In this document: piece after piece, positions 1 through 64,000 of the stretch
Numbering within the stretch: position 1 is the first letter of the stretch
Layout: each line of letters begins with the position of its first letter
Source: an uncultured Gammaproteobacteria bacterium
Lineage (GTDB): Bacteria > Patescibacteriota > Patescibacteriia > 2-01-FULL-39-33
Direction of reading: 5' to 3'
Assembly (NCBI GenBank): GCA_964350585.1
Contig: CAYGKC010000003.1
Location: 4,678-68,677 of the forward strand
DNA length: 64,000 nt
Program-made: the position numbers and the translations under genes
Notes under the pieces: generated by a model
Seen by the model: only the letters and a program-made list of their open reading frames with translations
What the model was told of the DNA's origin: nothing
Databases searched by the model: none

Positions 1-1
1 A

Positions 2-1753
2 GCGAAAAAAATAGTCAACGGAGATGTGCCAGACATTTTGCAGAACAAAAAAATTTATGCTCTTGATATGGCATCACTGGTGGCTGGAACTATTTATAGA
101 GGTGAGTTTGAAAACAGAATAAAACAGATAATTGATGAAGTCCGCCAAAAAACAAATGTAATACTTTTTATTGATGAAATACATAATATAGTAGGTGCGG
201 GTTCAGCTGCCGGATCAATGGATGCGGCTAATATTTTAAAGCCCGCCCTTGCGCGAGGAGAGATCAGATGCATTGGTGCAACTACTTATCAAGATTACAG
301 AAAAAGTATTGAAAATGATCCTGCCTTGGAGCGACGTTTTCAACCGATCAGAATCGAAGAACCTTCATCCGAAGAAGCCAAAAAGATACTAGCTGGAATT
401 AGGCCTTTTTTTGAAGGGTTTCATGGAGTTGTGATCAAAGATGATGCAATTTCAGCCGCAGTTGAACTCAGTCAGAAATATCTTCCTGAAAAATTCCTCC
501 CTGACAAAGCAATTGATCTAATTGATGAAGCTTCAGCCTCAATAAAAGTTTTAGCTAAGACTTCTCCGGCGCAAAAAAAAGCACGTAAATTAGAATCGGA
601 AATTTCTCAAAAAGAGAAAGAAAAAAATAATGCCATAATTCAAGAAAAGTTTGATGAAGCAATAATGAAAAAAGATGAAATTGATAAAATTGCCATTGAA
701 CTTAAAGAACTAAAATCAAAAATTGCCTCTCAAAAAGGTGGAATTATTGGTGAAATCAGTGCAGGAGATATTGCTAAAATTGTTTCAAAAATTACAGGCA
801 TCCCCCACACCGAACTTCTTTCAGAAGAAAAAATTCGAATACTCTCTTTAGCGAAAAATTTAAAGAGGGAAATAATCGGGCAAGATAACGCTTTAGAAAC
901 AGTTTCAAACTTTATCAAAAGATCCAAAGCTGGGCTTAGCAATGAAAACAGGCCATTAGCCTCTTTTATGCTTGTTGGACCAAGCGGAGTGGGAAAAACC
1001 TATACGGCAAAAGTTCTTTCTAAACTGCTTTTTAATGATGAAAAAGCTCTTATAAGAATTGATATGTCTGAGTATAGTGAAAAGTTTAACGTCTCAAAAC
1101 TTATTGGCGCACCTGCCGGTTATGTGGGATATAAAGAAAGCGGACAATTAACTGAAAAAGTAAAACATAAGCCATATTCTATTGTGCTTTTTGATGAAGT
1201 TGAAAAAGCAAATCCTGAAGTTTTTGACTTACTTCTTCAAGTTCTTGACGACGGATATTTAACTGACGCGGCAGGATCAAAAATAAATTTTAAAAATACA
1301 ATCATAATAATGACTTCCAATATCGGCACGAACATTTTCAAAAAAACATCAAAGCTGGGATTTGGAACGGGCCAAGATAGTAATCTAAAATGGGCTGAAG
1401 ACAAAATAATGAGCGATGTTAAAAACCATTTTAAGATGGAATTTTTAAACAGGTTGGATCAAGTAATTTTCTTTGCTCCACTTTCTTTAAAATCCTTAAC
1501 AAAAATAGCCGCTCTTGAACTTGAAAAACTGGGCAAATCCCTTTTAGCCAAAGATATACATCTGAAATTTGACCCTGAAGTTGCGCAATTTTTAGCTAAT
1601 GAAGATACGCAAGAAAAAGGAGTAAGGGCAATAAAGAAAAATATTAGAGATTTGATTGAGACTCCCCTTTCCCATAAAATCCTTGAAGGTAAAATTGGAG
1701 ACGGAGGAAATATACACCTTAGCATAAAAAATGGTATAATAGATTTAAGCTAA
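2..1753 (+). CDS. clpC: Clp-family AAA+ chaperone ATPase, C-terminal part (5' end outside window); ClpC/ClpA-like
   Basis: Reading frame is open from position 2 (…GDVPDIL…). Second AAA+ module has Walker A LVGPSGVGKTYTAK and Walker B IVLFDEVEKA, followed by the sensor/Clp C-terminal D2-small domain. The KLGFGTG loop resembles the ClpP-docking IGF/LGF tripeptide, which favours ClpC/ClpA over ClpB. Stop TAA at 1751-1753. Confidence 0.75.
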   Translation, partial: AKKIVNGDVPDILQNKKIYALDMASLVAGTIYRGEFENRIKQIIDEVRQKTNVILFIDEIHNIVGAGSAAGSMDAANILKPALARGEIRCIGATTYQDYRKSIENDPALERRFQPIRIEEPSSEEAKKILAGIRPFFEGFHGVVIKDDAISAAVELSQKYLPEKFLPDKAIDLIDEASASIKVLAKTSPAQKKARKLESEISQKEKEKNNAIIQEKFDEAIMKKDEIDKIAIELKELKSKIASQKGGIIGEISAGDIAKIVSKITGIPHTELLSEEKIRILSLAKNLKREIIGQDNALETVSNFIKRSKAGLSNENRPLASFMLVGPSGVGKTYTAKVLSKLLFNDEKALIRIDMSEYSEKFNVSKLIGAPAGYVGYKESGQLTEKVKHKPYSIVLFDEVEKANPEVFDLLLQVLDDGYLTDAAGSKINFKNTIIIMTSNIGTNIFKKTSKLGFGTGQDSNLKWAEDKIMSDVKNHFKMEFLNRLDQVIFFAPLSLKSLTKIAALELEKLGKSLLAKDIHLKFDPEVAQFLANEDTQEKGVRAIKKNIRDLIETPLSHKILEGKIGDGGNIHLSIKNGIIDLS

Positions 1754-1784
1754 TATCCCATTGGAAGGTGATTTTTGAAGGGAT

Positions 1785-2600
1785 TTGCTTTTCCTAATTT
1801 TTAAATTTGCCTCAATGCCGAATCAATTAGTATCACCCAGTAATGAAGAGGTGGTCTTGTCTGTAGCAGATGCAATTAAAAGAGACCAGGAAGCGGCGAG
1901 ATCCGAAGGAGCTAAAAATAAAAACGTAAATAAATCTATCGGTTCAATAATGGGCGAATCTTCCTCGGAAAACAGTCTAAATAATCCCAAGAAAAAAAGA
2001 AATAAAAACACTCAAGGAAAAGCAATCTATTCCCCTAACGAAGATGACAGAAGCCTTGAATACGAAAGTAAAAAAAATAAAGAAAAAGATAGTGAAGATA
2101 CAGATGAAGAAGAACTTGATGAAGACGGAGAAGAACCAGCTGATAATTCTCCAGAAAGTGAGGTTGAAAATACTCCTGAATTCAAAATTAATCAAGCAAG
2201 CAAAATAAGAGAAGATCAGCAAAAAGATCTTGCTTCACAAGAAAATGGACCAGAAAAGTCCGAAGAGATGAATTCTGAAGAAAAAGAAGAAGAAAATAAA
2301 AATTCAGAAGATAAAGAAGAGCAAGATGAAACAGATAAATCCTACAAAAATTTTGGCGGTAATATGGGTGGTTCGGGAATGAATGAAATGTTAAAAAAGC
2401 AAGTTAAAAAAAGAGTGATGATGTGGATAATAATGGCAATATTACCATTGTTATTATATATTATAGTTACACTGCTAATTTTAATTCTTATTATTATTCT
2501 CACACTGTTTATTACTAATCACCCGTGGAAAGCGGCTTTCGCTGGATTTCAAGTCTTATTTGGGGATTTGGGCGGAGCAGTTGAAACAGTTATTCAATAA
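1785..2600 (+). CDS. hypothetical highly acidic (Glu/Asp/Lys-rich, low-complexity) protein with C-terminal hydrophobic membrane segment
   Basis: ORF of 271 aa. Long E/D/K/S-rich low-complexity stretch, then C-terminal TM-like stretch MMWIIMAILPLLLYIIVTLLILILIIILTLFI. No recognisable catalytic motif. First gene of a co-directional run of envelope proteins. Confidence 0.35.
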   Translation: MLFLIFKFASMPNQLVSPSNEEVVLSVADAIKRDQEAARSEGAKNKNVNKSIGSIMGESSSENSLNNPKKKRNKNTQGKAIYSPNEDDRSLEYESKKNKEKDSEDTDEEELDEDGEEPADNSPESEVENTPEFKINQASKIREDQQKDLASQENGPEKSEEMNSEEKEEENKNSEDKEEQDETDKSYKNFGGNMGGSGMNEMLKKQVKKRVMMWIIMAILPLLLYIIVTLLILILIIILTLFITNHPWKAAFAGFQVLFGDLGGAVETVIQ

Positions 2601-2602
2601 AT

Positions 2603-3823
2603 ATGAACATAGATTATAAAAAATTGGCCTTAATAATTTTAGTCATTGCAGCGACGGTAGCTCTTATTTTTTTAATTTATTTTCTTTTTTATAAACCAAT
2701 AACCAGTACCTTTAATGGTGGAGCTGATGAGAGGCAAAAGACTACCAGCGGGACACTATCCCCGGCCGGACCCGCGGGAACTGACGGATCATCCTCCGGA
2801 GGCTCTAATGAAACCGGAACTCAAGGAAATAACCAGTCAGAGGGACAAATACTTCCAACAGAGAATGCTGAAAATTCTAAGTTAAAAAAACTCACCGATT
2901 TTCCTGCTTATTTTTCATCACCTTCAGATAACGGTCTAGTTTATTATAACTATTCAGACGGTAAATTTTACAAAATACTTCCTGATGGGTCTATCTCTTT
3001 ATTAAGCGATAAAGTTTTCCATAATGTTTCCAATATTGTTTGGTCAAATGGCAAGAATAAAGCAATACTACAGTATCCAGATGGATCAAATATAATTTAT
3101 GATTTTAAGCAAGACAAACAAATAACCCTTCAAAAGCATTGGTCGGATTTCACCTTTTCTCCAAGCGACCAGCAAATTGCTTTCAAAAGCTTTGGCATTG
3201 ATCCTGAAAACAGATTCTTGGCGATAGGAGATACAAACGGATCGAATCTGAAAATCCTTGAGTCAATCGGGGGTGTTGAAAATAAATTCTCAGTAAACTG
3301 GTCACCAAACAACTCAATGGTTGCGAATTTCATAGAAAGCAATGGGATGGATAGGTCAGAAATTTATTTTATCGGACAAAACAATGAAAACTTTAAATCA
3401 ATGCTTGTTCAGGGACGCGGTTTTGAAGGAGTATGGACACCTGATGGAACCGCAATGGTTTATAGCACTTACGATACATCAGATTATATACCTCAGCTAT
3501 GGATTTCCGGAGCCGGTCCTGAAAATATAGGCGTTGGAAGAAACGTTTTAGGCATAAATACATGGATTGATAAATGTTCGTTTTCAGGCAATACCACTTT
3601 ATATTGCGCAGTACCACAGCAAATGCCTACCGGTTCTGCTTTAGAACCGTCCTTAACTTTGGGTATTTCCGATAACATATACAAAATAGATCTTCAAACT
3701 GGAAACAAACAACTAATTACCAACTCTAACCACACAATCAATAAAATTTTTCCTTTAAATAATGGAAATGACCTACTTTTTACTGATGCCTTTACGGGAG
3801 AAATTTACAGAATAGAAAATTAA
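2603..3823 (+). CDS. membrane-anchored TolB-like beta-propeller (PD40/WD40-like repeat) protein
   Basis: N-terminal TM LALIILVIAATVALIFLIYFLF, then Gly/Ser/Thr-rich linker. Repeated WSPNG/WTPDG-type motifs (WSNGKNKAILQY, WSPNNSMVANF, WTPDGTAMVYST) are typical of TolB-type propeller blades. Start sits 3 nt after the previous stop. Confidence 0.5.
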   Translation: MNIDYKKLALIILVIAATVALIFLIYFLFYKPITSTFNGGADERQKTTSGTLSPAGPAGTDGSSSGGSNETGTQGNNQSEGQILPTENAENSKLKKLTDFPAYFSSPSDNGLVYYNYSDGKFYKILPDGSISLLSDKVFHNVSNIVWSNGKNKAILQYPDGSNIIYDFKQDKQITLQKHWSDFTFSPSDQQIAFKSFGIDPENRFLAIGDTNGSNLKILESIGGVENKFSVNWSPNNSMVANFIESNGMDRSEIYFIGQNNENFKSMLVQGRGFEGVWTPDGTAMVYSTYDTSDYIPQLWISGAGPENIGVGRNVLGINTWIDKCSFSGNTTLYCAVPQQMPTGSALEPSLTLGISDNIYKIDLQTGNKQLITNSNHTINKIFPLNNGNDLLFTDAFTGEIYRIEN

Positions 3824-3824
3824 A

Positions 3825-4520
3825 ATGAAAAATATAATAAAAAAGAATTATGTTCGTTTTATATTTATCTGTTTAGGAGCAATTATTGCTTTAAGTTTTT
3901 TTTTACTCATCATTTACTATTTCTTAGTCTTTAATCAGACACCTACGTATGAAGCAGAGTTAGAAGAAGATTATTCAAAAATATCCTCGGGATTTGTCAG
4001 TTATACAGAAGACAATTACTATCCAACATTGCCTGAAACAGCACCAATAAAAGGCAATCCAAATGCTAGTGTAGTTATTTACGAATTTGCGGATTTTGGT
4101 TGTAATTATAGCGCACAAATGCAACCGATAATCAGTTCCCTACTAAAAAAATTTCCTGAAAAAATCAAAGTTGTTTTTAAAGATTCTCCTACAGATTATT
4201 CTTATCCGGCCCATCTTGCAGCAAGGTGCGCGCAAGCTCAAGGAAAATTTTGGGAATATTCCGACATGTTATGGAAGCAAAAAGATTTTTCAGATGCAAC
4301 TATAATTTCTTTAGCTCAATCATTGAATTTGAATCTGGAAGACTTTAATTTGTGTATTCAAAATAAAAGTGCTGATAAATTTATCGAATATGATTCTAAA
4401 GAAGCGGATGCCTTATCAATTTTAGGAACTCCTCATCTTTACATCAATAAAATCGAAATAGCAGGCTTTTCAACAGAAGAAGAATTGGTTAAAATCATTC
4501 AAAATGAAATAAATAACTAG
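3825..4520 (+). CDS. DsbA-family thioredoxin-fold protein with CxxS (single-cysteine) active-site motif, membrane-anchored
   Basis: N-terminal TM, then ASVVIYEFADFGCNYSAQ with C-N-Y-S where DsbA has CxxC, and a GKFWEY helical-domain motif. Paralogous to 48476..49291, which has CEKS and GKFWQF. Confidence 0.55.
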   Translation: MKNIIKKNYVRFIFICLGAIIALSFFLLIIYYFLVFNQTPTYEAELEEDYSKISSGFVSYTEDNYYPTLPETAPIKGNPNASVVIYEFADFGCNYSAQMQPIISSLLKKFPEKIKVVFKDSPTDYSYPAHLAARCAQAQGKFWEYSDMLWKQKDFSDATIISLAQSLNLNLEDFNLCIQNKSADKFIEYDSKEADALSILGTPHLYINKIEIAGFSTEEELVKIIQNEINN

Positions 4521-4947
4521 CAAATGAATAAAAAATTTATATTTTTTTTAATAATTTTATCTTTTTTCTTCTCTATTTTGTTTTCTACTCCGTTAGCCTA
4601 TGCCGCTGATCCTGTTGTAACTCAAAGTTATGAGCTAAACACTCCCATAGGAGGAATTAAAGAATTTAATGTTAGTCAAGGAAGCAATGATATTTTAGGA
4701 AAATACGTAAAAGCATGGTACGGATTTTTATTAGGCATTGTTGGAATTTTAGCGGCTGTAGTGATAATATTCGCAGGAGTAAGATGGATGATATCAAGAG
4801 GGAATTCTTCAGAAACAGGACAGGCTAAAGAAATGATGGTTTCTGCTATTTCTGGACTTGTTTTAGCATTGCTTGCTTACACAATTTTATACTTAATAAA
4901 CCCAACTCTGGTAGTTATAAAAATGCCAGCGCTTGATCCGTTGTATA
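4512..4947 (+). repeat. 436-bp direct repeat, copy 1 (100% identical to 5505..5940): intergenic tail, start codon and N-terminal module of the hydrolase gene
   Basis: Block-by-block comparison of the two regions in the raw sequence found no mismatch. Identity starts 12 nt upstream of the ATG and ends at codon 141/142. Confidence 0.9.
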
Positions 4948-5513
4948 GTGAAGCAACGGAAGGAAGTGCAGGAGCATTAAGAGAAGGCGCAAGAGAAAGA
5001 GCTGACTGCCCACAAACTTCCCAATCTTGTAGAAATTCCACAACCGGTGTGTTAGATTTTGGAAATGTTCCTCCAAAAGCTCCCACAATACCAGCAGACA
5101 TTGAAGCCATAATTACAAGAGTGGCTGGCACTGATAATAATATGAGAGCAATGCTTAGAGCAATATGTATGGCGGAAAGCGGATGTAATCCCAATACCAG
5201 AAGTAGTAGTGCAGGAGCCATAGGCTTAATGCAAATAATGCCTTCCACTGGTGCCAGACTCAACTATACACCTGAACAGCTTAGAGATCCTGAAACCAGC
5301 ATCAGAGGAGCTGCAGCATTAATAACAGAAGGGCGGGCAAAAGGATATACACCACCCCAAATTGCAGCATATTATAACGGCGGCAGCGGTGCTGTTGCTG
5401 CAAGTAGAGACTGCCCAGGAGTTCAAGCCTATCAATGTTGCACAAATCCAGGATGCTTAACTCAAACGCAAGATTATGTTCCTAAAGTTATGAGTTATTA
5501 TAATAATAACTAG
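4524..5513 (+). CDS. secreted/membrane cell-wall hydrolase: T4SS-pilin-like N-terminal module (signal peptide + 2 TM helices) fused to lytic transglycosylase (SLT, VirB1-like) domain
   Basis: N-terminus is a signal peptide ending AYAA. Two hydrophobic helices follow (GFLLGIVGILAAVVIIFAGV; MMVSAISGLVLALLAYTILYLI), giving TrbC/VirB2 or T4SS_pilin-like topology. C-terminal SLT motifs AICMAESGCNPN (catalytic Glu-Ser) and AIGLMQIMPSTG. First 141 aa are identical to the next gene. Confidence 0.65.
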   Translation: MNKKFIFFLIILSFFFSILFSTPLAYAADPVVTQSYELNTPIGGIKEFNVSQGSNDILGKYVKAWYGFLLGIVGILAAVVIIFAGVRWMISRGNSSETGQAKEMMVSAISGLVLALLAYTILYLINPTLVVIKMPALDPLYSEATEGSAGALREGARERADCPQTSQSCRNSTTGVLDFGNVPPKAPTIPADIEAIITRVAGTDNNMRAMLRAICMAESGCNPNTRSSSAGAIGLMQIMPSTGARLNYTPEQLRDPETSIRGAAALITEGRAKGYTPPQIAAYYNGGSGAVAASRDCPGVQAYQCCTNPGCLTQTQDYVPKVMSYYNNN

Positions 5514-5940
5514 CAAATGAATAAAAAATTTATATTTTTTTTAATAATTTTATCTTTTTTCTTCTCTATTTTGTTTTCTACTCCGTTAGCCTATGCCGCT
5601 GATCCTGTTGTAACTCAAAGTTATGAGCTAAACACTCCCATAGGAGGAATTAAAGAATTTAATGTTAGTCAAGGAAGCAATGATATTTTAGGAAAATACG
5701 TAAAAGCATGGTACGGATTTTTATTAGGCATTGTTGGAATTTTAGCGGCTGTAGTGATAATATTCGCAGGAGTAAGATGGATGATATCAAGAGGGAATTC
5801 TTCAGAAACAGGACAGGCTAAAGAAATGATGGTTTCTGCTATTTCTGGACTTGTTTTAGCATTGCTTGCTTACACAATTTTATACTTAATAAACCCAACT
5901 CTGGTAGTTATAAAAATGCCAGCGCTTGATCCGTTGTATA
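5505..5940 (+). repeat. 436-bp direct repeat, copy 2 (tandem, 993 bp offset)
   Basis: Same evidence as copy 1. Sequence diverges completely immediately after ...ccgttgtata. Confidence 0.9.
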
Positions 5941-6329
5941 CTGAAAGCGGTTTAGGCGAAGAAAGCAGTGAAGAAGGTGAAGGCACAGGAAGAGCAGGGA
6001 GTGCGGGCAATAGCGCATCTATCGATGAATTAACACCAGAAGCTCAAGCCTTACATAGATCAATAGTTGAAACATGCGGTCCCGTAACTGCCAACTCTAC
6101 ATACCGACCGGCAAATCGCGCTTCTGCGCATTATAGCAGAATAGCAATTGACTATCCAAGAACTACAGCAATGGATAATTGCATGAATGGCATAATAAAT
6201 GGAGTGGAACCGTATACTAGAGACAAGCAGGGCAATCCCATTTACAGAGTCACTTTTCCTAATGGCGCCAGCGGAAGAATAATTGATGAGCCAGGTAATA
6301 ATTGCTGGCATATTGACCTAAGACCTTAG
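5517..6329 (+). CDS. paralogous cell-wall hydrolase: same pilin-like N-terminal module fused to LAS/M15-type (YcbK/DUF882-like) zinc peptidase domain
   Basis: N-terminal 141 aa are identical to 4524..5513. C-terminus has SAHYSRIAIDY (H-x6-D) and NCWHIDLRP (HxDxR), which resemble Zn-ligand motifs of the peptidase M15/hedgehog-DD-peptidase fold. The family assignment is inferred from motif resemblance only. Confidence 0.5.
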   Translation: MNKKFIFFLIILSFFFSILFSTPLAYAADPVVTQSYELNTPIGGIKEFNVSQGSNDILGKYVKAWYGFLLGIVGILAAVVIIFAGVRWMISRGNSSETGQAKEMMVSAISGLVLALLAYTILYLINPTLVVIKMPALDPLYTESGLGEESSEEGEGTGRAGSAGNSASIDELTPEAQALHRSIVETCGPVTANSTYRPANRASAHYSRIAIDYPRTTAMDNCMNGIINGVEPYTRDKQGNPIYRVTFPNGASGRIIDEPGNNCWHIDLRP

Positions 6330-6331
6330 AA

Positions 6332-7648
6332 ATGATCAAATCTAATACATTTATTTGCTCAAATTGCGGCGCCCAGTATCCTAAATGGCAAGGGCGTTGT
6401 TTGGAATGTGGAAAATGGAGTACAATCATTGAAGAAACCGATAATAATCACCAAGCAAACGGGAAACAAGATATTCCCATACTTCTTTCTGAACTTAAGG
6501 TTTTAAACCAAGATAGAATTAAAACAAATATTGATGAATTAGACAGAGTTTTAGGCGGAGGTATTGTAAAAGGAGCGGTAATACTAATCGGAGGCGATCC
6601 TGGAATAGGAAAATCAACTTTAGCATTGCAAATAGCACAGGGCATTAAAAAAACGTTATATGCTTCCGGAGAAGAATCGGCAAATCAAATTAAAATTAGA
6701 TTTGATCGCTTAAAACTTAAGCCGAATGAGTTAAACTTTTTACCACAGACTGATGTTAATAGGATTATATCAACTGCACTCTCAATAAATCCTGAACTGC
6801 TAATAATCGATTCAATTCAAACATTAACGGATGCGGATGTGCCAAGCGGAGCCGGAAGCCTTATACAAATAACAAACTGTTCGGGCAAACTGATTCAATT
6901 TGCAAAAACTAAAAACATTCCAGTTATAATAGTTGGACATGTCACCAAAGAAGGAATAGTTGCCGGACCAAAAACATTAGAACACTTGGTAGATACTGTA
7001 TTATACCTCGAGAATGACAGCCAAAATTTTTATAAAATATTACGAGGAACTAAAAACCGTTTCGGCTCAACAGGTGAAATAGGAATTTTTGAAATGACAC
7101 AATCCGGACTCATAGAAATTAAAAATCCGACGCAAATATTTGTGGAAGAAAACGGATCCGAACATCCAGGCAAGGCAATGTCAATAATTATGGAAGGAAG
7201 CAGGCCTTTTCTAGTTGAAATTCAAGCTCTTGTTTCTAAAACTATATTCGGATACCCACAAAGAAAATCAACCGGTTATGATCTGAATAGAATGCAGATG
7301 ATCATAGCTGTTATTTCCAAAATTGCAAAAATAAATTTAAGCAATCAAGATATTTATTTAAATATTGCTGGAGGTATAAAAGTTAAAGATACTGCAATAG
7401 ATTTAGCAGTAGCTTTAGCCATAATTTCTGCATTTATCGAAATAAATATAAATCATAAAAGCCTGATAATAGGAGAAATAGGGTTATCCGGCGAAATAAG
7501 AAATGTTACTCAAATGGAAAGAAGAATTAAAGAAGCAAAAAATTTAAATTTTAATAAAATTATTCTTTCTCCCATAAAAACAGACGAGAACTTTCTTTTA
7601 AAAGCCAAGGATATTAAAGAAGCGATAAACTACATTACAAAAAGTTGA
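6332..7648 (+). CDS. radA: DNA repair protein RadA/Sms
   Basis: N-terminal C4 zinc finger CSNCGAQYPKWQGRCLECGKW. RecA-like Walker A GGDPGIGKST, KNRFG motif, and C-terminal Lon-protease-like domain. Stop is TGA. Confidence 0.9.
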   Translation: MIKSNTFICSNCGAQYPKWQGRCLECGKWSTIIEETDNNHQANGKQDIPILLSELKVLNQDRIKTNIDELDRVLGGGIVKGAVILIGGDPGIGKSTLALQIAQGIKKTLYASGEESANQIKIRFDRLKLKPNELNFLPQTDVNRIISTALSINPELLIIDSIQTLTDADVPSGAGSLIQITNCSGKLIQFAKTKNIPVIIVGHVTKEGIVAGPKTLEHLVDTVLYLENDSQNFYKILRGTKNRFGSTGEIGIFEMTQSGLIEIKNPTQIFVEENGSEHPGKAMSIIMEGSRPFLVEIQALVSKTIFGYPQRKSTGYDLNRMQMIIAVISKIAKINLSNQDIYLNIAGGIKVKDTAIDLAVALAIISAFIEININHKSLIIGEIGLSGEIRNVTQMERRIKEAKNLNFNKIILSPIKTDENFLLKAKDIKEAINYITKS

Positions 7649-9694
7649 TTATTCCCTATGTGTTACATATCCGAAATCTGAAATTTTTTCCTTTATCTGA
7701 TTAATTGATTCCTTATCTTCGTTAGCCATACTCCAAGCTGCCCAATGCTTGGCTTTTTTTATCAAATCAATATCATTTATATCTGCAATTTTAAAATCGA
7801 CAAAACCAGATTGTTTTGTTGAATAAATTGAACCGCCACCTCTGGTCTCCAAATCATAATTAGCCAATTTAAAACCATCATTACAAGAAGCCATATAATT
7901 TAACCTTCTTATGACTTGTTCATCATTTTTATCACTAAATAAAAAGCAATAAGATTGATGCATTCCCCTTCCGACTCTCCCCCTAAACTGATGTAATTGA
8001 GCAAGCCCAAACCTCTCTGATCCTTCTATCATCATAACGTTAGCATTAGGTACATCTATTCCTACCTCTATCACTGATGTAGATACTAAAATCTTTATTT
8101 TATTTTCAATAAATTCTCTCATTATTTTTTCTTTTTCTTCAGCCTTCATTTTTCCATGCAAAAGGCCAACTAATAATTCGGGAAAGATTGTTTTATCTAA
8201 TTTTTCATACTCTTCTTTTACTGATTTAACTCCAAGAAAATCCGATGGATCAACTAAGGGACAAATAATAAAAACCTGCCTTCCGTTTACAATTTGCTTT
8301 TTAATGAATTCATAAGCTAAGCGCCTTTTTTCAGAAGGGACAACTTTTGTTATTATCTGCCTTCTGCCACTGGGCATCTGTTTAATAATGGATAAGTCGA
8401 GATCGCCGTAACAAATCAAAGCAAGAGATCGAGGAATCGGAGTTGCGGTCATTGAAAGAAAGTGCGGTGTTTTTCGGTTTAAATTTTTTTCCTTCAATAA
8501 CTTCCTTTGTTCGACTCCAAAACGATGCTGTTCATCAACAATAACCAATCCTAAATTTAAAAATTGAATTTTTTCTTGTATAACAGCATGGGTGCCGATT
8601 ATAAAATTAACTTTACCTTTTTTTATTAACTCGATTAAATCATTCTCCTTAACATCTTTTCCGTTGATAGATTTAAAGGACCTGGCCAGTATGGCAATAT
8701 TAATTTTTTCTTTTTTAAAAATTTTTCTTGCACTCTCATAGTGCTGTTTGGCAAGAACTTCAGTAGGTACCATTAATACTGTTTGAAGTGATGATAAATA
8801 TGCGTTTAAAACAGCAATAAATGCAACAATAGTCTTACCCGAACCAACATCGCCTTCCAACATTCTATTCATTGGGATTTCTTTGCCTAAATCTTTTATT
8901 ATTTCCCAAGTAGCTTTTTTTTGATCTATTGTAAGATTAAAACCAAGACTGGAAATAAAATCTTTGGATTTTTTTTCATCAAAAGTTATTGGCGAAGCTT
9001 TTTTATTTGATAATTCGTTTTTTATCAATTCAGAAGCAAATTGCATTAAGTATATCTCATCAAAAGAAATTCTTTCCTTAGCCTTTTTTAACTTCTCCTC
9101 CGAAACCGGATAATGAATATTCACTATCGCCTCTTTTAAATTTAAAAAACCTTCTTCTTGAATAATTTTAGTTGAAAGATGATCAGTAATTTCAAAACTT
9201 TTAATTACTTCTTTTACAAGTGAACGTATATGTTTCTGGTTCAAACCTGATGTTAGCGAGTAAATTGGCAATAATCCGTTTTCAAAATTTTTAGAAAAAG
9301 AATAGTTTGGACAGCTTAAATAGCAGTCTGAATTATCACCGATTATTTTACCGGAAAAAAACAATTCCTGCCCTGCTTTAATATTTTTTGTAAGCCAAGG
9401 TTGGTTAAACCAAAGTATTTTAACAGATCCAGTATTATCACTGACCAGTGCCTCCACAATATTTTTTCTATTGTATCTGGTTTTTTTGGCGCTAATCAAT
9501 TCTACAGTTCCAAAAATATTTACCATAGTGCCGGCCTTCAAGTCAGAAATATTTGTATTCTCATATGATTCATATCTGAAGGGAAAATAAAAAATGAGAT
9601 CCTTAACGGTCTCAATTTGTAAAAATTTTAATTTACCAGCCAAAATCTTTGAAACTCCTGATAAATCCTTTATTTTATTATTTAAATCTAACAT
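7649..9694 (-). CDS. recG: ATP-dependent DNA helicase RecG
   Basis: SF2 helicase motifs GDVGSGKT (I), VIVDEQHRFG (II) and MTATPIPRS (III), plus a wedge/OB region. The ORF track extends to 9745, but that extension overlaps a tRNA. The Met at 9694 (MLDLNNKIKDL…) is the plausible start. Stop abuts the radA stop, so the genes are convergent. Confidence 0.85.
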   Translation of the reverse strand: MLDLNNKIKDLSGVSKILAGKLKFLQIETVKDLIFYFPFRYESYENTNISDLKAGTMVNIFGTVELISAKKTRYNRKNIVEALVSDNTGSVKILWFNQPWLTKNIKAGQELFFSGKIIGDNSDCYLSCPNYSFSKNFENGLLPIYSLTSGLNQKHIRSLVKEVIKSFEITDHLSTKIIQEEGFLNLKEAIVNIHYPVSEEKLKKAKERISFDEIYLMQFASELIKNELSNKKASPITFDEKKSKDFISSLGFNLTIDQKKATWEIIKDLGKEIPMNRMLEGDVGSGKTIVAFIAVLNAYLSSLQTVLMVPTEVLAKQHYESARKIFKKEKINIAILARSFKSINGKDVKENDLIELIKKGKVNFIIGTHAVIQEKIQFLNLGLVIVDEQHRFGVEQRKLLKEKNLNRKTPHFLSMTATPIPRSLALICYGDLDLSIIKQMPSGRRQIITKVVPSEKRRLAYEFIKKQIVNGRQVFIICPLVDPSDFLGVKSVKEEYEKLDKTIFPELLVGLLHGKMKAEEKEKIMREFIENKIKILVSTSVIEVGIDVPNANVMMIEGSERFGLAQLHQFRGRVGRGMHQSYCFLFSDKNDEQVIRRLNYMASCNDGFKLANYDLETRGGGSIYSTKQSGFVDFKIADINDIDLIKKAKHWAAWSMANEDKESINQIKEKISDFGYVTHRE

Positions 9695-9703
9695 AAAATC
9701 TTT

Positions 9704-9777
9704 TGTGCCCGAGAGGATTTGAACCTCTGATCTCCGGCTCCGCAAGCCGACGCTTTATCCAGCTAAGCTACGAGCAC
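9704..9777 (-). tRNA. tRNA-Arg (anticodon read as GCG)
   Basis: Minus-strand sequence GTGCTCG…CGGGCACA folds as a cloverleaf. Acceptor stem is 7 bp with one G·U; D-stem GCTT/AAGC; anticodon stem TCGGC/GCCGG with loop TTGCGGA; T-arm AGAGG-TTCAAAT-CCTCT. Folded by hand, so the anticodon needs tRNAscan confirmation. Confidence 0.6.
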
Positions 9778-9807
9778 ATAATTAGCTCCCTACACCTTAT
9801 CAAAAAA

Positions 9808-10314
9808 CTACAATTTTAGCCAGCGCCTTAACCGCTCAGATAATGGTTCAGCCTCTCTTTGTAAATCTTCTTTGAGAAATTTAAGCAAATACCTTCTAAT
9901 ATTTACTGCATCTTGTCCATCCAAAGGAACAATTAATCTTCCTTTTAACGGATTTTTAAATTGCAGATACAAATTTTTAATTCCAAATTCTTCATAAACC
10001 ACAAAGAAATGATCAAAATCCCTAAAATAATAAAAACGACTTCCAATTTTAATTCCGTCTGTTGTTATTATGAATTTAACATCTTGAGGTTCTAGGTTAT
10101 TATAAAGCAACACTACAAGATAAAATAAAATTAAAAATAAAGCAAAAGGGATATTTTTATCAATTACACACCAAACTATTGCCACTCCCAAAATAATAAG
10201 TGAAGTAACATACCATGAAGTATTTTTATCATACCGAAACATTTCTTTATAATCCCAACTAAAAATCACTTCCCTAATTTGACTCGGAATTTTATCTTTT
10301 TCATCACCTTCCAT
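9808..10314 (-). CDS. hypothetical membrane protein (two TM helices, C-terminal basic tail)
   Basis: ORF of 168 aa with hydrophobic segments SLIILGVAIVWCVI and FALFLILFYLVVLLY. No recognisable motif. Confidence 0.35.
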   Translation of the reverse strand: MEGDEKDKIPSQIREVIFSWDYKEMFRYDKNTSWYVTSLIILGVAIVWCVIDKNIPFALFLILFYLVVLLYNNLEPQDVKFIITTDGIKIGSRFYYFRDFDHFFVVYEEFGIKNLYLQFKNPLKGRLIVPLDGQDAVNIRRYLLKFLKEDLQREAEPLSERLRRWLKL

Positions 10315-10346
10315 TTTAATTTTATTAATTTAATAAAATTTATTTT

Positions 10347-10434
10347 CGGAGAGGGCGAGATTCGAACTCGCGGTTCCCTTTTGAGGAACTCCGGTTTTCA
10401 AGACCGGTCCATTCAACCACTCTGGCACCTCTCC
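10347..10434 (-). tRNA. tRNA-Ser (anticodon UGA), class II with long variable arm
   Basis: Minus strand GGAGAGGTGCCAGAGTGGTTGAATGG…ACCGGTCTTGAAAACCGG…GAGTTCGAATCTCGCCCTCTCCG. Anticodon loop CTTGAAA gives TGA. Long variable arm and GGTTCGAATCC T-arm. Confidence 0.8.
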
Positions 10435-10449
10435 ATTTTATTCATTTTT

Positions 10450-10540
10450 CGGAGAGAGAGGGATTCGAACCCTCGGTACGCCAAAAAAGACGTACAACGG
10501 TTTAGCAAACCGTCGCTTTCAGCCACTCAGCCATCTCTCC
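10450..10540 (-). tRNA. tRNA-Ser (anticodon GCU), class II
   Basis: Minus strand GGAGAGATGGCTGAGTGGCTGAAAGCG ACGGTTTGCTAAACCGT… GGGTTCGAATCCCTCTCTCTCCG. Anticodon loop TTGCTAA gives GCT. Long variable arm. Confidence 0.8.
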
Positions 10541-10584
10541 ATACTGTAATAACCACTATACTTTAACATAATTAAATGTTTTTT

Positions 10585-11319
10585 TCAACCCCCTCCCCTG
10601 GCTATCACAAATCCGCCGATATTATTAAATCCAGAAGATTTCAATACTTTTGCGCACTCCTGCATTGTTGATCCTGTTGTGTAAACATCGTCTACTAATA
10701 AAATGTTCCTATTTCTATTTATAAAGCTTAAAACCTCATCATTAATAACAAAATTATCTTTTAAATTAATTCTTCTTTCTTGCGCTTTTAATTTTGCCTG
10801 AGGTCGGCTATAAATTATTCTTCTTAGCAATTTATCTTCTTTTACTCCTCCTATTAAGTTCACTATTCTATCCGCTATCAGATCTGCTTGATTAAATCCT
10901 CTCTCAAGTTTCCTTCTTCTATGTAATGGAACGGGAACAATTATTGAATTATCATATTTATAATTCAGATTATTGAAATATTTTACAATCATTGCATCAA
11001 AAATTTGGACGTTTTCAACAATAAAATCATATTTAATTGAAGAAATTATTTCCTTAACCAAATTGCCATAATCAGACAAGATCAAAAGGTAATTTAAATT
11101 GGATTCTCCACAACAATTTCCGCAAACCAATCCACCGAAATTACTTTTTCTGCAAATAGGACATTCGAATCCGCTTTTGATTAATATTTTTTTATTGCAA
11201 TTTTCACACAAATATTTACCTAACAAACCGCAACCAAAACATTTTTTGGGAAAGATTAAATCAATAATTTTTTCCTTTGTTTTTGTAAAGTTAAAATTAC
11301 TGTAACCACTGTGCATCAT
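10585..11319 (-). CDS. comFC: competence protein ComFC-like (zinc-finger + phosphoribosyltransferase domain)
   Basis: N-terminal Cys clusters (CFGCG…CENCN…CPICR…CGNCC). C-terminal PRTase PRPP-binding motif ILLVDDVYTTGSTM. Last gene of the long minus-strand operon; its start overlaps the upstream gene by 23 nt. Confidence 0.7.
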   Translation of the reverse strand: MMHSGYSNFNFTKTKEKIIDLIFPKKCFGCGLLGKYLCENCNKKILIKSGFECPICRKSNFGGLVCGNCCGESNLNYLLILSDYGNLVKEIISSIKYDFIVENVQIFDAMIVKYFNNLNYKYDNSIIVPVPLHRRRKLERGFNQADLIADRIVNLIGGVKEDKLLRRIIYSRPQAKLKAQERRINLKDNFVINDEVLSFINRNRNILLVDDVYTTGSTMQECAKVLKSSGFNNIGGFVIARGGG

Positions 11320-11875
11320 CTATTTTCCACTCAGCTCCAATTTTAATGAATTTTAGCTTAATTTTCCAATAGGAAACATTGGCATCTTTTCCTGAACCCA
11401 AATAAGTAAGCCTTTGAGTTCCAACCGTAACAGATGCCTGAGTATCGGAAGTCTCATCCAATGAAAAACTTAATGCCTTTGTCGTAAATCCTTGAAACAT
11501 TTGCGCCTCAGTATTTACATTTTCAAATGTACCTTCCTTTTTTCCCTCTATTTCCTTTGCCATTTTTTCTGTTACCATTGGCATTATATCGTCCAAATTC
11601 TTAAAATCAGCATCAGAAGAATAACTGCCATATCTTTCAGTAAAAGACATTGCTAATTGTTTTAACCCCAAAGGGTATGAACTTTCTTCCTTAACTCTTT
11701 CTGGACTTGATACCGGGAGATTTAATTCACTTTGGAATTCTATTCCCGTTTCAGTACCTTTATCCACCGGTCCCACCTGCTTCTTTGGCCAAAACAAAAT
11801 AACTAAAATTAAAATTATAAGAATTACTATTGCCAGAATGAGGGAAATAATAAATATTTTTTTCTTATTTTCCAT
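11297..11875 (-). CDS. membrane-anchored protein, possible VirB8-like (NTF2-like) T4SS component
   Basis: Single N-terminal TM (IFIISLILAIVILIILILVILFW), then a ~160-aa extracytoplasmic domain ending …GAEWKIDDAQWLQ, which is compatible with an NTF2-like fold. Sits immediately downstream of the VirB4 ATPase. Assignment is inferred from topology and position only. Confidence 0.3.
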   Translation of the reverse strand: MENKKKIFIISLILAIVILIILILVILFWPKKQVGPVDKGTETGIEFQSELNLPVSSPERVKEESSYPLGLKQLAMSFTERYGSYSSDADFKNLDDIMPMVTEKMAKEIEGKKEGTFENVNTEAQMFQGFTTKALSFSLDETSDTQASVTVGTQRLTYLGSGKDANVSYWKIKLKFIKIGAEWKIDDAQWLQ

Positions 11876-11883
11876 ATTATTTT

Positions 11884-13815
11884 TTATGAATTTGCAATAT
11901 CAGTGTTTCCTGCTGCCAAAGCATCCTCGAATTCTTTTTTAGCAGCTTCCAATTCCAATAATTGCCTTGGATCCGATGTAATTAATTGATCTTCTGAATA
12001 TGAAGCAATTATTTTTATAGCAGCATGTTTAGCTCCGGCAAAAAATATACCTTCCCCGACTCCGCTTTCAAGAAGCAAATATTTTTCACCTTCAGTCAAC
12101 ATAAAAGTTTTCTGAATCAAATTAACAGCTGCGGGAGTTTGCTTCATTAACAACTGCATTGAAGAGTTGTTAATAATTGCTTGCCCGTATGGTGATGTTA
12201 AAAAATCATTTACATCCTGAGTTATTGTAGTAATTCCAAGGTAGTATTTTCTGCACCTTTTAACCATAGCATAAATAAATTTAGCGCTATCCTCTCTTTG
12301 CATCAGCCACCAAGCCTCATCTACTATCAAAATTCTTTTTTTCATCTGACTTCTTACCACATTCCAAATATAGTTTACGATAGTATAAATTGAAATAGGC
12401 TTAAGTTCATCTTCCAAATCTCTGACACTAAAAACAACAAGCTGATTGCTCATTTCTACGTTTGTAGGATTATTCAAAAGACCTGAAAAAGTTCCCTCAG
12501 TGTATTTTTTTAATCTTAAAGCTATATTCTCTGCGCCTTCCATTCCTTCTAAAATATCCTGCAAATCCTGGAGAATCGGCGGTTCAATATTTGTCAAATT
12601 CGCTGTAGCTGTTATATCTTTTTTAGCATATGTTTCAAGAAGAGCTCTGTCAATTATTGAATCTTCCTCATATGTAACATCGCCAATCATTAGTCTTATA
12701 AGTCCTTTTACAGTAATAACGGCGCTTCTGATAATATCTTCCGGATGAGCATCTTCTCCCACTGCGCGAGGCAAATCGAATGGATTTATTTTGCTTTCGG
12801 AATTTAAGGAAATATCAATGTAAGTCCCTCCAACGGCATCGCATAAATGCTTGTATTCCCTTTCCGGGTCAATAATTATCACTTCAACTCCAAGCATTAA
12901 ACTTCTTAAAACTTCAAGCTTAACTGCATAAGATTTTCCAGCTCCGGAAGTAGCAAATACAACTGCATTTGCATTTTGAAGTGAAAACCTATCAAAAAGT
13001 ATTAGGCTATTATTATGCCTGTTAATTCCATATAAAATTCCATTATCTGAAGTTAGATCAGAAGACACAAAAGGAAAAGAGCTGGCTGCAGGTGATGTGT
13101 TCATATTCACCAACGTAGCAAGTTCATCAAAAGCTAGAGGCATAGTTGAATTAAAGCCTTGCTCAGCTTGATAAAAGACTCTTCTGGAATAAACCAAATG
13201 CGACCCGAAAAAATTTTCCACTTCTTCGGAAATTTGATTTAATTCCTCAAGTGACTTTGCATAAAGTGTTACATAAAGGCCTGTCTGAAAAAAGTGTTCA
13301 ATCCCCTGTGTCAAGTCATCTCTTAATTTTTCCATATCACGTAACTGCGTCTCAGCCAAAGGATCTCTTGGCGCGCCTTTTTCCGCAGAACTGATAAGTC
13401 CAGATTCTACATTTCCTACTTTCTTTTTTAACTGTTTTAAAATAACGGCAGTTTTAACCGGATAAAAATAAAACGACATATCCGCAACAATATCCATATT
13501 AATAATAGGAGCGAACCATCCCACACTGATGTACCTTGGGTACTGCACCACAAAAATAGTTCTTACATATAACTCTCCCAACCTAATATGGTTAGCTGTA
13601 ACCTCCAAAGCTGCAGGAGCAATTAGATCCCTGATACTTACAACACCTTGTCTGTATATCCTTTCTTCTTCCAAAACTTCTTTGGCAGTGTCTATATGGT
13701 CCTTTTCAATTTGCTTCACTTGTGCCGGAGCATACTTAACTTGCGCACCCAATTCAGGGGGCGTTTCTGTCTGCTTTTTTAAGTCATTTGGAGTAAACAT
13801 ATTAGAATCCTTCAA
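11884..13815 (-). CDS. virB4: VirB4/TrbE/CagE-family type IV secretion ATPase (Gram-positive size class)
   Basis: Walker A VFATSGAGKSYAVK, Walker B RILIVDEAWWL, and conserved C-terminal QDVNDF/TQ region. Track start is a TTG at 13813-15. The first ATG (MFTPNDL…) is at 13798-13800, 1 nt from the stop of the upstream ORF. Confidence 0.85.
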   Translation of the reverse strand: MKDSNMFTPNDLKKQTETPPELGAQVKYAPAQVKQIEKDHIDTAKEVLEEERIYRQGVVSIRDLIAPAALEVTANHIRLGELYVRTIFVVQYPRYISVGWFAPIINMDIVADMSFYFYPVKTAVILKQLKKKVGNVESGLISSAEKGAPRDPLAETQLRDMEKLRDDLTQGIEHFFQTGLYVTLYAKSLEELNQISEEVENFFGSHLVYSRRVFYQAEQGFNSTMPLAFDELATLVNMNTSPAASSFPFVSSDLTSDNGILYGINRHNNSLILFDRFSLQNANAVVFATSGAGKSYAVKLEVLRSLMLGVEVIIIDPEREYKHLCDAVGGTYIDISLNSESKINPFDLPRAVGEDAHPEDIIRSAVITVKGLIRLMIGDVTYEEDSIIDRALLETYAKKDITATANLTNIEPPILQDLQDILEGMEGAENIALRLKKYTEGTFSGLLNNPTNVEMSNQLVVFSVRDLEDELKPISIYTIVNYIWNVVRSQMKKRILIVDEAWWLMQREDSAKFIYAMVKRCRKYYLGITTITQDVNDFLTSPYGQAIINNSSMQLLMKQTPAAVNLIQKTFMLTEGEKYLLLESGVGEGIFFAGAKHAAIKIIASYSEDQLITSDPRQLLELEAAKKEFEDALAAGNTDIANS

Positions 13816-14479
13816 AATTTAATTTATTTAAGTCAGCTAATTTCTCATTCCTTGAGGTAACGGGATTATAAGTTGTATAAAACAATTCAATAAGCGACTG
13901 CGTATCTAAAACGGTAGCTCTTAGTCCCATTCCTGAAAGTCCCATTAATATTTTATCCAACAATGTAAACAGTCCTTTCTTTCTTTCTAAAAATTGTTTC
14001 TGATTTAATTTGATTAGGCTTGTAGGGGATGCGACATCTCCCAACCTTTTCCAAAAACTCATTGATCTGCTAGTTGCAGGATCATACGGCACAACGATAA
14101 AAAACTTTTTTGTCATTATGTTTCCCATCTCCACCAATTCAGAAATATACTGCTTATACTCAGCAATTTGGAGCTTTAACAGGTCGTTTGTTTGCTTTTT
14201 CTCCTTCTCCGCAATATTTTTTAAATAGCCGTCTAGGTCTAATTTTCTGGATTGGATAAGTATCTGAAGCGGGCTGTCTAATAAGTTTAAAAATTGGACA
14301 TAACCTGCTATAATTGCGTTTTGCTCATCTTCAGATTTTAAAGAAAAATTAATACTAGAGACAAGTAAAACCGCTCTCATAGTGCCGTCTTTTAAAACAA
14401 CAGTATCATTCCTTATTTCAGCGATATGTAACCTGCTTTGCGTTGACGGTGTAGTCTGATTAGCTTTTGGATCTGCCAT
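13802..14479 (-). CDS. T4SS-associated protein resembling the N-terminal domain of VirB4/TrbE
   Basis: IRNDTVVLKDGTMRAVLLVSSINFSLKSEDEQNAIIAGYVQFLNLL…LQILIQSRK matches the hallmark pattern at VirB4/TraC N-termini (v-l-kDG…f…g.d.e..s.ee…a…L……l.i…R). Separate ORF ending 1-14 nt from the ATPase ORF start. Confidence 0.45.
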   Translation of the reverse strand: MADPKANQTTPSTQSRLHIAEIRNDTVVLKDGTMRAVLLVSSINFSLKSEDEQNAIIAGYVQFLNLLDSPLQILIQSRKLDLDGYLKNIAEKEKKQTNDLLKLQIAEYKQYISELVEMGNIMTKKFFIVVPYDPATSRSMSFWKRLGDVASPTSLIKLNQKQFLERKKGLFTLLDKILMGLSGMGLRATVLDTQSLIELFYTTYNPVTSRNEKLADLNKLNFEGF

Positions 14480-14483
14480 ATTT

Positions 14484-14915
14484 TTATTCTTCTCCCATAT
14501 AAACGCCCCCCGTATCCACTATTAGAGACAATTCTGATAGTTTGGAGGCTGATACTGACTTTTTAGATTTTATTCTTAAGGGCACATACTGATCTGTCGG
14601 ATTTTTTAGTGCAGCTTTTATTTCATTAATAGATAATTTTTTGCGCCACACCTTTAGCTTTGGGTTTTTTAGCGTAGCAATAAGGTTTAAAAGAAAAAGA
14701 TGGAAAACTTGTCCATTAATTTTAGCAAAAGCAAAAAGGCAAGTTATGCCAAAAACCAAAAGACCCGACAAAACAAAAAGCGAGAAATCAAAAATTTTAT
14801 AAAAAATAAATATTATGCCTAGACCAATAAGCAATTCTATGAACTGCCTGATGGTTATCGGGCCCATAATCTTATCTTCAACGTCCAAAAATTGAGGAAC
14901 TGTTACTTGTTGCAT
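14484..14915 (-). CDS. small inner-membrane protein, VirB3-like
   Basis: ORF of 143 aa with two adjacent TM helices (LLIGLGIIFIFYKIF; VLSGLLVFGITCLFAFA). Encoded just upstream of the VirB4 N-terminal-like and ATPase ORFs, which is the canonical VirB3-VirB4 arrangement. Confidence 0.4.
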   Translation of the reverse strand: MQQVTVPQFLDVEDKIMGPITIRQFIELLIGLGIIFIFYKIFDFSLFVLSGLLVFGITCLFAFAKINGQVFHLFLLNLIATLKNPKLKVWRKKLSINEIKAALKNPTDQYVPLRIKSKKSVSASKLSELSLIVDTGGVYMGEE

Positions 14916-14917
14916 TT

Positions 14918-16525
14918 TTAATGCCTTAATTGATTATTTAATTTCATAACCGCATCGAATTCTTCAATACTTAACGTAGGTTTACCGCTCACCAGTCTCT
15001 CCTTGATTACTTCATTTATATTTCTATTTTCTTCCATAGCCATTAATCCCAAAAGCCTGTAAAACCTGTTAATTTCATTTTTAAACCAAGCATTTACACC
15101 TTCCATTTTCCTTTCATAAGACTCATCTTCCAAAAGCTGTACTTTTTTGGTTATTTCTGAAGTAGCTTTATCAGGAGTTTCGGCCAATCTTCTAAATTCA
15201 ATAAGAGTCATTTGGCTTAATTCTTCGATTGGGCCGGTAAGTTTTTTGGCTATCCTTACGCCATCAAGCAAGGGCCTTCTAGTATTCTGAGCTTCTATTA
15301 TCCTTGGAGGAATTTTTTGCGTTGTCGGATAATGTACCGGAGAAGCTTGAGGCAAAATTTCTTCCTTCACTTCTTTTTTTTCTGTCTTTTCTATTTTGGG
15401 ATCATTATCAGTTTTTAGCTCAGCTTCTTTTATAATTTTATCAATTTCCTCTTGCGGTTTATTTATTTTTTCAAAATTTTCTTTCGGTTTAACTGCAACT
15501 TCTTCTTTTATACTATCCATTTTAATTACCGGCAGCCCGTCTTCTTCCTCTATTTTCATTGGCGGAGCATAAAAAACCTTCTTACTCAAAGCCTTTTGGC
15601 TGGACTTGGGAGCCTCAACAACAGCAGTTTCTTTAGGTTGTTCAACAACAGTAAAAGAAGTTGGCTCACCTTTTTTTTCATCTTGAATCTTTTGCGCCAA
15701 TGTTATTTTCTGCGGTTCTTTAACAACCTGTTGCGGTTTATTATTAGAAGGAGAAAGAATGGCCTTAGGCAGAACAGTTTTAGTAACAAGAGGAGTTACT
15801 TTAATTTCAGTTTTAACAAAGTTGCCTTTCTCATTCTGTTTATTCTTAACTATCCCTATCAAAGAATTGGCAGAATTTGAATCCAACTCCATTCCTCCGA
15901 TTTTTCTGCTTTTGGTAAGCGCATCCAATGTCTCTATCTCATCGCGAACATCCCTTAAATTCAAAATTATTATATTTTTAAGGCGCTTTGCCAACACATC
16001 ATCACCTTGATAAGCAAACTCTTTAATTATTATATCAGATAAAGCGTCATAATTATAATCTTCACTCGGTTTTACTGAATTATTTTTAATTTTTGCAATT
16101 TCTTGCTCGTCTTCAGCATCAAAAGACAAATTTCTTGCAATATTTTTTTGCGGATCAGAAATAAAATTAGTCAGATTTTGAGTTTCGGCTTCTATAACCA
16201 CATTTTGATCATCAGCCTTTTCTGATTTACTTAAAGATAATTCCGGCATCTGGCCTAATAAAAAATCAAATTTATCAACTATTTCCTTAACCGCTAGCCC
16301 GCCAAAACCCAACTTATTTTGTAAAAATAAAGGAAGGTCTTTTTTTGCTATAAATCCAAAAGCATATTCCAGAAAAACGCTTGCCGCTTTAATCCTGTAT
16401 TTTTTATCCAAATCGTTAAAAACAGATATAAAATCAGGCGAAGACATTTTTTGCTTCGCTGACATTGGCAACTGAGATAACTTATCTAATATTGAATCCA
16501 TTAAATATGGTTTTAAAATCTTCAA
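14918..16525 (-). CDS. hypothetical protein, K/E-rich, no TM; T4SS-locus member
   Basis: ORF of 535 aa with a central Lys/Glu/Pro-rich low-complexity region. Tightly packed in the operon, with 2-nt spacing to the next gene. Confidence 0.3.
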   Translation of the reverse strand: MKILKPYLMDSILDKLSQLPMSAKQKMSSPDFISVFNDLDKKYRIKAASVFLEYAFGFIAKKDLPLFLQNKLGFGGLAVKEIVDKFDFLLGQMPELSLSKSEKADDQNVVIEAETQNLTNFISDPQKNIARNLSFDAEDEQEIAKIKNNSVKPSEDYNYDALSDIIIKEFAYQGDDVLAKRLKNIIILNLRDVRDEIETLDALTKSRKIGGMELDSNSANSLIGIVKNKQNEKGNFVKTEIKVTPLVTKTVLPKAILSPSNNKPQQVVKEPQKITLAQKIQDEKKGEPTSFTVVEQPKETAVVEAPKSSQKALSKKVFYAPPMKIEEEDGLPVIKMDSIKEEVAVKPKENFEKINKPQEEIDKIIKEAELKTDNDPKIEKTEKKEVKEEILPQASPVHYPTTQKIPPRIIEAQNTRRPLLDGVRIAKKLTGPIEELSQMTLIEFRRLAETPDKATSEITKKVQLLEDESYERKMEGVNAWFKNEINRFYRLLGLMAMEENRNINEVIKERLVSGKPTLSIEEFDAVMKLNNQLRH

Positions 16526-16539
16526 AAATATTTACCAAG

Positions 16540-17466
16540 TTAAGACGCTAATAATTTATCCCATTCCTGATCACTCATTCCATATTCCTGCTTTGCTATC
16601 ATTTTCTCAATCTCAGTCATATCTTTTATTTGCTCTTTGGATAAATGATTTTTCTTGGTGTTTACAGTTTCCTTAGGAGCTACATAATTATTCTTTCTTT
16701 TTATCTCGCCTCTTGGGATAATTTCCCACTTGTCTTCCGCCAAGTCTATCAACTGATCAGGGTAGTTTTTCAAATTAGTGTAAATATTTAGAATATCAAA
16801 CAATTTTATCTTCTCTGCCTCTGAAATATTTCTACAGTTATTACCGTTTGCAATATAATCACTTAATTCAATAGTGGACAATACTCCTGTGCCTTTTTTT
16901 TCAATAAAATCTTTAAGCCAATTGGCAATCGTTGGAGCTGATTGCTTGTTTTCTAAAATTATATTTTTTTGCGTCAATTGTTCTTCATTTTGAAAAAGAA
17001 GCCTTATTAATTCGCTTTTAAAATTAATATCTTTCCTAAGGATATTAAAAATCCTTAAGTTAACAGCGTTTCTTATAATAAAATTTTCAGCCAATTCTTC
17101 CAGAACACCGCCCGCAAAAATCCTTCTAAGCATATCCTTTTCATCATTTACCGCCATATTTTTATTAGGATCAGCATTTAGGAAACTAATTCTTTTTTCA
17201 AGTGGCTTTACAACTTCTGCAAAAAATTCTTTTTCACAAGGTATAGCTTTTTCTTTATCCAAACCCTTTTCCTGAATAAGATAAGACAAAAAATCTTCAT
17301 AAGATAACCCGCCAACGACTAACAACAATAATGGAGCGTTCAAATCTACGCCGTATTTTTGGGATAATTTTGATATAGCGGAAATATTTCTTTCACTGTT
17401 AACAATAAACACCACTTCCGGATGCATTTGTCCAAATTTCCTTAATGCTTCTTCTAAAGTAATCAT
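16540..17466 (-). CDS. hypothetical cytoplasmic protein; T4SS-locus member
   Basis: ORF of 308 aa with no TM and no recognised motif. Operonic. Confidence 0.3.
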   Translation of the reverse strand: MITLEEALRKFGQMHPEVVFIVNSERNISAISKLSQKYGVDLNAPLLLLVVGGLSYEDFLSYLIQEKGLDKEKAIPCEKEFFAEVVKPLEKRISFLNADPNKNMAVNDEKDMLRRIFAGGVLEELAENFIIRNAVNLRIFNILRKDINFKSELIRLLFQNEEQLTQKNIILENKQSAPTIANWLKDFIEKKGTGVLSTIELSDYIANGNNCRNISEAEKIKLFDILNIYTNLKNYPDQLIDLAEDKWEIIPRGEIKRKNNYVAPKETVNTKKNHLSKEQIKDMTEIEKMIAKQEYGMSDQEWDKLLAS

Positions 17467-17475
17467 AATTAATCT

Positions 17476-20400
17476 TTATTTTTTTGGTATGACATTACTG
17501 CCATGTTCTGCCACTGTCTTATTATCAATAATCGGACCATTTTCAGTTTTTCGGCCAACTTTCTCATTTAACAATGCGATAACGGTCGATAATTTTGAAA
17601 CATCCCCTCCGCCTTTTTCATAAGCAGCGATACCGCGTTTTAATTCAAGAACCAAATAAGCTTGAGGTCCGCTTAATTCGCGAGGCAAAGCAGCTAAAGA
17701 ATCGGTTAATGTTTTTATAGCGCCTGTGGATTCAGTAAGTGCTTTAACCGATTTGAATTGCATTTCTGTTTGACCGTTAGTAGAATAAAAACTGCCCCTG
17801 CTTATATCAGTTAAGAAATCTGCGTCTGTAGCCCCATTTTCTATAACCTTAATTAGATTATCAATGGCTTTTTTCATTTTTGTAGCATCTTCAGCTACAG
17901 CCTGAGAAACCCAATTTTCATGGGCATAGGGCTTATAATCATCAAGAACGGTATCGACAAGATTAGGTTGCGGTTTTTGAGGCTGAACTGAACCAATAGT
18001 ATCAGTATATTTTTCATTTGCTTTAGTATCTTCACTATCTTTATTTTCGTATGCTTTTTTTCTTTCTTGTTCTCGTCTGTTTTCAATGTCACTGATACTA
18101 CTTAAACCATAAGTTCTTGCGTTAATAGCAGCTAACTCTAAATCTAATTTTCCTTGTATTGCTCCTTTTGCACTATTGAGATCAATATTTGCCTGATATT
18201 CTTTTAAAAATCTATTTTTCTCTGCTTCAATGCGTTCTTGTTCTTTTGCAGTTTTTCCACTCTTACTAGCATTTAAACTATCTTCTACTCTTGTTACATG
18301 GCGGGATTCTTCATCTGCTCTGATAGTTTCAGAATTTATTTTATGAGTTTCTATTTTATTTTGTCTATCAGTATATGCAGTCTCTTTATGGAAATCTTCC
18401 TTGGCTTTAGCTAAATCTGCATCGGAAACTTTTCCTTTCTTAACAACAGATGACATTGATCTATATGCACCTCTGCCATTTAAGAAGTCTAAGAAATCAC
18501 TTGGCACCATACCCTTTGAAATTTTACCTGATTGTACATTGTCAATTTGTGATATTTCACCTTCTGCCTTAACTCTTGCAGCATAAGCTGGATCGCTTTT
18601 TATCCTTTGATCAATAGCTAAATCTCTTCCCTTTTCAGACGTAGCAACAATATTTTTTGTATTTTGGCTTGCTTCATCAATTTTTTTACCTTCTTCTTCC
18701 CTATTCTTTTGGCGTTTTGAGCTTTGATCACCTAATGCCATTTCAAGCAAACGTCCTCCTCCTGTCATATAACCCACAGCTAATGCGCCCAATCCCAAAC
18801 CTCCAGTAGCCACACCTCCTGCTACAGTACCAACGGTAGCTGTAACTGCAAGAGCTCCTGCTTTAACATTTTTAGCTAAATCCGTATTTGTAAATTCCCC
18901 CCATGCCGCTTTTGCTTTATCACTGCCAAGACCCATTTTACCCATTGCTTTTGATAGCTTTTCTTTTCTTACCTTTCTCCTGCCTTCCAAAACATCAGTT
19001 CGCCACTGTGAACCAAACGCTCCAAGCTTGGTCAAACCCTCAGACCCTGACAATTTGCCAAGACCTTTTGAAATTCCGCTGGCAAGTGCAAGAGATCCTG
19101 TCCCAGCCTTCCCTGCGGCTTTTTTGCCTACCCATGCGCCCGCTCCCAATCCCGATTTTGCCAATGATTTTCCAAATTTCATAGGCTTCTTAGCCTGCTG
19201 TTGCAACCAACTCATCCCAGAGTTAGCAACGTTTGCTCCGACAACTCCGCTTCCTTTGGCAAAATTCAAACAAACAATCAAAGCGCCAATAACTAAAGCC
19301 GTATTAATAATGCCTTCAACCGTCAAGCCTGCTGAAAGTGTTCCTTTGTTCAAATCTGTAATTTCCTGTTTATCAGGAACCTGACCCCCTAAAGAACTAC
19401 GTATATCCCTTGTAGGATTATTATTAAGAGCTCTCTCAGCTGAGTTACCCCCATGACCCATCATCATAAATGAAATCCATAAAAAGAAAACCAACACAGG
19501 ACCGACTGTCAAATACTTCACAAAGTTATTAAACCAATCAGAAGAATACTTTTCTGTTTGCTTGATTAATTTTAGAAAAACATATGCCGGAGAAAGAATA
19601 GTCAAAAACAGCAATACAACTATTCTGGCAACGAGTATGGCAATAATTGATACAATTACAATTACAACTATAACTGCCACTATTATGGCGTAAATAAGAG
19701 CGGCAAAAATATTAGTCATTTCTATACCAGCCTTATTTTTGGATATACCCTCATTCATAGGATTCGCTGTCCATTCCTGCCACCTAGTAAGTTCCGGCAA
19801 TTTTAGAGCTGACAAAACAATATTTCCACCTTGAATATTGGCAAAAGCGCTGGCGAATGAAAGCATTAACACTTGTGATATATCTATGGCAATACCCACA
19901 AAAAGCTTTGAAAAATTAATAAGTATTGCAGCGATTAGAATTTTAGGCAACATCGCCTTATAATGATAGTCTTTTTTATTGAGAATAGTCCCGATAGCCA
20001 CAACCATCAGAAGAACAATAAAAAAGTTATTGAAGAGATTTCTAACAACCTTCCAGCCTTCAACGACAGCAGCAGTATTATTAACATTTATAGGATAACT
20101 CATCACCGTTAGCATTGCCCACATTAACCTAGTTATTATCCAACCAAGTGCAGCAAATATTATATAAAGAATATATGCGAGAAGGTTTATAATTATATCT
20201 ATTGCTTCTAATTCTCCCACGTATTTACCAGACGGAGATTTTTCAATAGCTTCTTTTTCTCTTTTAGCAGTGTTTAAAAACTCCTCTTGTTCCTTAGTTA
20301 AAGGTTGCTTTGATTCTAATTCGGTAATCCATTTATTATATTGAATAATTCTGCTTTCATCATTTCTAACAACATCATCAGGTACTGAAAGCCAACTCCA

Positions 20401-20568
20401 CAAATCAACTGCTGCTAAACCAGGTCCAATGTTGGGTATTAAATATTGAAACCAACTATTTCTAATATCTTCTACTGTTATCGCTGCTCTAACATTTATC
20501 GGAAAACAAAAATTTAAAAATAAAACTACTGATATCAATCCAATTAATATTTTATTTTTATTTTTCAT
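17476..20568 (-). CDS. large polytopic membrane protein, VirB6/TrbL-like, with long Gly/Ala/Lys-rich and coiled-coil C-terminal extension
   Basis: Signal peptide MKNKNKILIGLISVVLFLNFCFPINVRA. At least six hydrophobic helices lie between aa ~120-440. A ~590-aa hydrophilic tail has GKxGxG repeats and charged coiled-coil-like segments. Confidence 0.45.
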   Translation of the reverse strand: MKNKNKILIGLISVVLFLNFCFPINVRAAITVEDIRNSWFQYLIPNIGPGLAAVDLWSWLSVPDDVVRNDESRIIQYNKWITELESKQPLTKEQEEFLNTAKREKEAIEKSPSGKYVGELEAIDIIINLLAYILYIIFAALGWIITRLMWAMLTVMSYPINVNNTAAVVEGWKVVRNLFNNFFIVLLMVVAIGTILNKKDYHYKAMLPKILIAAILINFSKLFVGIAIDISQVLMLSFASAFANIQGGNIVLSALKLPELTRWQEWTANPMNEGISKNKAGIEMTNIFAALIYAIIVAVIVVIVIVSIIAILVARIVVLLFLTILSPAYVFLKLIKQTEKYSSDWFNNFVKYLTVGPVLVFFLWISFMMMGHGGNSAERALNNNPTRDIRSSLGGQVPDKQEITDLNKGTLSAGLTVEGIINTALVIGALIVCLNFAKGSGVVGANVANSGMSWLQQQAKKPMKFGKSLAKSGLGAGAWVGKKAAGKAGTGSLALASGISKGLGKLSGSEGLTKLGAFGSQWRTDVLEGRRKVRKEKLSKAMGKMGLGSDKAKAAWGEFTNTDLAKNVKAGALAVTATVGTVAGGVATGGLGLGALAVGYMTGGGRLLEMALGDQSSKRQKNREEEGKKIDEASQNTKNIVATSEKGRDLAIDQRIKSDPAYAARVKAEGEISQIDNVQSGKISKGMVPSDFLDFLNGRGAYRSMSSVVKKGKVSDADLAKAKEDFHKETAYTDRQNKIETHKINSETIRADEESRHVTRVEDSLNASKSGKTAKEQERIEAEKNRFLKEYQANIDLNSAKGAIQGKLDLELAAINARTYGLSSISDIENRREQERKKAYENKDSEDTKANEKYTDTIGSVQPQKPQPNLVDTVLDDYKPYAHENWVSQAVAEDATKMKKAIDNLIKVIENGATDADFLTDISRGSFYSTNGQTEMQFKSVKALTESTGAIKTLTDSLAALPRELSGPQAYLVLELKRGIAAYEKGGGDVSKLSTVIALLNEKVGRKTENGPIIDNKTVAEHGSNVIPKK

Positions 20569-20578
20569 ATAAATTATT

Positions 20579-23500
20579 TTAATATCCCGCTTCTATTAAA
20601 CTACTGCTTATGGTTGAACTTGCACTTGCATTCCAATTATCTTTAACAGTTATCGTAATAGTAGCCGGATTAGGAGACATTTCATTAGGATTATAATAAT
20701 GATACATCACAAAAGGATTATTTTCATCTATTCTTTGCCTTAACTTTACGCCTGCAACCGAATCTTCCGATCCGTCACCCCAATTAATAGTGTAAGAAGT
20801 AAGCGGAAGCTGATCCTTGTCAACTTTTACATTAAAAGAAAGTCGAAGTGTCTGGCTTGAAGTAGAAACTTTAATATTAGTAATCAACGGCTTGATTTTA
20901 CAGGGCACACCCAAAGCCGTGTTAATAAATCTCCAGTTAACATCCCTGTCACCAGGATTCAAACCGGAACAATATTCATTTGGCAAAGACCAATTTGCTC
21001 CTTTTACTTCATCATAACTACCTTGATCCCATCTGTTATTGTCTTCCTTCCACACCCATACGCCATAACTTTGGGCGAATAAATTCTTTAATGCTTCCTC
21101 TTTTACTGGTTGACCGGTTCTTGGCTGATAAGGAGCTTCAGTTTTAAAATTCGGCGTTTCCCATAAAATTGGCTGTTTTGTGTAATCATCATCAGTTCTC
21201 CTAGAATCCCATAAGATAGGATTTTGAAAATTATTTGACGGCGCGACAAGTGATCCAAAAGGCTTGTAATCTGCTCCGTAACCGTCAAATTTATAGCCAA
21301 GATTTGAATAAATCATATTTTCGTAATAGCATTTTCCGGTAATTTCATCCCATGTGTTACCCTTTTCTCTGCAAGTAGTAGAACCATTAATAGCTGAATT
21401 AGTACAAGCAGCAGTAACGCCATCATTTAAACCTTTCAGGCAATAAGGATTTGTAAATTGTGGATACTTATCCGTGGTGGTTGAAAAGGCAAATTGAGAT
21501 CCGCTACTGAGCCTGTCCACCCATGCTTTATTTTTACCTGATGGCGTAGCTACCTGGACAATTTTATTGCAATAATGAATATCAAACTCACTATAAGCCG
21601 ATCCAGTCATAAGCAGTCCTAACACAATACCCCCAGCTTTTACATTCCAAGCCAGACCCAAAATATCACCTGGCACGCTTGGATTAGGATCAGTAAAATA
21701 AGAAGCATATTTTGGATCCTGATCGGTAACCACTTTTGCTCCCAAGGAAGTTCCTGTTCCGCCAGCATCCAATCCGGCCATAGACATTATCTGACCTATA
21801 AGGTCTCCACCCCCGTCACCCGATCCGCCGGACATTATTTTATTTTCTACATTATCCCAACTTTCAGGGAATAATAAGGCCGTTCCCGCTCCATCGCCTC
21901 CAAACCAACTAGTTGCAGCTAGTCCCCATCCTCCCCAACGACTGTTATCAGTTAGATTGCCTATACGTGGTTCTAATTCACCTCCATTGTATGTTTCACA
22001 TTTATCACCCAAAAGAAATTTCAAAAAAGATGAACAGATAGTATTTTCCAAATTATTTAAACCCAATAAATCAAAAATAATTCCGAGTGGATCTTGTCCA
22101 TCAGCGCCAAAATGACTAACATTATTGCGACCCATATGGACGTTAGCAATTCCACCTCCCAAACCAAAACCGTCTAAATTTCCACCAACACCGAGAACAA
22201 TTCCAGCATAATGAAAAGTATTTCTATTTTGAGGTTTACCGCCCAAAGTAAAACCACTAAGTACTTCACTAAATAAAGTCGAAAGTTTATTAAGAGCGTT
22301 TGTTTCCGGCTTTGATATAAATGGATATCTAAATAGAGCGGAAGCATTTATTAAATCTGAATTTTCAGATTCAAAAACAGAATACTGTGCAGTTTCACCG
22401 CCTAAGACATTTAAATTAAGTCCTGGAGCAAGATTATTTAACATTTGTCCCATACCGCCACTAGTTACTTTGGTAGTTTCTACATAAACTCTAATTGTTT
22501 CTTTAGTGGTGGAAACGCAATAATATAGCGGAGATCTCTCTCTATATCCACCCGAATACTCATCCACAATATCGCCTTTAATTTCATCAACCGGCCACCA
22601 CTGCAAACACACCTGGGGATTCTTCGGATCCCAAGCCAAGCAATAACCGTACCAACCATAGTAAAATCTTCCATCTTCTGAGTATTGGCAAGACATCGCA
22701 TTTTGATCTGGATAAATTCTACAACTTCTAGAAATAGTAGACTCTTCTTTAGTTAAAATATCGGTTAAACCAGTAAAAGCATTTAACTGCGAAACTTTAG
22801 GAACAGGATTTAAAACAGGCTTTAGGGAAATATCGTCAAAAAGCGAACTTCCGCTTATCCTGCAAGCCGTACCATAATTTATGTTATATTTTTTATCATC
22901 AAGTAAGTCATTACATTCTTTCTGGTCTAAACTATTATTAAAATTAATCAATTTTAAACAAATTGTAGAGGTTGAAGGTGTAAACTTTAGCGTTTTCTTT
23001 GTCCAATTAATTCCTTCACGCATACTGATAACTCTCCCAGGCCTTTGATTACTACATTCTGAACCTTCAAAAACCCATATTTCAGCAGAAGTGGTGCTAA
23101 GCAAGTCTAAGGTGTTAAGCCAAGCGCTTAAATAATATTCTTGTCCTTTTTCAACATCAATCGGTTCCGATTCCAACTCGTTTGGTCCGTGCAATCTCAA
23201 ATAGCCCGCATCCTGTTTTCTGTATAGATAATTTCTTTCAATCGCATATTTATCGGGACCCCAACCAGATGCATCCAAATCCGAAGATGATGCAGACATT
23301 GTCCAACCTAACGGTTCGGCTGAAGCTGAGACAGTAGATTCAAAATTACCGTTTGAAACACTTGCAGATTGCCCTTCCTGTGTCATCTCTGCAAAGGACA
23401 AATAATTAGGCACGGAGTAACCTGTCAAAAATTGGAAATTAGAAGAATTAGTTGTTATAGGTTCATTGTTTTTTTGGGTAAAGGAATCGCAAGTTCTGTC

Positions 23501-26500
23501 GTCATAGTCCATTTTTTCACATAAACCAACTCTTAAACAACTGTCCTGACTCTGGAATCGAAAATCTGCCGCCGTACTTGTGGTGGAATCACTGTCTTTT
23601 TTATAAGTGGTGCAATACAGCCAGTTCTTGCAAGTTCTGTCGGGCAGAACCTTAAGCAGTACGCTGGTATCTTTGGGCTCATCTGTTGAAGCCTTAAGAG
23701 GTTGCTGTTTATTGCCAATATAATCGGAATATGTTTTTGAAGAATTGAAAATCAAATATTTATTTCGTTCTTTAATTAATTCATCGTTTGAATCTGAATC
23801 ATATGAATAATTTATGCTTGATCTTTCATTAAACAGCACGCAACCCGTCTTGTAATCAACAAGGCCGTTGCAACCTGAACGATTTACATTGGTAGATAAA
23901 GCGTAATACACTCCCGCTCGAGTAACTACAGTACTTGTACTTGAAAGATTAATTTTACAAGTTTTAACGTTATCATCCTTTGCCTTCACATAAAAAGTAG
24001 TTGTAACATTGCCAAGCGGATGATAAATATTACAAAAAGCAGAAGCGGCAGTTGTGGTAACAAATCCTCCTGATGAAGAATAAAGGTAATTAGATTCTAT
24101 AACCAAGGTTGATGAACTCTTATAATTCAAATTAGGATAAATTTCAGTGATAGGATCGATATATTCGCTGCATCCGTTTTTATTATCCTGACATAAACCC
24201 ACCCAACCGTTATATTTAATGTTGCTGTAATTATTTATTACAAAAATTGTTGATGATCCTGTTAAATTATTAATAGGACCGATCGGCTGATATTTGTTTC
24301 TGACTGATTCATAACCCGTGCCGAATGTTTGATCGGGAGTAATCATACACGCTTCGTCAGTTCCTTTTTTGTACCATCCCGCCGCCAAATCTCCCGCTCC
24401 TCTGAATTCGCAAAGTTTCCTGGGATTTTTAAAATAATATAAGGAATTATTGCCGGCAAATTGTTCGCACCATACCTCGTCTGCAGCGCATAAATCAGTC
24501 GCATACCTATCAGGATCATTCTTTAAAAATACAGTGCTATATCCTAGAACTTCGTCATATTGGTTAATTTTGGGCAAACCCAAAGCCATACATCCTTTAT
24601 CTTGCAAACCACAACTATATGCTGGGCTATTAACAAGATATGCTTTTTCGTAAGGTCGGACGGTAATTTGATCATTATATCCTTTGCTATTATCAGGATT
24701 AAATATAAATCCTTGATATTTATCGTAATTATGAGTATCAATAAGTTCTTCGCAACCCGCAGCTTCTTTTCTGCACAAATTGGCAAATGACTTCAAATAA
24801 GCGCTTAATCCGTCTTGAGTTTTGTACGCTTTACAGCCAAGCATATTGCCAGGAACACATCTGTGGTTATCAGTACCGGGATTTTGATCATAACAAATTT
24901 GATAAGCAGCACTGGAATTAGTCTGTGACTGAGCATAGTTTACTTTACCAGCCGGATCATTTAAATCATTGTCGCAAGAAAACGGAGTAAACCAGGAATT
25001 CTCAACCAGATACACTTTATCTCTCATTTCTTTCAACTGAATATTATCCAAGAAAACTTTTTCAGAACCAATATTAAAAACTAAATTTTCAACCTCCGGC
25101 TGATCCCATGTTACAAAGACCGGACCTACTTCAAAATATTTCCATTCACCTGTAATTTCAGGCATAGAAAGATTAATATCACCATCATTTTTCAAAGATG
25201 AAACTGCAAAGTAGTCATTTGGATTAGTAGAGCTGTTGAACTTTATTGATTCGAATCGGAAATTGCCTGTTGAACTTGCTTTAGCCCAGAAACTGAGCAT
25301 ATATGTCCTATTTTTATGTACGGCAACTTCCTTTTTAATTTGTCCACCAGTATTTTTTATGGAGTATCCCCCTTGATATGTCGCTTCTGAACTTGTAACC
25401 GCTCCAATCCAGCCTTCAAGATTTTCATTGCTGAATTGACTTATTGGGAATACGTTTCTGATATTATTGCCATAATTTCCGGTGTAAGCCCGACAACCGG
25501 AAACTGAGGCGCTGCACATAATTCCTTCGCCTTTCATAGCCATATATATGCACTCATTAGTAGCACTATTCCACCAGCCTTTTGTACAGTTTGCCTCTGC
25601 TTCTGTAAGCGTTTTTTCTGTTTGTGTTCTTCTATACGGATGGCAGTTATCAGAAATTGTAACAGTCATTGATAAAAGACGATAAGTGATGTTTCCGCCA
25701 GCATCGTAAAACTGCCTGCAATCTGGATTTGAAGCCATATTCTCTTTGGTACAAAGTCCATTTTCTAAATTATGTGAAACTGCATCAGGATCATTGCAAA
25801 TTCCAATACCGCTTGTATTATAGGAAATGTTTGTGCAGGGCGCGCTTGGATCTTTATTACTCCTTTTTAGTTTGTAAACCTTTAACTGATAACCGGTCGT
25901 ATCTTCACCCTCCCAAGTATAGTAAGTGCCATCATCCGTAGAAGGTTTTTGGCATGCTTTTATTCGCACAAAATATTCTCTTTGTTCCGCTCCCCTGCCT
26001 AGCTCATCAAGGTTTGTAAATTCATCACATCCCGCATAAGCGGCCGAACAGTATTTTGGCACGTTATTAGCAATAAACTGGACAAAGGTCGACGAAACAA
26101 AATAAGTTTTTTCTTGTTTATATACCTGGTATCCCGCACATTCCGCAGGGCACAAATCAATGCTTTCAGCCACTCCGGGCACTTCCGGATCGCCGTTTAC
26201 GGGCTTATAAATATTGCAACCTACCTCATCAGAAGTACAAACTGAAGCGTATTTTGAACAAAGTTTATTTTGGTTAAGAAGAATATCATATAAATTCGAG
26301 CTGTTAGCCCAAATATTACCTTTCTTATAGCAATTTAAATAATCAGGCGCTTTCCTTAAAAACGTCAATTGCTCTGCAGGCCGTTTTGAAGGATTATATT
26401 CTGTGAAAGAAGAAGGCAACTCAGAATTGTAGTTTATTTCTTCTAACTTTATATCATCAAAATATACCATCGTTTCTGCTAAGCCGGATATCACCCGAAT

Positions 26501-29500
26501 ATCGTATTCATTGGCTCTGTAATCTTTCGCCATCACTGCGACTGCCTGAACTTTTTGCCATTGATTGATTCTACTCTTGTCAAAACCGGCTGACATAATT
26601 TTATTATTCGGTGACAATAAAAATAATTCTACCGACCCGCCACCTAAATTACTAACAGTGCTTGAAGCAATATATACCCAGCCGGACAAGGCATATTTAC
26701 TTCCTCTTTTAAGATTTATAATATTTTCAGCTCTGGGAACTTCCACAACGGCATAGTCAGCGTTACATGAATCAGCTGACAAAGTACATCTAATTCCCAA
26801 AGAATGTGAACCGCTATTTTTTATGCTATTGCTTCGGCTGAATTCTACGTGTCTGCCATGCTCGCTGTCTTTCTTCCATACATCCACTCCGTCACCTGCT
26901 CCGTCTTCAAATCCCCCGTTTGGCACCAAATTACTGCCCAAGCCTGATTTCAATCGAATAAATTGCGAACAGCCGTCAGAAACACTATTGCAGGTAGGGG
27001 CATTTTTTGTCAGATAAATTTCATTTTCTGTCGCATTGATACTGGCTGTATTACTGGCATTACCTAACCAAATACTGTTAGCTCCGCAATCATCCTTTAT
27101 TTTTTTAATGGTAAAATCATCAAAATAAACATCAGCAGTAGTGCCTGCTTTCAATCGGATTTTTATTGTTGTAGTATTAAAATTTCCAGAGTTAAAATAC
27201 CATATTTTTTCATTCCAGCCTGCACTAAAAGAATATAGTTGGTATTCTTCTTTTTCTTCGCCTCTTATTATTGAAACAATAATTGCTCCATTATTATCTA
27301 AAACGCCAGTGCTTCCCGATAAATAATTGCCTCTAACAAAGAAATTTAACTGATAATTTTTGTCTTTTTCAAGAGGTATGTTTTCAAGCGATACCCAGGT
27401 ATTGGCATCTTCTGCTATGACTGGGGCATTATTTCCGATTATTCTTAAAGCTGAACTAGTACCTCTTCCTTCTCCCGCAACTCTGTAAAAACGGTTATAC
27501 ATATCATAGTTGGCATTATCAAAATTCCAGATTGCAGGAATCCAGTCATATTCATCCTTTTGTTCAAAACCTCCGTTAAACGTTCTAAGCAGATCATTAT
27601 TGTCTATGCAAAGCTCTAAATAACATCCCGAGCTTCCAGGCGTTGAGGTGCAAGATACCTGAGGCGTCCCAAATGAGCTGAATCTACATGTACCATCAAT
27701 AATATTATAAGTACAATTGGTAGATGAAGTGCTGTCACAAGCTGATTGCGTACAGGGTTGAGACATCCTAAGCATTCCGTCCGTGCTTATCTGATGCCAC
27801 TTATAAACAACTTTTCCTTCAAGAGTTAGAGTTTGTGAAGTGGAAGTGATTCTTGTTATTACGTTTGGAGCAAGATGACGCCAAACATTGTTTACCGTAT
27901 CAAGTAACATACTATACCAACGGCATCCTACATTAGTAGAATTACAATTGCCGAAATCCAGAGTGTTCATCAAATATGATTGTTTTTTACCGTCAGATGC
28001 CGAAAAAGTCTGGCAAGTATTGAATCTTGGTTCGCAAGCAGTTGGAAAAGTCCAGATTCTTCTTTCTTCGGTACAATAGCCGTAAGCTTGGCAATTATTA
28101 TCAATATCCTGTTGTAAACACTGTTGTTCATCTGCACAATATTCTCCTCTCATAATACTTCCATCAGGTGAATCTCGCGTTGTGTTATAACCTCCATAAC
28201 CCTGCCTTCTGCAAAATAATTCTGGCACTTTTAAAGTCCAATATGGATTAACCAAACCGTAAAAAATACTATCTGGATTTTCAAAACCGGCAGCAACCTC
28301 TTTTAGTGTATAATTTCTATCGCTTCCATTTGCTTTTATTGCTGCAAACTCCCATCCCACAGGAATAATTCTGTATTTTCTAAGTATAATTATCGATCTT
28401 AAGGGCAATTCACTGTCTAAATTGTCATTTCCCACGGCTGGAGCAAATAATCTTTCTCCTATGCCAAGAGTATCAGACAAAACTTCATATAACTGCTTCT
28501 TTTCTTTTATTGCTGATAGTAGTTTTTGATCAATTACGCAATCAGTTGGACCCGGATTCTTTCTGGTTGAATCAGAACATAAAGCAAGCTTTGTTAAAAT
28601 ATCGTAAGATCCTCCTTCTTTAAAGGAATAATTCTTAAGCTCCGAAAACCTTTCTTTAGCTCCCGTAGCTCCTTCGCTTTGTGGAGATGCCAACGGATTT
28701 AGCAATGCGGATAAATTTGGAAGAGCAAAACCGCTTGAACCGCCGGAACTGCTATCGGAAGAACCTTTGAATAATCCATTTTTAAAATTATTCAACAACT
28801 GAGCAGCTAAAGTATTTAAAAATGTTTCAACAAAATCAAAAATTGTTCCGGTATATATATTATCTTTTTTGCCGACGTTATCAGGATCAACTAAAGCCTT
28901 ATGCAAAGCTTCCCTAACAGTAGTTCCCGGAGTAAGAACTTTGCCGGCAAAATCTTTTAGATCCTTAAATTTGGCCGCCTTTGCAGCTTCATCTTCAGCC
29001 TCTTTGACTTTTTTATTTACATATTCATATGATTTTCCTTGTATTAACAAAAAGGTTGAAATATCGTTTTCTCCAGGTTGAAGAGAATTATTGTACTCAA
29101 AAGAAAAATCAGCTCTTTGGATTGCTGAATTCCAATTTGTCATCATCGTAGAAAAAGTACATCTGACCTGTCTTGGAACTTTATAATTAATGCTTGTTTG
29201 AATCGCTAACCGCATACTTAAATTAGGGCGACATAAATCGACACCATAAGATTGCCCTACTTGATCAATAAAGTCTCCCAAAGCGCTGTCTGCGGCATTT
29301 TCCAAATATGCTCCCCAACCTTCGGTAATAAACAAAGGCTTTTGTCCCTTTCCTCCTGAAGCCACCCAGGTAGCGGTATCTTCGGCCAACTGTCTTGAAA
29401 AGGTACTTAAAGAAACCTTAAAAGCTCCTGCCATTGCTTTTGTAGCCTCCTCCTTTATTGCCTCCCACCATTCTCTTCTCTTTTGATCCCTAATCATCTG

Positions 29501-29845
29501 TTTCATTTGTTTCTCAGCACCAACTTGTGTTGCAGCATCAGTACACTGCTTTTCAGCTTCTGCTAAAGCAGTTGTTCTAGCATGGCATTCAAAACCAACA
29601 AGTGGTACAGGTTCGCATGGAATCGCAGAAGCCAGTATAAGTGATTCGTTACATCTCAATATTAATTCTTCAACAGGAATAGCCCAAGCGTCTGGAAGAA
29701 ATGTCAAACTCTCATCAAACCTTGAAATTGCTAAATTTCTGCTTTTATCTAAAGCTTCAATAAAAGCCTTAGCATTATCAACAAAAATAAAACTAAAAAA
29801 AATAGTTAAAAATAAAGTTAAAATAATTTGATATCTTTTCATCAT
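20579..29845 (-). CDS. giant (3088 aa) secreted Cys-rich multi-domain surface protein with CBM-like beta-sandwich modules and C-terminal PKD-like domain
   Basis: Uninterrupted 9.27-kb ORF with signal peptide MMKRYQIILTLFLTIFFSFIFVDNAKA. Very many Cys residues. Recurring (N)GGFE/NGNFE motifs typical of CBM4/9/22-type modules (LRTFNGGFEQ, VPNGGFEDG, SNGNFES). C-terminal …YTINWGDGSEDS… resembles the PKD-domain WDFGDGS motif. No C-terminal TM. Confidence 0.6.
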   Translation of the reverse strand: MMKRYQIILTLFLTIFFSFIFVDNAKAFIEALDKSRNLAISRFDESLTFLPDAWAIPVEELILRCNESLILASAIPCEPVPLVGFECHARTTALAEAEKQCTDAATQVGAEKQMKQMIRDQKRREWWEAIKEEATKAMAGAFKVSLSTFSRQLAEDTATWVASGGKGQKPLFITEGWGAYLENAADSALGDFIDQVGQSYGVDLCRPNLSMRLAIQTSINYKVPRQVRCTFSTMMTNWNSAIQRADFSFEYNNSLQPGENDISTFLLIQGKSYEYVNKKVKEAEDEAAKAAKFKDLKDFAGKVLTPGTTVREALHKALVDPDNVGKKDNIYTGTIFDFVETFLNTLAAQLLNNFKNGLFKGSSDSSSGGSSGFALPNLSALLNPLASPQSEGATGAKERFSELKNYSFKEGGSYDILTKLALCSDSTRKNPGPTDCVIDQKLLSAIKEKKQLYEVLSDTLGIGERLFAPAVGNDNLDSELPLRSIIILRKYRIIPVGWEFAAIKANGSDRNYTLKEVAAGFENPDSIFYGLVNPYWTLKVPELFCRRQGYGGYNTTRDSPDGSIMRGEYCADEQQCLQQDIDNNCQAYGYCTEERRIWTFPTACEPRFNTCQTFSASDGKKQSYLMNTLDFGNCNSTNVGCRWYSMLLDTVNNVWRHLAPNVITRITSTSQTLTLEGKVVYKWHQISTDGMLRMSQPCTQSACDSTSSTNCTYNIIDGTCRFSSFGTPQVSCTSTPGSSGCYLELCIDNNDLLRTFNGGFEQKDEYDWIPAIWNFDNANYDMYNRFYRVAGEGRGTSSALRIIGNNAPVIAEDANTWVSLENIPLEKDKNYQLNFFVRGNYLSGSTGVLDNNGAIIVSIIRGEEKEEYQLYSFSAGWNEKIWYFNSGNFNTTTIKIRLKAGTTADVYFDDFTIKKIKDDCGANSIWLGNASNTASINATENEIYLTKNAPTCNSVSDGCSQFIRLKSGLGSNLVPNGGFEDGAGDGVDVWKKDSEHGRHVEFSRSNSIKNSGSHSLGIRCTLSADSCNADYAVVEVPRAENIINLKRGSKYALSGWVYIASSTVSNLGGGSVELFLLSPNNKIMSAGFDKSRINQWQKVQAVAVMAKDYRANEYDIRVISGLAETMVYFDDIKLEEINYNSELPSSFTEYNPSKRPAEQLTFLRKAPDYLNCYKKGNIWANSSNLYDILLNQNKLCSKYASVCTSDEVGCNIYKPVNGDPEVPGVAESIDLCPAECAGYQVYKQEKTYFVSSTFVQFIANNVPKYCSAAYAGCDEFTNLDELGRGAEQREYFVRIKACQKPSTDDGTYYTWEGEDTTGYQLKVYKLKRSNKDPSAPCTNISYNTSGIGICNDPDAVSHNLENGLCTKENMASNPDCRQFYDAGGNITYRLLSMTVTISDNCHPYRRTQTEKTLTEAEANCTKGWWNSATNECIYMAMKGEGIMCSASVSGCRAYTGNYGNNIRNVFPISQFSNENLEGWIGAVTSSEATYQGGYSIKNTGGQIKKEVAVHKNRTYMLSFWAKASSTGNFRFESIKFNSSTNPNDYFAVSSLKNDGDINLSMPEITGEWKYFEVGPVFVTWDQPEVENLVFNIGSEKVFLDNIQLKEMRDKVYLVENSWFTPFSCDNDLNDPAGKVNYAQSQTNSSAAYQICYDQNPGTDNHRCVPGNMLGCKAYKTQDGLSAYLKSFANLCRKEAAGCEELIDTHNYDKYQGFIFNPDNSKGYNDQITVRPYEKAYLVNSPAYSCGLQDKGCMALGLPKINQYDEVLGYSTVFLKNDPDRYATDLCAADEVWCEQFAGNNSLYYFKNPRKLCEFRGAGDLAAGWYKKGTDEACMITPDQTFGTGYESVRNKYQPIGPINNLTGSSTIFVINNYSNIKYNGWVGLCQDNKNGCSEYIDPITEIYPNLNYKSSSTLVIESNYLYSSSGGFVTTTAASAFCNIYHPLGNVTTTFYVKAKDDNVKTCKINLSSTSTVVTRAGVYYALSTNVNRSGCNGLVDYKTGCVLFNERSSINYSYDSDSNDELIKERNKYLIFNSSKTYSDYIGNKQQPLKASTDEPKDTSVLLKVLPDRTCKNWLYCTTYKKDSDSTTSTAADFRFQSQDSCLRVGLCEKMDYDDRTCDSFTQKNNEPITTNSSNFQFLTGYSVPNYLSFAEMTQEGQSASVSNGNFESTVSASAEPLGWTMSASSSDLDASGWGPDKYAIERNYLYRKQDAGYLRLHGPNELESEPIDVEKGQEYYLSAWLNTLDLLSTTSAEIWVFEGSECSNQRPGRVISMREGINWTKKTLKFTPSTSTICLKLINFNNSLDQKECNDLLDDKKYNINYGTACRISGSSLFDDISLKPVLNPVPKVSQLNAFTGLTDILTKEESTISRSCRIYPDQNAMSCQYSEDGRFYYGWYGYCLAWDPKNPQVCLQWWPVDEIKGDIVDEYSGGYRERSPLYYCVSTTKETIRVYVETTKVTSGGMGQMLNNLAPGLNLNVLGGETAQYSVFESENSDLINASALFRYPFISKPETNALNKLSTLFSEVLSGFTLGGKPQNRNTFHYAGIVLGVGGNLDGFGLGGGIANVHMGRNNVSHFGADGQDPLGIIFDLLGLNNLENTICSSFLKFLLGDKCETYNGGELEPRIGNLTDNSRWGGWGLAATSWFGGDGAGTALLFPESWDNVENKIMSGGSGDGGGDLIGQIMSMAGLDAGGTGTSLGAKVVTDQDPKYASYFTDPNPSVPGDILGLAWNVKAGGIVLGLLMTGSAYSEFDIHYCNKIVQVATPSGKNKAWVDRLSSGSQFAFSTTTDKYPQFTNPYCLKGLNDGVTAACTNSAINGSTTCREKGNTWDEITGKCYYENMIYSNLGYKFDGYGADYKPFGSLVAPSNNFQNPILWDSRRTDDDYTKQPILWETPNFKTEAPYQPRTGQPVKEEALKNLFAQSYGVWVWKEDNNRWDQGSYDEVKGANWSLPNEYCSGLNPGDRDVNWRFINTALGVPCKIKPLITNIKVSTSSQTLRLSFNVKVDKDQLPLTSYTINWGDGSEDSVAGVKLRQRIDENNPFVMYHYYNPNEMSPNPATITITVKDNWNASASSTISSSLIEAGY

Positions 29846-30724
29846 TTAATTATTTCCCAGTTTATCTAAAAACATCTTTTTAATTTCTTCATCTGAAATC
29901 TCATTTATAACTCCGGCAGGCGCTCCGTTTTGTATCATTAATGATTTTATTTGCGCTCCGGTTAAATTATTTAAGTCATCCATTGAATTAATTTGCAGTT
30001 TGGAAATATCAATTTCTCCAGGCACTATATATCCTTGGCTAGAATCACCGCCAACAACCGTTGTGCCAGCCTGCGCAGAAATATTTGCCAACTCGGGATC
30101 TTCCGCAAGCATTTCTTGAAATAGTTGTATTAAATCACTGTCAGTTAACTCATCAAGATCACTTTGACTGACACCTGCAGTAAGTAAAACTTCTCTAATC
30201 ATTTGAGGAGTAACAACCGGAGCGCCAGTTTCAGGCATTTGTCCAAAAATCGGCACATTTGCAGTTCCTGTAGAATTACCGAAATTAAAGCCCCCAGTGC
30301 ACTGCTGGCCCTGCGGACAATTCGGATCAGTGCCTGCAGTAACTTCATTGGCGTCGTTTATTCCGTCGCCATCAGTATCCTCTAGAAACGGACTAGTGCC
30401 GTAAACAGTAGTTTCGTGATAATCAGAAAGGCCGTCGCCATCAGTATCGGTAACTGTATCAATTGCCATTGTCTGGCTCTGTTCAATAGGATTTTTATCC
30501 AAAAAAGAAAAAGGATTTCTTATTCCATTTACTATTTCGTAAAAACCGAGACCGAAGGCGAATATGCCGACAATTACAATAACAATAATATTAAGCCTTT
30601 GCTTATTATTGCCGGCTGTTTCCTTCTTTGGGATGTTTTCAACGCCACTTTCAGCATTTATGCCATCATAAAAATCCCCTTGTGCGGGTAAATTCTCAAA
30701 GTCATTTTGATTGCCACCTTCCAT
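29846..30724 (-). CDS. membrane-anchored protein with thrombospondin-type-3/dockerin-like Ca2+-binding Asp-rich repeats
   Basis: TM IIVIVIVGIFAFGLGFY. Repeats DTDGDGLSDYHE… and DTDGDGINDANE… follow the DxDxDG calcium-binding pattern. First gene of the operon; its stop abuts the giant ORF start. Confidence 0.5.
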   Translation of the reverse strand: MEGGNQNDFENLPAQGDFYDGINAESGVENIPKKETAGNNKQRLNIIVIVIVGIFAFGLGFYEIVNGIRNPFSFLDKNPIEQSQTMAIDTVTDTDGDGLSDYHETTVYGTSPFLEDTDGDGINDANEVTAGTDPNCPQGQQCTGGFNFGNSTGTANVPIFGQMPETGAPVVTPQMIREVLLTAGVSQSDLDELTDSDLIQLFQEMLAEDPELANISAQAGTTVVGGDSSQGYIVPGEIDISKLQINSMDDLNNLTGAQIKSLMIQNGAPAGVINEISDEEIKKMFLDKLGNN

Positions 30725-30744
30725 GAGCTGTGGATAATTTATAT

Positions 30745-30795
30745 ACTAAAATTATAACACAATAAAAGAAAAATTTCTATTATATTAGAACATAA
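30745..30795 (-). promoter_or_regulatory. candidate sigma70-type promoter (extended -10 TGnTATAAT) for the 30724→10585 operon
   Basis: On the minus strand, tgtTATAAT (plus 30751-30759) lies ~30 nt upstream of the ATG at 30724, in an AT-rich 155-nt intergenic region. Found by eye only. Confidence 0.25.
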
Positions 30796-30879
30796 AACAT
30801 ATAAAATTATAAAATGCGATTGACTAAAAATTTAATTTTTAAAAAAGAGACCTATGTTTATATTTCTTTTAAAAAATCA

Positions 30880-31719
30880 TTATAAAATTTTAGATTTTTT
30901 TAATCCTTGAGTCAGTTTTATCCAATCTATGACTGAAAGATCCTGCGCCCTGACTTTTTCATCAAATCCTTCTCCTGTAATTATCTCTTTTGCCTTTTCG
31001 CTATTGATTTTTAGACCTGCTGAGAAATTGTTATGCAATTGTTTTCTTTTGGAAGAAAATCCCATCCTGGCTATTTTAAAAAGCGTCGATTCATCTATTT
31101 TTTCATCTAAATTTGAAAATAATTTTAATTTAATAACCGCTGAATCCACGTCAGGAATCGGCCAAAAACTGTTTCTGCTGACAAAAAATAATATTTCTGG
31201 TTGACTATAGAACTGGCAAGACAATGACAACAAGCTCATATCTCCGGCCTTGGCGACAATCCTTTTGGCAACTTCTTTCTGCACCATCAAAATCATTTCG
31301 CTTGGCTTCGGTTCCTGCTCAAGCGACAGTCTCAAAAATTTTGAAGTGATATTATACGGCAAATTTGAAACTACTTTATATTTGAAATTATTCAGTCCCG
31401 CTTCTTTCTTATTAAGGCGCAAAATATCTTCCCCGATAATTTCTAATTTTTTTTCAGCTAAAAATTGGACCCTCAAAAATTCCAATATTTTTTTATCCAC
31501 TTCAACGGCAACAACTTTTTTTGCCGCCTTAATCAGATCTTCCGTAAGCACTCCCACTCCCGGTCCGACCTCTACCACTGTTTCATCTTTTTTTATTTCC
31601 GCAGCATCAATAATTTTTTTGACAATATTTTGATCAATTAAAAAGTTCTGCCCCTTCGACTTTGAAGGAGTAATATCGTACTTGGAACAGATTTCTTTGA
31701 TTTGATTTAAGTTAGGCAT
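30880..31719 (-). CDS. rsmA: 16S rRNA (adenine1518/1519-N6)-dimethyltransferase RsmA/KsgA
   Basis: KGQNFLID, SAM-binding VVEVGPGVGVLT, and VVSNLPYNIT motifs. Confidence 0.85.
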   Translation of the reverse strand: MPNLNQIKEICSKYDITPSKSKGQNFLIDQNIVKKIIDAAEIKKDETVVEVGPGVGVLTEDLIKAAKKVVAVEVDKKILEFLRVQFLAEKKLEIIGEDILRLNKKEAGLNNFKYKVVSNLPYNITSKFLRLSLEQEPKPSEMILMVQKEVAKRIVAKAGDMSLLSLSCQFYSQPEILFFVSRNSFWPIPDVDSAVIKLKLFSNLDEKIDESTLFKIARMGFSSKRKQLHNNFSAGLKINSEKAKEIITGEGFDEKVRAQDLSVIDWIKLTQGLKKSKIL

Positions 31720-32914
31720 TAATTTTTTCCAATTTAAATAATAAATATAACAATCCCATTAATCCTCCAAGAATAAATAAGGCGTTCCAGGAAGGTCCAA
31801 ATACAAAAAGTAAAATTATTGCCATAATCATGGCTACTATTTTTCCGATAATAAGCGCCATTTCAAAAAACAAGATCTCTTCCATTTCATCTCCTTTATT
31901 CGCTTCCTTATAAATTTGCGCGACAATGGGAAGAACAATTGATTGCTTGGTGAGCCTTGAATAACTGTCAACAAAAAATATTCCAATAATATTGCGTGAA
32001 AAAAGCCTAAACATCCAGCCAAAAAAGTACAAAACCGAACCGAACTTCAAAATTTTGGCCGGTCCCTTGCTGTCACTAAGTTTGCCGATATATAAAAAAG
32101 CAAGGGTCATTATCATTGTTGCAACTGCAGTTAGTGATCCAAGCTTTAAAAAATCATCAACTATTAAATACATAAAAATCGGCCAAAGAGTCAAAACAAT
32201 AAAGTCTTCACCGAAACCGCAATATGAAAAAAATCTCCGTAAATTTTTTTTGGCGAATAATTTTTTAAAGGTGCCTATATAAGAAAAAGACTCGACAATA
32301 AAAAATTCTTTGGTGATAATCATAGGGATATTCGATAACACCATAATTATTGCCGCTAAAACGAATAATGATTTAAACCCCAAAAATTCCACAAGCACTC
32401 CACCAAAAAAAGACCCTGCAATAAAAACGAAAGATTGCAAAATTGACAAGTTGCTTAACTCTCTTCCTTGTTCTCCATCAACTGAAAATTTAGAAAAATT
32501 GGAATGATAAGCCGGCCAATAAAGAATTTTCCATAAAACATAATTTATGACAGACAAAACTAAGAACCATGGACTAAAATTTATGGCAAAAAGTGAAAAG
32601 TAAAATAGCGCTGTAAAAACGCAGCCAAGCGCAATCGTATATTCATAGCCTAGCCTCTTTGCGATTTTGCCACCTAATGGCACCATAAAAAAATAAGCGA
32701 CATAGACTGCCAAATAAAAAAACAAGACCCCCAACAACGAATCCCTCAAATTATATCTTTGAGCAAAAAACAGATACAAAAAAACAGGCTCAAATATAGC
32801 CACCATTGATAAGGCAAAATTAAGAATTATTGTCGAAGCGTAAAGCTCTCTTATTTGCCTTTGAATTTGGCAAGGGAAAAATGAAGTGATGTAGGCTAAT
32901 ATTTTTGCAAACAT
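31712..32914 (-). CDS. polytopic membrane transporter, MFS-like
   Basis: ORF of 400 aa with ~12 hydrophobic helices. Its 3' end overlaps the rsmA start by 8 nt. Confidence 0.45.
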   Translation of the reverse strand: MFAKILAYITSFFPCQIQRQIRELYASTIILNFALSMVAIFEPVFLYLFFAQRYNLRDSLLGVLFFYLAVYVAYFFMVPLGGKIAKRLGYEYTIALGCVFTALFYFSLFAINFSPWFLVLSVINYVLWKILYWPAYHSNFSKFSVDGEQGRELSNLSILQSFVFIAGSFFGGVLVEFLGFKSLFVLAAIIMVLSNIPMIITKEFFIVESFSYIGTFKKLFAKKNLRRFFSYCGFGEDFIVLTLWPIFMYLIVDDFLKLGSLTAVATMIMTLAFLYIGKLSDSKGPAKILKFGSVLYFFGWMFRLFSRNIIGIFFVDSYSRLTKQSIVLPIVAQIYKEANKGDEMEEILFFEMALIIGKIVAMIMAIILLFVFGPSWNALFILGGLMGLLYLLFKLEKINA

Positions 32915-32916
32915 TA

Positions 32917-33939
32917 TTATTTGGCTTTCTTATTTTTATACTTTGCGAATTTCTTTCTTTTTATAATTCTATATAAAAGGTATAACAAATGATCCACTGA
33001 CATATCCCATGCCCCAACATACTCCGTTAATTCTTTTTCGGGTGCAAAGCCCGTTTTAAATCTCGTTACTCCCGGCCATTTATTTTCATTTGCTCCCCAA
33101 AAATCATAAAATTCGCACCACCTTGACTTTGCCCAAGCTATGCTTTCCCACTGAAGAAGATAAGGCGCCATTTTATCTCGATAACCATAATCCGATGCGC
33201 CATGAAGATAAACGCACCACTTGCCACTTTTGGCAACCAAATTTGCCGCAATCACCTTTTGTTCATATTTGGCAACAAACAATTTTATTTTCCCTCCCTC
33301 ACCAAGGACTTTGAGCATTTGTCTGTAATATTTTTTACTATGTACCTGTATCTTGTCTCTTTTGGCCGTAAGTTGCATCAGCCTCCAAAAGTCTTCAAAA
33401 TAATTTTCTCCCTCATCAACTGCAACGCAATGTTTCTGCGCCACCTTGATATTATATCTTGTTTTGGCTTTCATTTGCGCCAGGATTTCAGCCTCGCTTT
33501 TAGTCAGATCCAAAATTAAAGTGCTCTGGGGCTGGACTTCTCCCGCACTTTCCAGACCTAAATTCTTTAAAATTGTTTTTTTACCATCATCTACTAAAGG
33601 CGGATCCATCCGCACGAAAAGTACCCGCTTTTTTTTTGCCAGTTTATTAATTTCGAGAAGTAGTTTTTTAAATTCCAGTGATAAAATATCATTGACAATA
33701 GGACCTCTTGGAATGTACAGATACTTTTTTTTCAATGGCAACTTATAAATTATACCCTGCGCGCCTGACTTAATGTTGCCACTTTCATCAACTAAGGCAA
33801 TTCTAAAAACTTTACGTCCGATTGATTCCTGGAAAATTCCCCAATCCCAACTTTGAAGCAATCCCCCATCACAGGAATTTTCGGAAATAAAATTCTCCCA
33901 TTTTGCCTTCCATGAGTTGTCGCAAATTATTGCTTTCAT
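32917..33939 (-). CDS. FemAB-family peptidoglycan interpeptide-bridge aminoacyltransferase (FemX-like)
   Basis: Two GNAT-like halves. C-terminal …YLHGASDYGYRDKMAPYLLQWESIAWAK…YDFWG matches the FemABX (PF02388) conserved core. Confidence 0.65.
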   Translation of the reverse strand: MKAIICDNSWKAKWENFISENSCDGGLLQSWDWGIFQESIGRKVFRIALVDESGNIKSGAQGIIYKLPLKKKYLYIPRGPIVNDILSLEFKKLLLEINKLAKKKRVLFVRMDPPLVDDGKKTILKNLGLESAGEVQPQSTLILDLTKSEAEILAQMKAKTRYNIKVAQKHCVAVDEGENYFEDFWRLMQLTAKRDKIQVHSKKYYRQMLKVLGEGGKIKLFVAKYEQKVIAANLVAKSGKWCVYLHGASDYGYRDKMAPYLLQWESIAWAKSRWCEFYDFWGANENKWPGVTRFKTGFAPEKELTEYVGAWDMSVDHLLYLLYRIIKRKKFAKYKNKKAK

Positions 33940-34125
33940 TAAATTATTCCTAAATATTTTATTAATTATAACAAAAATATAGCCATTAAAAAAGCCGCCT
34001 TTGTATATAGATCTCCGGCGGCCAATTTACCTTTTCAGCAAGATTAAACATTCTCGCCAATTATTATAAAGAGTAATTATATGCCAAAATTTATCAATTT
34101 TTTAATGTCTAATTTAAGCCAATTT

Positions 34126-34154
34126 TCAATGCTTCAGACAGTCTGAAGCATTGA
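34126..34154. terminator. 29-nt perfect palindrome TCAATGCTTCAGAC-A-GTCTGAAGCATTGA, likely leuS terminator hairpin (copy 1 of 2)
   Basis: Perfect 14-bp stem with 1-nt centre, 4 nt downstream of the leuS stop. Identical 29-mer at 61954..61982. Confidence 0.55.
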
Positions 34155-34157
34155 ATT

Positions 34158-37100
34158 TTAAATGACAAAACTGATCAGTTTATTGGGAACAAAAATCGTC
34201 TTTTTTATTTGAGAGTTTTCTAGATATTTTTTTACATTCGGCTCATTTTTGGCGGCTTCTACGGCTTGAGCTTCTGCTGTTCCGGCAGGAAGACTTACCT
34301 TTCCCCTGACTTTGCCGTTTATCTGCACCACTATCTCAACCTTTTCGTCTTTTATTTTACTTTCATCGTAGCTTGGCCAAGACTCTTTAAATATGCTTTC
34401 TTTATTTCCCAGCTTTGACCATAATTCTTCCGCCATATGAGGGGCAAAGGGTGAAAGGATGATGAGAAATTTTTGATAGAATTCTTTTGAGACTGATTCT
34501 GCAAACTTATTTACTAGAATCATCATCGCAGAAATTGCGGTATTAAATCTCATGCTCTCAATATCTTCACCGACTTTTTTTATGGTTTTATTTAATAAAA
34601 TATCTAAACCATTATCAGATTGGATTCCCGCCTGCCTGCGCAGGCAGGCCTTCGCGGGAATAACAGTAGCAGGGTCATTACCCATATTCCAAACTTTTTC
34701 CAAAAATCTATCAATACCAACTATGCCTTTTGTGTTCCACGGTTTTACATCTTCAAGCGGGCCCATAAACATTTCATACATTCTAAAAGCATCTGCGCCA
34801 TGTTCAGCTACCACTTCATCAGGATTAACAACATTGCCCCTGGACTTTGACATTTTTTCACTGTCTTCGCCAAGGATCAATCCTTGATTAACAAGTTTTG
34901 CAAACGGCTCTTCCTGCGGAACATATCCCAAATCAAATAAAACCATATTCCAAAACCTGGCATATAGAAGATGAAGAACGGCATGTTCCGCGCCTCCGAC
35001 ATAAACATCCACCGGCAACCAATATTTTAATTTTTCAAGATCGGCAAAGGCATTTTTATTTTGCGGATCAAGATATCTAAGCCAATACCAAGATGAGCCA
35101 GCCCATTGAGGCATGGTGTTTGTTTCTCTTTTGGCATCACCTCCGCAATAAGGACATTTTATCTCAACCCACTCTTTTATATTGGCAAGCGGAGACTCGC
35201 CTGTTCCGGATGGTTCAAATTTATCAACTTCCGGCAAAGTCAAAGGCAATTCATTTTCGGATACTGGAAACCAGCCGTTACTTCGATTTTGTAAAATCAA
35301 ATGGAGTATTTCGGGAATTTCTTTTTCCTGAAAATGTCCAAAGCCCTGCCATAATTCCTTACTCCAGCCGGCTGGCAGAATTTCTTTAGTTTCCATGAAA
35401 ATATAAGGATCATCTTCAGAAAAAATTACGTTTTTACGCTTCACCAATTCGCTAACCTTATTCCAATCTGTCTTTTGGGCTGAAAAATTTTTAAGTGATT
35501 CAATGTCTGATCCAGCCCATTTCTCTTTTAAAGCATCGTAATCTTCATCAGAACTTTTATCCAAAACGGGCGCCACCAATATTAATTGGCCTATTTTCTT
35601 ATTATTTTTTTGGATTAAATTAAGTGCCGCCTTAGCTCCCAAACTATGTCCAATAATTATATCGTTTTCATCCATTTGTTCTATATAAGGATTTAATTCT
35701 TCAATCCATTTTTCCAAAACAGGATGTTGCGCTGTAGTCATTGTGGGATTAAAAACTTCAAAACCCTGCTGCTGCAACTTTTCTTTCAGCCAAGAAAACC
35801 AATTACCGTCACCGTTTCCTTCAAAACCATGAATCATTAAAACTTTTCGTTTTTTGTTTTTGCATTTTTCACAATATATCAAAGGAATCGGCTCGCCCCA
35901 ATATCTTTGCCTGGAAAAAACCCAGTCACGTAATTTATAATTAACCGCCTTTTTACCATGACCATTTTCTTCAAGCCATGCAGTCATTTTGCCAATTACT
36001 TCCGATGGTTTTAAGCCGTTTAAAAATTCTGAATTAATCATTACGCCATTATCAATATCGGTGAAAGCCTTTTCGCCTTTTACTAACTCATCCCAATACC
36101 ATTTATGGCTTGGCAAATTAATAAATTCAGATATTTTATTTTTTGCTATCCATTCGCCTTGATGGTGTTCAACATCAATATCATTTGATCTCTTTCCATC
36201 TTGCAACTCAATATAAAAACATAATGATTCAGCATATCGATTAATACCTTTATGTTCGGCATAATAATTATTATGCGTCTCTACGCTTATTTGCTTTATT
36301 GATTTAATATTTTCATAACCAGTTTCTTCTTTTGTTTCTCTTACTGCAGCTTCCTCCGCAGTTTCTCCCTCTTCTATTCCACCCATTACAAATGATCTCC
36401 AATTGTGTTCTTGCCAATCCAAACAATAATAAGAATCATCCTGCCAGTGTTTAACAATAACATAAACGCTTTTTCTTCTAACTGTTTCTTTTTCCGGTTT
36501 GATTTTATCCTTATCCATTATGGCACCAAAAAGTGGCGCTACAACTTGTACTATTTCCAAACCAAACTTCTTGGCGAATTCCCAGTCTCTTTCGTCATGA
36601 GCCGGCACAGCCATAATTGCTCCGGTCCCATAAGAAGCCAGGACATAATCAGAAATCCAAATCCGAATCTCTTTTCCATTTACGGGATTAACCGCCTTGA
36701 TGCCTTTTAATTCAACTCCTGTTTTATCTTTTGCCAAATCAGTCCTTTCCAAATCGGATTTATTTTTTGCCTGAACAATATATTTGTTCACCTCATCAAA
36801 ATTTTTAATTTTATCTTTTAAATTCTGAATCAATTCATGCTCCGGCGAAAGCACCATATAAGTGGCGCCAAATAAAGTATCAGGACGCGTTGTATAGACA
36901 CGAATTGTCATCTCGGGCTTGCCTGATTCAGAATTCTGGATTCCCGCCTTCGCGGGAATGACAGAAGAATCTGCTGATGCCATAGAATCATTCGCTCCGC
37001 TTTCAACGACTGCAAAATCGACTTCAGCTCCCTCGCTTCTGCCGATCCAATTCCTTTGTTGGGATTTGATTGATTCCGGCCAGTCTAACTTATCCAATCC

Positions 37101-37721
37101 TTTTAATAGCCTATCAGCGTAATTTGTAATTCTAAGCATCCATTGGCGCATATCTTTTTTTACAACTTCAGTTCCGCATCTGTCGCATTTGCCATCTTTA
37201 ACTTCTTCATTGGCAAGACCAGTCTTGCATGAGGGACAAAAATTTATGGGCACGGTAGCTTCATACGCCAAGCCCTTTTTAAATAATTGCAAAAATATCC
37301 ACTGCGTCCATTTATAATAATCCGGATCAGTCGTATCGATTTCCCTTGACCAATCATATGAAAATCCAAGCGATTGAATTTGTCGTTTAAAGGTTGCAAT
37401 GTTTTTGGCAGTTGTTTCGCGCGGATGAGTGCCGGTTTTTATGGCGTAATTTTCTGCAGGCAAACCGAATGCATCCCAACCCATAGGATGTAAAACATTA
37501 AAGCCTTTCATCCGAAAATATCGGGAATATATATCTGTGGCAGTATAGCCTTCAGGATGGCCAACATGAAGCCCTGCTCCAGAAGGATATGGAAACATAT
37601 CCAAAATATATTTTTTGGGTTTTTTATCAAAATCAACGGCTTTATTCAATTCCTTTTTCTCCCAAAAATCCTGCCATTTATTTTCGCCGTCATTTTTTAA
37701 AAATTCTTTATAACTATGCAT
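34158..37721 (-). CDS. leuS: leucyl-tRNA synthetase with in-frame inserted Nudix hydrolase domain and RBBP9/YdeN-type serine hydrolase domain
   Basis: HIGH motif [14 protein letters not shown] and KMSKS motif; editing CP1 (TTRPDT…AVPAHDERD) and Zn motifs CPSCK…CDRCG. At 1187 aa it is ~330 aa longer than typical bacterial LeuRS. Complete Nudix box [23 protein letters not shown] sits at aa ~445-467 (nt ~36100-36480). Alpha/beta hydrolase with GHSLGA nucleophile elbow, Asp (SEDDPY) and His (GFGHF) is at aa ~621-812 (nt ~35286-35861). Confidence 0.9.
34622..34665. repeat. GC-rich palindromic repeat, long variant (GATTCCCGCC-[18-nt nested palindrome]-TTCGCGGGAAT-aACAg), in frame inside leuS
   Basis: Arms ATTCCCGC/GCGGGAAT flank a nested palindrome gcctgcctgc/gcaggcaggc. 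Translated as …[16 protein letters not shown]… in LeuRS. Confidence 0.8.
36939..36964. repeat. GC-rich palindromic repeat GATTCCCGCCTTCGCGGGAATGACAG, in frame inside leuS editing-domain region
   Basis: 8-bp arms ATTCCCGC/GCGGGAAT. Translated as …[14 protein letters not shown]… within a ~25-aa expansion between [10 protein letters not shown] and [10 protein letters not shown]. Antisense reading gives the WIPAFAGMT-type spurious ORF at 36919..37122. Confidence 0.8.
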
Positions 37722-37822
37722 AAAATTAATATTTCTACAGTCTTCTTTTTAAGATTTTAATGTCTTTAAATTAACATAAAACAACAATTAATTCAACTTT
37801 TTACTTCCATTTATAATTCAAT

Positions 37823-38803
37823 ATGTTACACTTTTTGAAGGAGAAACAACATCAAACAGTGGAGGAAAATGCCATGGCAAGATACGCAATAATTTCTGAC
37901 ATGCATTCCTCCACTGGCTATATCATGGAGGAGGCGGAAGTGTTAGCAACAAGATTCGGCAAATGGCTTCTCGGGCCGTTTTACCGATCAATGAAAGAGG
38001 AGATAAAGGATCACCATCATGTTCGCTCTACCTTAGAGAGAATCAAACAGGGCGGTTATGATGGCATCATCGGCTTGGGAGACTATTCGCAAACAGGAGA
38101 GGCAGAAGAAGCCGAAGAGGCTATGGATCTTTTAAATCAGTACTCTAAAGGAGCGCCTCTATATTTGGCTCCAGGAAACCATGACATAAAGTCGTGGGTT
38201 AAATTCGGTGATAGGTGGTCTGAATATTTAAGCGAGGAACAGATAGATTCTTACAAAAAAATATTCGGTCCGCTTTATGGAGCAAAAGAGCTTAAAGGAA
38301 ATGTCATATTAATTTGGCTTATGTCTGAGCCCTTTATGTTTCAATGGCATAAGCATGATCACCTTTCATCAAGGCAATACCGGCTCCTTAACAACATTCT
38401 CAAGGCTCAACTTCAGTTCTTGCAAGAAACACTAAACTGCAAGCAATGGGTTGATAAAAAAATCATTCTGTCTTTGCATGATCCGGGAGCACTGTTGTCT
38501 AGCCATTTAAAAGGAGCACTTTGGCAACATAGAAACAGAATTTTACTTACCCTAACCGGACATATTCATGCAGGTTGGCTTATGAGAATAATGTGCTTGG
38601 TCCATCCTATTCTTTGGCCAAAACTACTATGGCAAATGCGCAGGTATAAAGCGTGGCTTATCCCTTCCGTTTGGGGCATTGCTTTGCCGGATACCTTTTG
38701 GATGGCAGGAGCAGGTTGGGCTGAACTTGATATAAGTGACAGTGGCAACAAACTACTGTTCCATTTCACTAATTCCAAAAAAATAAGAGGTTTTCGTTTA
38801 TAA
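37823..38803 (+). CDS. calcineurin-like metallophosphoesterase (MPP) family protein
   Basis: MPP motifs ISDMH (DxH), GLGDYS (GD), GNHD, and GHIHAGW (GHxH). Paralog of the next gene. Confidence 0.6.
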   Translation: MLHFLKEKQHQTVEENAMARYAIISDMHSSTGYIMEEAEVLATRFGKWLLGPFYRSMKEEIKDHHHVRSTLERIKQGGYDGIIGLGDYSQTGEAEEAEEAMDLLNQYSKGAPLYLAPGNHDIKSWVKFGDRWSEYLSEEQIDSYKKIFGPLYGAKELKGNVILIWLMSEPFMFQWHKHDHLSSRQYRLLNNILKAQLQFLQETLNCKQWVDKKIILSLHDPGALLSSHLKGALWQHRNRILLTLTGHIHAGWLMRIMCLVHPILWPKLLWQMRRYKAWLIPSVWGIALPDTFWMAGAGWAELDISDSGNKLLFHFTNSKKIRGFRL

Positions 38804-38833
38804 AACCGTTCTCAAGAAAGAGAACGGTTTTTA
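38804..38833 (+). terminator. rho-independent terminator (CCGTTCTC-aagaaa-GAGAACGG + TTTTTATT)
   Basis: Perfect 8-bp stem and U-run immediately after the stop at 38803. Confidence 0.6.
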
Positions 38834-38882
38834 TTGACAATAAAGGAGATTTAGTTGATAATATAGTTGCTAAATAAATTTT

Positions 38883-39878
38883 ATGATGCAATTTTTAATA
38901 ATTGCCGACATGCATTTTGCAATTGAAAAAGCAAAAAAAGATAATCGGCAGATTTTACATAAATTAGGCGATATGATCCCCACGCTTAACCAGCGACGTA
39001 TGAGTGGAGCATCATCGCATATACAAAAAACTTTCAGGGAAGCTGCAAATTACGGACCGTACGAAGCGATTATTGATCTAGGAGACAGAACACACGGAAC
39101 ACCGGACAATACTGGACTAATATGCAGTCATAGTGTAAATGAAGCTTTTGAAGCAATAAAATTGCGCAAAGAATCATTTCCCGAAATTCCAGATAATTTA
39201 GTTTGCCAAATACCAGGCAACCATGATTTGGGTTGGGCGCTTTCATCTTTCGCGCGCAAAGGAGACGGCTATCTAAAAAAGAGCTTAGCCAGCTATCGGA
39301 AAATATACGGTCCCCTATTTTGGATGAAAGAATTAACCTCAGAAATTAACGTCATTGGAATATCTTCTGAACCTTTTCTTTATGATTACAACCAGCCTAA
39401 AAAATTCAAAAATGGCGAAAATGAAAAAGAAATTAAAACCAGAATTCTCCTTCTTAAAAATGAACTTGCTCTTCAGCTTTCCTTTATAAAAAATTCCCTG
39501 CAAGAGATAAAACAAAAAAATAAAAAATTCATACTTGCAGTACATGAACCCTTTGCCATGCTTTCTCCTAAACTTCAGGCATTAATAGAACCTTACAAAG
39601 AAAGGCATTTAGTTACTCTCGCAGGCCATGTTCATGCCAGATGGCTGATGAATATTTTAAACTTCACGATGCCTCAAAATAGTCTGCCAATATTCAAACG
39701 TTATAAAATACAAATGATTCCTTCAGTATGGGGCATAATGATTCCTTCAATTCCTTGGGGAATCGGAGCCGGTTGGGCAAGGATAGTCATTGAAGATGAT
39801 GGGCATATCAATCTTTACATTTACAGAACAAACAAAAAAAAGTTCCAAGGCATACGCCTTGGAAAATCTTGTTTATAA
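38883..39878 (+). CDS. calcineurin-like metallophosphoesterase family protein (tandem paralog)
   Basis: Motifs IADMH, DLGDRT, GNHD, and GHVHARW, with the same spacing as the preceding gene. Confidence 0.6.
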   Translation: MMQFLIIADMHFAIEKAKKDNRQILHKLGDMIPTLNQRRMSGASSHIQKTFREAANYGPYEAIIDLGDRTHGTPDNTGLICSHSVNEAFEAIKLRKESFPEIPDNLVCQIPGNHDLGWALSSFARKGDGYLKKSLASYRKIYGPLFWMKELTSEINVIGISSEPFLYDYNQPKKFKNGENEKEIKTRILLLKNELALQLSFIKNSLQEIKQKNKKFILAVHEPFAMLSPKLQALIEPYKERHLVTLAGHVHARWLMNILNFTMPQNSLPIFKRYKIQMIPSVWGIMIPSIPWGIGAGWARIVIEDDGHINLYIYRTNKKKFQGIRLGKSCL

Positions 39879-39887
39879 TAAACTAAT

Positions 39888-42752
39888 TTATTTTATTAAA
39901 CTTTTTAAATACTTTCCAGTATAGCTGTTTTTTGCTTTTATAATTTCCAGTGGCGTTCCCTCTGCCACTATATAGCCTCCTTTTTCACCGCCCTCAGGTC
40001 CCAAATCAATAACCCAATCAGCTGATTTTATCACGTCCAAATTGTGCTCCACTATTAAAACAGAGTTTTCCTTATCCACTAGACGGTTAAGCACTTGAAG
40101 CAACCTGTTGACGTCATCAAAATGCAAACCCGTTGTAGGCTCGTCTAAAATATAAAGCGTTTTGCCGGTCGGCCTTCGCGAAAGCTCAGTTGCCAATTTT
40201 ACTCTTTGGGCTTCACCACCCGAGAGAGTCGTTGCGCTTTGCCCTAACCGCAAATATCCAAGTCCCACTTCTTCGAGTATATGAAGCTTATCAACTATCT
40301 GAACATCTTCAGCAAAAAACTTCTTAGCTTCAGAAACTGTCATATCAAGCACATCAGCAATATTCTTTCCACTTCCCTGATATCCGGAAGGTGAGTAATA
40401 AATATCCAAAGCTTCTTTATTATATCTTTTGCCGTGACATTCTTCACATTCTATAAACACGTCGGGCAGAAATTGCATTTCGATTTTCACATAACCCTCT
40501 CCCCCGCAATTTTCACATCTTCCTCCTCCTTTTACATTAAAACTAAAATGTCCAAGCTTAAAGCCTCTCATTTTACTTTCAGGAAGAGAAGCGTATAAAT
40601 CCCTTATATAAGTAAACACGCCGGTATATGTTGCTGGATTAGATCGTGGCGTTCTTCCTATTGGAGATTGATCAATATTTATTACCTTATCTAAATTTTC
40701 CATTCCCTTGATTTCTTTGTGTTTGCCGGGAAGTTCTTTTGTGCGGTAAAATTTCGCAGCCAAGGCTTTAGCTAAAATTTCAGACATCAGTGTGGATTTA
40801 CCCGAACCAGAAACTCCGGAAATAACAACTAAGCTTGCCAAAGGTATTTTTACATCAATATTTTTTAAATTAAATTCACTGGCTCCTAAAATTTGAAGAA
40901 ATTTTCCATTGCCCTTGCGAAATTCTTTGCGTATCGGTATTGATTTTTTCCCTGAAAGATACTGACCGGTAATAGATTTTTTATCAGTCAAAATTTGCTT
41001 TGGCGTTCCTTCAAAGACCAATTCTCCGCCCAGCACTCCGGCTCCAGGGCCTATATCTATCAAGTAATCTGATTCTCTCATAACTTGTTCGTCATGTTCA
41101 ACAACAATTACAGTATTGCCTTTATCTCTTAAATTTTTAAGTGTTGTAACTAACTTTTCAGTATCCCGGGCATGCAAACCGATTGAAGGCTCATCAAGAA
41201 CATAAGTCACTGATTCCAACCCTGATCCTATCTGAGTCGCCAACCTAATTCTTTGAGCTTCACCGCCGGCAAGAGTATTAGCACTTCTTGACAGAGCCAA
41301 GTAATCCAAGCCTACATTTTTTAAATAAGTCAGTTTTTTCTCTATTTCGCGTATTACTTGTTTAGCAATTTTTCCTTCATTCTTTCCTTCCCACTGCTTT
41401 GAAACCTTCGCAAAAAACTCGGCTATTTTATTGCCGTCAAGATTCGTAAGCTGTGAAATATTTACTGAATCAATTGTGACAGAAAGACTTTCGGGCTTTA
41501 GCCTTGCGCCTTTGCAACTGGGACAAGTAGAAATCCTCATATACTCTTCAAGTGTCTTCTGAAGATATTCTGATTTAGTATCCTTATATTTATCATCCAA
41601 AAACTTAATCAATCCCTCAAATCTAAACATTTGACCATCAATTTCATATGTTTCGTTTCCGCTTCCGTTGAAAATCATTTCTTGGACTTTCGGACTCAAC
41701 TCGCCAAATGGAATATTCAAGTCAAACTTATTTTTTTCTGCAACTTTTTCCAATAATTTAAAATTAGTATTTTGGGATGCAAAATTTCTAGCCCACGGCT
41801 TAATTGCGCCTTCCGCCAACGTAAGACGTTTATTTGGAACAATAAGATCTGGGTTGGGAACCAATTTTATGCCTAATCCTTTGCAAGAACCGCATGCGCC
41901 AAAAGGCGAATTAAAAGAAAAACTTCTTGGCTCAATCTCAGGCAAATTTATTCCGCAGAAATGACAGACATAGTAAAGATTAAAATTAATATTGTCTTCT
42001 TTTTTAGGCAAATAAATATTTACAAATCCATTTCCCAAATCCAAAGCGATATTTAAAGCTTTAACTAATCTCTGATAATCCAAATCTGAGGGTTTTTTTT
42101 CTGCAATCTCAGAAGATATAACCATTTTATCAATAAGAACCTCCACTGTATGATTTTGATCCTTAGAAAGTGAGAGTTCTTTAATTTCTTCATAATTATA
42201 AAAATTTCCGTCAATTCTGAAAATTTCATAGTTGCTTTTGATCATTGCGTCTATTTCTTTAGAATGAGATCCTTTCTTATTAAGAATAATTGGTGAAAGA
42301 ATTTGTATTTCGCTTCCAGGATCTAATTTTACAATTTGATCCAAAATTTCCGAAGCTGTTTGCCTGCCAACTTCCCTACCGCATTGCGGGCAATGGACAG
42401 TTCCCACCTTTGCATAAAGCAATCTTAAATAATCATAGATTTCCGTAATGGTTCCGACAGTCGAACGGGGATTAACTGATGATGATTTCTGATCTATTGC
42501 AATCGTCGGCGTCAATCCTTCAATACTGTCAACATCTGGTTTATCCATCAAATCCAAAAATTGTTTGGCATATGATGACAAACTTTCTGCGTAGCGTCTT
42601 TGCCCTTCAGCATATATTGTATCAAAAGCCAAAGATGATTTACCGGATCCTGAAAGCCCTGTTATTACAACTAGCTTATTTTTAGGAATATCAATACTTA
42701 AATTCTTTAAATTATTGACCCTTGATTTTTTAATGCTGATTTTTTCGAGCAT
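39888..42752 (-). CDS. uvrA: excinuclease ABC subunit A
   Basis: Two ABC ATPase modules ([12 protein letters not shown]; [11 protein letters not shown]). Signature LSGGEAQR appears twice. Zn-finger Cys clusters. Confidence 0.9.
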
Positions 42753-42821
42753 GTTTTTTGATGATTAATAAGAGACGATCAAATTAACATCCATTATAAA
42801 GGAAAAGTCGCGCTTGGTCAA

Positions 42822-42852
42822 GCAATCAAAAAGAACGGCCCAATAGCCGTTC
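42822..42852 (-). terminator. rho-independent terminator for 42867..43244 gene (GAACGGC-tattgg-GCCGTTC + U-run on minus strand)
   Basis: 7-bp stem at 42833-42852 with an A-run on the plus strand (a U-run on the minus strand) downstream of the minus-strand stop. Confidence 0.5.
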
Positions 42853-42866
42853 AAATTGACTCAATA

Positions 42867-43244
42867 TTAAGATCTTCTGTTCACCTTATATCTAACTCCA
42901 AAGAAATATATTAGGACCACCACCATAAAGTAAATATAAATAATTGCTCCCACAATCCATCCGATTATCGGGATTAACATTACCATACTCGCAATAAATG
43001 GAACAAGAACTAAATTATAAAACCAGGTTTTTTTTGATACTCCTGATTTTTCAAAGGTGACATGTTCAGTCATGCCCCAATGATAAACATTTATCAAATT
43101 AAGAATGCCAATAATAATAGCTATTATCCCAATGATAAGAGCTGTTATGCCTAATCCTGCCAAAACAGATTCTAAAGTTGAAGTTTCCACATTTCCCCAA
43201 CCCCAATCAGGAAGAGAAAACATCTGCAAAGCGTATAAAAACAT
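42867..43244 (-). CDS. small hypothetical membrane protein (3-4 TM)
   Basis: ORF of 125 aa, very hydrophobic (GITALIIGIIAIIIGILNLI…; IPIIGWIVGAIIYIYFMVVVLIYFF). Confidence 0.35.
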   Translation of the reverse strand: MFLYALQMFSLPDWGWGNVETSTLESVLAGLGITALIIGIIAIIIGILNLINVYHWGMTEHVTFEKSGVSKKTWFYNLVLVPFIASMVMLIPIIGWIVGAIIYIYFMVVVLIYFFGVRYKVNRRS

Positions 43245-43309
43245 TTAAATTCACCTCCTTTCGTTTAATATTTTTACAAATTCTATAATAATAATTTATT
43301 ATTATGAAT

Positions 43310-44221
43310 TTATGAAGCTGAATTTAAATTATATTTTTCGATATTTTTATTACAGATGTTTTGAATTTTCTTAATTTCAACTTTCCCCTCTTCAGAAGAG
43401 AATAAGTGCTTGAATCTTTTTTGAATTTTTAAAAATTCTTCTACAGGAACCTGCTTCGTAACTTTCATTTTGTTAACCAACTCTCCGTTTATATACTCAA
43501 TAATAGGATAAAAACCGGATTGCACTGCAAGGCGCGCCACATTTAAGGAATCTTTAGGCTCTATGCCCCAGCCGGGCACGCAAGAGGTATAAATTTGTAA
43601 ATACTTCGGTCCTTTTATGCTCAGTGCTTTTTTTACTTTATTTACGATGTCCGTTGGGTAGCCCATAGTAGATGTAGCAACATAAGGCAAGTGGTGCGCC
43701 AAAGCAATACCTATCATATCTTTTTTGACTTGTTGGCTGCCAAAAGATTCTTTTCCAGGCGGTGTAGTGGAAGTATTGGCATTTAAAGGAGTTGATCCGC
43801 TAGATTGGTAACCTGTATTCTGATAAGCTTCATTGTCAAAACAAATATATAAGATATTTTCTCCTCTTTCCCACATGCCTGAAATCTGTCCCATGCCGAT
43901 ATCAAAAGTAGCGCCATCACCGCCTATGGCAATTACGTTTATTTTTTCATCTTCTTTTTTGTGTTTGAGAGCTGATAAAATACCGGAGGCGATTGAGGAA
44001 GAGTTCTCAAATAGGCTATGAATCCATGGCATCTTGAATGCTGTCATGGGATATTGGGTAGTTGTCACTTCACTGCAACCTGTTGCATTGGCAATTATAG
44101 TGTTCGGTCCTGCAGCATCAGCTAAAAGCCTATAAGCAATAATCATTCCGCAACCGGCGCATGCGCTATGGCCTGGATTCACTTGATGCGATATTGGAGC
44201 TTTGTATTTTTTATTTTCCAT
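43310..44221 (-). CDS. porB: 2-oxoacid (pyruvate):ferredoxin oxidoreductase beta subunit (TPP-binding)
   Basis: GCSEVTT and the TPP-binding GGDGATFDIGMG motif. Cys ligands for the proximal [4Fe-4S]. Confidence 0.8.
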   Translation of the reverse strand: MENKKYKAPISHQVNPGHSACAGCGMIIAYRLLADAAGPNTIIANATGCSEVTTTQYPMTAFKMPWIHSLFENSSSIASGILSALKHKKEDEKINVIAIGGDGATFDIGMGQISGMWERGENILYICFDNEAYQNTGYQSSGSTPLNANTSTTPPGKESFGSQQVKKDMIGIALAHHLPYVATSTMGYPTDIVNKVKKALSIKGPKYLQIYTSCVPGWGIEPKDSLNVARLAVQSGFYPIIEYINGELVNKMKVTKQVPVEEFLKIQKRFKHLFSSEEGKVEIKKIQNICNKNIEKYNLNSAS

Positions 44222-44309
44222 ATTTAAACTTTTAATGTCTGATTAATTATTTTTTTCTTATCATCGTGAACCATATCAGCCTTTGGAGAATAAACTATCC
44301 ATACTACTA

Positions 44310-44334
44310 GATTCCCGCCTTCGCGGGAATGACA
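44310..44334. repeat. GC-rich palindromic repeat GATTCCCGCCTTCGCGGGAATGACA (intergenic copy between porA and porB)
   Basis: Same 8-bp inverted arms as the two leuS copies. Lies 9 nt downstream of the porA stop. Confidence 0.8.
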
Positions 44335-44342
44335 AACAACGT

Positions 44343-45476
44343 TTATCTACCGACAAAAATAACTTTTTCTTTTGGGTTTTTAACAGTTGAATAAACTTGC
44401 TTAATCATATTTTTTGTAATATCCCTTCCGCCAAGACCAAGAATATAACTTACAATATTTTTCTTTTGCCCCATTAACGCTCTTTTTATTTCAGTAGCGA
44501 TAATTCCCTCCTGTCCGAGAGATATTGATTTATCAACCACGGCAATATTTTTTGCCTTTGCTAAAATCTCTGCGATTTTTGCATCGGGAAACGGTCTAAA
44601 TGAAACTATTTTCAAAACTCCGACATTCTTTTTATCTTTTTTAAGCTCATCCACCGCTTCTTTTATTGTCCCAAGAACAGATCCCATAGCCACAATTACA
44701 GTATCAGCATCTTTATCACCGTAATATTCAATTAAATTCAAGCTCCTGCCAAAAAATTTTTTAAATTCTTTCATTTCTTTTTGCAGTTTCTTTTCTGAAG
44801 AAACTAAGTCATCATGCAATTCTTTCCTAATTTCCATGTAATGCTGAGGCGTCGCAAAAGCTCCAAAAGTCAGAGGCTTTTCTGTATCAAGATATTCTTT
44901 TGGAGTATAAGGAGGCAAATATTTTTTCACTTCTTCTTCCGTGGCTATATCAACCGGCTCCACAACATGAGTCAAGACAAATCCGTCCAAGTTAACCATG
45001 ACCGGAAGCTCGAGGCTTTCTCCCACTTTATATGCCAGTATATGCAAATCGCAAACTTCTTGCACTGTTTCGCCAAAAAGCATTATCCAGCCGGCATCGC
45101 GAATAACCATTACATCTTGCTGATCATTCCAAATATTTATGGGAGCAGAAACTGCTCGATTGGCATCTGTAACGATTACCGGCAATCTCATCCCGGCAAT
45201 ATTATACAAAACCTCTGTCATTAATAATAAACCCTGCGATGATGTCGCAGTATAAACTCTTACGCCCGTTGCAGAAGCGCCTTCAACTATTGATGCGGCC
45301 GCAAATTCGCTTTCCGCCCTGACATATTCAAAATCCGCTTTGCCATCCGCTTTAAGCTTGGCCAGATCTTCAACAATGTGAGTCTGAGGCGTAATCGGAT
45401 AAGCAGATACCACTGCCGGCTTTATCGCATTTATTGTTTCGGCAATCGCACGACTGCCTTCTAATATTTTTTTCAT
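44343..45476 (-). CDS. porA: 2-oxoacid:ferredoxin oxidoreductase alpha subunit
   Basis: ORF of 377 aa. Homologous layout to POR alpha domain I/II (…YPITPQT…GAS..G.R.), and adjacent to porB. Confidence 0.75.
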   Translation of the reverse strand: MKKILEGSRAIAETINAIKPAVVSAYPITPQTHIVEDLAKLKADGKADFEYVRAESEFAAASIVEGASATGVRVYTATSSQGLLLMTEVLYNIAGMRLPVIVTDANRAVSAPINIWNDQQDVMVIRDAGWIMLFGETVQEVCDLHILAYKVGESLELPVMVNLDGFVLTHVVEPVDIATEEEVKKYLPPYTPKEYLDTEKPLTFGAFATPQHYMEIRKELHDDLVSSEKKLQKEMKEFKKFFGRSLNLIEYYGDKDADTVIVAMGSVLGTIKEAVDELKKDKKNVGVLKIVSFRPFPDAKIAEILAKAKNIAVVDKSISLGQEGIIATEIKRALMGQKKNIVSYILGLGGRDITKNMIKQVYSTVKNPKEKVIFVGR

Positions 45477-45479
45477 AAG

Positions 45480-45800
45480 TTATAAAATGTAATCCTTCAA
45501 AAGTTGCTCCTCTACACTTTTTATGTCTCTTTCCATAATCATTTCAAAAGTTTTCTTTTCATCCTTTAAAATTTTTTCAGTTGGAAAGAAATTTATATTT
45601 TTATCTCTTTTACCATGACCAATACAATATGCCAAAAGGCTAGCCGCCTTCACTTCAGCATCTTCAATCTTAACAATTTCAGGCAACAATGTTTTATCAT
45701 ACGGCTTCTTAATTAAAGTGTCGAATTCTGTCAAGAATTTTTTATATAGATCACTATCTTGAATTTCATCTTCTTGATTTTTTTGAGGAATTTCTCCCAT
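45480..45800 (-). CDS. hypothetical protein inserted between porD and porA
   Basis: ORF of 106 aa with no recognised motif. Confidence 0.3.
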   Translation of the reverse strand: MGEIPQKNQEDEIQDSDLYKKFLTEFDTLIKKPYDKTLLPEIVKIEDAEVKAASLLAYCIGHGKRDKNINFFPTEKILKDEKKTFEMIMERDIKSVEEQLLKDYIL

Positions 45801-45827
45801 ATATTTTTATTATTTAATTTAAAGTAA

Positions 45828-46103
45828 CTATTTTTTTTCTTCTCGCATTTGGATCGCCTTTACTGGGCACTCCGCAGCGCAAATACCGCATCCTTTACAC
45901 CAATCCAAATCACATCCGTAAATACTTTTGCCGGTAGAATTTTTTTTGCCCGTGTTAAAACAAATCCCCTCAGGGCAAATGCGTTCACAGTTACCGCAAC
46001 CGATGCATTTTTCTTCATCTATATCCGGGTAATACATATCTCGCCAATTTCCGGTTTTAACTTGTGAAGTTGTTCCTGGTTTGGCATTTATATTTATTTT
46101 CAT
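45828..46103 (-). CDS. porD: 2-oxoacid:ferredoxin oxidoreductase delta subunit (2x[4Fe-4S] ferredoxin)
   Basis: Two CxxCxxCxxxCP motifs (CIGCGNCERICPEG; CKGCGICAAECPVK). Confidence 0.8.
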   Translation of the reverse strand: MKININAKPGTTSQVKTGNWRDMYYPDIDEEKCIGCGNCERICPEGICFNTGKKNSTGKSIYGCDLDWCKGCGICAAECPVKAIQMREEKK

Positions 46104-46106
46104 AAT

Positions 46107-46409
46107 TTATTCTAAATCAGTTTTAATTAGTTCCTCGCTTAACTCTTCCTGCATTTTTACAGTTTCATCTATAAGCTTTAGTTTTATATGCTTGGACAAT
46201 TCTTTATAAAAATTTATGTATTTGTCCGTCTGTTCCAAATATTCAGTTTCTTTATCTCCTAAATTGTCGATGATTTGGATAATTTTCAAAAGATCTTCAT
46301 CAGAAATATTTGAAATATTACTTATAACCTGCTCCTGAACAAACGGAGGTAAAGATGAAAAAGATAACTTAACGATCAAATCCTCAACTATTTCTTGTCT
46401 TATTTTCAT
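46107..46409 (-). CDS. hypothetical acidic protein
   Basis: ORF of 100 aa with no motif. Confidence 0.3.
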   Translation of the reverse strand: MKIRQEIVEDLIVKLSFSSLPPFVQEQVISNISNISDEDLLKIIQIIDNLGDKETEYLEQTDKYINFYKELSKHIKLKLIDETVKMQEELSEELIKTDLE

Positions 46410-46411
46410 AT

Positions 46412-47929
46412 TTATAGTAAAAATTTTAATAATTTATAACCTAACTTCGGACCTAAAAACACAGGATTACTGCCCAAACCGAACTTTGTCATATCGTATA
46501 TTCTTTTAACCTTACGAATATCTTTAGACACACTATTATCATATATTAATTCACCAGCCTTGTCGGCAACCTTATCTAACTCGTTCCCCAGCACTCCAGA
46601 ATCTACCAATACTGATTCATCTTCCATATTACTAAGATCTAAACCATATTCAGCCGGGTCAAATGAAGGACCGTTATCAATGTTTGTAATGGTTAAGTCA
46701 TCATTAATTACATAATCACCAAAAGGATAATCCGTAATTTCACCATGAATTTTCCCGGCTGCAGCAATATTATCAAGAGTGTTGTTTACAGATGCATCTG
46801 CAACTTTTTCAGTCATAGACAAATCCGGAGCTTCTACTTCCATTTTCGAACCGAAGTCGAATAAGTCTATATTATGCATAGCCAAACCCATAACGGTATA
46901 AATAGCTGACTTTAAATATCTCTTATTTACAGCAAATGACTTTTTAAGACTCCCGTTTATCTTTTTTATTTCCCTTGCAATATCTTTTTGTGACATCTCC
47001 CCTTTCATAACTGCCATCAATCTTTGAGCTATTTTTTCTTTTAACTTCTGTCTTCCTTCTTTTTCTTTGGCAGTACCAACCCATTCACCTTTAACTTTAC
47101 CGGCTATTTTTCCAATTTTTGTTTTATAATAATTTTCTATATCAGTAATCATTTTATCAGCAGTGTCTTCAGCCAATCTATCAACTAATACTTCGTTCTC
47201 TCTGCTAAAACTATCGCCTTTTTCAAAAATCGATTTTAAATTTGAAAAATCAACACAATCTTGATATACAATTTCAAACTGAGCAATTTTTTTGGCTGCT
47301 TCGGATATTTTTTCTTTATTTTTTTCCGGATCTTCCCTCCAAGCAGACAATTTTTTTCTTAAACTGTAATACTCGTTTAATGCTTTTTTAACCTGACCAT
47401 CTTTTAAATGATCAATATAACTTAAGGCGATTACCTCGTCTTTATTTTTTGCAGAATTAATTTCATGTGTGGCGGAATTTACTGCCATATGTTGCCTAAA
47501 AGCATCAAGCCAAGCAAACGAACCCATAGTAAAAATATTAAATGAAGCCTTTGCTAAGCTTTTAGCGACTGCAATGCTAATTTCTGAGCTTTTTACAACA
47601 AGCTTATCGACAATCATCGCAATATGTCCTTGAGGTATAAAACCGGTTAGCAACTTTGAAGTTGGCTTGATAATTTTATTTAAAGCATCGCCTGTAAAAT
47701 CAATGGTTCCTTCTACTAATGTTTTAATTCTACTGCCAGCTTCAAGGACGGCAGGAATTGAATCTCCGATAAACTTTTTAACCTTTGAAAATATTGATTT
47801 TCCATCTTTGCTTTCATCAACTATATCTTTTTCTTTCTTTTCTTCTTTGTCTTCCTCATCCATTTTAAGTTCTTCCTCTAAATTTTCTTCAGGTGATATA
47901 GGTTTCTTCAATTTTTCTAAATTCTCCAT
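46412..47929 (-). CDS. hypothetical protein (505 aa) located inside the por gene cluster
   Basis: Uninterrupted ORF with a charged N-terminus and no recognisable catalytic motif. Confidence 0.35.
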   Translation of the reverse strand: MENLEKLKKPISPEENLEEELKMDEEDKEEKKEKDIVDESKDGKSIFSKVKKFIGDSIPAVLEAGSRIKTLVEGTIDFTGDALNKIIKPTSKLLTGFIPQGHIAMIVDKLVVKSSEISIAVAKSLAKASFNIFTMGSFAWLDAFRQHMAVNSATHEINSAKNKDEVIALSYIDHLKDGQVKKALNEYYSLRKKLSAWREDPEKNKEKISEAAKKIAQFEIVYQDCVDFSNLKSIFEKGDSFSRENEVLVDRLAEDTADKMITDIENYYKTKIGKIAGKVKGEWVGTAKEKEGRQKLKEKIAQRLMAVMKGEMSQKDIAREIKKINGSLKKSFAVNKRYLKSAIYTVMGLAMHNIDLFDFGSKMEVEAPDLSMTEKVADASVNNTLDNIAAAGKIHGEITDYPFGDYVINDDLTITNIDNGPSFDPAEYGLDLSNMEDESVLVDSGVLGNELDKVADKAGELIYDNSVSKDIRKVKRIYDMTKFGLGSNPVFLGPKLGYKLLKFLL

Positions 47930-47931
47930 AT

Positions 47932-48468
47932 TTAATTAATTAGTATAAATCCTCTTTTGGCCGCTTTAACATTCTTATCAGCTATATCTCCAGAAAACCT
48001 TTCGTTTATAGCCTTCTCAACCGATCTCATTTCGGTCAGACCAGATAACTTAGCAAAGGCGCCAAGCATAATCGTATTAATGATTGGTTTGCCTATAATT
48101 TCCATGGCAATTTTTTTTGCCGGGATTGTTTTTAAAATAATATCCGAAGGAACCTTAAAATTCAAATCTTCCTTTTCACTATTTAGTAAAACAACCGTTC
48201 CCTTTTTAGCTCCGGCAAATATATCAACTGCTCCAAGAAGACTTGGGTCTTGTACAATAATATAATCCGGTTCATAAACCTGGCTCCTTAAACGAATAAA
48301 TTTTTTATCCGCACGCACATAAGCAGTCACTGGCGCGCCTCTGCGTTCAACACCAAAATTTGGAAATGCCTGAGAAAATTTACCATCATAAAAAATCGCT
48401 TCTGCGATTAGTTCTGCCATAGTCACTGAGCCTTGCCCTCCTCTTCCATGTATTCTTATTTCAATCAT
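47932..48468 (-). CDS. porG: 2-oxoacid:ferredoxin oxidoreductase gamma subunit
   Basis: IRIHGRGGQGSVTMAELIAEA, the characteristic POR-gamma N-terminus. 178 aa. Confidence 0.75.
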   Translation of the reverse strand: MIEIRIHGRGGQGSVTMAELIAEAIFYDGKFSQAFPNFGVERRGAPVTAYVRADKKFIRLRSQVYEPDYIIVQDPSLLGAVDIFAGAKKGTVVLLNSEKEDLNFKVPSDIILKTIPAKKIAMEIIGKPIINTIMLGAFAKLSGLTEMRSVEKAINERFSGDIADKNVKAAKRGFILIN

Positions 48469-48475
48469 ACTATTG

Positions 48476-49291
48476 TTAACTTTTTTTAATTTCTAAAAAC
48501 TTATTTATTATGGACTGCCAATCTTCAAATTTTATTACTCCTTCAAGCTTATTTCCGTTTACAAAAAATGTCGGCGTGCCTATTACGCCTAAATTTCTGG
48601 CATCATTAATATCTTCTTCAAGAATTTTTTTATACTTATCGGAACTCAGACAAGCAGAAAAAACTTGCATATCAATACCTGAGAGCTTTGCCAGTTCGTT
48701 GATATTTTCTACTGAAATTAAATATTGCTGATTGGCAAACAATCGATCATGAAACTGCCAAAACTTTCCCTGATCATTAGCGCATGAACCAGCCTTAGCT
48801 AGAATAATGGAGTTTTCATCAATTACTGGAAAATTTCTATGTATAAACAATACATCATCCTTATTTGATAAAATAGCCTGTCTTATTTGATTTGATTCCT
48901 GCTGGCTCTTTTCACATTGAAAGTCACTGAATTCTACTATAACCAAAGAAGCATTGCTATTACCGATATATGGTCTGTCTTTCTTTTCAGCCAAAATTCT
49001 TTCTGCTCCCATTTGTTCATTATTGATAGCAATTTTGCCAATATCGTTTATTTTATTATCTTGCGTTTTAGTGTAGAATAATCCAACCAAGGATATTACA
49101 ATAACCAAAACCACAATTAAGCTAATCATTATTACCAGAAACATCCAAAATCTTTTCTGTGGCCTGTTAGTCGGATTATTTTCATAATTAAAATTATTTC
49201 CCTGAGGATACTGGTAATTATTACCGTCCTGAGGGAACTGGGCCCTTAATTCCTGATTTTGCCAAGTTGTATTATTATTAGTCTCATCCAT
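48476..49291 (-). CDS. DsbA-family thioredoxin-fold protein, CxxS variant, N-terminal Q/N/Y-rich region + TM
   Basis: SNASLVIVEFSDFQCEKSQQ (C-E-K-S), GKFWQFHDRLF, and cis-Pro region VIGTPTFFVNG. Paralog of 3825..4520. Confidence 0.55.
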   Translation of the reverse strand: MDETNNNTTWQNQELRAQFPQDGNNYQYPQGNNFNYENNPTNRPQKRFWMFLVIMISLIVVLVIVISLVGLFYTKTQDNKINDIGKIAINNEQMGAERILAEKKDRPYIGNSNASLVIVEFSDFQCEKSQQESNQIRQAILSNKDDVLFIHRNFPVIDENSIILAKAGSCANDQGKFWQFHDRLFANQQYLISVENINELAKLSGIDMQVFSACLSSDKYKKILEEDINDARNLGVIGTPTFFVNGNKLEGVIKFEDWQSIINKFLEIKKS

Positions 49292-49436
49292 TATTTAATA
49301 ATATCATAAATATTAGCCATTACCAATATTTCTTGACTTTATTGCAAAACAATGCTAATATAAATATTGATTAATTTATGAAATTAAGAGAGGTAATAAT
49401 TCCTAAAACTAGAAATTCAAGGAATAACAATATAAA

Positions 49437-49646
49437 ATGATAATAGACATAATCCAAATTGCTTCTGCCGTCGGTTTAATCGCAGTAATTCTTCTTCAAA
49501 ATAGAGGTTCCGGACTAGGTTCCGCTTTTGGCGGTGACGGTAATGCCTACAGAACTAAAAGAGGCATAGAAAAATTATTGGTTAAAATCTCTATAATTTT
49601 AGCTGTAATATTTTTTGTAACAGCTTTCATTAACTTCCTATACTAA
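49437..49646 (+). CDS. secG: preprotein translocase subunit SecG
   Basis: ORF of 69 aa. IASAVGLIAVILLQNRGSGLGSAFGG matches the SecG signature (LLQ.gKg.GL…FGG) plus a second TM. Confidence 0.7.
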   Translation: MIIDIIQIASAVGLIAVILLQNRGSGLGSAFGGDGNAYRTKRGIEKLLVKISIILAVIFFVTAFINFLY

Positions 49647-49690
49647 TCTTTTTGCTATTAAAGGCAATAACTAAATAACCGTCTTCGAAC

Positions 49691-51520
49691 GTGAACTTAT
49701 TATCTTCTTGGAAAAAAAACCTTGAAAGGGCCTTTTCTCCAAAATATAAAAAATTAAGAACACTCGCTAAACAGTACCATCTTGATAAAAGACTGGTTCA
49801 TTCTTTAAATAGCGCAAAAGTTCCAACTGCAAATCAATTCAAACACTTCTTCACCATACTCAATAAAACTGAAAAGAAAGTTTTTATATTTACAGCAATC
49901 ATATTAGTAGTTTCACTAACTCTTCTTGGCATAAAATCAATTTCCTTTTTTACAGTTCCTCTTGCAAAAGCCGGTGGAACATATACTGAAGGACTGATAG
50001 GTTCTGTAAGATATTTAAATCCCATACTTGCACAGACAAATGACGTTGATATAGATATTTCAAGTCTCATCTTTTCCGGACTCTTAAAATATAATAACGA
50101 CAGACAACTTGTTCCTGATCTTGCGGAAAGCTATGAAATTTCAGAAGACCAACTTTCATACACCATAAAATTAAGGACTGATGTTAAATGGCATGATGGC
50201 GAACCATTCAAAGCCGATGATATTATATTTACAATTGCATCAATTCAGGATCCCGAATTCAAAAGCCCTCTACAAAGGAGTTTCCGAGGCATTATCGCTG
50301 AAAAAATCGATGATCATACTATAACTTTTACCCTCAAAGAACCCTTTGCTCCGTTTACAGGACTTTTAACTTTCGGCATTCTGCCCGAACACTTATGGTA
50401 TAATATTGCCCCTGCCAATGCATCTTTAACCGAACTTAATAAAAAGCCGGTAGGAACTGGTCCATGGCAATTTGACAGTTTTAAGAAAGATATGAATGGA
50501 GTGATAAAATCTTACACTCTTACGCCAAACAAATTGTATTATGATCAAAAGCCGTTCATCCAAGAATTAACATTTAAGTTTTATGGCGATTTTGTTTCCG
50601 CCCTTGATGCCTTAAAAACTAAAAGTGTTGACGGTATTGCTTACTTACCAAGTGAATTTAAGGACGAACTTAAAAAATATAAAAATATCCAGTATCACCA
50701 CCTGATCCAGCCACAGTATACCGCACTGTTTTTTAATCAAAGTAAAAATGAACTTCTAAAATCTGACTATATCAGGCAAGCACTTGCCATGGCTATAGAC
50801 AAAAACAAAATTCTTAATGAAGGAGTTAAAGGAGAGGGACGCATAGTTGATATGCCTTCCCTTCCGGGAATTGAAGACTTTCCAGATGCCAAAAAATATG
50901 AATTTAATCCACAAGCTGCCGTTGATCTCCTTGAAGCCAATGGCTGGGAAATGATTTCTACAACAACTGAAGGAATAACTGAACAACTTAGACAAAAAAA
51001 ATCATGGCCGCTTGAAGTTAATATTACAACAATTGACCAGGCGCAAAATATTGAAATCGCCAACATCATTAAACAGTCATGGGCTCAAATCGGAGTAAAA
51101 ACCAACATTACGATTGTAGATAAATCAAAGATATTGCAAGATGTCATAAATCCAAGGAAATATGAAATACTATTATTTGGTGTAAATCTAGGTGCCGATC
51201 CTGATCCTTTCCCATTCTGGCATTCTTCACAAAATGAATATCCCGGATTAAATTTAGCAATTTTTTCTAATAAAACCGTAGATCAGCTACTAGAAGACGG
51301 ACGAAAAACAAGCGATTGGGCACAAAGGAAAGCCAAATACTGGGAATTTCAAAAAATAGTTTCTGAACAACTACCGGCAATTTTCCTTTTTAATCCAAAC
51401 TATATTTATCCTCAATATAATAACATTAAAGGATTCAATGCCTGGGGAATTTCGGGACCATCAGACAGATTTGCAAATATTTCTCAGTGGTATTTAAAAG
51501 AAAAAAGATCCCTCAAATAA
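49691..51520 (+). CDS. ABC transporter substrate-binding protein, family 5 (OppA/DppA-like peptide-binding), TM-anchored
   Basis: ORF of 609 aa with an N-terminal TM. Length and conserved SBP_bac_5-like blocks (…YTIKLRTDVKWHDGEPF…, …LLFGVNLGADPDP…). Confidence 0.6.
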   Translation: MNLLSSWKKNLERAFSPKYKKLRTLAKQYHLDKRLVHSLNSAKVPTANQFKHFFTILNKTEKKVFIFTAIILVVSLTLLGIKSISFFTVPLAKAGGTYTEGLIGSVRYLNPILAQTNDVDIDISSLIFSGLLKYNNDRQLVPDLAESYEISEDQLSYTIKLRTDVKWHDGEPFKADDIIFTIASIQDPEFKSPLQRSFRGIIAEKIDDHTITFTLKEPFAPFTGLLTFGILPEHLWYNIAPANASLTELNKKPVGTGPWQFDSFKKDMNGVIKSYTLTPNKLYYDQKPFIQELTFKFYGDFVSALDALKTKSVDGIAYLPSEFKDELKKYKNIQYHHLIQPQYTALFFNQSKNELLKSDYIRQALAMAIDKNKILNEGVKGEGRIVDMPSLPGIEDFPDAKKYEFNPQAAVDLLEANGWEMISTTTEGITEQLRQKKSWPLEVNITTIDQAQNIEIANIIKQSWAQIGVKTNITIVDKSKILQDVINPRKYEILLFGVNLGADPDPFPFWHSSQNEYPGLNLAIFSNKTVDQLLEDGRKTSDWAQRKAKYWEFQKIVSEQLPAIFLFNPNYIYPQYNNIKGFNAWGISGPSDRFANISQWYLKEKRSLK

Positions 51521-51540
51521 CAACTCAGTTTACTAGCCGA

Positions 51541-51624
51541 GCCGATATGGTGGAATTGGTAGACACGCTAGCTTCAGGAGCTAGTGGGAGTAATCCTATA
51601 AGGGTTCAAATCCCTTTATCGGCA
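51541..51624 (+). tRNA. tRNA-Leu (anticodon CAG), class II
   Basis: GCCGATATGGTGGAATTGGTAGACACGCTAGCTTCAGGAGCTAG… closely matches the canonical bacterial tRNA-Leu D-arm and anticodon arm (loop CTTCAGGAG gives CAG). Long variable arm, T-arm GGGTTCAAATCCC, acceptor GCCGATA/TATCGGC. Confidence 0.8.
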
Positions 51625-51661
51625 ATATACTTTTAATTAAAAATAAACTCTATATTACTAA

Positions 51662-53500
51662 TTGCCTCTTAAGGCAAAAAAATTTATGAATGAAAGAACA
51701 AACAGCTACTATAAACAAAGTGGCTCTCAAAGAAAACATGCGCAAAAAAAATCAACACAGAACGTTGCAAATATTGCCTATGAAAAAAACAACGACAAAA
51801 AAAATCAAACCAGAACCGCTCCAGAAAAAAAAGATGAAAATCTTTTGAAAATAATCCCTCTTGGGGGATGCGAAGAAGTTGGAAGAAATATGACTCTCTT
51901 TGAATATAAGAAAGACATTATTATCCTTGATATGGGAATACAATTTCCGGAAGAAGATATGCCGGGAATTGATTACATTATTCCCAACATTGAATATCTT
52001 AAAGGCAAAGAAAAAAACGTCAAAGGAGTAATTTTTTCTCACGGCCATTTAGATCATATCGGAGCTGCCCCCATACTTTTAGAAAAACTCGGCAATCCTC
52101 CTATTGTAGGTATGGATTTTACCTTAGCAATGATAAAGCACAGACAGGAAGATTATAAGAAAGATACGGCAGACAAACTCAAAATAATTAATATCAAAAA
52201 TTTAAACGACAAAATACGCCTTGGAGAATTTTCAATCGAATTTTTTCAAATAGAACATTCCATTATGGATGCTGTCGGTGTAATAATCAAAACTCCCGTA
52301 GCCACCTTAGTTCATCCAGGCGACTGGACGCTTGAAAGAGATAAAAACGGTAAGCCATTTTTAGATTTTTCATTTTTGTCGAAACTACCAAGACCCACAG
52401 TACTGATGCTAGAAAGCTTAGGCTCAACAGACGTAAGAGAAAGCGCCACTACTGAAGAGATGAAAAAAAACCTAACACAACTAATTTCCGAATCATCCGG
52501 AAGGATAATCATCGGAACATTTTCCTCGCAAATAGAAAGAATCGGATGGATCTTTTCTATTGCCCAAAAATTAGGAAAGAAAATCGCGCTTGACGGATAT
52601 AGCATGAAGGTCAATGTTGAAATCGCCAAGAAATTAGGTTATATAAAAATAACCAAGGGTGAGCTTATTAAAATAGAACAAATTGACAATTACCCAGATA
52701 ACAAAATTATCGTATTATGCACTGGCGCTCAAGGCGAAGGAAATGCAGTCCTATCTAGAATTATTGACGGTACCCACAGGCATTTAAAACTGAAGAAAAG
52801 TGATACAGTAATCCTTTCTTCATCCATTATTCCCGGAAATGAAAGAACAATACAAAGACTGAAAGACAATCTTTACAGACAATGTGATAACGTTATCCAT
52901 GGAAGCATTATGGACATCCACGTATCAGGACATGGCAATAAGGAAGATATTAAATACATGCTCCATCAAATCAGTCCTGATTATTTTATTCCTGTTTATG
53001 CGCATCATTACATGCTTAAAGAAGCCGCTAAGCTTGCTAAAGTTGAAGGCTTTAGGGAAGATAGAATTTTTGTTCCTGATAATGGACAGATTATAGAGTT
53101 CGATAAGTCGGGTGGCAGAATAACAGATAAAAAAGTTCCTGCCAATTATGTTTTTGTAGACGGACTTGGAATAACTGACAGTAGCAACGTTGTTATTAGA
53201 GACAGAAAAATGATGGCGGAAGATGGTATGCTCGTTGTTATTGCAACCATAGATGCCAAAACAGGAAATTTAGTTCACAATCCTGATCTTATTTCAAGGG
53301 GTTTTGTTTATTTAAAAGAAAATAAAAAACTTATTGAAATGACAAGACAGAAAGTTAAAAAAATGCTCAAAGATGAAAATCCTTTGACTGCGCCTGATGA
53401 CCAGTATCTCAAAGATAAAATTAGAAATGAAATCGGCAAGTTTTTATACCAAAAAACTGAAAAAAGGCCAATGATTCTCCCAGTTATAATCGAAGTTTAA
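51662..53500 (+). CDS. rnj: ribonuclease J (metallo-beta-lactamase/beta-CASP RNase)
   Basis: Motif HGHLDHIG, beta-CASP region, and N-terminal LKIIPLGGCEEVGRNMT typical of RNase J. A ~60-aa basic N-terminal extension. Confidence 0.8.
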   Translation: MPLKAKKFMNERTNSYYKQSGSQRKHAQKKSTQNVANIAYEKNNDKKNQTRTAPEKKDENLLKIIPLGGCEEVGRNMTLFEYKKDIIILDMGIQFPEEDMPGIDYIIPNIEYLKGKEKNVKGVIFSHGHLDHIGAAPILLEKLGNPPIVGMDFTLAMIKHRQEDYKKDTADKLKIINIKNLNDKIRLGEFSIEFFQIEHSIMDAVGVIIKTPVATLVHPGDWTLERDKNGKPFLDFSFLSKLPRPTVLMLESLGSTDVRESATTEEMKKNLTQLISESSGRIIIGTFSSQIERIGWIFSIAQKLGKKIALDGYSMKVNVEIAKKLGYIKITKGELIKIEQIDNYPDNKIIVLCTGAQGEGNAVLSRIIDGTHRHLKLKKSDTVILSSSIIPGNERTIQRLKDNLYRQCDNVIHGSIMDIHVSGHGNKEDIKYMLHQISPDYFIPVYAHHYMLKEAAKLAKVEGFREDRIFVPDNGQIIEFDKSGGRITDKKVPANYVFVDGLGITDSSNVVIRDRKMMAEDGMLVVIATIDAKTGNLVHNPDLISRGFVYLKENKKLIEMTRQKVKKMLKDENPLTAPDDQYLKDKIRNEIGKFLYQKTEKRPMILPVIIEV

Positions 53501-53501
53501 C

Positions 53502-53536
53502 CTAAAAAAAATCCCGCCTAGGCGGGATTTTTTTAA
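53502..53536. terminator. bidirectional rho-independent terminator (A7-ATCCCGCC-tag-GCGGGAT-T7)
   Basis: Perfect 8-bp GC-rich stem flanked by an A-run and a T-run, between convergent rnj and the speH-like gene. Confidence 0.7.
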
Positions 53537-53922
53537 TATCGCAAAAGGATTTTACTCCTTGATTTTTTCGCTTTGAAATATTTCTTGGCGAACTCCTCAG
53601 CAAGACTTGGATCAAAAAACTTGCAACTGAAAATGTCAATAAATCCCCTATCTCCTGTTTTATCATCTAGATGCAAAACAACTGATGATGTTTCTATAAA
53701 TTGCATCGCACTGTATCCTTCTAAAGACCCTTCACCAAACTTTTTCAAGTGGGTAGAGCCGTAAGGCTTCATATTGATCTTTTCAATCAACTCGGCAACA
53801 AATTTCTTTATTGCTTTTGGCGACTGAATTAACTTGTTATCGCAGCCAGAAAGATCAATGCTGGCTAACATACCCCACGCCCCGCTAGACTTATAGCGCT
53901 GACGCAAAGTTGAAATGTCCAT
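53533..53922 (-). CDS. speH: S-adenosylmethionine decarboxylase proenzyme, small (SpeH/class 1) type
   Basis: ORF of 129 aa. GCD…, …LEGYSAMQFIETSSVVLH… (the ES self-cleavage site context) and GFIDIFSCKFFDP align with Bacillus/archaeal SpeH motifs (GVSGVVIISESHLTIH; SIDVYTCG..DP). Confidence 0.55.
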   Translation of the reverse strand: MDISTLRQRYKSSGAWGMLASIDLSGCDNKLIQSPKAIKKFVAELIEKINMKPYGSTHLKKFGEGSLEGYSAMQFIETSSVVLHLDDKTGDRGFIDIFSCKFFDPSLAEEFAKKYFKAKKSRSKILLRY

Positions 53923-54026
53923 TCCTCTTTTAATTATTAATTAGCTACCGCGCAAAAATGCTTGGGTAAAATTAATTATAATGGAATAAAACAATAATGT
54001 TAATATGTGGATAAATTAAATTAAAA

Positions 54027-54058
54027 AAAGAGCCCGTTTAAAGGCTCTATTTTTTATA
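54027..54058. terminator. rho-independent terminator hairpin (AGAGCC-cgtttaaa-GGCTCT) flanked by A- and T-runs; serves trpS on minus strand
   Basis: 6-bp stem with U-runs in both orientations, 10 nt downstream of the trpS stop. Confidence 0.5.
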
Positions 54059-54067
54059 TCTACCTTT

Positions 54068-55069
54068 TTATTTAGTAAAATAATCAAGTTTCATGGCTTT
54101 TTTTACTTCTTCAAGAGTCTGAGAAGTTTTGTTTCTGGCTTTTTCCGTTCCTATTTCAAGCATTTTCATAACTTGCCCAGGATCCTTAGCGTATTCATTC
54201 CTTCTTTGTCTAATTGGTTTTAATAAATTTTCCAATACATCCAATAACCTTTTTTTCAAAACCACATCTCCTAACCCGCCACTTTTATATTTTGATTTCA
54301 GTTTTTTAATCTCATCAGTATCCGGGTCAAAAGCATCAAGATATTCAAAAACAATATTACCATTAACATTTCCAGGATCTTCGACTTTAATATGCTTTGG
54401 ATCAGTGTACATTTTTTTAACTTTTTGGCTTAAATCCTCAAAAGTATCGGATAAATAAATGGCATTACCTAAACTTTTTCCCATTTTTGCCTTACCATCT
54501 ATACCTGAAAGCCTTCCAATGTCTGAAACTAACCCTTTTGGTTCAGTTAATACCGGCTTGTAAATTCTATTAAATGACCTGACGATTTCAACAGTTTGTT
54601 CGATTACGGGCAGTTGATCCTCCCCCACAGGAACTAAATCAGCGTTGAAGGCCGTTATGTCAGCTGCTTGACTAATAGGATACATTAAAAAACCAACCGG
54701 CACATTTGCGCCAAAACCTTTTTGTTTCATTTCATCTTTAACTGTCGGATTACGCTGGAGTCTTGCTAGTGTTACTAAGTTCAAATAGTAAACTGTCAAC
54801 TCCGCTATTTCTGGAACCAACGACTGGACTACAATAGTAGCCTGTTTGGGATCAATACCAACAGCCAAATAATCCAAAGCGACCTGTAAAACATTTTTTC
54901 TAATTTTTTGAGGATCTTCCGCATTATCCGTTAAAGCTTGAACATCAGCGATTAAAATATATGTTTCATATTCTTTCTGCAACTCTATCCTTTTCTTTAA
55001 AGAACCGACATAATGCCCCAAGTGCAAAGATCCATTAGGTCTATCGCCTGTTAATATAACTTTTTTCAT
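54068..55069 (-). CDS. trpS: tryptophanyl-tRNA synthetase
   Basis: HIGH-class motif [16 protein letters not shown] and KMGKS (KMSKS) motif. 333 aa. Confidence 0.85.
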
Positions 55070-55138
55070 AAATGAGATTAAATTTTAACTATTATAACAA
55101 CACTTAACAAAAAATAGCAATAACTGTTTTAATTTAAA

Positions 55139-56524
55139 TTATTTTATCAAGGCAAGAGCATCTTTTTTAACCTCTTCCAACAGTTTTGAATTTACGGCTT
55201 CGATATTAAGCCTAACAAGTGGTTCAGTCACAGAACGACGAATATTCAAGAAAAAATCAGGCGCAAAAACTGATATGCCATCTGAAAGGTCAATTCTCAA
55301 ATCCTTATATTTTGCAATGAATTTTCTTGATAACTTTTCAAAATTCTTATTCTCAACATTTATCTCTCCGGAAATTTTATATTCCTTTTTAAACGGCGCA
55401 ATAGCTTCTGAAAATTTAATATTATGGTTACTCAAGTATTCTATAACCAATAGGGCAGGCATAATTCCGTCTCCAAAAGTAAAGTTTTTCTTTTCCTTTC
55501 GTGACAACAAAAAATTTAAAAAATAGTGACCCGAATTTTCACAACCGAAAGATGCCCTTTCTACTTTCATGGCATTTACAATATTAGGATAGCCTGAGCG
55601 CGAGGTAACAGAAACTCCGCCACTACTCTCTATTACTTTTTTAATGGCCATCTGAATCCTGCCGTCAACAACTACCTTTTTATTTTTTAACTTTATTTCC
55701 TTCGATTTTTCCAGAAATATTTTTGACAAAAGGCAATTGGCATAATAAGGCAAAACAAATCTACCCTTTTCATCTATAAAGATAATTCTGTCACCGTCTC
55801 CATCCCATATAATACCCAAATGAGCTTTTTGTTTCCTAACTTCTTTTTCAATTGGCCGCCTATTTTCCTGCAACATCGGATTTGGACCATGGTCCGAATA
55901 TTTATCTTTGCGAAAATTCATTTTTGTGGTTCTTCCGGGAATTCTTATAAAAAAGTATTCAATTATTTTCGCAGCTGAACCCCCGCTGGCATCTAAAACA
56001 ATTTTCAAATTTCCGATTTTTTTTCTATCAACAATTTCAAAAACAAAATTATAATATTCTTTTAAAATTTCCAAGTGTTTAACTTTATTTTTTATGGAAA
56101 CAGCTTTTGTTTTCGTAGCTAAAATCTTATCAGCCAACAAGGCAATTTTATCCAAACCGTTTTTACTGCCTATACTCCTGCCGTCTTTTTGAAAAAGCTT
56201 CATTCCGGTAAAACCTGGCGGATTATGCGAAGCAGTAACCATTATTCCTCCATCTAAACTTTTTGCACCTACTGCAAAGTGCAAAGAAGGCGTGCTTTCT
56301 TCTTCCATATTATAAATTTGACAACCTGCCTTCGCCAACCCCTTAATTATGAAAGGATAAATTTTTTTTGATTCTTCTCTCTTATCCCTTCCGATGGCAA
56401 TTTTTTTTATTTTTAAGGTCAAAGCAAAAGCCGTTGCAAGCGCCTCAGCACTTAACTCATTTATGCCATCAGGATAAATTCCCCTAACGTCATATTCTCT
56501 TAAAATATTTTGATTTATTTTCAC
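55139..56524 (-). CDS. alpha-D-phosphohexomutase family protein (phosphoglucomutase/phosphomannomutase)
   Basis: Active-site motif GIMVTASHNPPGFTGMK (TASHNP), a Mg-binding DGDGDR loop, and 461 aa. Confidence 0.75.
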   Translation of the reverse strand: MKINQNILREYDVRGIYPDGINELSAEALATAFALTLKIKKIAIGRDKREESKKIYPFIIKGLAKAGCQIYNMEEESTPSLHFAVGAKSLDGGIMVTASHNPPGFTGMKLFQKDGRSIGSKNGLDKIALLADKILATKTKAVSIKNKVKHLEILKEYYNFVFEIVDRKKIGNLKIVLDASGGSAAKIIEYFFIRIPGRTTKMNFRKDKYSDHGPNPMLQENRRPIEKEVRKQKAHLGIIWDGDGDRIIFIDEKGRFVLPYYANCLLSKIFLEKSKEIKLKNKKVVVDGRIQMAIKKVIESSGGVSVTSRSGYPNIVNAMKVERASFGCENSGHYFLNFLLSRKEKKNFTFGDGIMPALLVIEYLSNHNIKFSEAIAPFKKEYKISGEINVENKNFEKLSRKFIAKYKDLRIDLSDGISVFAPDFFLNIRRSVTEPLVRLNIEAVNSKLLEEVKKDALALIK

Positions 56525-56556
56525 CTTCCTTAAATTTATTATTTAATATAATTTTA

Positions 56557-57273
56557 TCATTTTTTCTTCGCTACTGCCACTAAATTAAAGCCTTTGTAAA
56601 AATTGCTTTTTTCGCCTTTGTTTTCATAATACAGTTCTTTAACATCAAATCCTGTTTTCTGCAGTAAATTTCTCATTTCATTTTTTGTAAAATTATGGAT
56701 ATATCTTAAATGACTGCTTCCTTTCTTCCAAGGCACGAAAGCATCCTTGATATTAAAAACTCCTTGAGATGCCTTGTAAGCGAAGTTAAATAAGAATTTT
56801 CTGTATTTGGCAGATCCAAAAATATTCCAATTAGAAATAAATAATGTGGCATTTTTTTTCATTGCCTTGTTTATGTCTTCTAAAGCTTTCAATCGTAAGG
56901 CTTCAGAAGGTATATGATGCAATACAGCGAGTACATAAACCAAGTCAAAATTATTTTTTTGAAGTTGCAAATTCAAAATATCGCCTACCTCAAATCTTAT
57001 ATTATTTTTGACTGCAAATTTTTTCTTTGCTATTTTAATTAATTCTTCACTTACGTCAATTCCTAAATAACTAATTTCACAATCCGCAAACAACTGAGCC
57101 AATCTGCCATTGCCACAGCCAAGATCCAAAATATTATCCCCTTCCTTGGCGCCTAATTTAAACTTATCCAAAATATGCCACCATTTACCTCTGGTTATAT
57201 CAAAATCTGAAGCAATATCATTGTATATATGCTTTGTATTGTTTAAAATTTTTTTAGCAGATTTATTTTTCAT
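56557..57273 (-). CDS. class I SAM-dependent methyltransferase
   Basis: Motif I ILDLGCGNGRLA, with acidic post-I (GIDVSE) and motif II DLVYVLAVLHH. Confidence 0.65.
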   Translation of the reverse strand: MKNKSAKKILNNTKHIYNDIASDFDITRGKWWHILDKFKLGAKEGDNILDLGCGNGRLAQLFADCEISYLGIDVSEELIKIAKKKFAVKNNIRFEVGDILNLQLQKNNFDLVYVLAVLHHIPSEALRLKALEDINKAMKKNATLFISNWNIFGSAKYRKFLFNFAYKASQGVFNIKDAFVPWKKGSSHLRYIHNFTKNEMRNLLQKTGFDVKELYYENKGEKSNFYKGFNLVAVAKKK

Positions 57274-57300
57274 AGGTATTTAAATTGAAATTGTTAAATG

Positions 57301-58917
57301 TTAATATGATCCATTATTTTTAAAAATTACAGAAATTTCATTTTGATAAAAAATAGTAAAGTTTTCATTTGAAATTAAATTATTAATTTCAGCTGATACA
57401 GTTTCCTTATCAACTGGCCATGAGGAATAACTTTTTTCCTTAGACAACAATATATAATCGTATTTATAAAAATTATCTGGAAATAATCCAGCCACGTGAG
57501 AATAATCTAAATGTGGCACGATAGTGTCTTGAGTTAGAACACTTGATCCTCCAGGAATCTGCTTAATAGCTTCCTTGACCAAAATATGTTTGTCGTTTAA
57601 TTTAAAATTTTTCCATGATTTATAATTAATCAAGTTATTAGGAGAAACACAAGTAACAGTTATCGAACAGAGTAGAACAAAAGCAGATAAATAAACAGCC
57701 AAATTTTTTATCGAAATTTTTTTAGTAATCCAACAAATGGAATAAATTGTTGAGAAATAAAGCATGATAGCAACGGGTATGCTGTAATGAAAATTCAAAG
57801 TATACATCGAGGAATGATGGGCCAAAAATCTTTCTAAAAACATTGGCAACACCAACACAAGAAAAACAGGTGATAAAACCGCCAGAAATCCTGTTGAAGC
57901 AAGCGACGCAATTAAGGTTTGTAACTTTCCTTGTTCAAAAAGATATTTCAATGATAGGATTGGAGTTTTTATACTGTCTCCCAAAAAATTTAAAGGATTA
58001 TCTAAAATATAATTGTAAATTCCGTGGACGTATGGAGAACCGTTATTTAAACCAGGCATAAGCAGATAAATAATAAAAAAACAATAAATAATTCCGGTGG
58101 AAATAGTAATTAATCCATGCTTTCTCTCTTTTAAAAATATGGCAAGAAAAATACCAATATATAGCAAATGCAAAAATGCGCTCTCTTTTGAGAGTAAAGC
58201 CAGACAAAGAAATAAATAATACCATTTAAACTTCCTTTCCAATGCAAAATACAGCATAAAACCGTAAAAAGTTGCGAGCCAAGATCCCGGGTGAATAGGA
58301 AAATTTACCGCCGATAAAACACCAAGAAAAAAAACAAATGAAAAACCTAATAAAATCCCTGCAACTCCACTCTTAAGCTTCTTCTTTGCAATTAGGTAAA
58401 TTGGAACAAAACCAAGCGCTATAATCAAAGCCTCTAAACCAAGTAAGACATAAGGACTTTCATAAATCAGGTAAATAATTCCCGGCAATATTAATATAGG
58501 TTCAAAATGATCTGCCATTTTATTTTTAAAAATCAAATTTTCATAATAATTAAATTGCAAACGACCGTAGTGCCATGCAGTGCGATCGTAAATTGCAAAA
58601 TCGAATGCATGAGTTTCAAAATTCCTATGCTGGTTAAAGGTAATGCCCGCATAAAAAACCGTTATCAACAGAACGGCAAAAAATACGATCTTCTTTTGAT
58701 TTCTAGAAATAAATTTTTCAACTATTTTAAAGTCATTCCAAAACAAAAAGTAAAAGAATAGACTTACAGATAATAAAACAGCGAAAATCTGCAACATAAA
58801 AACATTTTTTACCAATTCAGATAGTATGCCCTGATGCGGATTTAAAAATGACAAAAAACCGCTTATTATTAACGGCAATAAAATAATAGAAATTTTAAAG
58901 GTTAATCCTCTCGCCAT
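57301..58917 (-). CDS. large polytopic membrane protein, possibly GT-C-type glycosyltransferase (DUF2079-like)
   Basis: ORF of 538 aa with ≥10 TM helices over the first ~400 aa, then a ~130-aa soluble C-terminal domain. First loop has an acidic THAFDFAIYD motif. Family assignment is inferred from topology and position only. Confidence 0.3.
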   Translation of the reverse strand: MARGLTFKISIILLPLIISGFLSFLNPHQGILSELVKNVFMLQIFAVLLSVSLFFYFLFWNDFKIVEKFISRNQKKIVFFAVLLITVFYAGITFNQHRNFETHAFDFAIYDRTAWHYGRLQFNYYENLIFKNKMADHFEPILILPGIIYLIYESPYVLLGLEALIIALGFVPIYLIAKKKLKSGVAGILLGFSFVFFLGVLSAVNFPIHPGSWLATFYGFMLYFALERKFKWYYLFLCLALLSKESAFLHLLYIGIFLAIFLKERKHGLITISTGIIYCFFIIYLLMPGLNNGSPYVHGIYNYILDNPLNFLGDSIKTPILSLKYLFEQGKLQTLIASLASTGFLAVLSPVFLVLVLPMFLERFLAHHSSMYTLNFHYSIPVAIMLYFSTIYSICWITKKISIKNLAVYLSAFVLLCSITVTCVSPNNLINYKSWKNFKLNDKHILVKEAIKQIPGGSSVLTQDTIVPHLDYSHVAGLFPDNFYKYDYILLSKEKSYSSWPVDKETVSAEINNLISNENFTIFYQNEISVIFKNNGSY

Positions 58918-58993
58918 AATTTAAACATTGCCTGATTCTCTTGATATTATTGTAAATATCATTAATTTACTGTATATTTATTGAAATACGAAC

Positions 58994-60580
58994 ATGGACA
59001 AAAATATTTTATCAGAAGCAATATACAAAATAATTAAATCGAAACCCTTGAATGAAAAGGAGTTTTTTAATACTGCTCGAAAAGAGTTTGGTAAGCTTAA
59101 ATTAAGCACTCCCGAAAAATCACAACTACTATCAGCTTACCATAATTTAGTAAAAAACGGCAAAATTAAAACGAACAAAAATATTGAACGAATATTGACA
59201 AAAAGAGCTGTTCGCACCCTTTCCGGAGTGGCTGTTATTTCAGTTTTGACCAAGCCATACCCATGCACCGGCAAATGCCTTTACTGCCCGACCGAAAAAA
59301 ATATGCCCAAAAGCTATTTATCCAATGAACCAGCGGTAATGAGAGCGATTTTAGCTAAATTCGATCCATTTAAGCAAATTAAAATCCGCTTAAATGCTCT
59401 TAAAGCCAACGGACATCAAACAGATAAAATTGAATTGATTGTAATGGGAGGAACGTGGTCTTGTCATAGCAAGCAATATCAAATTTGGTTTATCAAAAGA
59501 TGCCTTGATGCCCTAAACGGAAAGGTGAGCAAAAATATTGTTCAAGCCCACAAACAAAATCAAACGGCCAAACATCGATGTATCGGCTTAACTCTGGAAA
59601 CTCGCCCCGATTACATAAACAAAGAAGAAATTATCAGAATGAGAAAATTGGGCGCAACCAGAATTGAACTTGGTATCCAACACATAGATGATAAAATATT
59701 AAAACTTAATAGGCGCGGACATAATAACGCAACCAGTATTAAAGCAATAAATCTTTTAAAACAAGCGGGTTTCAAGCTGAATTTTCATATGATGCTAAAT
59801 TTGCCAGGCTCAACACCGGCCAAGGATTTGTCGATGTTTAAAAAATTGTATTCATCCTCAGACTATATGCCTGATATGGTAAAAATCTATCCTTGCGTTG
59901 TTAATGAGCATGCAGATCTATTTAAATTATGGAAAAAAGGGAAATATAAATCTTACAGCGATAAACAACTTAGAAAATTAATAATTCAAATAAAAAAAAT
60001 AACACCTCCTTTTGTTCGTATTACCCGCCTAATAAGAGATATACCAGAAGAAAGCATTATCTCGGGCAATAAAATAACAAATTTAAGACAGCTTATTGCC
60101 AATGAAGCAAAGGGTCATTGGAGCTGCAAATGCATCAGATGCAGAGAAGCAGGACACCTTAAATTAATTTCTAATTTTCAATTTTCAAATTTCAAATTTA
60201 AAAAATTAAAATACCATGCCAACGGCGGAACTGAGTATTTCCTCTCATTTGAATCTCCTGACGAAAAAGTCCTTTATGCTTTTTTACGGCTCCGAGTCGA
60301 CAATAAACCTGAGAAAAATTTTATTCCCGAGCTTCGAGATTCGGCCATTATCCGTGAATTGCACACTTATGGTAAAATGACCGGCATCGGCGAAAGCGGA
60401 AATGATGTTCAACATATGGGCTTTGGCAAAAAACTTTTAGCGGAAGCGGAAAAATTTACTAAGAAAAACGGCCTCAAAAAAATCTCCGTAATTTCTGGAA
60501 TTGGCGTAAGAAAATATTATGAAAAACAAGGCTATAAACTTCAAGGTGAATATATGATTAAAAAATTTATAATAAAATAA
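58994..60580 (+). CDS. Elp3-like radical-SAM + GNAT acetyltransferase (tRNA U34 modification family)
   Basis: Cys cluster PCTGKCLYCP in the radical-SAM core, an Elp3-like central region (…LTLETRPDYI…RIELGIQ…), and a C-terminal GNAT motif (…MGFGKKLLAEAE…). 528 aa. Confidence 0.6.
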   Translation: MDKNILSEAIYKIIKSKPLNEKEFFNTARKEFGKLKLSTPEKSQLLSAYHNLVKNGKIKTNKNIERILTKRAVRTLSGVAVISVLTKPYPCTGKCLYCPTEKNMPKSYLSNEPAVMRAILAKFDPFKQIKIRLNALKANGHQTDKIELIVMGGTWSCHSKQYQIWFIKRCLDALNGKVSKNIVQAHKQNQTAKHRCIGLTLETRPDYINKEEIIRMRKLGATRIELGIQHIDDKILKLNRRGHNNATSIKAINLLKQAGFKLNFHMMLNLPGSTPAKDLSMFKKLYSSSDYMPDMVKIYPCVVNEHADLFKLWKKGKYKSYSDKQLRKLIIQIKKITPPFVRITRLIRDIPEESIISGNKITNLRQLIANEAKGHWSCKCIRCREAGHLKLISNFQFSNFKFKKLKYHANGGTEYFLSFESPDEKVLYAFLRLRVDNKPEKNFIPELRDSAIIRELHTYGKMTGIGESGNDVQHMGFGKKLLAEAEKFTKKNGLKKISVISGIGVRKYYEKQGYKLQGEYMIKKFIIK

Positions 60581-60582
60581 GT

Positions 60583-61455
60583 ATGCGCTTATCAATTGAA
60601 AAAAATTTAAATTCGGTACAAAAAAATACTGAACATATTGTTCCCAATGAAAATATTATTGACATCAAGCCAGAAAAATAAAATTTCGAAACTCCTGTAC
60701 TTGTAGCTCCGGGTTGGGGAAAAATAGTTAAACCTTTTATAGACAATTGTTTAAATGTCATTGCTGAAAGTGGTCGCAGAGTTCTTTCTTTGGATCACCC
60801 AAGGGAGATTAGAATTTCAAACGTTCCGAAAAATGCTCCAACAGAAGAAATACAAAAAGCCGTATCATTATTGGATGTTTTAGAGCAAAAAGATATCGCC
60901 ATAACAGATGCAATTGGACATAGTGAAGGTGGCTTATATCTTGCGTTAGCCGCGTTTATGCATCCAGAGAAATTTAGAAACCTTATTTTTGTAGATCCAG
61001 CAGGCATGATTGGAAAAGATTCTTTTTTAAATCTCGCCTATAGATTCATGATCAAAGAAGGAAAACAAAGCAAACTTCCATCAATAATGATGATGAAAAG
61101 TATGTCCGAATTTATTGCCAGCAATCCTTCAATGGCCTTAAAAGAAATAAAACAATTATCAGAAGCTGACATATACCAAATGATAAAGAGCCTAAAAGAA
61201 AAGGGCATAAATATTTCTTTTGTTTTTGGTAATGACGATAAAGTATTTCCAATGGAGAAGGTACAAGAAACCTATACCCAAAGAAAAGAAAATGGTGAAA
61301 TTAAAGATTTCAAAGACATTCTTAACGGCTTTTACTCGGTCAAAGGCACACATGGTGAATTTATCGGTCATGGAGAGTTGTTGCCACCAAAAAGCTTGCC
61401 CAAAGGAATAAATCATATCCTTGATACGATGGAAAATTTACCAAATAAAAATTAA
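60583..61455 (+). pseudogene. alpha/beta-fold hydrolase interrupted by an in-frame TAA (60679-60681); ORF track only recovers the TTG-initiated 3' part 60790..61455
   Basis: ATG at 60583 opens MRLSIEKNLNSVQKNTEHIVPNENIIDIKPEK, then TAA. The same frame continues NFETPVLVAPGWGKIVKPF…AIGHSEGGLYLA (GHSxG nucleophile elbow). The oxyanion-hole-like PVLVAPGWG lies between the stop and the TTG, so the catalytic core spans the stop. Confidence 0.45.
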
Positions 61456-61471
61456 AAATATTTCTTAAAAT

Positions 61472-61939
61472 ATGGACAATAATAAAAAATTGGAAAAAGA
61501 GCTAGGAACTTTTAAAAGTATGATCGCCTCAGGACCTGTTATTATAAAAAATTTTAACGGGATCCAAAAAACCTTATTAGTAAAACATGGCAACAAACCG
61601 CTCGAAGAATTAAAATGGAAATTCTGCGGTGGAAAAATTTTACCTGGCCTCAGTCTTGAGGAAAATGCAATTAGAAAAGCCAGGGAAGAAATAGGAGTGC
61701 AAGTTAAAATAATAAGATCTCTAAATCCTCTCATTCTTTGGCAGGAAGTCCCCGAAAGCGGAACTGAAAAGCCGGAAGCCACTGTTTTAATCCATTATCT
61801 TGCAGAAATAGAAGAAGATCCGCAAAAAGGAGAAAAAATATTAGATATGGAATGGTTTGATGTAAACAATCTGCCATTCGATAGCGCTCCAAACATCAAG
61901 CCGGTAATCGAGAATTATTTAAACCAATTAAGCATATAA
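61472..61939 (+). CDS. Nudix hydrolase
   Basis: Nudix box GGKILPGLSLEENAIRKAREEIGV (Gx5Ex7REUxEExGU). 155 aa. Confidence 0.75.
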   Translation: MDNNKKLEKELGTFKSMIASGPVIIKNFNGIQKTLLVKHGNKPLEELKWKFCGGKILPGLSLEENAIRKAREEIGVQVKIIRSLNPLILWQEVPESGTEKPEATVLIHYLAEIEEDPQKGEKILDMEWFDVNNLPFDSAPNIKPVIENYLNQLSI

Positions 61940-61953
61940 ATTACTCAAAAAAA

Positions 61954-61982
61954 TCAATGCTTCAGACAGTCTGAAGCATTGA
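61954..61982. terminator. 29-nt perfect palindrome TCAATGCTTCAGACAGTCTGAAGCATTGA flanked by A-run/T-run; bidirectional terminator (copy 2)
   Basis: Identical to 34126..34154. Lies between convergent Nudix and rsmE genes, with AAAA upstream and TTTT downstream. Confidence 0.6.
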
Positions 61983-62007
61983 TTTTCATTTAAATTTAAA
62001 TAGAATA

Positions 62008-62721
62008 TTAATTGTAATTTTGCAGTATCGAAAGAGCATAAATACTTGCTGTTTCTGCCCTTAATATCCTTTTACCCAAACTAACCGCTTTAATTTTATT
62101 TTTCAGCGCATAATCGACTTCTTCTTTTGAATATCCGCCTTCAGGGCCAATAAAAAAATGGACCCTATCGCATCTTAGACTCGTCGGTATTTGCTCTTCT
62201 TCCTCTTGCTCCCAAGCAATAAAGCCACAGCCATTATCATTAGCGGCTATTTGGACTGCACTCTCAAAAACTACCGGCTCTTGAAGTGATGGAATAATAC
62301 ATCCTCCGCATTGTTCCGTTGCTTCTTTGATTATTTCCCCATATCTATTAAACTTTGCCTGCGAAATAGTATCTATAATACACCTTTTGGAAACTACAGG
62401 AACTATCTTAGTTACACCAAGCTCTGTAACTTTTTGCAACATCCATTCGAATTTATCAGCCTTAAGCAAAGACGGATATAGCACTATTTCTTTTTCTAAT
62501 TCTGCTTCTCCTTTCTTTTTGTCTATGATAAGCAATTTAACAAAATTATTTTGCAACTCAATCAGTTGAGACAAATATTCCTCGCCGGAACCGTCAAAAA
62601 ATAAAAATTTCTCGCCTTCTTTTGCCCTTAAAACATTAGATAGTTGCGAGATTAACTTTTTATCAGAAGAATTTATATAATTGCCGGCGAAAGCTTCCGA
62701 AGGCTGGTAAAATCTATGCAT
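62008..62721 (-). CDS. rsmE: 16S rRNA (uracil1498-N3)-methyltransferase RsmE
   Basis: MHRFY N-terminus (PUA-like). C-terminal SPOUT motifs FFIGPEGGYSKEE and LGKRILRAETA. Confidence 0.75.
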   Translation of the reverse strand: MHRFYQPSEAFAGNYINSSDKKLISQLSNVLRAKEGEKFLFFDGSGEEYLSQLIELQNNFVKLLIIDKKKGEAELEKEIVLYPSLLKADKFEWMLQKVTELGVTKIVPVVSKRCIIDTISQAKFNRYGEIIKEATEQCGGCIIPSLQEPVVFESAVQIAANDNGCGFIAWEQEEEEQIPTSLRCDRVHFFIGPEGGYSKEEVDYALKNKIKAVSLGKRILRAETASIYALSILQNYN

Positions 62722-62786
62722 TAGAAATAATTGAATATATTACTGATTTATAGTAATATTATAGCATAATTACGAATATAAGCACT

Positions 62787-64000
62787 ATGAGCTATCAAGA
62801 AATTTTTCATTTGATTAACAGCGAGCTAGAAAGGCAAAAAAACGGCCTTGTTATGATCGCTTCAGAAAATTATGCTTCAGAAGAGGTTTTAAAAGCCATG
62901 GGTTCTCCCCTTTCCAATAAATACTCTGAGGGCTATCCGGCGAAAAGATATTACACCGGAAATCAGTTTATTGATGAAATTGAAAATTTAGCCAAATCAA
63001 ATGCGCTTAAAATGTTTGGTTTGTCAGAAGAAGAATGGTCTGCCAATGTCCAACCGCATTCGGGAAGTAGCGCTAATCTGGCTGCCTACCTCGGACTTCT
63101 TACTCCGGGAGACAAAATCATGGGCATGAACTTAAGCCAAGGAGGACACCTGACACATGGAAGTCCGGTTAATTTTTCAGGAAAACTTTTTAACTTTATC
63201 CATTATGGCGTAAGAGAAGATACAAATTTTTTAGACTATGACGAAATTGAAAAAATCGCCATCGCAGAAAATCCAAAAATGATTGTCTGCGGAGCGACAG
63301 CATATCCTAGAACCATTGACTTCGAAAAATTCAGAGCCATAGCTGATAAAGTCGGCGCCATACTTTTGGCAGATGTGGCTCACATTGTTGGACTTATTAT
63401 TGCTGGAGTTCATGCCTCCCCTTTTCCTTACGCAGATATAGTCACTTCTACAACACACAAAACTTTATCAGGCCCCAGAAGCGCTTTCATTATTTCGCGA
63501 AAAAATTTCTCTGTCCAAATTGATAAAGCTATTTTTCCCGGACTTCAAGGAGGTCCTCTTGATAATATGACAGCAGCGAAAGCGATATGTTTCGCTGAAG
63601 CAATGACGGAAAATTTCAAACAAACTCAAAAGCAAACTATTGCCAATGCGCTAACACTTGCAAGAGTTTTGCAAGATAACGGCATCAAAGTCATTACCAA
63701 CGGAACAGACAATCATTTAATGCTTATTGATTGCAGATCAATAAACCTAATGGGAAAAGAATGCGCTAACCTGCTCGCTGAAGCAGGAATTTATACAAAT
63801 TTCAACACCATTCCTTACGACCCATCGACTCCGTTTAATCCTTCAGGTTTAAGAATGGGTACAGCCGCCTTAAGCAGTCGCAAAATGAAAGAAGAGGAAA
63901 TGAAAACTATCGGTTCATGGATAACGAGTATCCTTAAAAATCCTCAAGACGGTCAAATAAGGCTGGAAATAAAAGAAAAAGTTAAAGAATTAACAAGCCG
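62787..64000 (+). CDS. glyA: serine hydroxymethyltransferase (3' end outside window)
   Basis: ATG at 62787. MIASENYASEEVLKAMGS…YSEGYP…, PLP-lysine motif TTHKTLSGPRS, VQPHSGS. Frame is open to the window end. Confidence 0.9.
   Translation, partial: MSYQEIFHLINSELERQKNGLVMIASENYASEEVLKAMGSPLSNKYSEGYPAKRYYTGNQFIDEIENLAKSNALKMFGLSEEEWSANVQPHSGSSANLAAYLGLLTPGDKIMGMNLSQGGHLTHGSPVNFSGKLFNFIHYGVREDTNFLDYDEIEKIAIAENPKMIVCGATAYPRTIDFEKFRAIADKVGAILLADVAHIVGLIIAGVHASPFPYADIVTSTTHKTLSGPRSAFIISRKNFSVQIDKAIFPGLQGGPLDNMTAAKAICFAEAMTENFKQTQKQTIANALTLARVLQDNGIKVITNGTDNHLMLIDCRSINLMGKECANLLAEAGIYTNFNTIPYDPSTPFNPSGLRMGTAALSSRKMKEEEMKTIGSWITSILKNPQDGQIRLEIKEKVKELTS

Follow-up and report, generated by a model that had tools for sequence, protein, structure and literature searches.

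Background

Type IV secretion systems of Patescibacteria include VirB2-like pilins, and an ABY1 T4SS context with comF, recG and radA has been described (Quinonero-Coronel et al. 2025, PMC12102498). In the one Patescibacteria species tested genetically, epibiotic life was found to require both the T4SS genes and the VirB2-like pilins (Wang et al. 2023, PMC10633639). The published pilin arrays are composed of small, divergent proteins, with a mean identity of 25% and at most 54% within an array; VirB1 and VirB2 were counted separately, and most VirB2-containing genomes have no VirB1 (PMC12102498). A fusion of a VirB2-like pilin with a hydrolase is mentioned neither in that study nor in other searchable literature.

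Peptidoglycan hydrolases are linked to T4SS loci in several systems. VirB1 of Agrobacterium, PrgK of pCF10 and TraG of pIP501 bring SLT-type and peptidase activities to the secretion locus, on membrane-tethered extracytoplasmic catalytic domains that combine the cutting of glycans and of peptides. In the known monoderm enzymes, SLT and CHAP or LytM domains are carried by one polypeptide behind a plain N-terminal anchor.

Recombination between repeated pilin genes is well known from the Neisseria pilE/pilS system and from the R64 PilV shufflon, in which one constant N-terminal assembly module goes with C-terminal parts that can be exchanged, and variants are generated or homogenised. These are type IV pili (T2SS-related) of unrelated fold, and recombination there runs through silent cassettes or a site-specific recombinase. 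Tandem VirB2-like paralogues are also found beside the T4SS of Bartonella and Anaplasma (cited in PMC12102498); these are divergent paralogues, read as antigenic or host-range variation, and have no fused domains.

We analysed two adjacent genes of an uncultivated, ultra-small bacterium, on a Patescibacteria (CPR) chromosome of ABY1/Falkowbacteria-like type. As in other Patescibacteria, the PF18895 pilin parts have a signal peptide and a two-helix hairpin and are encoded by more than one gene in tandem, and the T4SS is of the chromosomal MPF-FATA-like kind, with VirB4, PrgI and the ABY1-type comF/recG/radA association. Unlike in the published arrays, the modules are here 100% identical and each bears an enzymatic head of 130-190 aa. 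Unlike in PrgK and TraG, the two activities lie on two polypeptides, the peptidase is LAS/MT3-like and the anchor is a VirB2-like pilin module; the earlier description of the pair as PrgK/TraG resolved into two genes thus holds as an analogy, since PrgK and TraG have no VirB2-like module. Unlike pilE/pilS and PilV, both genes are complete and presumably co-expressed, and the variable parts are whole enzymes; unlike in Bartonella and Anaplasma, the pilin part is homogenised and it is the appended domains that vary.

Results

An exact repeat at the start of two adjacent genes

Direct comparison of positions 4512-4947 and 5505-5940 of the window (the whole 64-kb stretch of DNA that was analysed) gave 436 identical positions out of 436, with a start-to-start distance of 993 bp. 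The sequence-only reading, which had reported two adjacent genes sharing an identical 436-bp start, is thus confirmed base by base, as is the abrupt divergence at codon 142. The features concerned are the following:

4512..4947, + strand: repeat copy 1; from the dsbA-like gene it takes in the two final codons and the stop, then a 3-nt spacer, then ORF A codons 1-141
4524-5513, + strand: ORF A, 329 aa, with signal peptide 1-27, hairpin core 56-134, a flexible linker and an SLT domain at ~202-293; the tail has 8 Cys
4689..4925, + strand: PF18895 T4SS_pilin core of ORF A, two TM helices linked by a loop, RWMISRGNSSETGQAK
5127..5402, + strand: SLT (PF01464) catalytic domain of ORF A
5505..5940, + strand: repeat copy 2; from ORF A it takes in the two final codons and the stop, then a 3-nt spacer, then ORF B codons 1-141
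5517-6329, + strand: ORF B, 270 aa, with aa 1-141 identical to ORF A, a linker at ~142-163 and a LAS-fold domain at 164-270
5682..5918, + strand: PF18895 T4SS_pilin core of ORF B
6006..6326, + strand: LAS-fold (clan MD, VldE-MT3-like) zinc-peptidase-like domain of ORF B

Each copy opens with the 12 nt 5' of the ATG and extends through codons 1-141 as far as the first base of codon 142, a codon that reads AGT (Ser) in ORF A and ACT (Thr) in ORF B. The sequence AAT AAC TAG is the 3' end of both the dsbA-like gene (4512-4520) and ORF A (5505-5513). At the left edge identity is lost immediately outside the 436 bp; at the right edge a single mismatch comes first, then 4 matches due to chance, and beyond these the similarity is random. 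By chance, about 10^-237 exact 436-mers would be expected in a 64-kb sequence of the same composition. Further copies of the module, a search for which had been proposed, were looked for within the window, where a third one is absent at both the DNA and the protein level; silent tail cassettes and a recombinase were likewise not found there.

The shared module is pilin-like

Both cores score above the gathering score of PF18895 (37.0 bits in ORF A and 37.4 in ORF B, against 26.6). Together with the signal peptide and two hydrophobic helices, this bears out the VirB2/T4SS-pilin-like topology that had been proposed. The cleavage site, between AYA and AD, and a basic loop, RWMISRGNS, were read from the sequence. 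Hydropathy peaks of the module lie at aa 1-28, 61-93 and 103-134, and its AF2 model has helices at 3-20, 54-90 and 95-125, the last two forming the hairpin. TrbC (PF04956) remains sub-threshold on the module (17.3 vs 27.9), and NCBIfam NF045849, 'pilin-like conjugal transfer protein', reaches 25-26 bits, below its cut-off of 40. A tblastn search of the module against 72,556 plasmids gave zero matches, so that a close link to annotated conjugative-plasmid pilins is not detectable.

ORF A and ORF B are the only ORFs with a pilin core in the window. After the core, ORF A continues for 195 aa and ORF B for 136 aa, so neither is a hairpin-only small pilin (about 70-130 aa when mature). The linker of ORF B (aa ~142-163) is acidic, rich in Gly/Ser/Glu and modelled with a pLDDT below 50.

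ORF A carries a lytic transglycosylase domain

PF01464 matches ORF A at aa 202-293 with 61.6 bits (threshold 21.3, E 6.6e-17). The catalytic Glu218 lies in MAES, and is followed by GLMQ at 234 and YYNGG at 283. Slt70 (1qsa) aligns over the ES/GLMQ/YNxG motifs, and E218 falls on its QES motif. PHROGs matches include a lytic tail protein (E 2e-17) and an endolysin (E 7e-15). The assignment as a lytic transglycosylase therefore stands, given the score of the SLT HMM and the position of Glu218 in the region of the Slt70 catalytic Glu: judged by its motifs, ORF A is a family-1 SLT lytic transglycosylase, predicted to cut glycan strands.

ORF B carries a rare LAS-fold domain

The tail of ORF B has no match in Pfam (down to E <= 1), NCBIfam or PHROGs, including Peptidase_M15, M15_2/3/4, VanY and M23. 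The Peptidase_M15 check that had been suggested consequently fails at the level of sequence families, as no Pfam or NCBIfam peptidase model detects the tail, yet its fold is that of LAS enzymes. The AF2 model of the tail has a pLDDT of 96.1. Word-indexed homologue searches with the tail, alone or as a 3-sequence alignment, were empty, and phmmer against PDB sequences gave chance matches only; relatives were recovered solely by an exhaustive HMMER scan. One of these, P0003, matches Peptidase_M15_4 at E 0.083, and nothing more strongly. The family is rare, with 31 representatives among 1.84 billion clusters, and 28 of the 30 representatives checked carry a fused pilin core. The tail would thus belong to an earlier unclassified zinc-peptidase-like family, located almost only on pilin modules.

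Residues kept across the family correspond in ORF B to Arg197, His205, Asp212, Tyr243, Glu258, Trp264 and His265. Across the tails H, D, Y, E and W are invariant, the second His is nearly so and the Arg is commonly retained; within the metal motif, R197 and H205-x6-D212, all of 22 family members have the His and the Asp, and most of them the Arg. A PDB profile search matched VldE and hedgehog at the HxxxxxxD motif, and the R197/H205-x6-D212 region aligns to SGYRP..DHGKGLAIDF of VldE. In the MT3 domain of VldE (Spr1875) of Streptococcus pneumoniae the ligands are H301, D308 and H375, with R294, and the H373A variant is inactive (PMC11667670). ORF B shares with this domain the pattern S-x-Y-R-P ... 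H-x6-D ... W-H (R294, H301, D308 and H375 in VldE), and with LAS/clan MD (M15) peptidases (PDB 9flh, 1lbu, 2vo9 and VanXY) the small alpha/beta sandwich. Unlike VldE and M15 enzymes, it lies outside the Pfam M15/M23 families, has CxH for HxH and lacks the zinc-zipper loop histidines.

In the canonical C-terminal HxH the first His is catalytic and the second serves as the third zinc ligand. Cys263 occupies the position of the first His, as in many relatives, and a 'SHWH(I/V)EF' subgroup of the tails keeps the His at this position; the invariant Glu258 lies 7 residues upstream. Because Cys263 replaces the first His and VldE H373A is inactive, it is possible that ORF B has no activity, or that a different residue, for instance Glu258, takes over. 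Fold and residue pattern point to a putative zinc peptidase with a minimal LAS fold and a relationship to the L,D-endopeptidase MT3 of VldE; its substrate would be stem peptides but, given the CxH, it is possibly inactive. Of the LAS/M15-type peptidase that had been proposed, the fold and the metal motif are upheld; membership of the sequence family is not, and HxH reads CxH.

Gene neighbourhood

The pair lies in a tightly packed string of co-directional genes, about 5.5 kb from a VirB4/PrgI locus encoded on the opposite strand:

1785..2600, + strand: acidic protein of low complexity that has a hydrophobic segment at its C-terminus and belongs to the tightly packed string
2603..3823, + strand: membrane-anchored beta-propeller with weak TolB/Peptidase_S9_N-type matches
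3825..4520, + strand: DsbA-like protein of thioredoxin fold, which has a membrane helix at the N-terminus and contains a CNYS motif
6332..7648, + strand: RadA/Sms recombination protein, starting 3 nt past ORF B
7649..9745, - strand: RecG helicase
10585..11319, - strand: ComF-like protein with a double zinc ribbon and a phosphoribosyltransferase domain
11884..13815, - strand: VirB4-like T4SS ATPase (TraG P-loop/AAA_10/DUF87)
14484..14915, - strand: PrgI-family (VirB3-like) T4SS protein

These assignments agree with the neighbours listed earlier (an acidic protein, a TolB-like propeller, a CxxS DsbA and a T4SS locus ~5 kb away), the acidic one being a membrane protein. The beta-propeller gene is syntenic in seven related loci (L001, L003, L015, L016, L023, L035 and L044). 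A DsbA-like homologue is present in ~33 of 41 related loci and, where checked, lies directly 5' of the pilin fusions, which suggests a dedicated DsbA-like partner adjoining them. The radA gene comes after the fusions in those related loci that reach far enough, and linkage between fusions and T4SS is also found in L003 and L044.

Pilin fusions in related genomes

The order dsbA-like gene, one or more pilin fusions and radA, in the vicinity of recG, comF and VirB4/PrgI genes, is found again in related MAGs. Tandem pairs of pilin fusions occur in 23 of about 40 distinct loci fetched from them. In L001 the gene order is propeller, pilin-LAS, pilin-SLT, radA, recG; in L003 it is clpB ... propeller, dsbA, pilin, pilin, radA, recG ... 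comF, VirB4, PrgI; in L044 a fusion directly adjoins the VirB4 cluster. PF18895 is matched by 61 of 64 fusion ORFs, which keep the invariant positions of the family, and all 64 have a tail of at least about 50 aa. The tails include SLT (6 ORFs), 3D (3), phage lysozyme (2), VanY (1), M15 (1) and SLT_3 (1), and the remaining ones are mostly Cys-rich. Wall-cutting functions in one large class thus appear fused to pilin, as SLT, 3D, lysozyme, VanY, M15 and LAS tails. An unfused pilin was found neither in the window nor in the ~20 kb fetched per related locus; if the T4SS requires VirB2, the fusions are the only candidates seen.

When metagenome contigs were scanned with ORF A, the generic SLT motif AIGLMQIM dominated the outcome: the 80 matches were ordinary SLT proteins from unrelated bacteria, none with a pilin core, and no close relative of this genome was among them. 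The contig index has no entry for the exact protein of ORF B.

Discussion

The locus is probably, although with real room for doubt, an old tandem pair of T4SS pilin-hydrolase fusions whose modules were homogenised by recent recombination and whose enzymes are scaffolded by the T4SS. Each VirB2-like module consists of a Sec signal peptide and a helical hairpin, with an extracytoplasmic C-terminus leading through a flexible linker to a predicted peptidoglycan hydrolase. The same hairpin would insert both proteins in the membrane, and the neighbouring VirB4/PrgI-type T4SS might recruit or polymerise them, so that two complementary wall-cutting activities would sit on one scaffold where the apparatus crosses the wall, either its own or that of a host. 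Against such a link to the T4SS speaks the position of the pilin genes, 5.5 kb from VirB4 and on the opposite strand. Oxidation of the heads, which contain cysteines, is probably the task of the DsbA-like protein encoded upstream. The stalk may serve as an enzyme-displaying pilus subunit or as a plain membrane anchor. The locus offers a testable idea of how an ultra-small monoderm might pass a secretion conduit through either its own wall or that of its host.

It is possible, if on balance doubtful, that the hairpin is a bitopic membrane anchor only, which never polymerises, and that both proteins are hydrolases of the VirB1 type, with a housekeeping or assembly role, which open the cell's own wall for growth or for the T4SS. 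Recombination between tandem paralogues would then have left the identical modules as a neutral by-product. The monoderm T4SS hydrolases PrgK and TraG (pIP501) are indeed membrane-anchored enzymes (PMC12102498). Moreover, the pair sits in a string of envelope-protein genes at 5.5 kb from VirB4, and most genomes do not conserve module identity. Against an anchor without pilin function stand the score of the module above the pilin family cut-off, with the family's invariant positions kept across 64 proteins, the lack of an unfused pilin in the window or in the ~20 kb per related locus, the position of the L044 fusion at a VirB4 cluster, and the essentiality of VirB2-like pilins in the single Patescibacteria T4SS tested (PMC10633639).

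We consider rather unlikely a more far-reaching version of the scaffold idea, by which the ABY1-type T4SS pilus would be built of VirB2-like subunits with enzymatic or Cys-rich heads, acting as a wall-degrading and adhesive 'drill' against host peptidoglycan, and the core would double as a recombination handle near radA, recG and comF, shuffling heads and homogenising cores. If it were true, glycan- and peptide-cutting heads would here be combined on one filament.

As to the identity of the modules in the preferred explanation, a recent intragenomic event, either gene conversion or unequal crossing-over between modules, would have left the 436-bp footprint; in it the sequence of one module would have replaced that of the other, including the two final codons and the stop of the preceding gene. 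Comparative data favour this. Within genomes the pilin modules share 100%, 87% and 78% identity, vs 47-65% between genomes, and the flanking RadA is 54-60% identical between genomes. The tails are orthologous between genomes, SLT at 51% over 113 aa and LAS at 25% over 119 aa (HMM E 1e-40). Third-codon-position identity of the cores is 1.00 in the window and in L006, 0.95 in L027 and 0.94 in L003, while the other pairs range from 0.45 to 0.75. Mosaic tracts with sharp ends and unrelated flanks are seen in L006 (450 bp, 97%), L027 (255 bp, 96.5%) and L003 (229 bp, 97%). In 15 of the 23 pairs a core from another genome is closer than the gene's own paralogue, and most pairs are 66-85% identical at the nucleotide level. 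Homogenisation is therefore episodic and lineage-specific, and the proteins do not need identical cores to function; the 66-85% also led us to reject universal selection for such cores.

Since distant genomes keep the tandem pair, its synteny and SLT and LAS tails that are orthologous, gene conversion explains the identity better than duplication does, and we favour, from these comparisons, an old pair with episodic conversion over a fresh duplication. The sequence-only reading had left open very recent duplication or gene conversion of a module; conversion gains from tails that are orthologous and modules that group by genome, and duplication becomes the less likely of the two. Recent tandem duplication of one fusion gene, with one tail then replaced by illegitimate recombination, is accordingly improbable. 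The perfect identity, including 12 nt upstream, and the sharp 3' boundary do have the look of a fresh duplication junction, and the highly diverse tails of the family imply that tail exchange does happen. Nevertheless, L001 has the pair of SLT and rare LAS tails between propeller and radA with modules diverged to 84-88% nt, and acquisition of the same rare tail independently twice is unlikely.

An assembly artefact (a repeat mis-resolved by stitching strain variants with different tails, or near-identical copies homogenised by bubble-popping or polishing) is, on the sequence evidence, very unlikely as the cause of the identical pair: the 100% identity and tandem layout do rest on a single metagenome-assembled contig, the exact 436-bp repeat is longer than a typical k-mer and an independent assembly of the sequence was not found, but a junction from SLT tail to module exists (5480-5530), which strain alleles both running into radA would not yield, 22 other distinct loci have pairs of the same architecture with non-identical modules that are not collapsible (97% in L006 and L003, 84% in L001), and a short-read assembler or polisher, which could turn a 98-99% repeat into 100%, would leave the biology unchanged.

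The identical modules would represent a clean natural case in which gene conversion has affected a single domain of a pair of multidomain proteins, and in annotation and assembly they should not be taken for a simple duplicate or an error. The order of the two genes is swapped between loci, SLT then LAS in the window and LAS then SLT in L001, so that rearrangements beyond simple conversion have also occurred.

An exact repeat opening two tandem genes

ORF A and ORF B begin identically, as a sequence-only reading of this DNA had noticed, and direct comparison confirms it to the base: window positions 4512-4947 and 5505-5940 form an exact direct repeat of 436 bp, the two starts lying 993 bp apart. 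Each copy takes in the 12 nt preceding the ATG and the first 141 codons, and runs one base into codon 142, where ORF A reads AGT and ORF B reads ACT; beyond this first mismatch similarity is at random level, and at the left boundary identity stops at once. The 12 upstream bases (AAT AAC TAG CAA) are the final two codons of the preceding gene, its stop codon and a 3-nt spacer; Asn-Asn-stop is the end of both the dsbA-like gene and ORF A, whose stop codon lies inside the second copy. Chance is excluded as the origin of the repeat, because only about 10^-237 such exact pairs are expected in the window. No third copy of the module was found in the 64 kb by DNA-level or protein-level search.

Both genes are part of a co-directional gene string with 1-3 untranslated bases between genes.

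Features around the repeat (window coordinates)
Upstream of ORF A: ClpB-type ATPase, truncated by the window edge
Upstream of ORF A: acidic membrane protein
Upstream of ORF A: beta-propeller, membrane-anchored
3825-4520, + strand: DsbA-like protein with a CNYS motif, upstream of ORF A
4524-5513, + strand: ORF A, 329 aa
5517-6329, + strand: ORF B, 270 aa
Downstream of ORF B: radA
Downstream of radA, opposite strand: recG, comF-like, VirB4-like ATPase and PrgI (VirB3-like) genes
Beyond the PrgI gene: large unannotated envelope proteins

T4SS loci of class ABY1 Patescibacteria commonly hold comF, recG and radA (PMC12102498), and the window has the same arrangement; the database entries nearest to it are MAGs of Patescibacteria and Falkowbacteria.

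A pilin-like module carrying two different hydrolase-type domains

The shared module had been likened to TrbC/VirB2 or T4SS pilins, with a signal peptide and two helices, and this description holds. The 141 residues match the Pfam family T4SS_pilin (PF18895) with 37 bits against a gathering score of 26.6, TrbC/VirB2 (PF04956) giving a sub-threshold match only; hydropathy and an AF2 model place a signal peptide at residues 1-27 (AYA|AD) and a helical hairpin at 54-90 and 95-125 with a basic loop between. ORF A and ORF B are thus secreted proteins that insert in the membrane and share a VirB2-like module, and from the established topology of VirB2 the C-terminus of the module, hence the appended domain, would lie outside the cytoplasmic membrane.

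The tail of ORF A is the family-1 lytic transglycosylase (SLT) domain that had been proposed (PF01464, 61.6 bits). Aligned to E. coli Slt70 it has Glu218 in an E-S motif together with the GLMQ and YNGG motifs, and by this alignment the active-site motif set is intact.

The ORF B tail has no match in Pfam, NCBIfam or PHROGs, nor in a word-indexed protein search, and the LAS/M15-type peptidase first suggested for it stands as a fold and a metal-motif pattern. Only 31 relatives came out of an exhaustive HMMER scan covering 1.84 billion cluster representatives (LAS-type tail relatives carry the handles P0073-P0099), and 28 of the 30 checked also contain the pilin core; the exceptions are P0093 (524 aa, with one TM helix and an extended N-terminus of low complexity) and P0097, a stand-alone LAS-type domain of 145 aa. 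One large protein, P0083 (1743 aa), matches the C-terminal half of the domain alone, in 9 stretches. The family alignment shows invariant His, Asp, Tyr, Glu and Trp and one further, nearly invariant His, in the pattern S-x-Y-R-P ... H-x6-D ... (I/V)-(I/V)-(D/N)-E ... (C/H)-W-H. Among PDB sequences the profile found weak matches, all at HxxxxxxD, to the C-terminal domain of VldE (E 0.015) and to hedgehog N-domains (E about 0.25), and the AlphaFold model, with a 22-sequence alignment as input, is confident (pLDDT 96.1, pTM 0.87). VldE is an L-Ala/D-iGlx L,D-endopeptidase with zinc ligands H301, D308 and H375, a transition-state-stabilising R294 and an essential H373 (PMC11667670). The corresponding motif positions of ORF B hold R197, H205, D212 and H265, but Cys263 stands where VldE has H373. 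Given the family pattern, the model and the VldE-matching residues, we file the tail as LAS-fold with a metal-ligand pattern, probably zinc-binding; its peptidase activity is putative.

Distribution and diversity of the fusions

Exact-protein look-ups and a one-genome-per-species scan gave 41 related loci. By pilin-core HMM, 23 of about 40 distinct loci hold two tandem pilin-fusion genes on one strand. About 33 of the 41 have a DsbA-like gene alongside the fusions, and radA comes next wherever the contig extends. In locus L001 (propeller, pilin-LAS, pilin-SLT, radA, recG) the window's two tail families occur in reversed order (L001 2356-4222, window 4524-6329), with no DsbA-like gene between propeller and pilins. 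Locus L003 reads clpB ... propeller, dsbA, pilin with lysozyme-like tail, pilin with Cys-rich tail, radA, recG ... comF, VirB4, PrgI, and in L044 a pilin fusion directly adjoins the VirB4 cluster. The fusions show conserved linkage both to a DsbA-like gene and to a T4SS neighbourhood. Neither the window nor the related loci fetched contained an unfused pilin that we could see.

PF18895 is matched by 61 of 64 fusion ORFs. Their recognisable tails are SLT (6), 3D (3), phage lysozyme (2), VanY, Peptidase_M15 and SLT_3 (1 each); motif or custom HMM marks several others as LAS-like, and most of those left are cysteine-rich (8-28 Cys). The adjacent DsbA-like gene would fit extracytoplasmic, disulfide-bonded heads. 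A second kind of tail, rich in cysteine and without Pfam detection, ends in a canonical HxH (e.g. ...SCHTNGTCADI ... EHFHVN) and from this motif looks like another LAS-type peptidase; it was seen in the second genes of L017 and L018, in L039, and in P0053, P0057, P0059, P0061 and P0068. An extra cysteine-rich domain stands between signal peptide and pilin core in L003 (8805-9986), L027 (9677-10597) and the second genes of L019, L022, L025 and L033; in these fusions the hairpin is decorated at each of its extracytoplasmic ends.

Why the two modules are identical

Very recent duplication or ongoing gene conversion had been offered as explanations; a new duplication is the less likely of the two, since the tandem pair and its synteny recur in distant genomes, and conversion or unequal crossover in an old pair is favoured. 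Comparison of the window, L001 and L003 separates the history of the tails from that of the modules. Between window and L001 the SLT tails are 51% identical over 113 aa and homology of the LAS tails is borne out by 25% identity over 119 aa and a profile E of 1e-40, against a yardstick of 54-60% for the flanking RadA between genomes; the N-modules are 100% (window), 87% (L001) and 78% (L003) identical within a genome and 47-65% between genomes. Because the tails are orthologous and the modules closest within a genome, tails follow species and modules follow genome, which, on these comparisons, is a signature of concerted evolution.

At third codon positions of the 77-codon core, the window pair and the L006 pair are each fully identical (1.00); L027 reaches 0.95 and L003 0.94, and identity elsewhere is 0.45-0.75. 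The tracts of similarity are sharp-ended mosaics: in L006 450 bp at 97%, from signal peptide through linker, and in L027 (255 bp at 96.5%) and L003 (229 bp at 97%) the core only, the N-terminal extensions being unrelated in both. In 15 of 23 pairs the paralogue is less close than some core of another genome, so homogenisation is episodic and not needed for function. Our reading is that an old pair was hit by a recent gene-conversion or unequal-crossover event, whose tract would start two codons 5' of the upstream stop codon and end at the linker, where homology ceases. The swapped order in L001 would be the product expected of repeated unequal exchange between modules. Recombination between the identical copies would delete a 993-bp unit with the SLT tail, so the population may be heterogeneous.

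As to assembly, bubble-popping or polishing could have raised a module identity of about 98-99% to 100%, which would leave these conclusions unaffected. A mis-join, two strain alleles with different tails stitched in tandem, is unlikely, for two alleles each running into radA would not make the SLT-tail-to-module junction present in the assembly, the architecture recurs at 22 further loci, all distinct, whose modules are too divergent for collapse, and L006 is a near-identical case with 11 mismatches. No independent assembly of the sequence was found by exact-protein look-up or metagenome-contig scan.

Proposed function and relation to published work

We consider domain assignment and conversion signature solid, and put forward the functional model as a whole as a hypothesis. 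Facing the cell wall, the two heads would between them attack both glycan and peptide in peptidoglycan, and the pilin module they share would bring them to the T4SS or build them into its pilus. In favour of the module being a pilus subunit, ORF A and ORF B are the sole VirB2 homologues near the T4SS genes, and the only Patescibacteria T4SS that has been tested cannot do without its pilins (PMC10633639); the bulk of the heads speaks against this role. The module might instead be a plain membrane anchor. RP4 TrbC undergoes C-terminal processing, and the fusions may possibly be processed likewise; their conserved NPxL motif is a candidate site, with cleavage after it.

Earlier papers describe VirB2-like pilins and their arrays in Patescibacteria, the comF/recG/radA context of ABY1 and monoderm T4SS-associated hydrolases (PMC12102498, PMC12857230, PMC10633639), and also the LAS enzyme VldE (PMC11667670). 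In the searchable literature we found no report of a pilin module fused to peptidoglycan hydrolases, of the rare LAS-type tail family, of the conserved DsbA-like partner or of pilin-module homogenisation; published Patescibacteria pilin arrays are reported to show at most 54% identity, whereas the window modules show 100%. The survey remark that pilus biogenesis seems to do without VirB1 (PMC12102498) may need qualifying for the ABY1 class.

Additional observations

The DsbA-like protein beside the pilin fusions has CNYS (CxxS), not CxxC; a simple motif scan of homologues elsewhere gave CPYC, CSYC, CPFC and CPHC, also CPYS and CPFS. A further DsbA-like gene lies at 48476-49291 (-). Directly after the T4SS-like string comes a giant ORF of 3088 aa (20579-29845, -), whose sole match is a faint one to a carbohydrate-binding module, adjoined by a protein of 292 aa that contains bacterial TSP3 repeats (29846-30724, -); both may belong to the same T4SS-like system as surface or adhesin components. 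Many related MAG records (L006, L007, L009, L013 and others) bear the title 'uncultured Gammaproteobacteria bacterium'; they are Patescibacteria-like in both gene content and nearest relatives, and the titles are probably mislabelled. Over all 64 kb the + strand has 19.9% C and 15.4% G, a strong strand skew. The leucyl-tRNA synthetase (34158-37721, -; 1187 aa) has an unusual architecture: between its editing and anticodon-binding domains it carries two inserted domains, one NUDIX (aa 438-530) and one of the serine-hydrolase / alpha-beta-hydrolase type (aa 627-798).

Follow-up and report, generated by a model that had tools for sequence, protein, structure and literature searches.

A Patescibacteria type IV secretion locus of the ABY1 arrangement with a giant Cys-rich protein and pilin-domain hydrolases as neighbours

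What does a type IV secretion system (T4SS) do when it comes without the proteins of conjugation? In Patescibacteria such a system is essential in the sole case tested. The locus analysed here raises this question for an uncultivated class. It lies in a 64-kb stretch of DNA (the window) whose host belongs to the ABY1 class of Patescibacteria, near Buchananbacteria and Falkowbacteria, and is a small-genome, probably episymbiotic bacterium, a lifestyle that the initial annotation had raised as possible from the sequence. The locus is no new kind of system. We propose that it encodes a chromosomal, vertically inherited Patescibacteria T4SS in the ABY1 arrangement, which probably serves host contact together with a putative giant adhesin and is not mobile.

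The T4SS core and its gene array

All ten ORFs of the minus-strand array were verified (10585-30724), with inter-ORF gaps of -20 to +38 nt, in agreement with the tight packing and common orientation described in the initial annotation. The co-oriented run exceeds this array and extends from recG (7649) to LeuRS (37721); orientation alone therefore cannot set the operon boundary. Unrelated genes (ksgA, MFS, FemAB, LeuRS and tRNAs) also reside in this tightly packed run. Promoter and terminator scans within the array gave counts no higher than in shuffled sequence, and an Rfam scan returned three tRNAs and nothing else. Conservation was assessed using at least 498 confirmed VirB4 relatives among the 600 candidate stretches listed; the 80-locus counts given below refer to the best 80 of these, in species-level genomes and 68-85% identical. 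Named records included Patescibacteria, Buchananbacteria, Falkowbacteria, Magasanikbacteria and Parcubacteria, many other records being generic or differently labelled MAGs. The core array gene order was kept in the 80 genomes, and the order g1, giant, VirB6, g4, g5, PrgI, TrsD, VirB4, VirB8 was common to many species. All 80 loci contained TrsD, at least 76 PrgI, at least 74 the VirB8-like gene, at least 69 g5 and at least 45 the VirB6-like gene.

The ATPase (11884..13815, minus strand) is a VirB4 of the MPF_FATA / CD1110 type. It matched NF045971 (CD1110) at 9e-107, with 358 bits against a curated cutoff of 325, as well as P-loop_TraG (1.2e-30), and both the Walker A (GAGKS) and Walker B (ILIVDEAW) motifs were seen, which upholds its earlier assignment to the VirB4 family. 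Scores of 120 bits against TIGR00929 (VirB4/CagE, MPF_T type; cutoff 643) and 41.7 bits against CedB of the crenarchaeal Ced system (cutoff 700) place it outside both of these families, the latter match reflecting P-loop similarity only. In the public annotation the gene begins with the ATG at 13800, giving 638 aa; an exact-sequence look-up of the 643-aa TTG-start form gave no match, the public ATG lying five codons downstream.

The N-terminal domain of VirB4 is encoded separately, as had been suspected. The 225-aa TrsD-like protein (13802..14479, minus strand) matched NF041427 (TrsD) at 1.8e-8 and carries a precomputed assignment to PF26593 (TraC-like). On the CD1110 VirB4 profile it covers positions 8-119, the 643-aa protein covering positions 179-729. 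A frameshift as the origin of the split was ruled out, since 77 of the 80 related loci likewise encode the TrsD-like protein in an ORF of its own, 218-257 aa long. The 143-aa PrgI/VirB3-like protein (14484..14915, minus strand) has two TM segments and matched PF12666 just above threshold (28 bits, cutoff 27), confirming the proposed VirB3-like component.

The 192-aa bitopic protein (11297..11875, minus strand), first noted as a TM-anchored NTF2-like candidate, is VirB8/PrgL-like according to its predicted structure. Its sequence profile was too weak against PDB sequences (PrgL at E 5.3 only), so that structure prediction was required. The AF2 model (pLDDT 84.5) comprises a TM helix and an NTF2-like domain, and Foldseek matched it to CagV (3e-5), TcpC and PrgL (both 1e-4) and many other VirB8 structures, with E-values of 3e-5 to 1e-3 and target TM-scores of 0.6-0.67.

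The polytopic 1030-aa protein (17476..20568, minus strand) has a signal peptide, about seven TM segments up to residue 437 and a hydrophilic, Lys/Ala/Gly-rich tail of 590 aa. This topology agrees with the VirB6-like identity proposed earlier and with its long tail, but the family score is sub-threshold (TrbL, E 0.0037, 17.5 bits, cutoff 25.9), and we therefore describe the protein as a putative extended VirB6. TrbL was the sole recurrent family among its orthologues (13 of 46, best 1.2e-5); the orthologue at locus L083 gave a weak match to TrbL_3. Charge counts of the tail did not settle on which side of the membrane it lies.

Two cytoplasmic proteins, g4 (308 aa, 16540..17466) and g5 (527 aa, 14918..16501), are encoded on the minus strand between the VirB6-like gene and prgI, g5 being conserved directly upstream of prgI. 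They are paralogous (hhalign probability 95%, E 2e-8). No match to g4 was found in Pfam or PDB; g5 has three helical domains linked by Pro-rich disordered stretches, and no family recurred in Pfam scans of each of its orthologues. Alignment profiles of the VirB6-like protein, g4 and g5 gave no meaningful match among PDB sequences, and neither g4 nor g5 gave an informative fold match. A paralogous cytoplasmic pair inside the array that matches no known family may be new.

The cytoplasmic-membrane core thus consists of the putative extended VirB6, PrgI/VirB3, the VirB8-like protein and a VirB4 split into a TrsD-like protein and an ATPase body, a minimal core of Gram-positive type as originally described, with a CD1110-type VirB4 and no outer-membrane components. 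Pfam searches of window ORFs of at least 100 aa detected no VirB7, VirB9, VirB10 or VirB11, and no relaxase, VirD4/coupling protein or integrase across the 64 kb, in line with the absences and the non-conjugative character reported in the initial annotation. Conjugation proteins of monoderms have homologues here in VirB4, TrsD, PrgI and the VirB8-like protein, as expected of an integrated conjugative element or its remnant, moving DNA to other cells. Such an identity is nevertheless very improbable, and we rejected the locus as a conjugative element: the three marker proteins are missing from 64 kb, GC content is even across the window with no compositional island in its profile and with housekeeping genes as flanks, the same chromosomal position, between LeuRS/ksgA and recG/radA, recurs in dozens of species, and relaxases are rare in Patescibacteria (PMC12102498).

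The giant Cys-rich protein and its TSP3 partner

Directly 5' of the VirB6-like gene lies the gene of a 3088-aa protein (20579..29845, minus strand) with a visible Sec-type signal peptide and 88 Cys residues. Besides a conserved N-terminal domain of about 550 aa, it has CBM_4_9-like modules, recurrent Cys motifs of the form GCxxY, a stretch rich in Gly and, at its C-terminus, an Ig-like part. The CBM_4_9 match reached 28.2 bits, above the cutoff, when residues 1450-1620 were scanned alone, and only this one CBM-like module exceeds the cutoff. The description of a Cys-rich, CBM-bearing protein was thus borne out; the PKD domain also claimed for it was not confirmed, only a weak Big_9 match being obtained. 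The protein contains no LPXTG motif. Full-length homologues, 2400-3900 aa in size, number at least 134; where a source name was given, they were mostly labelled as Patescibacteria lineages. The N-terminal domain family comprises 1356 clusters at 50% identity.

The gene upstream, g1 (29846..30724, minus strand), encodes a 292-aa membrane protein with a single predicted TM segment (residues 46-64) and two TSP3_bac Ca-binding repeats (Pfam, 5.1e-13), and corresponds to the Ca-binding repeat protein of the initial annotation. No nucleotide separates its stop codon from the giant gene, and in each of the six other contexts looked at a homologue of g1 preceded that gene. A weak promoter-like site (TAGAAA, 17-nt spacer, TG-TATAAT; 30751..30779, minus strand), obtained by consensus scan only, sits in the 155-nt gap 5' of g1.

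A giant-like gene was present 5' of the VirB6-like gene in 26 of the 39 loci with enough sequence, and further loci have large Cys-rich ORFs in this position. Among six distant giant homologues, four were followed directly by a full T4SS, one by a VirB6-like gene only and one by neither. In the last case (L084) the order ksgA-g1-giant is kept with no T4SS following, indicating that the g1 and giant pair can exist apart from a T4SS. The pair directly 5' of VirB6 in most ABY1 loci may be new, and we found no description in the literature of a conserved giant Cys-rich protein beside a T4SS. The giant and Cys-rich proteins reported in CPR bacteria (Peribacteria, PMC4736985; Patescibacterium danicum, PMC11809585) are likewise large and extracellular, with a signal peptide and a proposed role in attachment, but they carry FhaB, DUF2341 and FG-GAP domains and were not reported beside a T4SS; the present family has its own N-terminal domain of about 550 aa and a fixed place 5' of VirB6. 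Its Sec signal peptide makes the giant protein an unlikely T4SS cargo. It may plausibly be an adhesin or fibre, a reading that rests on its CBM-like modules, size and genomic position.

These neighbourhoods also bear on the possibility that the T4SS is independent and that g1 and the giant gene, like comF, recG and radA, are ancestral neighbours with no shared function, kept by vertical descent in compact genomes that rearrange little. The compact run holds ksgA, MFS, FemAB, LeuRS and tRNAs, ksgA occurs near virB4 in several classes (PMC12102498), and ksgA-g1-giant is kept at L084 without a T4SS. Since ksgA and LeuRS are conserved as neighbours to an equal degree, synteny in such compact genomes need not imply shared function. 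On the other hand, the giant gene has the VirB6-like gene as its immediate 3' neighbour in five of the six distant contexts and, among the 39 loci, in 26 or more, and a DsbA encoded near an 88-Cys protein and near pilin and hydrolase genes fits a single envelope machine. We consider a set of neighbours without shared function possible, albeit unlikely.

The pilin, DsbA and radA block and the comF to recG segment

A second operon, on the plus strand, had been overlooked in the initial annotation. It comprises pilin-domain, lytic-transglycosylase and DsbA genes (3825-6329), together with radA. The membrane-anchored DsbA-like thiol oxidoreductase (3825..4520) matched Thioredoxin_4 (1.1e-22) and DSBA (4.8e-10); in 13 related loci its gene lies directly 3' of the VirB8-like gene. 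It is followed by a 329-aa fusion (4524..5513) of a VirB2-like T4SS_pilin domain (PF18895, 3.7e-9) to a VirB1-like SLT lytic transglycosylase domain (6.6e-17), and by a 270-aa VirB2-like pilin-domain protein (5517..6329; PF18895 2.7e-9, 37 bits, cutoff 26.6; TrbC weak). The two genes share an identical N-terminal stretch of 436 bp, and Sec signal peptides are visible in the pilin proteins. The latter protein ends in an unassigned C-terminal domain, for which no match was obtained among PDB sequences. Upstream of dsbA, u406 (2603..3823, plus strand) encodes a TM-anchored protein with a beta-propeller-like domain (weak Peptidase_S9_N propeller match) and is found beside dsbA and pilin genes in 13 loci. 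The radA gene (6332..7648, plus strand) starts 2 nt past the second pilin-domain gene; its product matched Zn_ribbon_LapB, a rubredoxin-type zinc ribbon, the KaiC-type ATPase/AAA_25 and ChlI in Pfam, with a weaker Lon_C match.

The last gene of the array encodes a 244-aa protein of the ComF/ComFC family (10585..11319, minus strand) and shares 20-23 nt with the VirB8-like gene. It matched TIGR00201 over its full length (4.7e-30, residues 38-241 against profile positions 1-190 of 190), at a score (104.9 bits) below the curated equivalog cutoff of 233.6, as well as GntX (1.2e-27), DZR_2 (zinc ribbon) and Pribosyltran (PRTase), which agrees with the terminal ComFC reported before. Two tRNA-Ser genes (10346-10435 and 10449-10541, minus strand; ARAGORN, Rfam) separate comF from gX (9808..10314, minus strand), a family-less 168-aa membrane protein that accompanies recG, being found in 33 of the 80 loci and adjoining recG in both orientations. 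The recG helicase gene itself (7649..9745, minus strand; RecG_wedge, DEAD, Helicase_C) lies 0.8 kb from comF and radA 2.9 kb, closer than the 3-5 kb stated previously. Among the 80 loci, comF was a neighbour in 41, recG in 39 and radA in 38. In other species the pilin/DsbA/radA block and comF-recG are inverted as a single unit, and the comF-gX-recG / radA-pilin-dsbA block adjoins the T4SS in either orientation. That this downstream block stays adjacent through an inversion argues against neighbours without shared function; an adjacency of comF in only 53% of loci argues for them.

This neighbourhood invites a further reading, in which the locus is a machine for DNA import, functionally like the Helicobacter ComB or the crenarchaeal Ced system. 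DNA, perhaps drawn directly from a host cell to which the bacterium is attached, would enter through the channel; at the membrane its single strand would pass to ComFC, with RadA and RecG acting on it afterwards. The comF gene overlaps the VirB8-like gene and directly follows it on the same strand, often with such an overlap, in 37 of 70 informative loci, each from a separate species, but it is non-adjacent or on the opposite strand in about half of loci. The 2-nt spacing of radA from a pilin-domain gene and the retention of the block beside the T4SS in both orientations also favour import; radA and recG are general repair genes. Co-localisation of comF, recG and radA has been published, with functional coordination suggested (PMC12102498); ABY1 genomes are, however, reported with the usual T4P-ComEC uptake machinery, the normal partner of ComFC (PMC11809585), and epibiotic growth of Saccharibacteria requires the T4SS but not comEC, comF or dprA (Wang et al. 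2023, PMC10633639). ComB of Helicobacter pylori is alike in being a T4SS without a coupling protein, with ComFC in the same overall process (PMC9005727). It differs as a diderm MPF_T system with another VirB4 lineage and with VirB7/9/10, which define it and are absent here; the present VirB4 is neither VirB4/CagE (120 against 643 bits) nor CedB (42 against 700). We judge DNA import unlikely, and a DNA-uptake role of the locus is speculation. Nucleic acid is a candidate substrate given the comF, radA and recG neighbours, and their linkage, if functional, would point to it. Still more doubtful is a single machine of T4SS, giant lectin-like protein and ComFC/RadA/RecG that docks on a host and imports its nucleic acid, the giant protein recognising the host, the channel running inward with no coupling protein and ComFC passing the strand to RadA and RecG. 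If true, this would make the locus the equivalent, in a monoderm and aimed at a host, of ComB or Ced.

Relation to known systems and proposed role in host contact

Patescibacteria T4SSs form a clade derived from monoderm MPF_FATA conjugation systems, to which the present VirB4 appears to belong. They have been described with TrsD, PrgI, VirB4, VirB6, a rare VirB8 reported almost solely in ABY1 and VirB2-like pilins, usually without a relaxase, and ABY1 loci commonly carry comF, recG and radA (Quiñonero-Coronel et al. 2025, PMC12102498). The link of a T4SS with these three genes was therefore already published in 2025, contrary to the initial view of an undescribed combination. Our locus shares with this clade an MPF_FATA-related VirB4 with adjacent TrsD-like and PrgI/VirB3 genes, a VirB8-like protein, genes of VirB2-like pilins in the vicinity, and a chromosomal place near ksgA in a comF/recG/radA neighbourhood, and it likewise encodes neither a relaxase nor a coupling protein. 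A VirB6 is a putative further common part; none of the features of the locus contradicts membership. Absent from the text of PMC12102498 are the g1 (TSP3) and giant Cys-rich CBM pair directly 5' of VirB6, the paralogous cytoplasmic g4/g5, the DsbA gene, the fusions of pilin domains to peptidoglycan hydrolases and the inversion joining two downstream configurations. Two supplementary text files of that paper make no mention of CBM_4_9, TSP3, ComF or DSBA.

The T4SS of Southlakia epibionticum (PMC10633639) is similarly of monoderm type, has neither a recognisable relaxase nor a coupling protein encoded at the locus, and occurs with pilin-like genes and cell-wall hydrolases, in an epibiotic organism with a reduced genome. 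It differs in an array of six small pilins, in having no structural VirB8 found and in its essentiality by Tn-seq, whereas the present locus has two pilin-domain fusions and a protein that is clearly VirB8-like, and lies beside a giant adhesin-like protein and in a comF/radA/recG context. The Gram-positive conjugative T4SSs (pCF10 Prg/Pcf, pGO1/pSK41 Trs, CTn2 CD1110) have homologous VirB4, TrsD (pGO1 type) and PrgI, a PrgL/TcpC-like VirB8 fold and no outer-membrane core, and in pCF10 a large surface adhesin (PrgB) beside the channel. Unlike these, our locus is chromosomal and vertically inherited, shows no relaxase, coupling protein or oriT in the 64 kb, and has VirB2-like pilin domains and a giant protein unrelated to PrgB. 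PrgB-like adhesins were not found in Patescibacteria (PMC12102498).

In the host-contact reading that we favour, the machine would build and power a host-contact organelle and would not conjugate DNA. The giant protein would be exported by Sec and its 88 Cys then oxidised by the DsbA of the locus, g1, translationally coupled to it, would anchor it at the surface, and its CBM-like modules would bind host cell-wall glycans, substituting for adhesins of the PrgB type. The pilin-domain hydrolases would open the wall, VirB4 may extract these proteins into a short conduit, and the cytoplasmic paralogues g4 and g5 could act as adaptors on the ATPase. Pilus biogenesis requires VirB4 and not the coupling protein.

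The locus suggests conserved partners left unannotated by published analyses: a very large family of Cys-rich, CBM-bearing surface proteins of about 3,000 aa, the TSP3 membrane protein dedicated to them, a putative extended VirB6, the cytoplasmic paralogues g4 and g5, pilin-domain cell-wall hydrolases and DsbA. A 2026 preprint (10.64898/2026.06.21.733656) reports tubules that may be T4SS pili at the interface between a Patescibacteria cell and its host. If the T4SS relied on the giant protein to recognise the host, this protein would offer a way into host range in a class that is uncultivated.

A Patescibacteria T4SS encoded by a minus-strand gene array

The ten minus-strand ORFs spanning positions 10585-30724 were found where the initial annotation had placed them, with spacings of -20 to +38 nt. 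The same-strand run is wider than this array and extends from recG (7649) to LeuRS (ending 37721), comprising recG, three tRNAs, the ten array genes, ksgA, an MFS transporter, FemAB and LeuRS. Because the run outreaches the ten genes, strand and spacing alone do not define an operon. The widest local gap (155 nt) was located 5' of g1, the first gene of the array, where a consensus scan picked out a promoter-like sequence whose -10 element is extended; scans within the array returned counts at chance level. One tRNA-Arg and two tRNA-Ser genes (9703-10541, all on the minus strand) are interspersed with recG, comF and gX, a gene for a 168-aa membrane protein (9808-10314, minus strand). A 95-aa ORF on the plus strand (10279-10566), which overlaps the two tRNA-Ser genes, is probably spurious.

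Profile searches assigned the 643-aa ATPase to the Gram-positive CD1110 family of VirB4 proteins (9e-107; 358 bits against a curated cutoff of 325), covering positions 179-729 of the profile. The 225-aa protein matched TrsD and also the first ~120 positions of the CD1110 profile. The TrsD-like protein and the ATPase thus constitute one VirB4 between them; the split is genuine, since a separate ORF of ~225 aa lies 5' of virB4 in 77 of 80 related genomes. The 143-aa protein, with two TM segments, was PrgI/VirB3-like, narrowly over the Pfam cutoff. Sequence-family searches returned no match for the 192-aa protein; its AlphaFold model (pLDDT 84.5) displayed a TM helix and an NTF2-like domain, with CagV/VirB8, TcpC, PrgL and numerous VirB8 structures as best PDB matches. 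The 1030-aa VirB6-like protein has a signal peptide, approximately 7 TM segments and a hydrophilic tail of 590 aa. Its TrbL/VirB6 match was sub-threshold; TrbL was the sole recurrent family in its orthologues (13 of 46), and the protein fits the described 'extended VirB6' class (PMC12857230). The product of the last gene in the array belongs to the ComF family and combines zinc ribbons with a PRTase domain.

Among the matches listed, the closest VirB4 relatives were 68-85% identical, and the named records were Patescibacteria labelled Buchananbacteria, Falkowbacteria or Magasanikbacteria, which we take to be members of the GTDB class ABY1. Many of the closest-relative records (L002, L004, L007 and others) are TPA metagenome bins whose titles read 'uncultured Gammaproteobacteria'; on gene content and VirB4 identity, which point to Patescibacteria, these titles look like mislabels.

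A T4SS family described in 2025 is built on a Patescibacteria VirB4 clade akin to MPF_FATA, with TrsD as the commonest partner; PrgI, VirB6 and VirB2-like pilins occur, relaxases are scarce, VirB8 is nearly confined to ABY1, comF, recG and radA are common in ABY1 loci, ksgA lies near virB4, and PrgB-like adhesins were not found (PMC12102498). The locus studied here resembles these systems in its VirB4, TrsD, PrgI, VirB8-like protein, VirB2-like pilins and comF/recG/radA. It is a member of this recently described kind, securely identified as a Patescibacteria T4SS of the ABY1 type. Within the 64 kb a conjugative element was excluded, since relaxase, coupling protein and integrase genes are absent, GC content is even and the locus occupies the same chromosomal position in different species.

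A block adjoining the T4SS genes in either orientation

Conservation was analysed in 80 species-representative loci, the best 80 among the matches listed; gene counts are minimum values, given the 10-kb flanks and the contig ends. The genes were present in at least the following numbers of loci: TrsD, 80; PrgI, 76; VirB8-like, 74; g5 (a 527-aa gene of the array), 69; VirB6-like, 45; comF, 41; recG, 39; radA, 38; gX, 33; the C-terminal part of the giant protein, 28; and g4 (a 308-aa gene of the array), 24. In 33 related loci gX, which is without a family match, adjoins recG in either orientation of the block described below.

A plus-strand operon, overlooked in the initial annotation, lies across recG from the array. 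It encodes a TM-anchored propeller-like protein (2603-3823), a membrane-anchored DsbA-like oxidoreductase (3825-4520), a fusion of a T4SS_pilin domain to an SLT lytic transglycosylase (4524-5513), a second T4SS_pilin-domain protein (5517-6329) and radA (6332-7648), which starts 2 nt past the second pilin-domain gene. The locus therefore includes VirB2-like and VirB1-like functions. The DsbA-like gene shares its neighbourhood with the giant protein. This pilin-hydrolase/DsbA block appears to be an unreported accessory feature.

The gene next after the VirB8-like gene was tallied in 70 informative loci and was comF in 37 (same strand, often overlapping), dsbA in 13, radA in 10 and a pilin-domain gene in 6. 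Inverting one complete block (comF, gX, recG / radA, pilin, pilin-SLT, dsbA and the propeller-like gene) converts one downstream configuration into the other, and the block adjoins the T4SS in both orientations. The overlap of comF with the VirB8-like gene, the coupling of the pilin gene to radA and the retention of the block in its inverted form lend some support to a machine for DNA import. However, comF adjacency reaches only ~53%, radA and recG serve general DNA repair, and T4P-ComEC machinery is reported in ABY1. Saccharibacteria genetics also argue the opposite: the T4SS is essential to epibiotic growth, whereas comEC, comF and dprA are dispensable (PMC10633639).

The two pilin-domain genes contain a perfect 436-bp direct repeat (4512-4947 and 5505-5940), beyond which their similarity falls at once to random. 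Their products have an identical signal peptide and T4SS_pilin N-terminus (141 aa) and unlike C-terminal domains, the SLT lytic transglycosylase versus a ~130-aa domain without family assignment. The repeat may stem from a recent gene conversion, or the assembly may have produced it. A second membrane-anchored DsbA-like gene is found at 48476-49291 (minus strand); the copy at 3825-4520 is part of the conserved pilin/radA block by the T4SS.

The giant protein, its partners and a proposed role

The giant protein (3088 aa; 20579-29845, minus strand) begins with a Sec signal peptide, contains 88 cysteines and has a C-terminus with a weak Ig-like match. Its CBM_4_9-like modules were detected, one of them over the cutoff if scanned alone; the PKD domain attributed to it in the initial annotation was not confirmed. 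The adjoining g1 (29846-30724, minus strand) encodes a protein that crosses the membrane once and carries two TSP3 Ca-binding repeats. The giant family includes no fewer than 134 homologues of full length (2400-3900 aa), and those with a named source are mostly labelled as Patescibacteria lineages. The ~550-aa N-terminal domain defined 1356 clusters at 50% identity (882 with E <= 1e-30), in nearly all of which the domain forms the N-terminus of a giant protein.

A giant-like match was found 5' of the VirB6-like gene in 26 of the 39 loci with at least 1.5 kb upstream available, and several of the others had large Cys-rich ORFs there. Viewed from the giant's side, six distant members all had ksgA and a g1 homologue 5'. 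On the 3' side, four had VirB6-like, g4/g5-like, PrgI, TrsD, VirB4 and VirB8-like genes, one had a VirB6-like gene only and one had no T4SS gene. The absence of a T4SS near one giant homologue, and the equal conservation of ksgA and LeuRS as neighbours, would fit accessory genes kept by pure synteny, with no function shared with the T4SS, a reading we consider unlikely. Giant or large Cys-rich surface proteins of CPR bacteria are known from other contexts (PMC4736985, PMC11809585), and no mention of a giant protein tied to a T4SS was found in the literature. The conserved g1-giant pair appears to be an unreported accessory feature. In Falkowbacteria-type loci (such as L014, L017 and L083), a small extra membrane protein (150-260 aa; 18824-19330 in L083), without counterpart in the window, is encoded between the giant and VirB6-like genes.

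Inside the array, g4 (16540-17466) and g5 (14918-16501), both on the minus strand, encode cytoplasmic paralogues (hhalign 95%, E 2e-8). Neither had a Pfam, PDB-sequence or convincing fold match. The g5 model comprised confident helical domains (aa 1-90, 150-225 and 420-527) separated by Pro-rich disordered linkers. This pair likewise appears to be an unreported accessory feature, and we propose that it deserves focused comparative study together with the g1-giant pair and the pilin-hydrolase/DsbA block.

The gene arrangement originally noted was confirmed; its interpretation is supported in part, and we favour a host-contact organelle. The giant protein would be exported by Sec, oxidised by DsbA and held by translationally coupled g1, acting as a glycan-binding adhesin. 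The wall would be opened by the pilin-domain hydrolases, which might also make up a short conduit, a VirB3/6/8 channel would be driven by TrsD and VirB4, and g4 and g5 may serve as cytoplasmic adaptors.

The product of the LeuRS gene (34158-37721, minus strand) is 1187 aa long and carries two insertions past its editing domain, a NUDIX domain (aa 438-530) and a serine-hydrolase domain (aa 627-798). Among relatives, L083, L084, L086 and L087 have no insert, and the inserts are Ham1p-like in L085 and NUDIX in L088.

Follow-up and report, generated by a model that had tools for sequence, protein, structure and literature searches.

Patescibacteria, ultra-small bacteria that depend on host cells and are almost all uncultured, account for a considerable part of bacterial diversity. 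In the one genetically tractable Patescibacterium the T4SS is essential, with a function described as 'completely unknown', and glycan-binding envelope proteins are essential as well (PMC10633639, PMC11665869). Gram-positive T4SSs normally depend on surface adhesins (PMC12857230), and no PrgB-like adhesin emerged from a survey of the T4SS across the phylum (PMC12102498). Such adhesins, PrgB of pCF10 and the CnaC type of pCW3, are large, Sec-exported and encoded in monoderm-type T4SS clusters, and by binding polymers in the partner cell's envelope they enable contact-dependent transfer (PMC12857230). The extended VirB6 proteins of Rickettsiales (Anaplasma VirB6-4, 4,322 aa; PMC7648143) are giant, T4SS-tied and encoded by reduced-genome, obligately host-dependent bacteria. 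Large exported putative attachment proteins have been described in CPR bacteria, namely the large Cys-rich proteins of Peregrinibacteria and the FhaB-domain giants of Patescibacterium danicum (PMC4736985, PMC11809585).

The locus described here lies in a 64-kb window (the whole stretch of DNA that was analysed, 64,000 nucleotides) and encodes a giant protein that, like the Gram-positive adhesins, is Sec-exported and a member of an MPF-FATA-type cluster, in an operon with VirB6-like, PrgI, TrsD and VirB4 genes. The T4SS, monoderm-type (MPF-FATA-like), is chromosomal and relaxase-less in the window, unlike the pCF10 and pCW3 systems. The giant is 2-3 times larger than PrgB/CnaC-type proteins, Cys-rich and built of CBM4/9/22-type modules; it has neither the polymer-adhesin (GbpC/PAD) domain of the PrgB type (Pfam, family profile against the PDB) nor its LPxTG sortase signal, and PrgB structures were not matched by the family profile. 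Whereas extended VirB6 proteins are polytopic with hydrophilic extensions, the giant lacks TM segments and is encoded by its own gene beside a VirB6-like gene. Cys-richness is shared with the Peregrinibacteria proteins (PMC4736985); the FG-GAP/integrin-like and FhaB domains of the Peregrinibacteria and P. danicum proteins are not. Those proteins are reported to be strain-variable or to lack full-length homologues, with no report of a T4SS-cluster location, in contrast to a family conserved end to end in >500 species. Identity with the P. danicum FhaB-type giants was rejected, given their other domains and absence of conserved homologues (PMC11809585). Phage receptor-binding proteins and tail fibres share jelly-roll lectin modules and the arrangement of variable modules on a conserved scaffold (fold matches 5w6h, 7xyc, 9euf), but the giant has no phage context, the window being chromosomal housekeeping DNA. 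A mobile-element or phage origin was rejected on this housekeeping context and the absence from the 64-kb window of any gene for a relaxase or a VirD4 coupling protein (T4CP).

The features of the locus are collected in Table 1. An earlier sequence-only reading had described a single uninterrupted ORF of 9.27 kb, and this was confirmed over all 3088 codons; at local composition, a stop-free frame of this length has a chance of about 1e-105. The identical protein (P0001) occurs on three contigs recorded in NCBI, ENA and Logan. Homologues are colinear, and the comparison of their lengths, which that reading had proposed, gave complete ORFs of 2,249-3,872 aa in 63 of 64 copies from other genomes, the frame remaining intact over 26-60% identity. 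Chimeric misassembly is ruled out by the identical protein on three contigs together with the complete colinear homologues. Judged by its reading frame, the giant is a real gene under selection.

Table 1. Coordinates of the giant gene, its segments and its neighbours, in positions of the window.
Feature	Residues (aa)	Positions	Strand	Remarks
TSP3-repeat upstream partner, single-pass membrane protein	292 in total	29846..30724	minus	TSP3_bac E 5e-13; TM aa 46-64
Giant ORF	3088 in total	20579..29845	minus	ATG start, zero internal stops; mature form about 340 kDa, pI 5.1
Sec-type signal peptide	1-27	29765..29845	minus	AKA, then F; read from sequence; sole strongly hydrophobic window
Family-defining N-terminal domain	~100-650	27896..29548	minus	In 119/119 homologues; invariant columns; 14 Cys, 13 invariant
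CBM-like module 1	~752-915	27101..27592	minus	NGGFEQ ... YFDDFTIKK; basis is motifs only
CBM-like module 2	~975-1136	26438..26923	minus	Hypervariable; CBM_4_9 24.1 bits, E 5e-5, below cut-off
Cys-rich conserved region A	~1133-1460	25466..26449	minus	18 Cys; GCDEFTNLD, FYTWEG, CHPYRRT, GCRxYTGN
CBM-like module 3	~1473-1606	25028..25429	minus	CBM_4_9 28.3 bits, E 2.6e-6, scanned alone
Cys-rich conserved region B	~1601-1895	24161..25045	minus	14 Cys, several C-x6-C motifs
Small beta domain and Cys-rich region C	~1896-2150	23396..24160	minus	PDRxCxxWLxC; conserved columns
CBM-like module 4	~2164-2343	22817..23356	minus	SNGNFES ... LFDDISLKP
Universal small Cys module	~2366-2445	22511..22750	minus	CRxYP ... 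GYCL ... CLxWWPVD ... PLYYC; invariant columns
Lineage-variable cassette	~2450-2850	21296..22498	minus	Gly-rich here, long predicted beta-hairpins
Conserved C-terminal region		20609..21295	minus	PFGxxxP, LFAxSYGxWxW; ends in Ig/PKD-like seven-strand sandwich
VirB6-like downstream partner, polytopic	1030 in total	17476..20568	minus	10 nt past giant's stop
Rest of operon: p308, p535, PrgI/VirB3-like, TrsD-like, VirB4, p192 (1 TM), ComF		10585..17466	minus	Gaps -23 to +14 nt
Accessory genes: DsbA-like oxidoreductase, T4SS_pilin+SLT fusion, second T4SS_pilin		3825..6329	plus	

By alignment the giant, colinear with 119 homologues, is a member of a large Patescibacteria family of conserved architecture, made up of 1,356 clusters when grouped at 50% identity and present in 518 GTDB species; NCBIfam returned nothing for it. 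The family signature runs from xDTATWxASGGxGQxP, RKYRIxPVGWE, DPxWVLK and YCADEQxC through alternating Cys-rich and CBM modules to the CRxYP...WWPVD module and a WGDG sandwich, and the giant carries it to the end, its own N-terminal motifs reading A(Y/E)DTATWIASGGKGQKP, RKYRIIPVGWE, DPxWxLK and YCADEQxC. The best-conserved parts are the N-terminal domain and the Cys-rich linkers, not the CBMs. The N-terminal domain was matched in the 1,356 representative clusters at E<=1e-3 and had zero matches in Pfam, NCBIfam and the PDB. Its AF2 model (N-terminal 660 aa, 29 sequences) was poor, with a pLDDT of 57, mainly helical and confident solely at aa 410-540, and Foldseek gave no fold match in the PDB (best E 2.2). 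Charged residues are invariant or nearly so at D156, D186, E499, D533, D572, E594, R489 and R492, and the domain may have catalytic activity. Cys-rich region A is the most conserved stretch of all (79% identity to the closest homologues, nearly invariant columns), with no match in Pfam or, by the family profile, in the PDB. The span of the small beta domain and region C was modelled as strands at pLDDT 60-78 followed by a low-confidence stretch, and the small Cys module is present in 79/79 metagenome loci. The N-terminal domain and the Cys-rich regions are thus two large conserved domains without detectable relatives, and structural targets.

Four CBM-like modules were delimited (aa 755-915, 975-1136, 1473-1606 and 2164-2343), three of them family-wide, bordered by NGGFE/NGNFE/NENLEGW and (Y/F)(F/L)D(D/N) motifs. 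The claim of several CBM4/9/22-like modules in the sequence-only reading was borne out by the domain annotation it had called for: module 3 scanned alone passed the Pfam CBM_4_9 (PF02018) gathering cut-off of 25.9 bits and module 2 fell just under it, the score within the whole protein being 23.5 bits, while modules 1 and 4 scanned alone had no Pfam match. The family profile matched CBM22, CBM4 and CBM16 structures in the PDB at three positions (E 1e-9 to 4e-3), among them module 3 (CBM22 structure 4xup, E 1e-9) and module 2 (profile positions 661-802). Module 1, recognised by motifs only, is an insert confined to closer relatives and aligned in 46/119 homologues. Module 2 is only 25% identical to its counterpart in a homologue (P0002) that is itself 54% identical overall. 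The modules have the expected beta-jelly-roll fold of about 130-180 residues; they are related to one another at motif or profile level only, and self-BLAST found no internal repeats at E<=1. Modules of the CBM4/CBM9/CBM16/CBM22 type are classically appended to glycoside hydrolases, and CBM folds occur also in toxins and phage receptor-binding proteins. The giant's copies stand without a recognisable glycoside hydrolase, embedded in a 3,000-residue Cys-rich scaffold in which nearly Cys-free jelly-rolls alternate with linkers carrying a C-x6-C motif; no carbohydrate-active catalytic domain was found beside them by Pfam, NCBIfam or the family profile against the PDB.

The lineage-variable cassette was aligned in only 18-44 of the 119 homologues. 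In one of them (P0003), 54% identical elsewhere, unrelated sequence replaces it (aa 2450-2916). AF2 hairpins were predicted in and beside the cassette at aa 2440-2462, 2544-2571 and 2741-2766. The C-terminus had been read as PKD-like, which holds in part: aa 2987-3079 are modelled as a sandwich of seven AF2 strands (pLDDT about 80-89) with QLPLxxYxIxWGDG, HxY and DNW, of which the WGDG, HYY and DNW motifs are conserved in the family. The PKD domain (PF00801/PF18911) did not reach its Pfam gathering score; matches were sub-threshold only, for Big_9 (18.2 bits, cut-off 23.6, E 0.005) and PKD_4 (13.7 bits, cut-off 27, E about 0.07). The model of the C-terminal 1200 aa had a pTM of 0.60, both AF2 predictions being built on shallow alignments of 27-29 sequences. 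Fold searches with it were dominated by jelly-roll matches and reported no query ranges, so the folds of the PKD-like domain, hairpin cassette and Cys modules could not be assigned.

The giant is predicted to be an extracellular, Sec-exported, disulfide-rich protein, as the sequence-only reading had proposed. Its signal peptide (MMKRYQIILTLFLTIFFSFIFVDNAKA, putatively cleaved before F) shows n-, h- and c-regions, the last with an AxA pattern that is retained in relatives. Beyond it, a single Gly-rich window (aa 2728) is weakly hydrophobic (KD 1.68), no LPxTG-like motif ([LIV]Px[TSA]G) was found across the whole protein, which ends in ...SSLIEAGY, and a hydrophobicity scan detected no polytopic membrane domain of the VirB6/TrbL kind (>=5 TM helices), which is present in the 1030-aa neighbour. 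The supposed lack of a membrane anchor thus holds. A lipoprotein reading was rejected because no Cys lies close to the signal peptide. The protein contains 88 Cys, or 2.85%, about 3-4x the roughly 0-2% of neighbouring ORFs, which agrees with the description of a Cys-rich protein; 'very high' overstates it in absolute terms, the family median being 3.46%. The Cys cluster in the linkers (4.7-5.5%), the CBM modules being almost devoid of them, the total count is even in 91/119 homologues, and C-x6-C occurs 12 times against 2.4±1.5 in shuffled sequences. Two DsbA-like genes lie within the window, and in a related locus (L005) a DsbA gene closes the cluster.

The operon reads TSP3 membrane protein, giant, VirB6-like protein, the two proteins p308 and p535, PrgI, TrsD, VirB4 and ComF. 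The sequence-only reading was right to place the giant next to a TSP3 Ca-binding protein on one side and a VirB6-like protein on the other; the gaps are 0 nt (the TSP3 stop abuts the giant's start) and 10 nt. The giant had also been called the lead of the operon, and is its second gene. The TSP3-type Ca-binding repeats are predicted to be extracellular. The VirB6-like neighbour is indeed polytopic, with about 7 TM segments after a signal peptide and an extended hydrophilic tail, and its assignment is putative, the TrbL_3 match of an orthologue being weak; a PDB sequence search with it returned nothing. Among relatives, 60/62 GTDB loci have a TSP3-like homologue upstream of the giant, at a median gap of 30 nt, and the VirB6-like gene is downstream in 44/51 GTDB and 56/57 metagenome loci. 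Within 10 kb downstream, PrgI was found in at least 28, TrsD in at least 25 and VirB4 in at least 24 of 39 loci, all lower bounds. In many distant loci 0.5-3 kb separate the giant from the VirB6-like gene, and one distant locus (L004) shows no VirB4 downstream. On the minus strand, the best promoter-like site (30779-30751) immediately precedes the TSP3 gene; it is suggestive only, since such sites are no more numerous than expected by chance.

The giant is probably a Sec-exported, disulfide-stapled surface protein that serves as a lineage-specific extracellular T4SS accessory in Buchananbacteria/Falkowbacteria-type Patescibacteria, and as such the best candidate for the grip of the T4SS on the host cell; we infer its function throughout. 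A surface fibre, adhesin or host-binding appendage, the first role suggested in the sequence-only reading, is favoured because of the lectin-type modules, the fast evolution of modules on a conserved scaffold and the near-universal VirB6-like linkage; this linkage may partly reflect general colinearity of genomes in the class instead of functional coupling, because synteny extends to housekeeping genes such as KsgA. The signal peptide would route the giant through Sec, nearby membrane-anchored DsbA-like oxidoreductases would oxidise its 88 Cys, and the disulfides would turn the Cys-rich linkers into rigid spacers. Gene adjacency suggests that the N-terminal domain tethers the giant at the T4SS of its own cell, probably by contact with the VirB6-like channel protein, with the co-translated TSP3 Ca-binding membrane protein, or with both; against this reading, the sequence carries no anchor (no TM, no LPxTG) that would retain the giant on the cell. 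The fast-evolving CBM4/9/16/22-type modules and the swappable cassette would bind host-envelope glycans, the presumed ligands, and set host specificity, with a signature of divergent module 2 and cassette against conserved N-terminal domain and region A. The T4SS channel and VirB2-like pilus would thereby be held against the host, and the macromolecule transfer needed by auxotrophic episymbionts could then proceed. The giant would follow the same logic as the Gram-positive mating-pair adhesins, as their functional, non-homologous counterpart. The VirB2-like pilins could themselves provide host contact. A lectin-bearing giant in a T4SS operon, with a family in >500 species, offers a concrete candidate for the element of host contact that has been missing; the glycans bound by its modules could predict hosts and aid cultivation, and it raises the questions of whether the giant is present at the contact site and how its variable modules relate to host range.

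An alternative that we consider rather unlikely builds the giant into the T4SS itself as an integral extracellular structure (a stalk, sheath or tip) along or through which pilus or substrate passes, replacing the missing outer components (VirB5/7/9/10 analogues) of a monoderm system. The tight, near-universal linkage to the VirB6-like gene and the conservation of the N-terminal domain and Cys-rich scaffolds, which outrank every lectin module, fit this, the pTM of 0.60 over the C-terminal 1200 aa suggests packed rather than beads-on-a-string domains, and a report on a different phylum member describes tubular structures where parasite and host meet (bioRxiv 10.64898/2026.06.21.733656). However, searches of Pfam, NCBIfam and the PDB gave no resemblance to a T4SS component, the VirB2-like pilins have genes of their own, oligomerisation would have to be assumed, and the family is apparently limited to part of a phylum in which the T4SS is phylum-wide (PMC12102498). 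We give an equally low chance to a so far unrecognised integral T4SS component, a rigid disulfide-stapled stalk, anchored N-terminally to the VirB6-like/TSP3 module, whose exchangeable lectin modules and cassette would dictate host docking and feeding; if true, this would supply both the missing outer T4SS architecture and a host-range determinant for a whole uncultured class.

It is improbable that the giant is secreted to act as an enzyme or toxin on the envelope of the host, with its CBMs targeting a catalytic or membrane-active part, either the N-terminal domain or the Gly-rich hairpin cassette as a pore-forming element. The usual company of CBMs, the conserved acidic and basic residues of the N-terminal domain and the 23-residue predicted hairpins of the cassette are compatible with such an activity, as is the reported tie of giant genes to cell-wall degradation in predatory bacteria (bioRxiv 10.1101/2023.11.21.568195). 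Cry and Vip toxins and iota-toxin Ib were among the fold matches of the C-terminal model, though via the jelly-roll module, and the shared beta-sandwich accounts for them. Pfam, NCBIfam and the family profile against the PDB gave no catalytic domain, and most family members lack the Gly-rich cassette, which therefore cannot be the family's core function.

Still less probable is a general structural role in the cell envelope or an S-layer, without ties to the T4SS, the gene's position then being a by-product of conserved gene order in small colinear genomes: KsgA, MFS and LeuRS housekeeping genes are also syntenic and contact with T4SS proteins is presumed, but the TSP3–giant–VirB6-like linkage (97%, 86% and 98% of loci) exceeds that of KsgA (48/62 loci, 77%, upstream), MFS (28/80) and FemAB (21/80), genes in the window abut or overlap, and neither Cys-richness nor a size of 340 kDa is typical of S-layer proteins. 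The sequence-only reading had also styled the giant a cargo or channel substrate, for which its operon position and the precedent of pertussis toxin as a Sec-exported T4SS substrate, though in diderm bacteria, could be cited; this is hardly credible for a protein with its own Sec signal peptide rather than the cytoplasmic, VirD4-recruited profile of a T4SS effector, in a monoderm cell with no second membrane beyond Sec export, with no VirD4 coupling protein or relaxase in the 64-kb window, and with 340 kDa and about 44 disulfides to pass through a channel.

Several features had escaped the sequence-only reading: the large family, the conserved N-terminal domain and linkers, the swappable cassette, and the VirB2-like pilins and DsbA-like oxidoreductases encoded nearby.

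The giant (3088 aa, Cys-rich) is encoded by one ORF with an ATG start. From the local base composition a stop codon was expected every ~13 codons, and the probability of a stop-free frame of 3088 codons by chance was near 1e-105. The exact sequence was recorded in NCBI, ENA and Logan assemblies, and 63/64 complete homologous ORFs in genome loci measured 2,249-3,872 aa. Because of these identical records and homologues of comparable length, chimeric misassembly was dismissed, and the uninterrupted gene proposed in the sequence-only reading stands. A Sec signal peptide with its n-, h- and AxA c-regions is present at the N-terminus (MMKRYQIILTLFLTIFFSFIFVDNAKA|F); homologues retain the same pattern, and cleavage is predicted. 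Beyond this signal no second strongly hydrophobic segment was found in the whole protein, as expected of the secreted protein without membrane anchor that had been proposed. No LPxTG-like motif occurs anywhere in it. The giant contains 88 Cys (2.85%; family median 3.46%), against mostly 0-1% Cys in neighboring proteins. Even Cys numbers, expected if every Cys is disulfide-paired, were counted in 91/119 homologues, and disulfides probably form in the giant. The two DsbA-like thioredoxins of the window are plausible oxidants; in one relative (locus L005), the T4SS cluster ends with a DsbA gene.

The block map was made by aligning 119 homologues onto the giant, and is tabulated with the genes of the window.

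Blocks of the giant (residues) and T4SS-related genes of the window (nucleotides)
Feature	Position	Strand	Basis or context
Universal N-terminal block	aa ~100-650		homologue mapping
Insert	aa ~650-940		in 46/119 homologues
Universal core	aa ~940-2450		homologue mapping
Variable stretch	aa ~2450-2850		homologue mapping
Conserved C-terminus	after aa ~2850		homologue mapping
TSP3 Ca-binding-repeat protein, 292 aa, single-pass membrane	first of operon	-	stop abuts giant's start
Giant, 3088 aa	20579..29845; second in operon	-	after TSP3 gene
VirB6-like polytopic protein, 1030 aa	third in operon	-	10 nt downstream of giant
Two soluble proteins, 308 and 535 aa	14918-17466	-	between VirB6-like and PrgI genes
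PrgI/VirB3-like protein	after the two soluble proteins	-	operon order
TrsD-like VirB4 N-terminal fragment, 225 aa, and VirB4 ATPase, 643 aa	11884-14479	-	14-nt overlap
192-aa single-pass protein, then ComF	end of operon	-	operon order
DsbA-like oxidoreductase (Thioredoxin_4/DSBA)	3825-4520	+	hydrophobic N-terminal segment; adjoins pilin genes
Second DsbA-like thioredoxin (Thioredoxin_4/DSBA)	48476-49291	-	
T4SS_pilin (VirB2-like, PF18895) and SLT lytic transglycosylase	4524-5513	+	pilin/VirB1-like fusion
Second T4SS_pilin (VirB2-like, PF18895)	5517-6329	+	

Four Cys-poor CBM modules, flanked by NGGFE-type and YFDD-type motifs, were located in the giant (modules 1-4, aa ~752-915, ~975-1136, ~1473-1606 and ~2164-2343). 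The CBM4/9/22-like assignment was borne out: module 3 alone passes Pfam CBM_4_9, module 2 falls slightly below threshold, and the family profile has three distinct places that match structures of CBM22, CBM4 and CBM16 (E 1e-9, 2.5e-5 and 4e-3). Module 4 is a confident jelly roll (pLDDT 75-92) in the AF2 model of aa 1889-3088 (overall pLDDT 65, pTM 0.60), and module 1 is assigned only by its motifs. The Cys-rich linkers between modules (4.7-5.5% Cys) carry a recurring C-x6-C-x-x-[FY] motif, found 12 times in the giant vs. 2.4+-1.5 in shuffled sequences (2000 shuffles, maximum 8). In the N-terminal domain 13 Cys are invariant, and its motifs are xDTATWIASGGKGQKP, RKYRIIPVGWE, DPxWxLK and YCADEQxC. 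Neither the Cys-rich regions nor this domain had a match in Pfam, NCBIfam or PDB. AF2 modeled the N-terminal domain poorly (pLDDT 57) as largely helical, with confidence at aa 410-540 only, and a fold search with this model returned no match. At the C-terminus, a seven-strand sandwich was predicted (aa 2987-3079, pLDDT ~80-89) with the conserved pattern QLPLxxYxIxWGDG ... HxY ... DNW; Pfam hits were sub-threshold only (Big_9 E 0.005, PKD_4 E 0.07). The proposed term 'PKD-like' is thus reasonable for the predicted shape, the domain being at most a candidate PKD member.

Identity was computed in windows against eight close homologues. Conservation was highest in aa 1201-1500, the window of Cys-rich region A (79% identity to the closest homologue), and in aa 301-600 (N-terminal domain); the least conserved windows were CBM module 2, CBM module 1 and aa 2501-2700. 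Module 2 is 25% identical to the close homologue P0002, vs. 54% for the whole protein. Another homologue, P0003 (Buchananbacteria), is 54% identical over aa 80-2449 and has unrelated sequence in place of aa 2450-2916 (window ~21098-22498), which suggests module swapping at this cassette. The giant is thus a conserved scaffold on which the lectin modules evolve fast and a cassette can be swapped, as would be expected of a protein that recognises surfaces.

From 30724 to 10585 every gene is read from the minus strand and neighboring genes are spaced by -23 to +14 nt; the giant lies, as had been read, between a TSP3 Ca-binding gene and a VirB6-like gene within a T4SS operon. The VirB4 ATPase belongs to the CD1110 family (358 bits, above the NCBIfam cut-off). 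VirB4 is split into a TrsD-like piece and the ATPase, and relatives are split likewise. The 308- and 535-aa proteins had no Pfam or NCBIfam match, keep their place between VirB6-like gene and PrgI throughout the family, and may be unrecognised cytoplasmic T4SS parts. The two pilin genes are tandem paralogues, identical over their first 40 residues. RadA is on the plus strand near them, with RecG adjacent on the minus strand; the remainder of the window comprises housekeeping genes.

Among four individually inspected relatives (26-38% identity), 3/4 keep the KsgA-to-VirB4 gene order; in the other, L004, shared order reaches the VirB6-like gene only, with no VirB4 in the visible sequence. A TSP3-like gene lay upstream of the giant in 60/62 GTDB loci, at a median gap of 30 nt; downstream, a VirB6-like gene was found in 44/51 GTDB loci and in 56/57 metagenome loci. 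Where ≥8 kb was available downstream, PrgI, TrsD and VirB4 were present in at least 28/39, 25/39 and 24/39, respectively, these counts being lower bounds as the flank ended 10 kb from the giant. KsgA is also syntenic (48/62), so general colinearity contributes to the linkage pattern. The trio of TSP3 gene, giant and VirB6-like gene is the tightest linked unit of the locus. In many distant relatives 0.5-3 kb separates giant and VirB6-like gene (median stop-to-start gap 719 nt, 57 loci); in L005 a 168-aa gene (18824-19330) fills this gap.

A search of 5.8 billion proteins recovered >130 colinear giants, all from Patescibacteria (labeled Buchananbacteria, Falkowbacteria, Parcubacteria or 'Patescibacteria group'). 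With the N-terminal domain alone as query, 1,356 representatives were found at E≤1e-3 and 882 at E≤1e-30 (clusters at 50% identity); the best 150 matches all begin by residue ~350, in most cases around residues 50-150, and the proteins concerned are mostly 2,300-3,900 aa long. When each GTDB species was scanned through a single genome, 518 species encoded a relative, the named ones being Buchanan-, Falkow-, Uhr- and Parcubacteria, lineages which we take to be GTDB class ABY1. This placement agrees with the window, where ComF, RecG and RadA flank the T4SS cluster as comF, recG and radA adjoin T4SS loci of ABY1 (PMC12102498). Many genome records with this Patescibacteria-specific gene (L011-L013, L016, L021 and others; TPA MAGs) bear the title 'uncultured Gammaproteobacteria bacterium', which seems to be a placeholder or a wrong label in public records. 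A full-text literature search of one library found no published description of the family, which is large, conserved and unannotated.

The most economical model, to which we give somewhat better than an even chance, is that the giant is a T4SS-associated host-binding scaffold. It would be a rigid surface protein of many modules, exported by Sec and oxidised by DsbA, and held at the membrane complex by its conserved N-terminal domain via the TSP3 protein, the VirB6-like protein or both; the lectin modules, together with the variable cassette, would bind glycans of the host envelope, bringing the channel and VirB2-like pilus into host contact. The ORF, export signal, CBM folds, pattern of conservation and gene linkage are established by the analysis; cleavage, disulfides, anchoring, ligand and role are inferred. 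This model fits the reliance of Gram-positive T4SSs on surface adhesins (PMC12857230) and the need of Saccharibacteria for their T4SS and several glycan-binding envelope proteins in epibiotic growth (PMC10633639). That the giant is itself an integral part of the T4SS structure, as a stalk or tip, is a less probable reading that grades into this explanation. A CBM-targeted enzyme or pore-former is unlikely, since no catalytic domain was detected and the Gly-rich hairpin cassette is missing from most family members. An envelope protein unrelated to the T4SS is more doubtful still, given the strong, tight linkage to T4SS genes. That the giant is a T4SS substrate is highly improbable given its Sec signal, the monoderm envelope, its size and the absence of a coupling protein (neither VirD4 nor a relaxase was found in the whole 64-kb window); of the earlier interpretation, adhesin or appendage is retained and cargo is not.

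In its proposed working the giant would resemble a T4SS mating-pair adhesin. It falls outside the PrgB-type adhesins, having no PAD domain, LPxTG or sequence or structure match. No PrgB-like adhesin was reported in a survey of T4SS loci of Patescibacteria, which did not mention the giant either (PMC12102498). Its CBM_4_9-type modules are bona fide but without attached enzyme. The giant VirB6-4 of Anaplasma is a VirB6 protein, which the present giant is not (PMC7648143), and the Cys-rich proteins of Peregrinibacteria (PMC4736985) and the FhaB-type giants of P. danicum, without conserved homologues (PMC11809585), are likewise distinct. The giant is viewed as a probable surface adhesin or scaffold associated with the T4SS; two of its large domains have no detectable relatives. 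The Saccharibacterial T4SS is reported to have no known function (PMC11665869); the giant, encoded in a T4SS locus, makes the question of T4SS function experimentally approachable.

Elsewhere in the window, the leucyl-tRNA synthetase (34158-37721, minus strand, 1187 aa) carries inserted NUDIX (aa 438-530) and Ser_hydrolase (aa 627-798) domains between its editing and anticodon-binding domains; the L004 enzyme (3087-6263) has a Ham1p-like domain instead.
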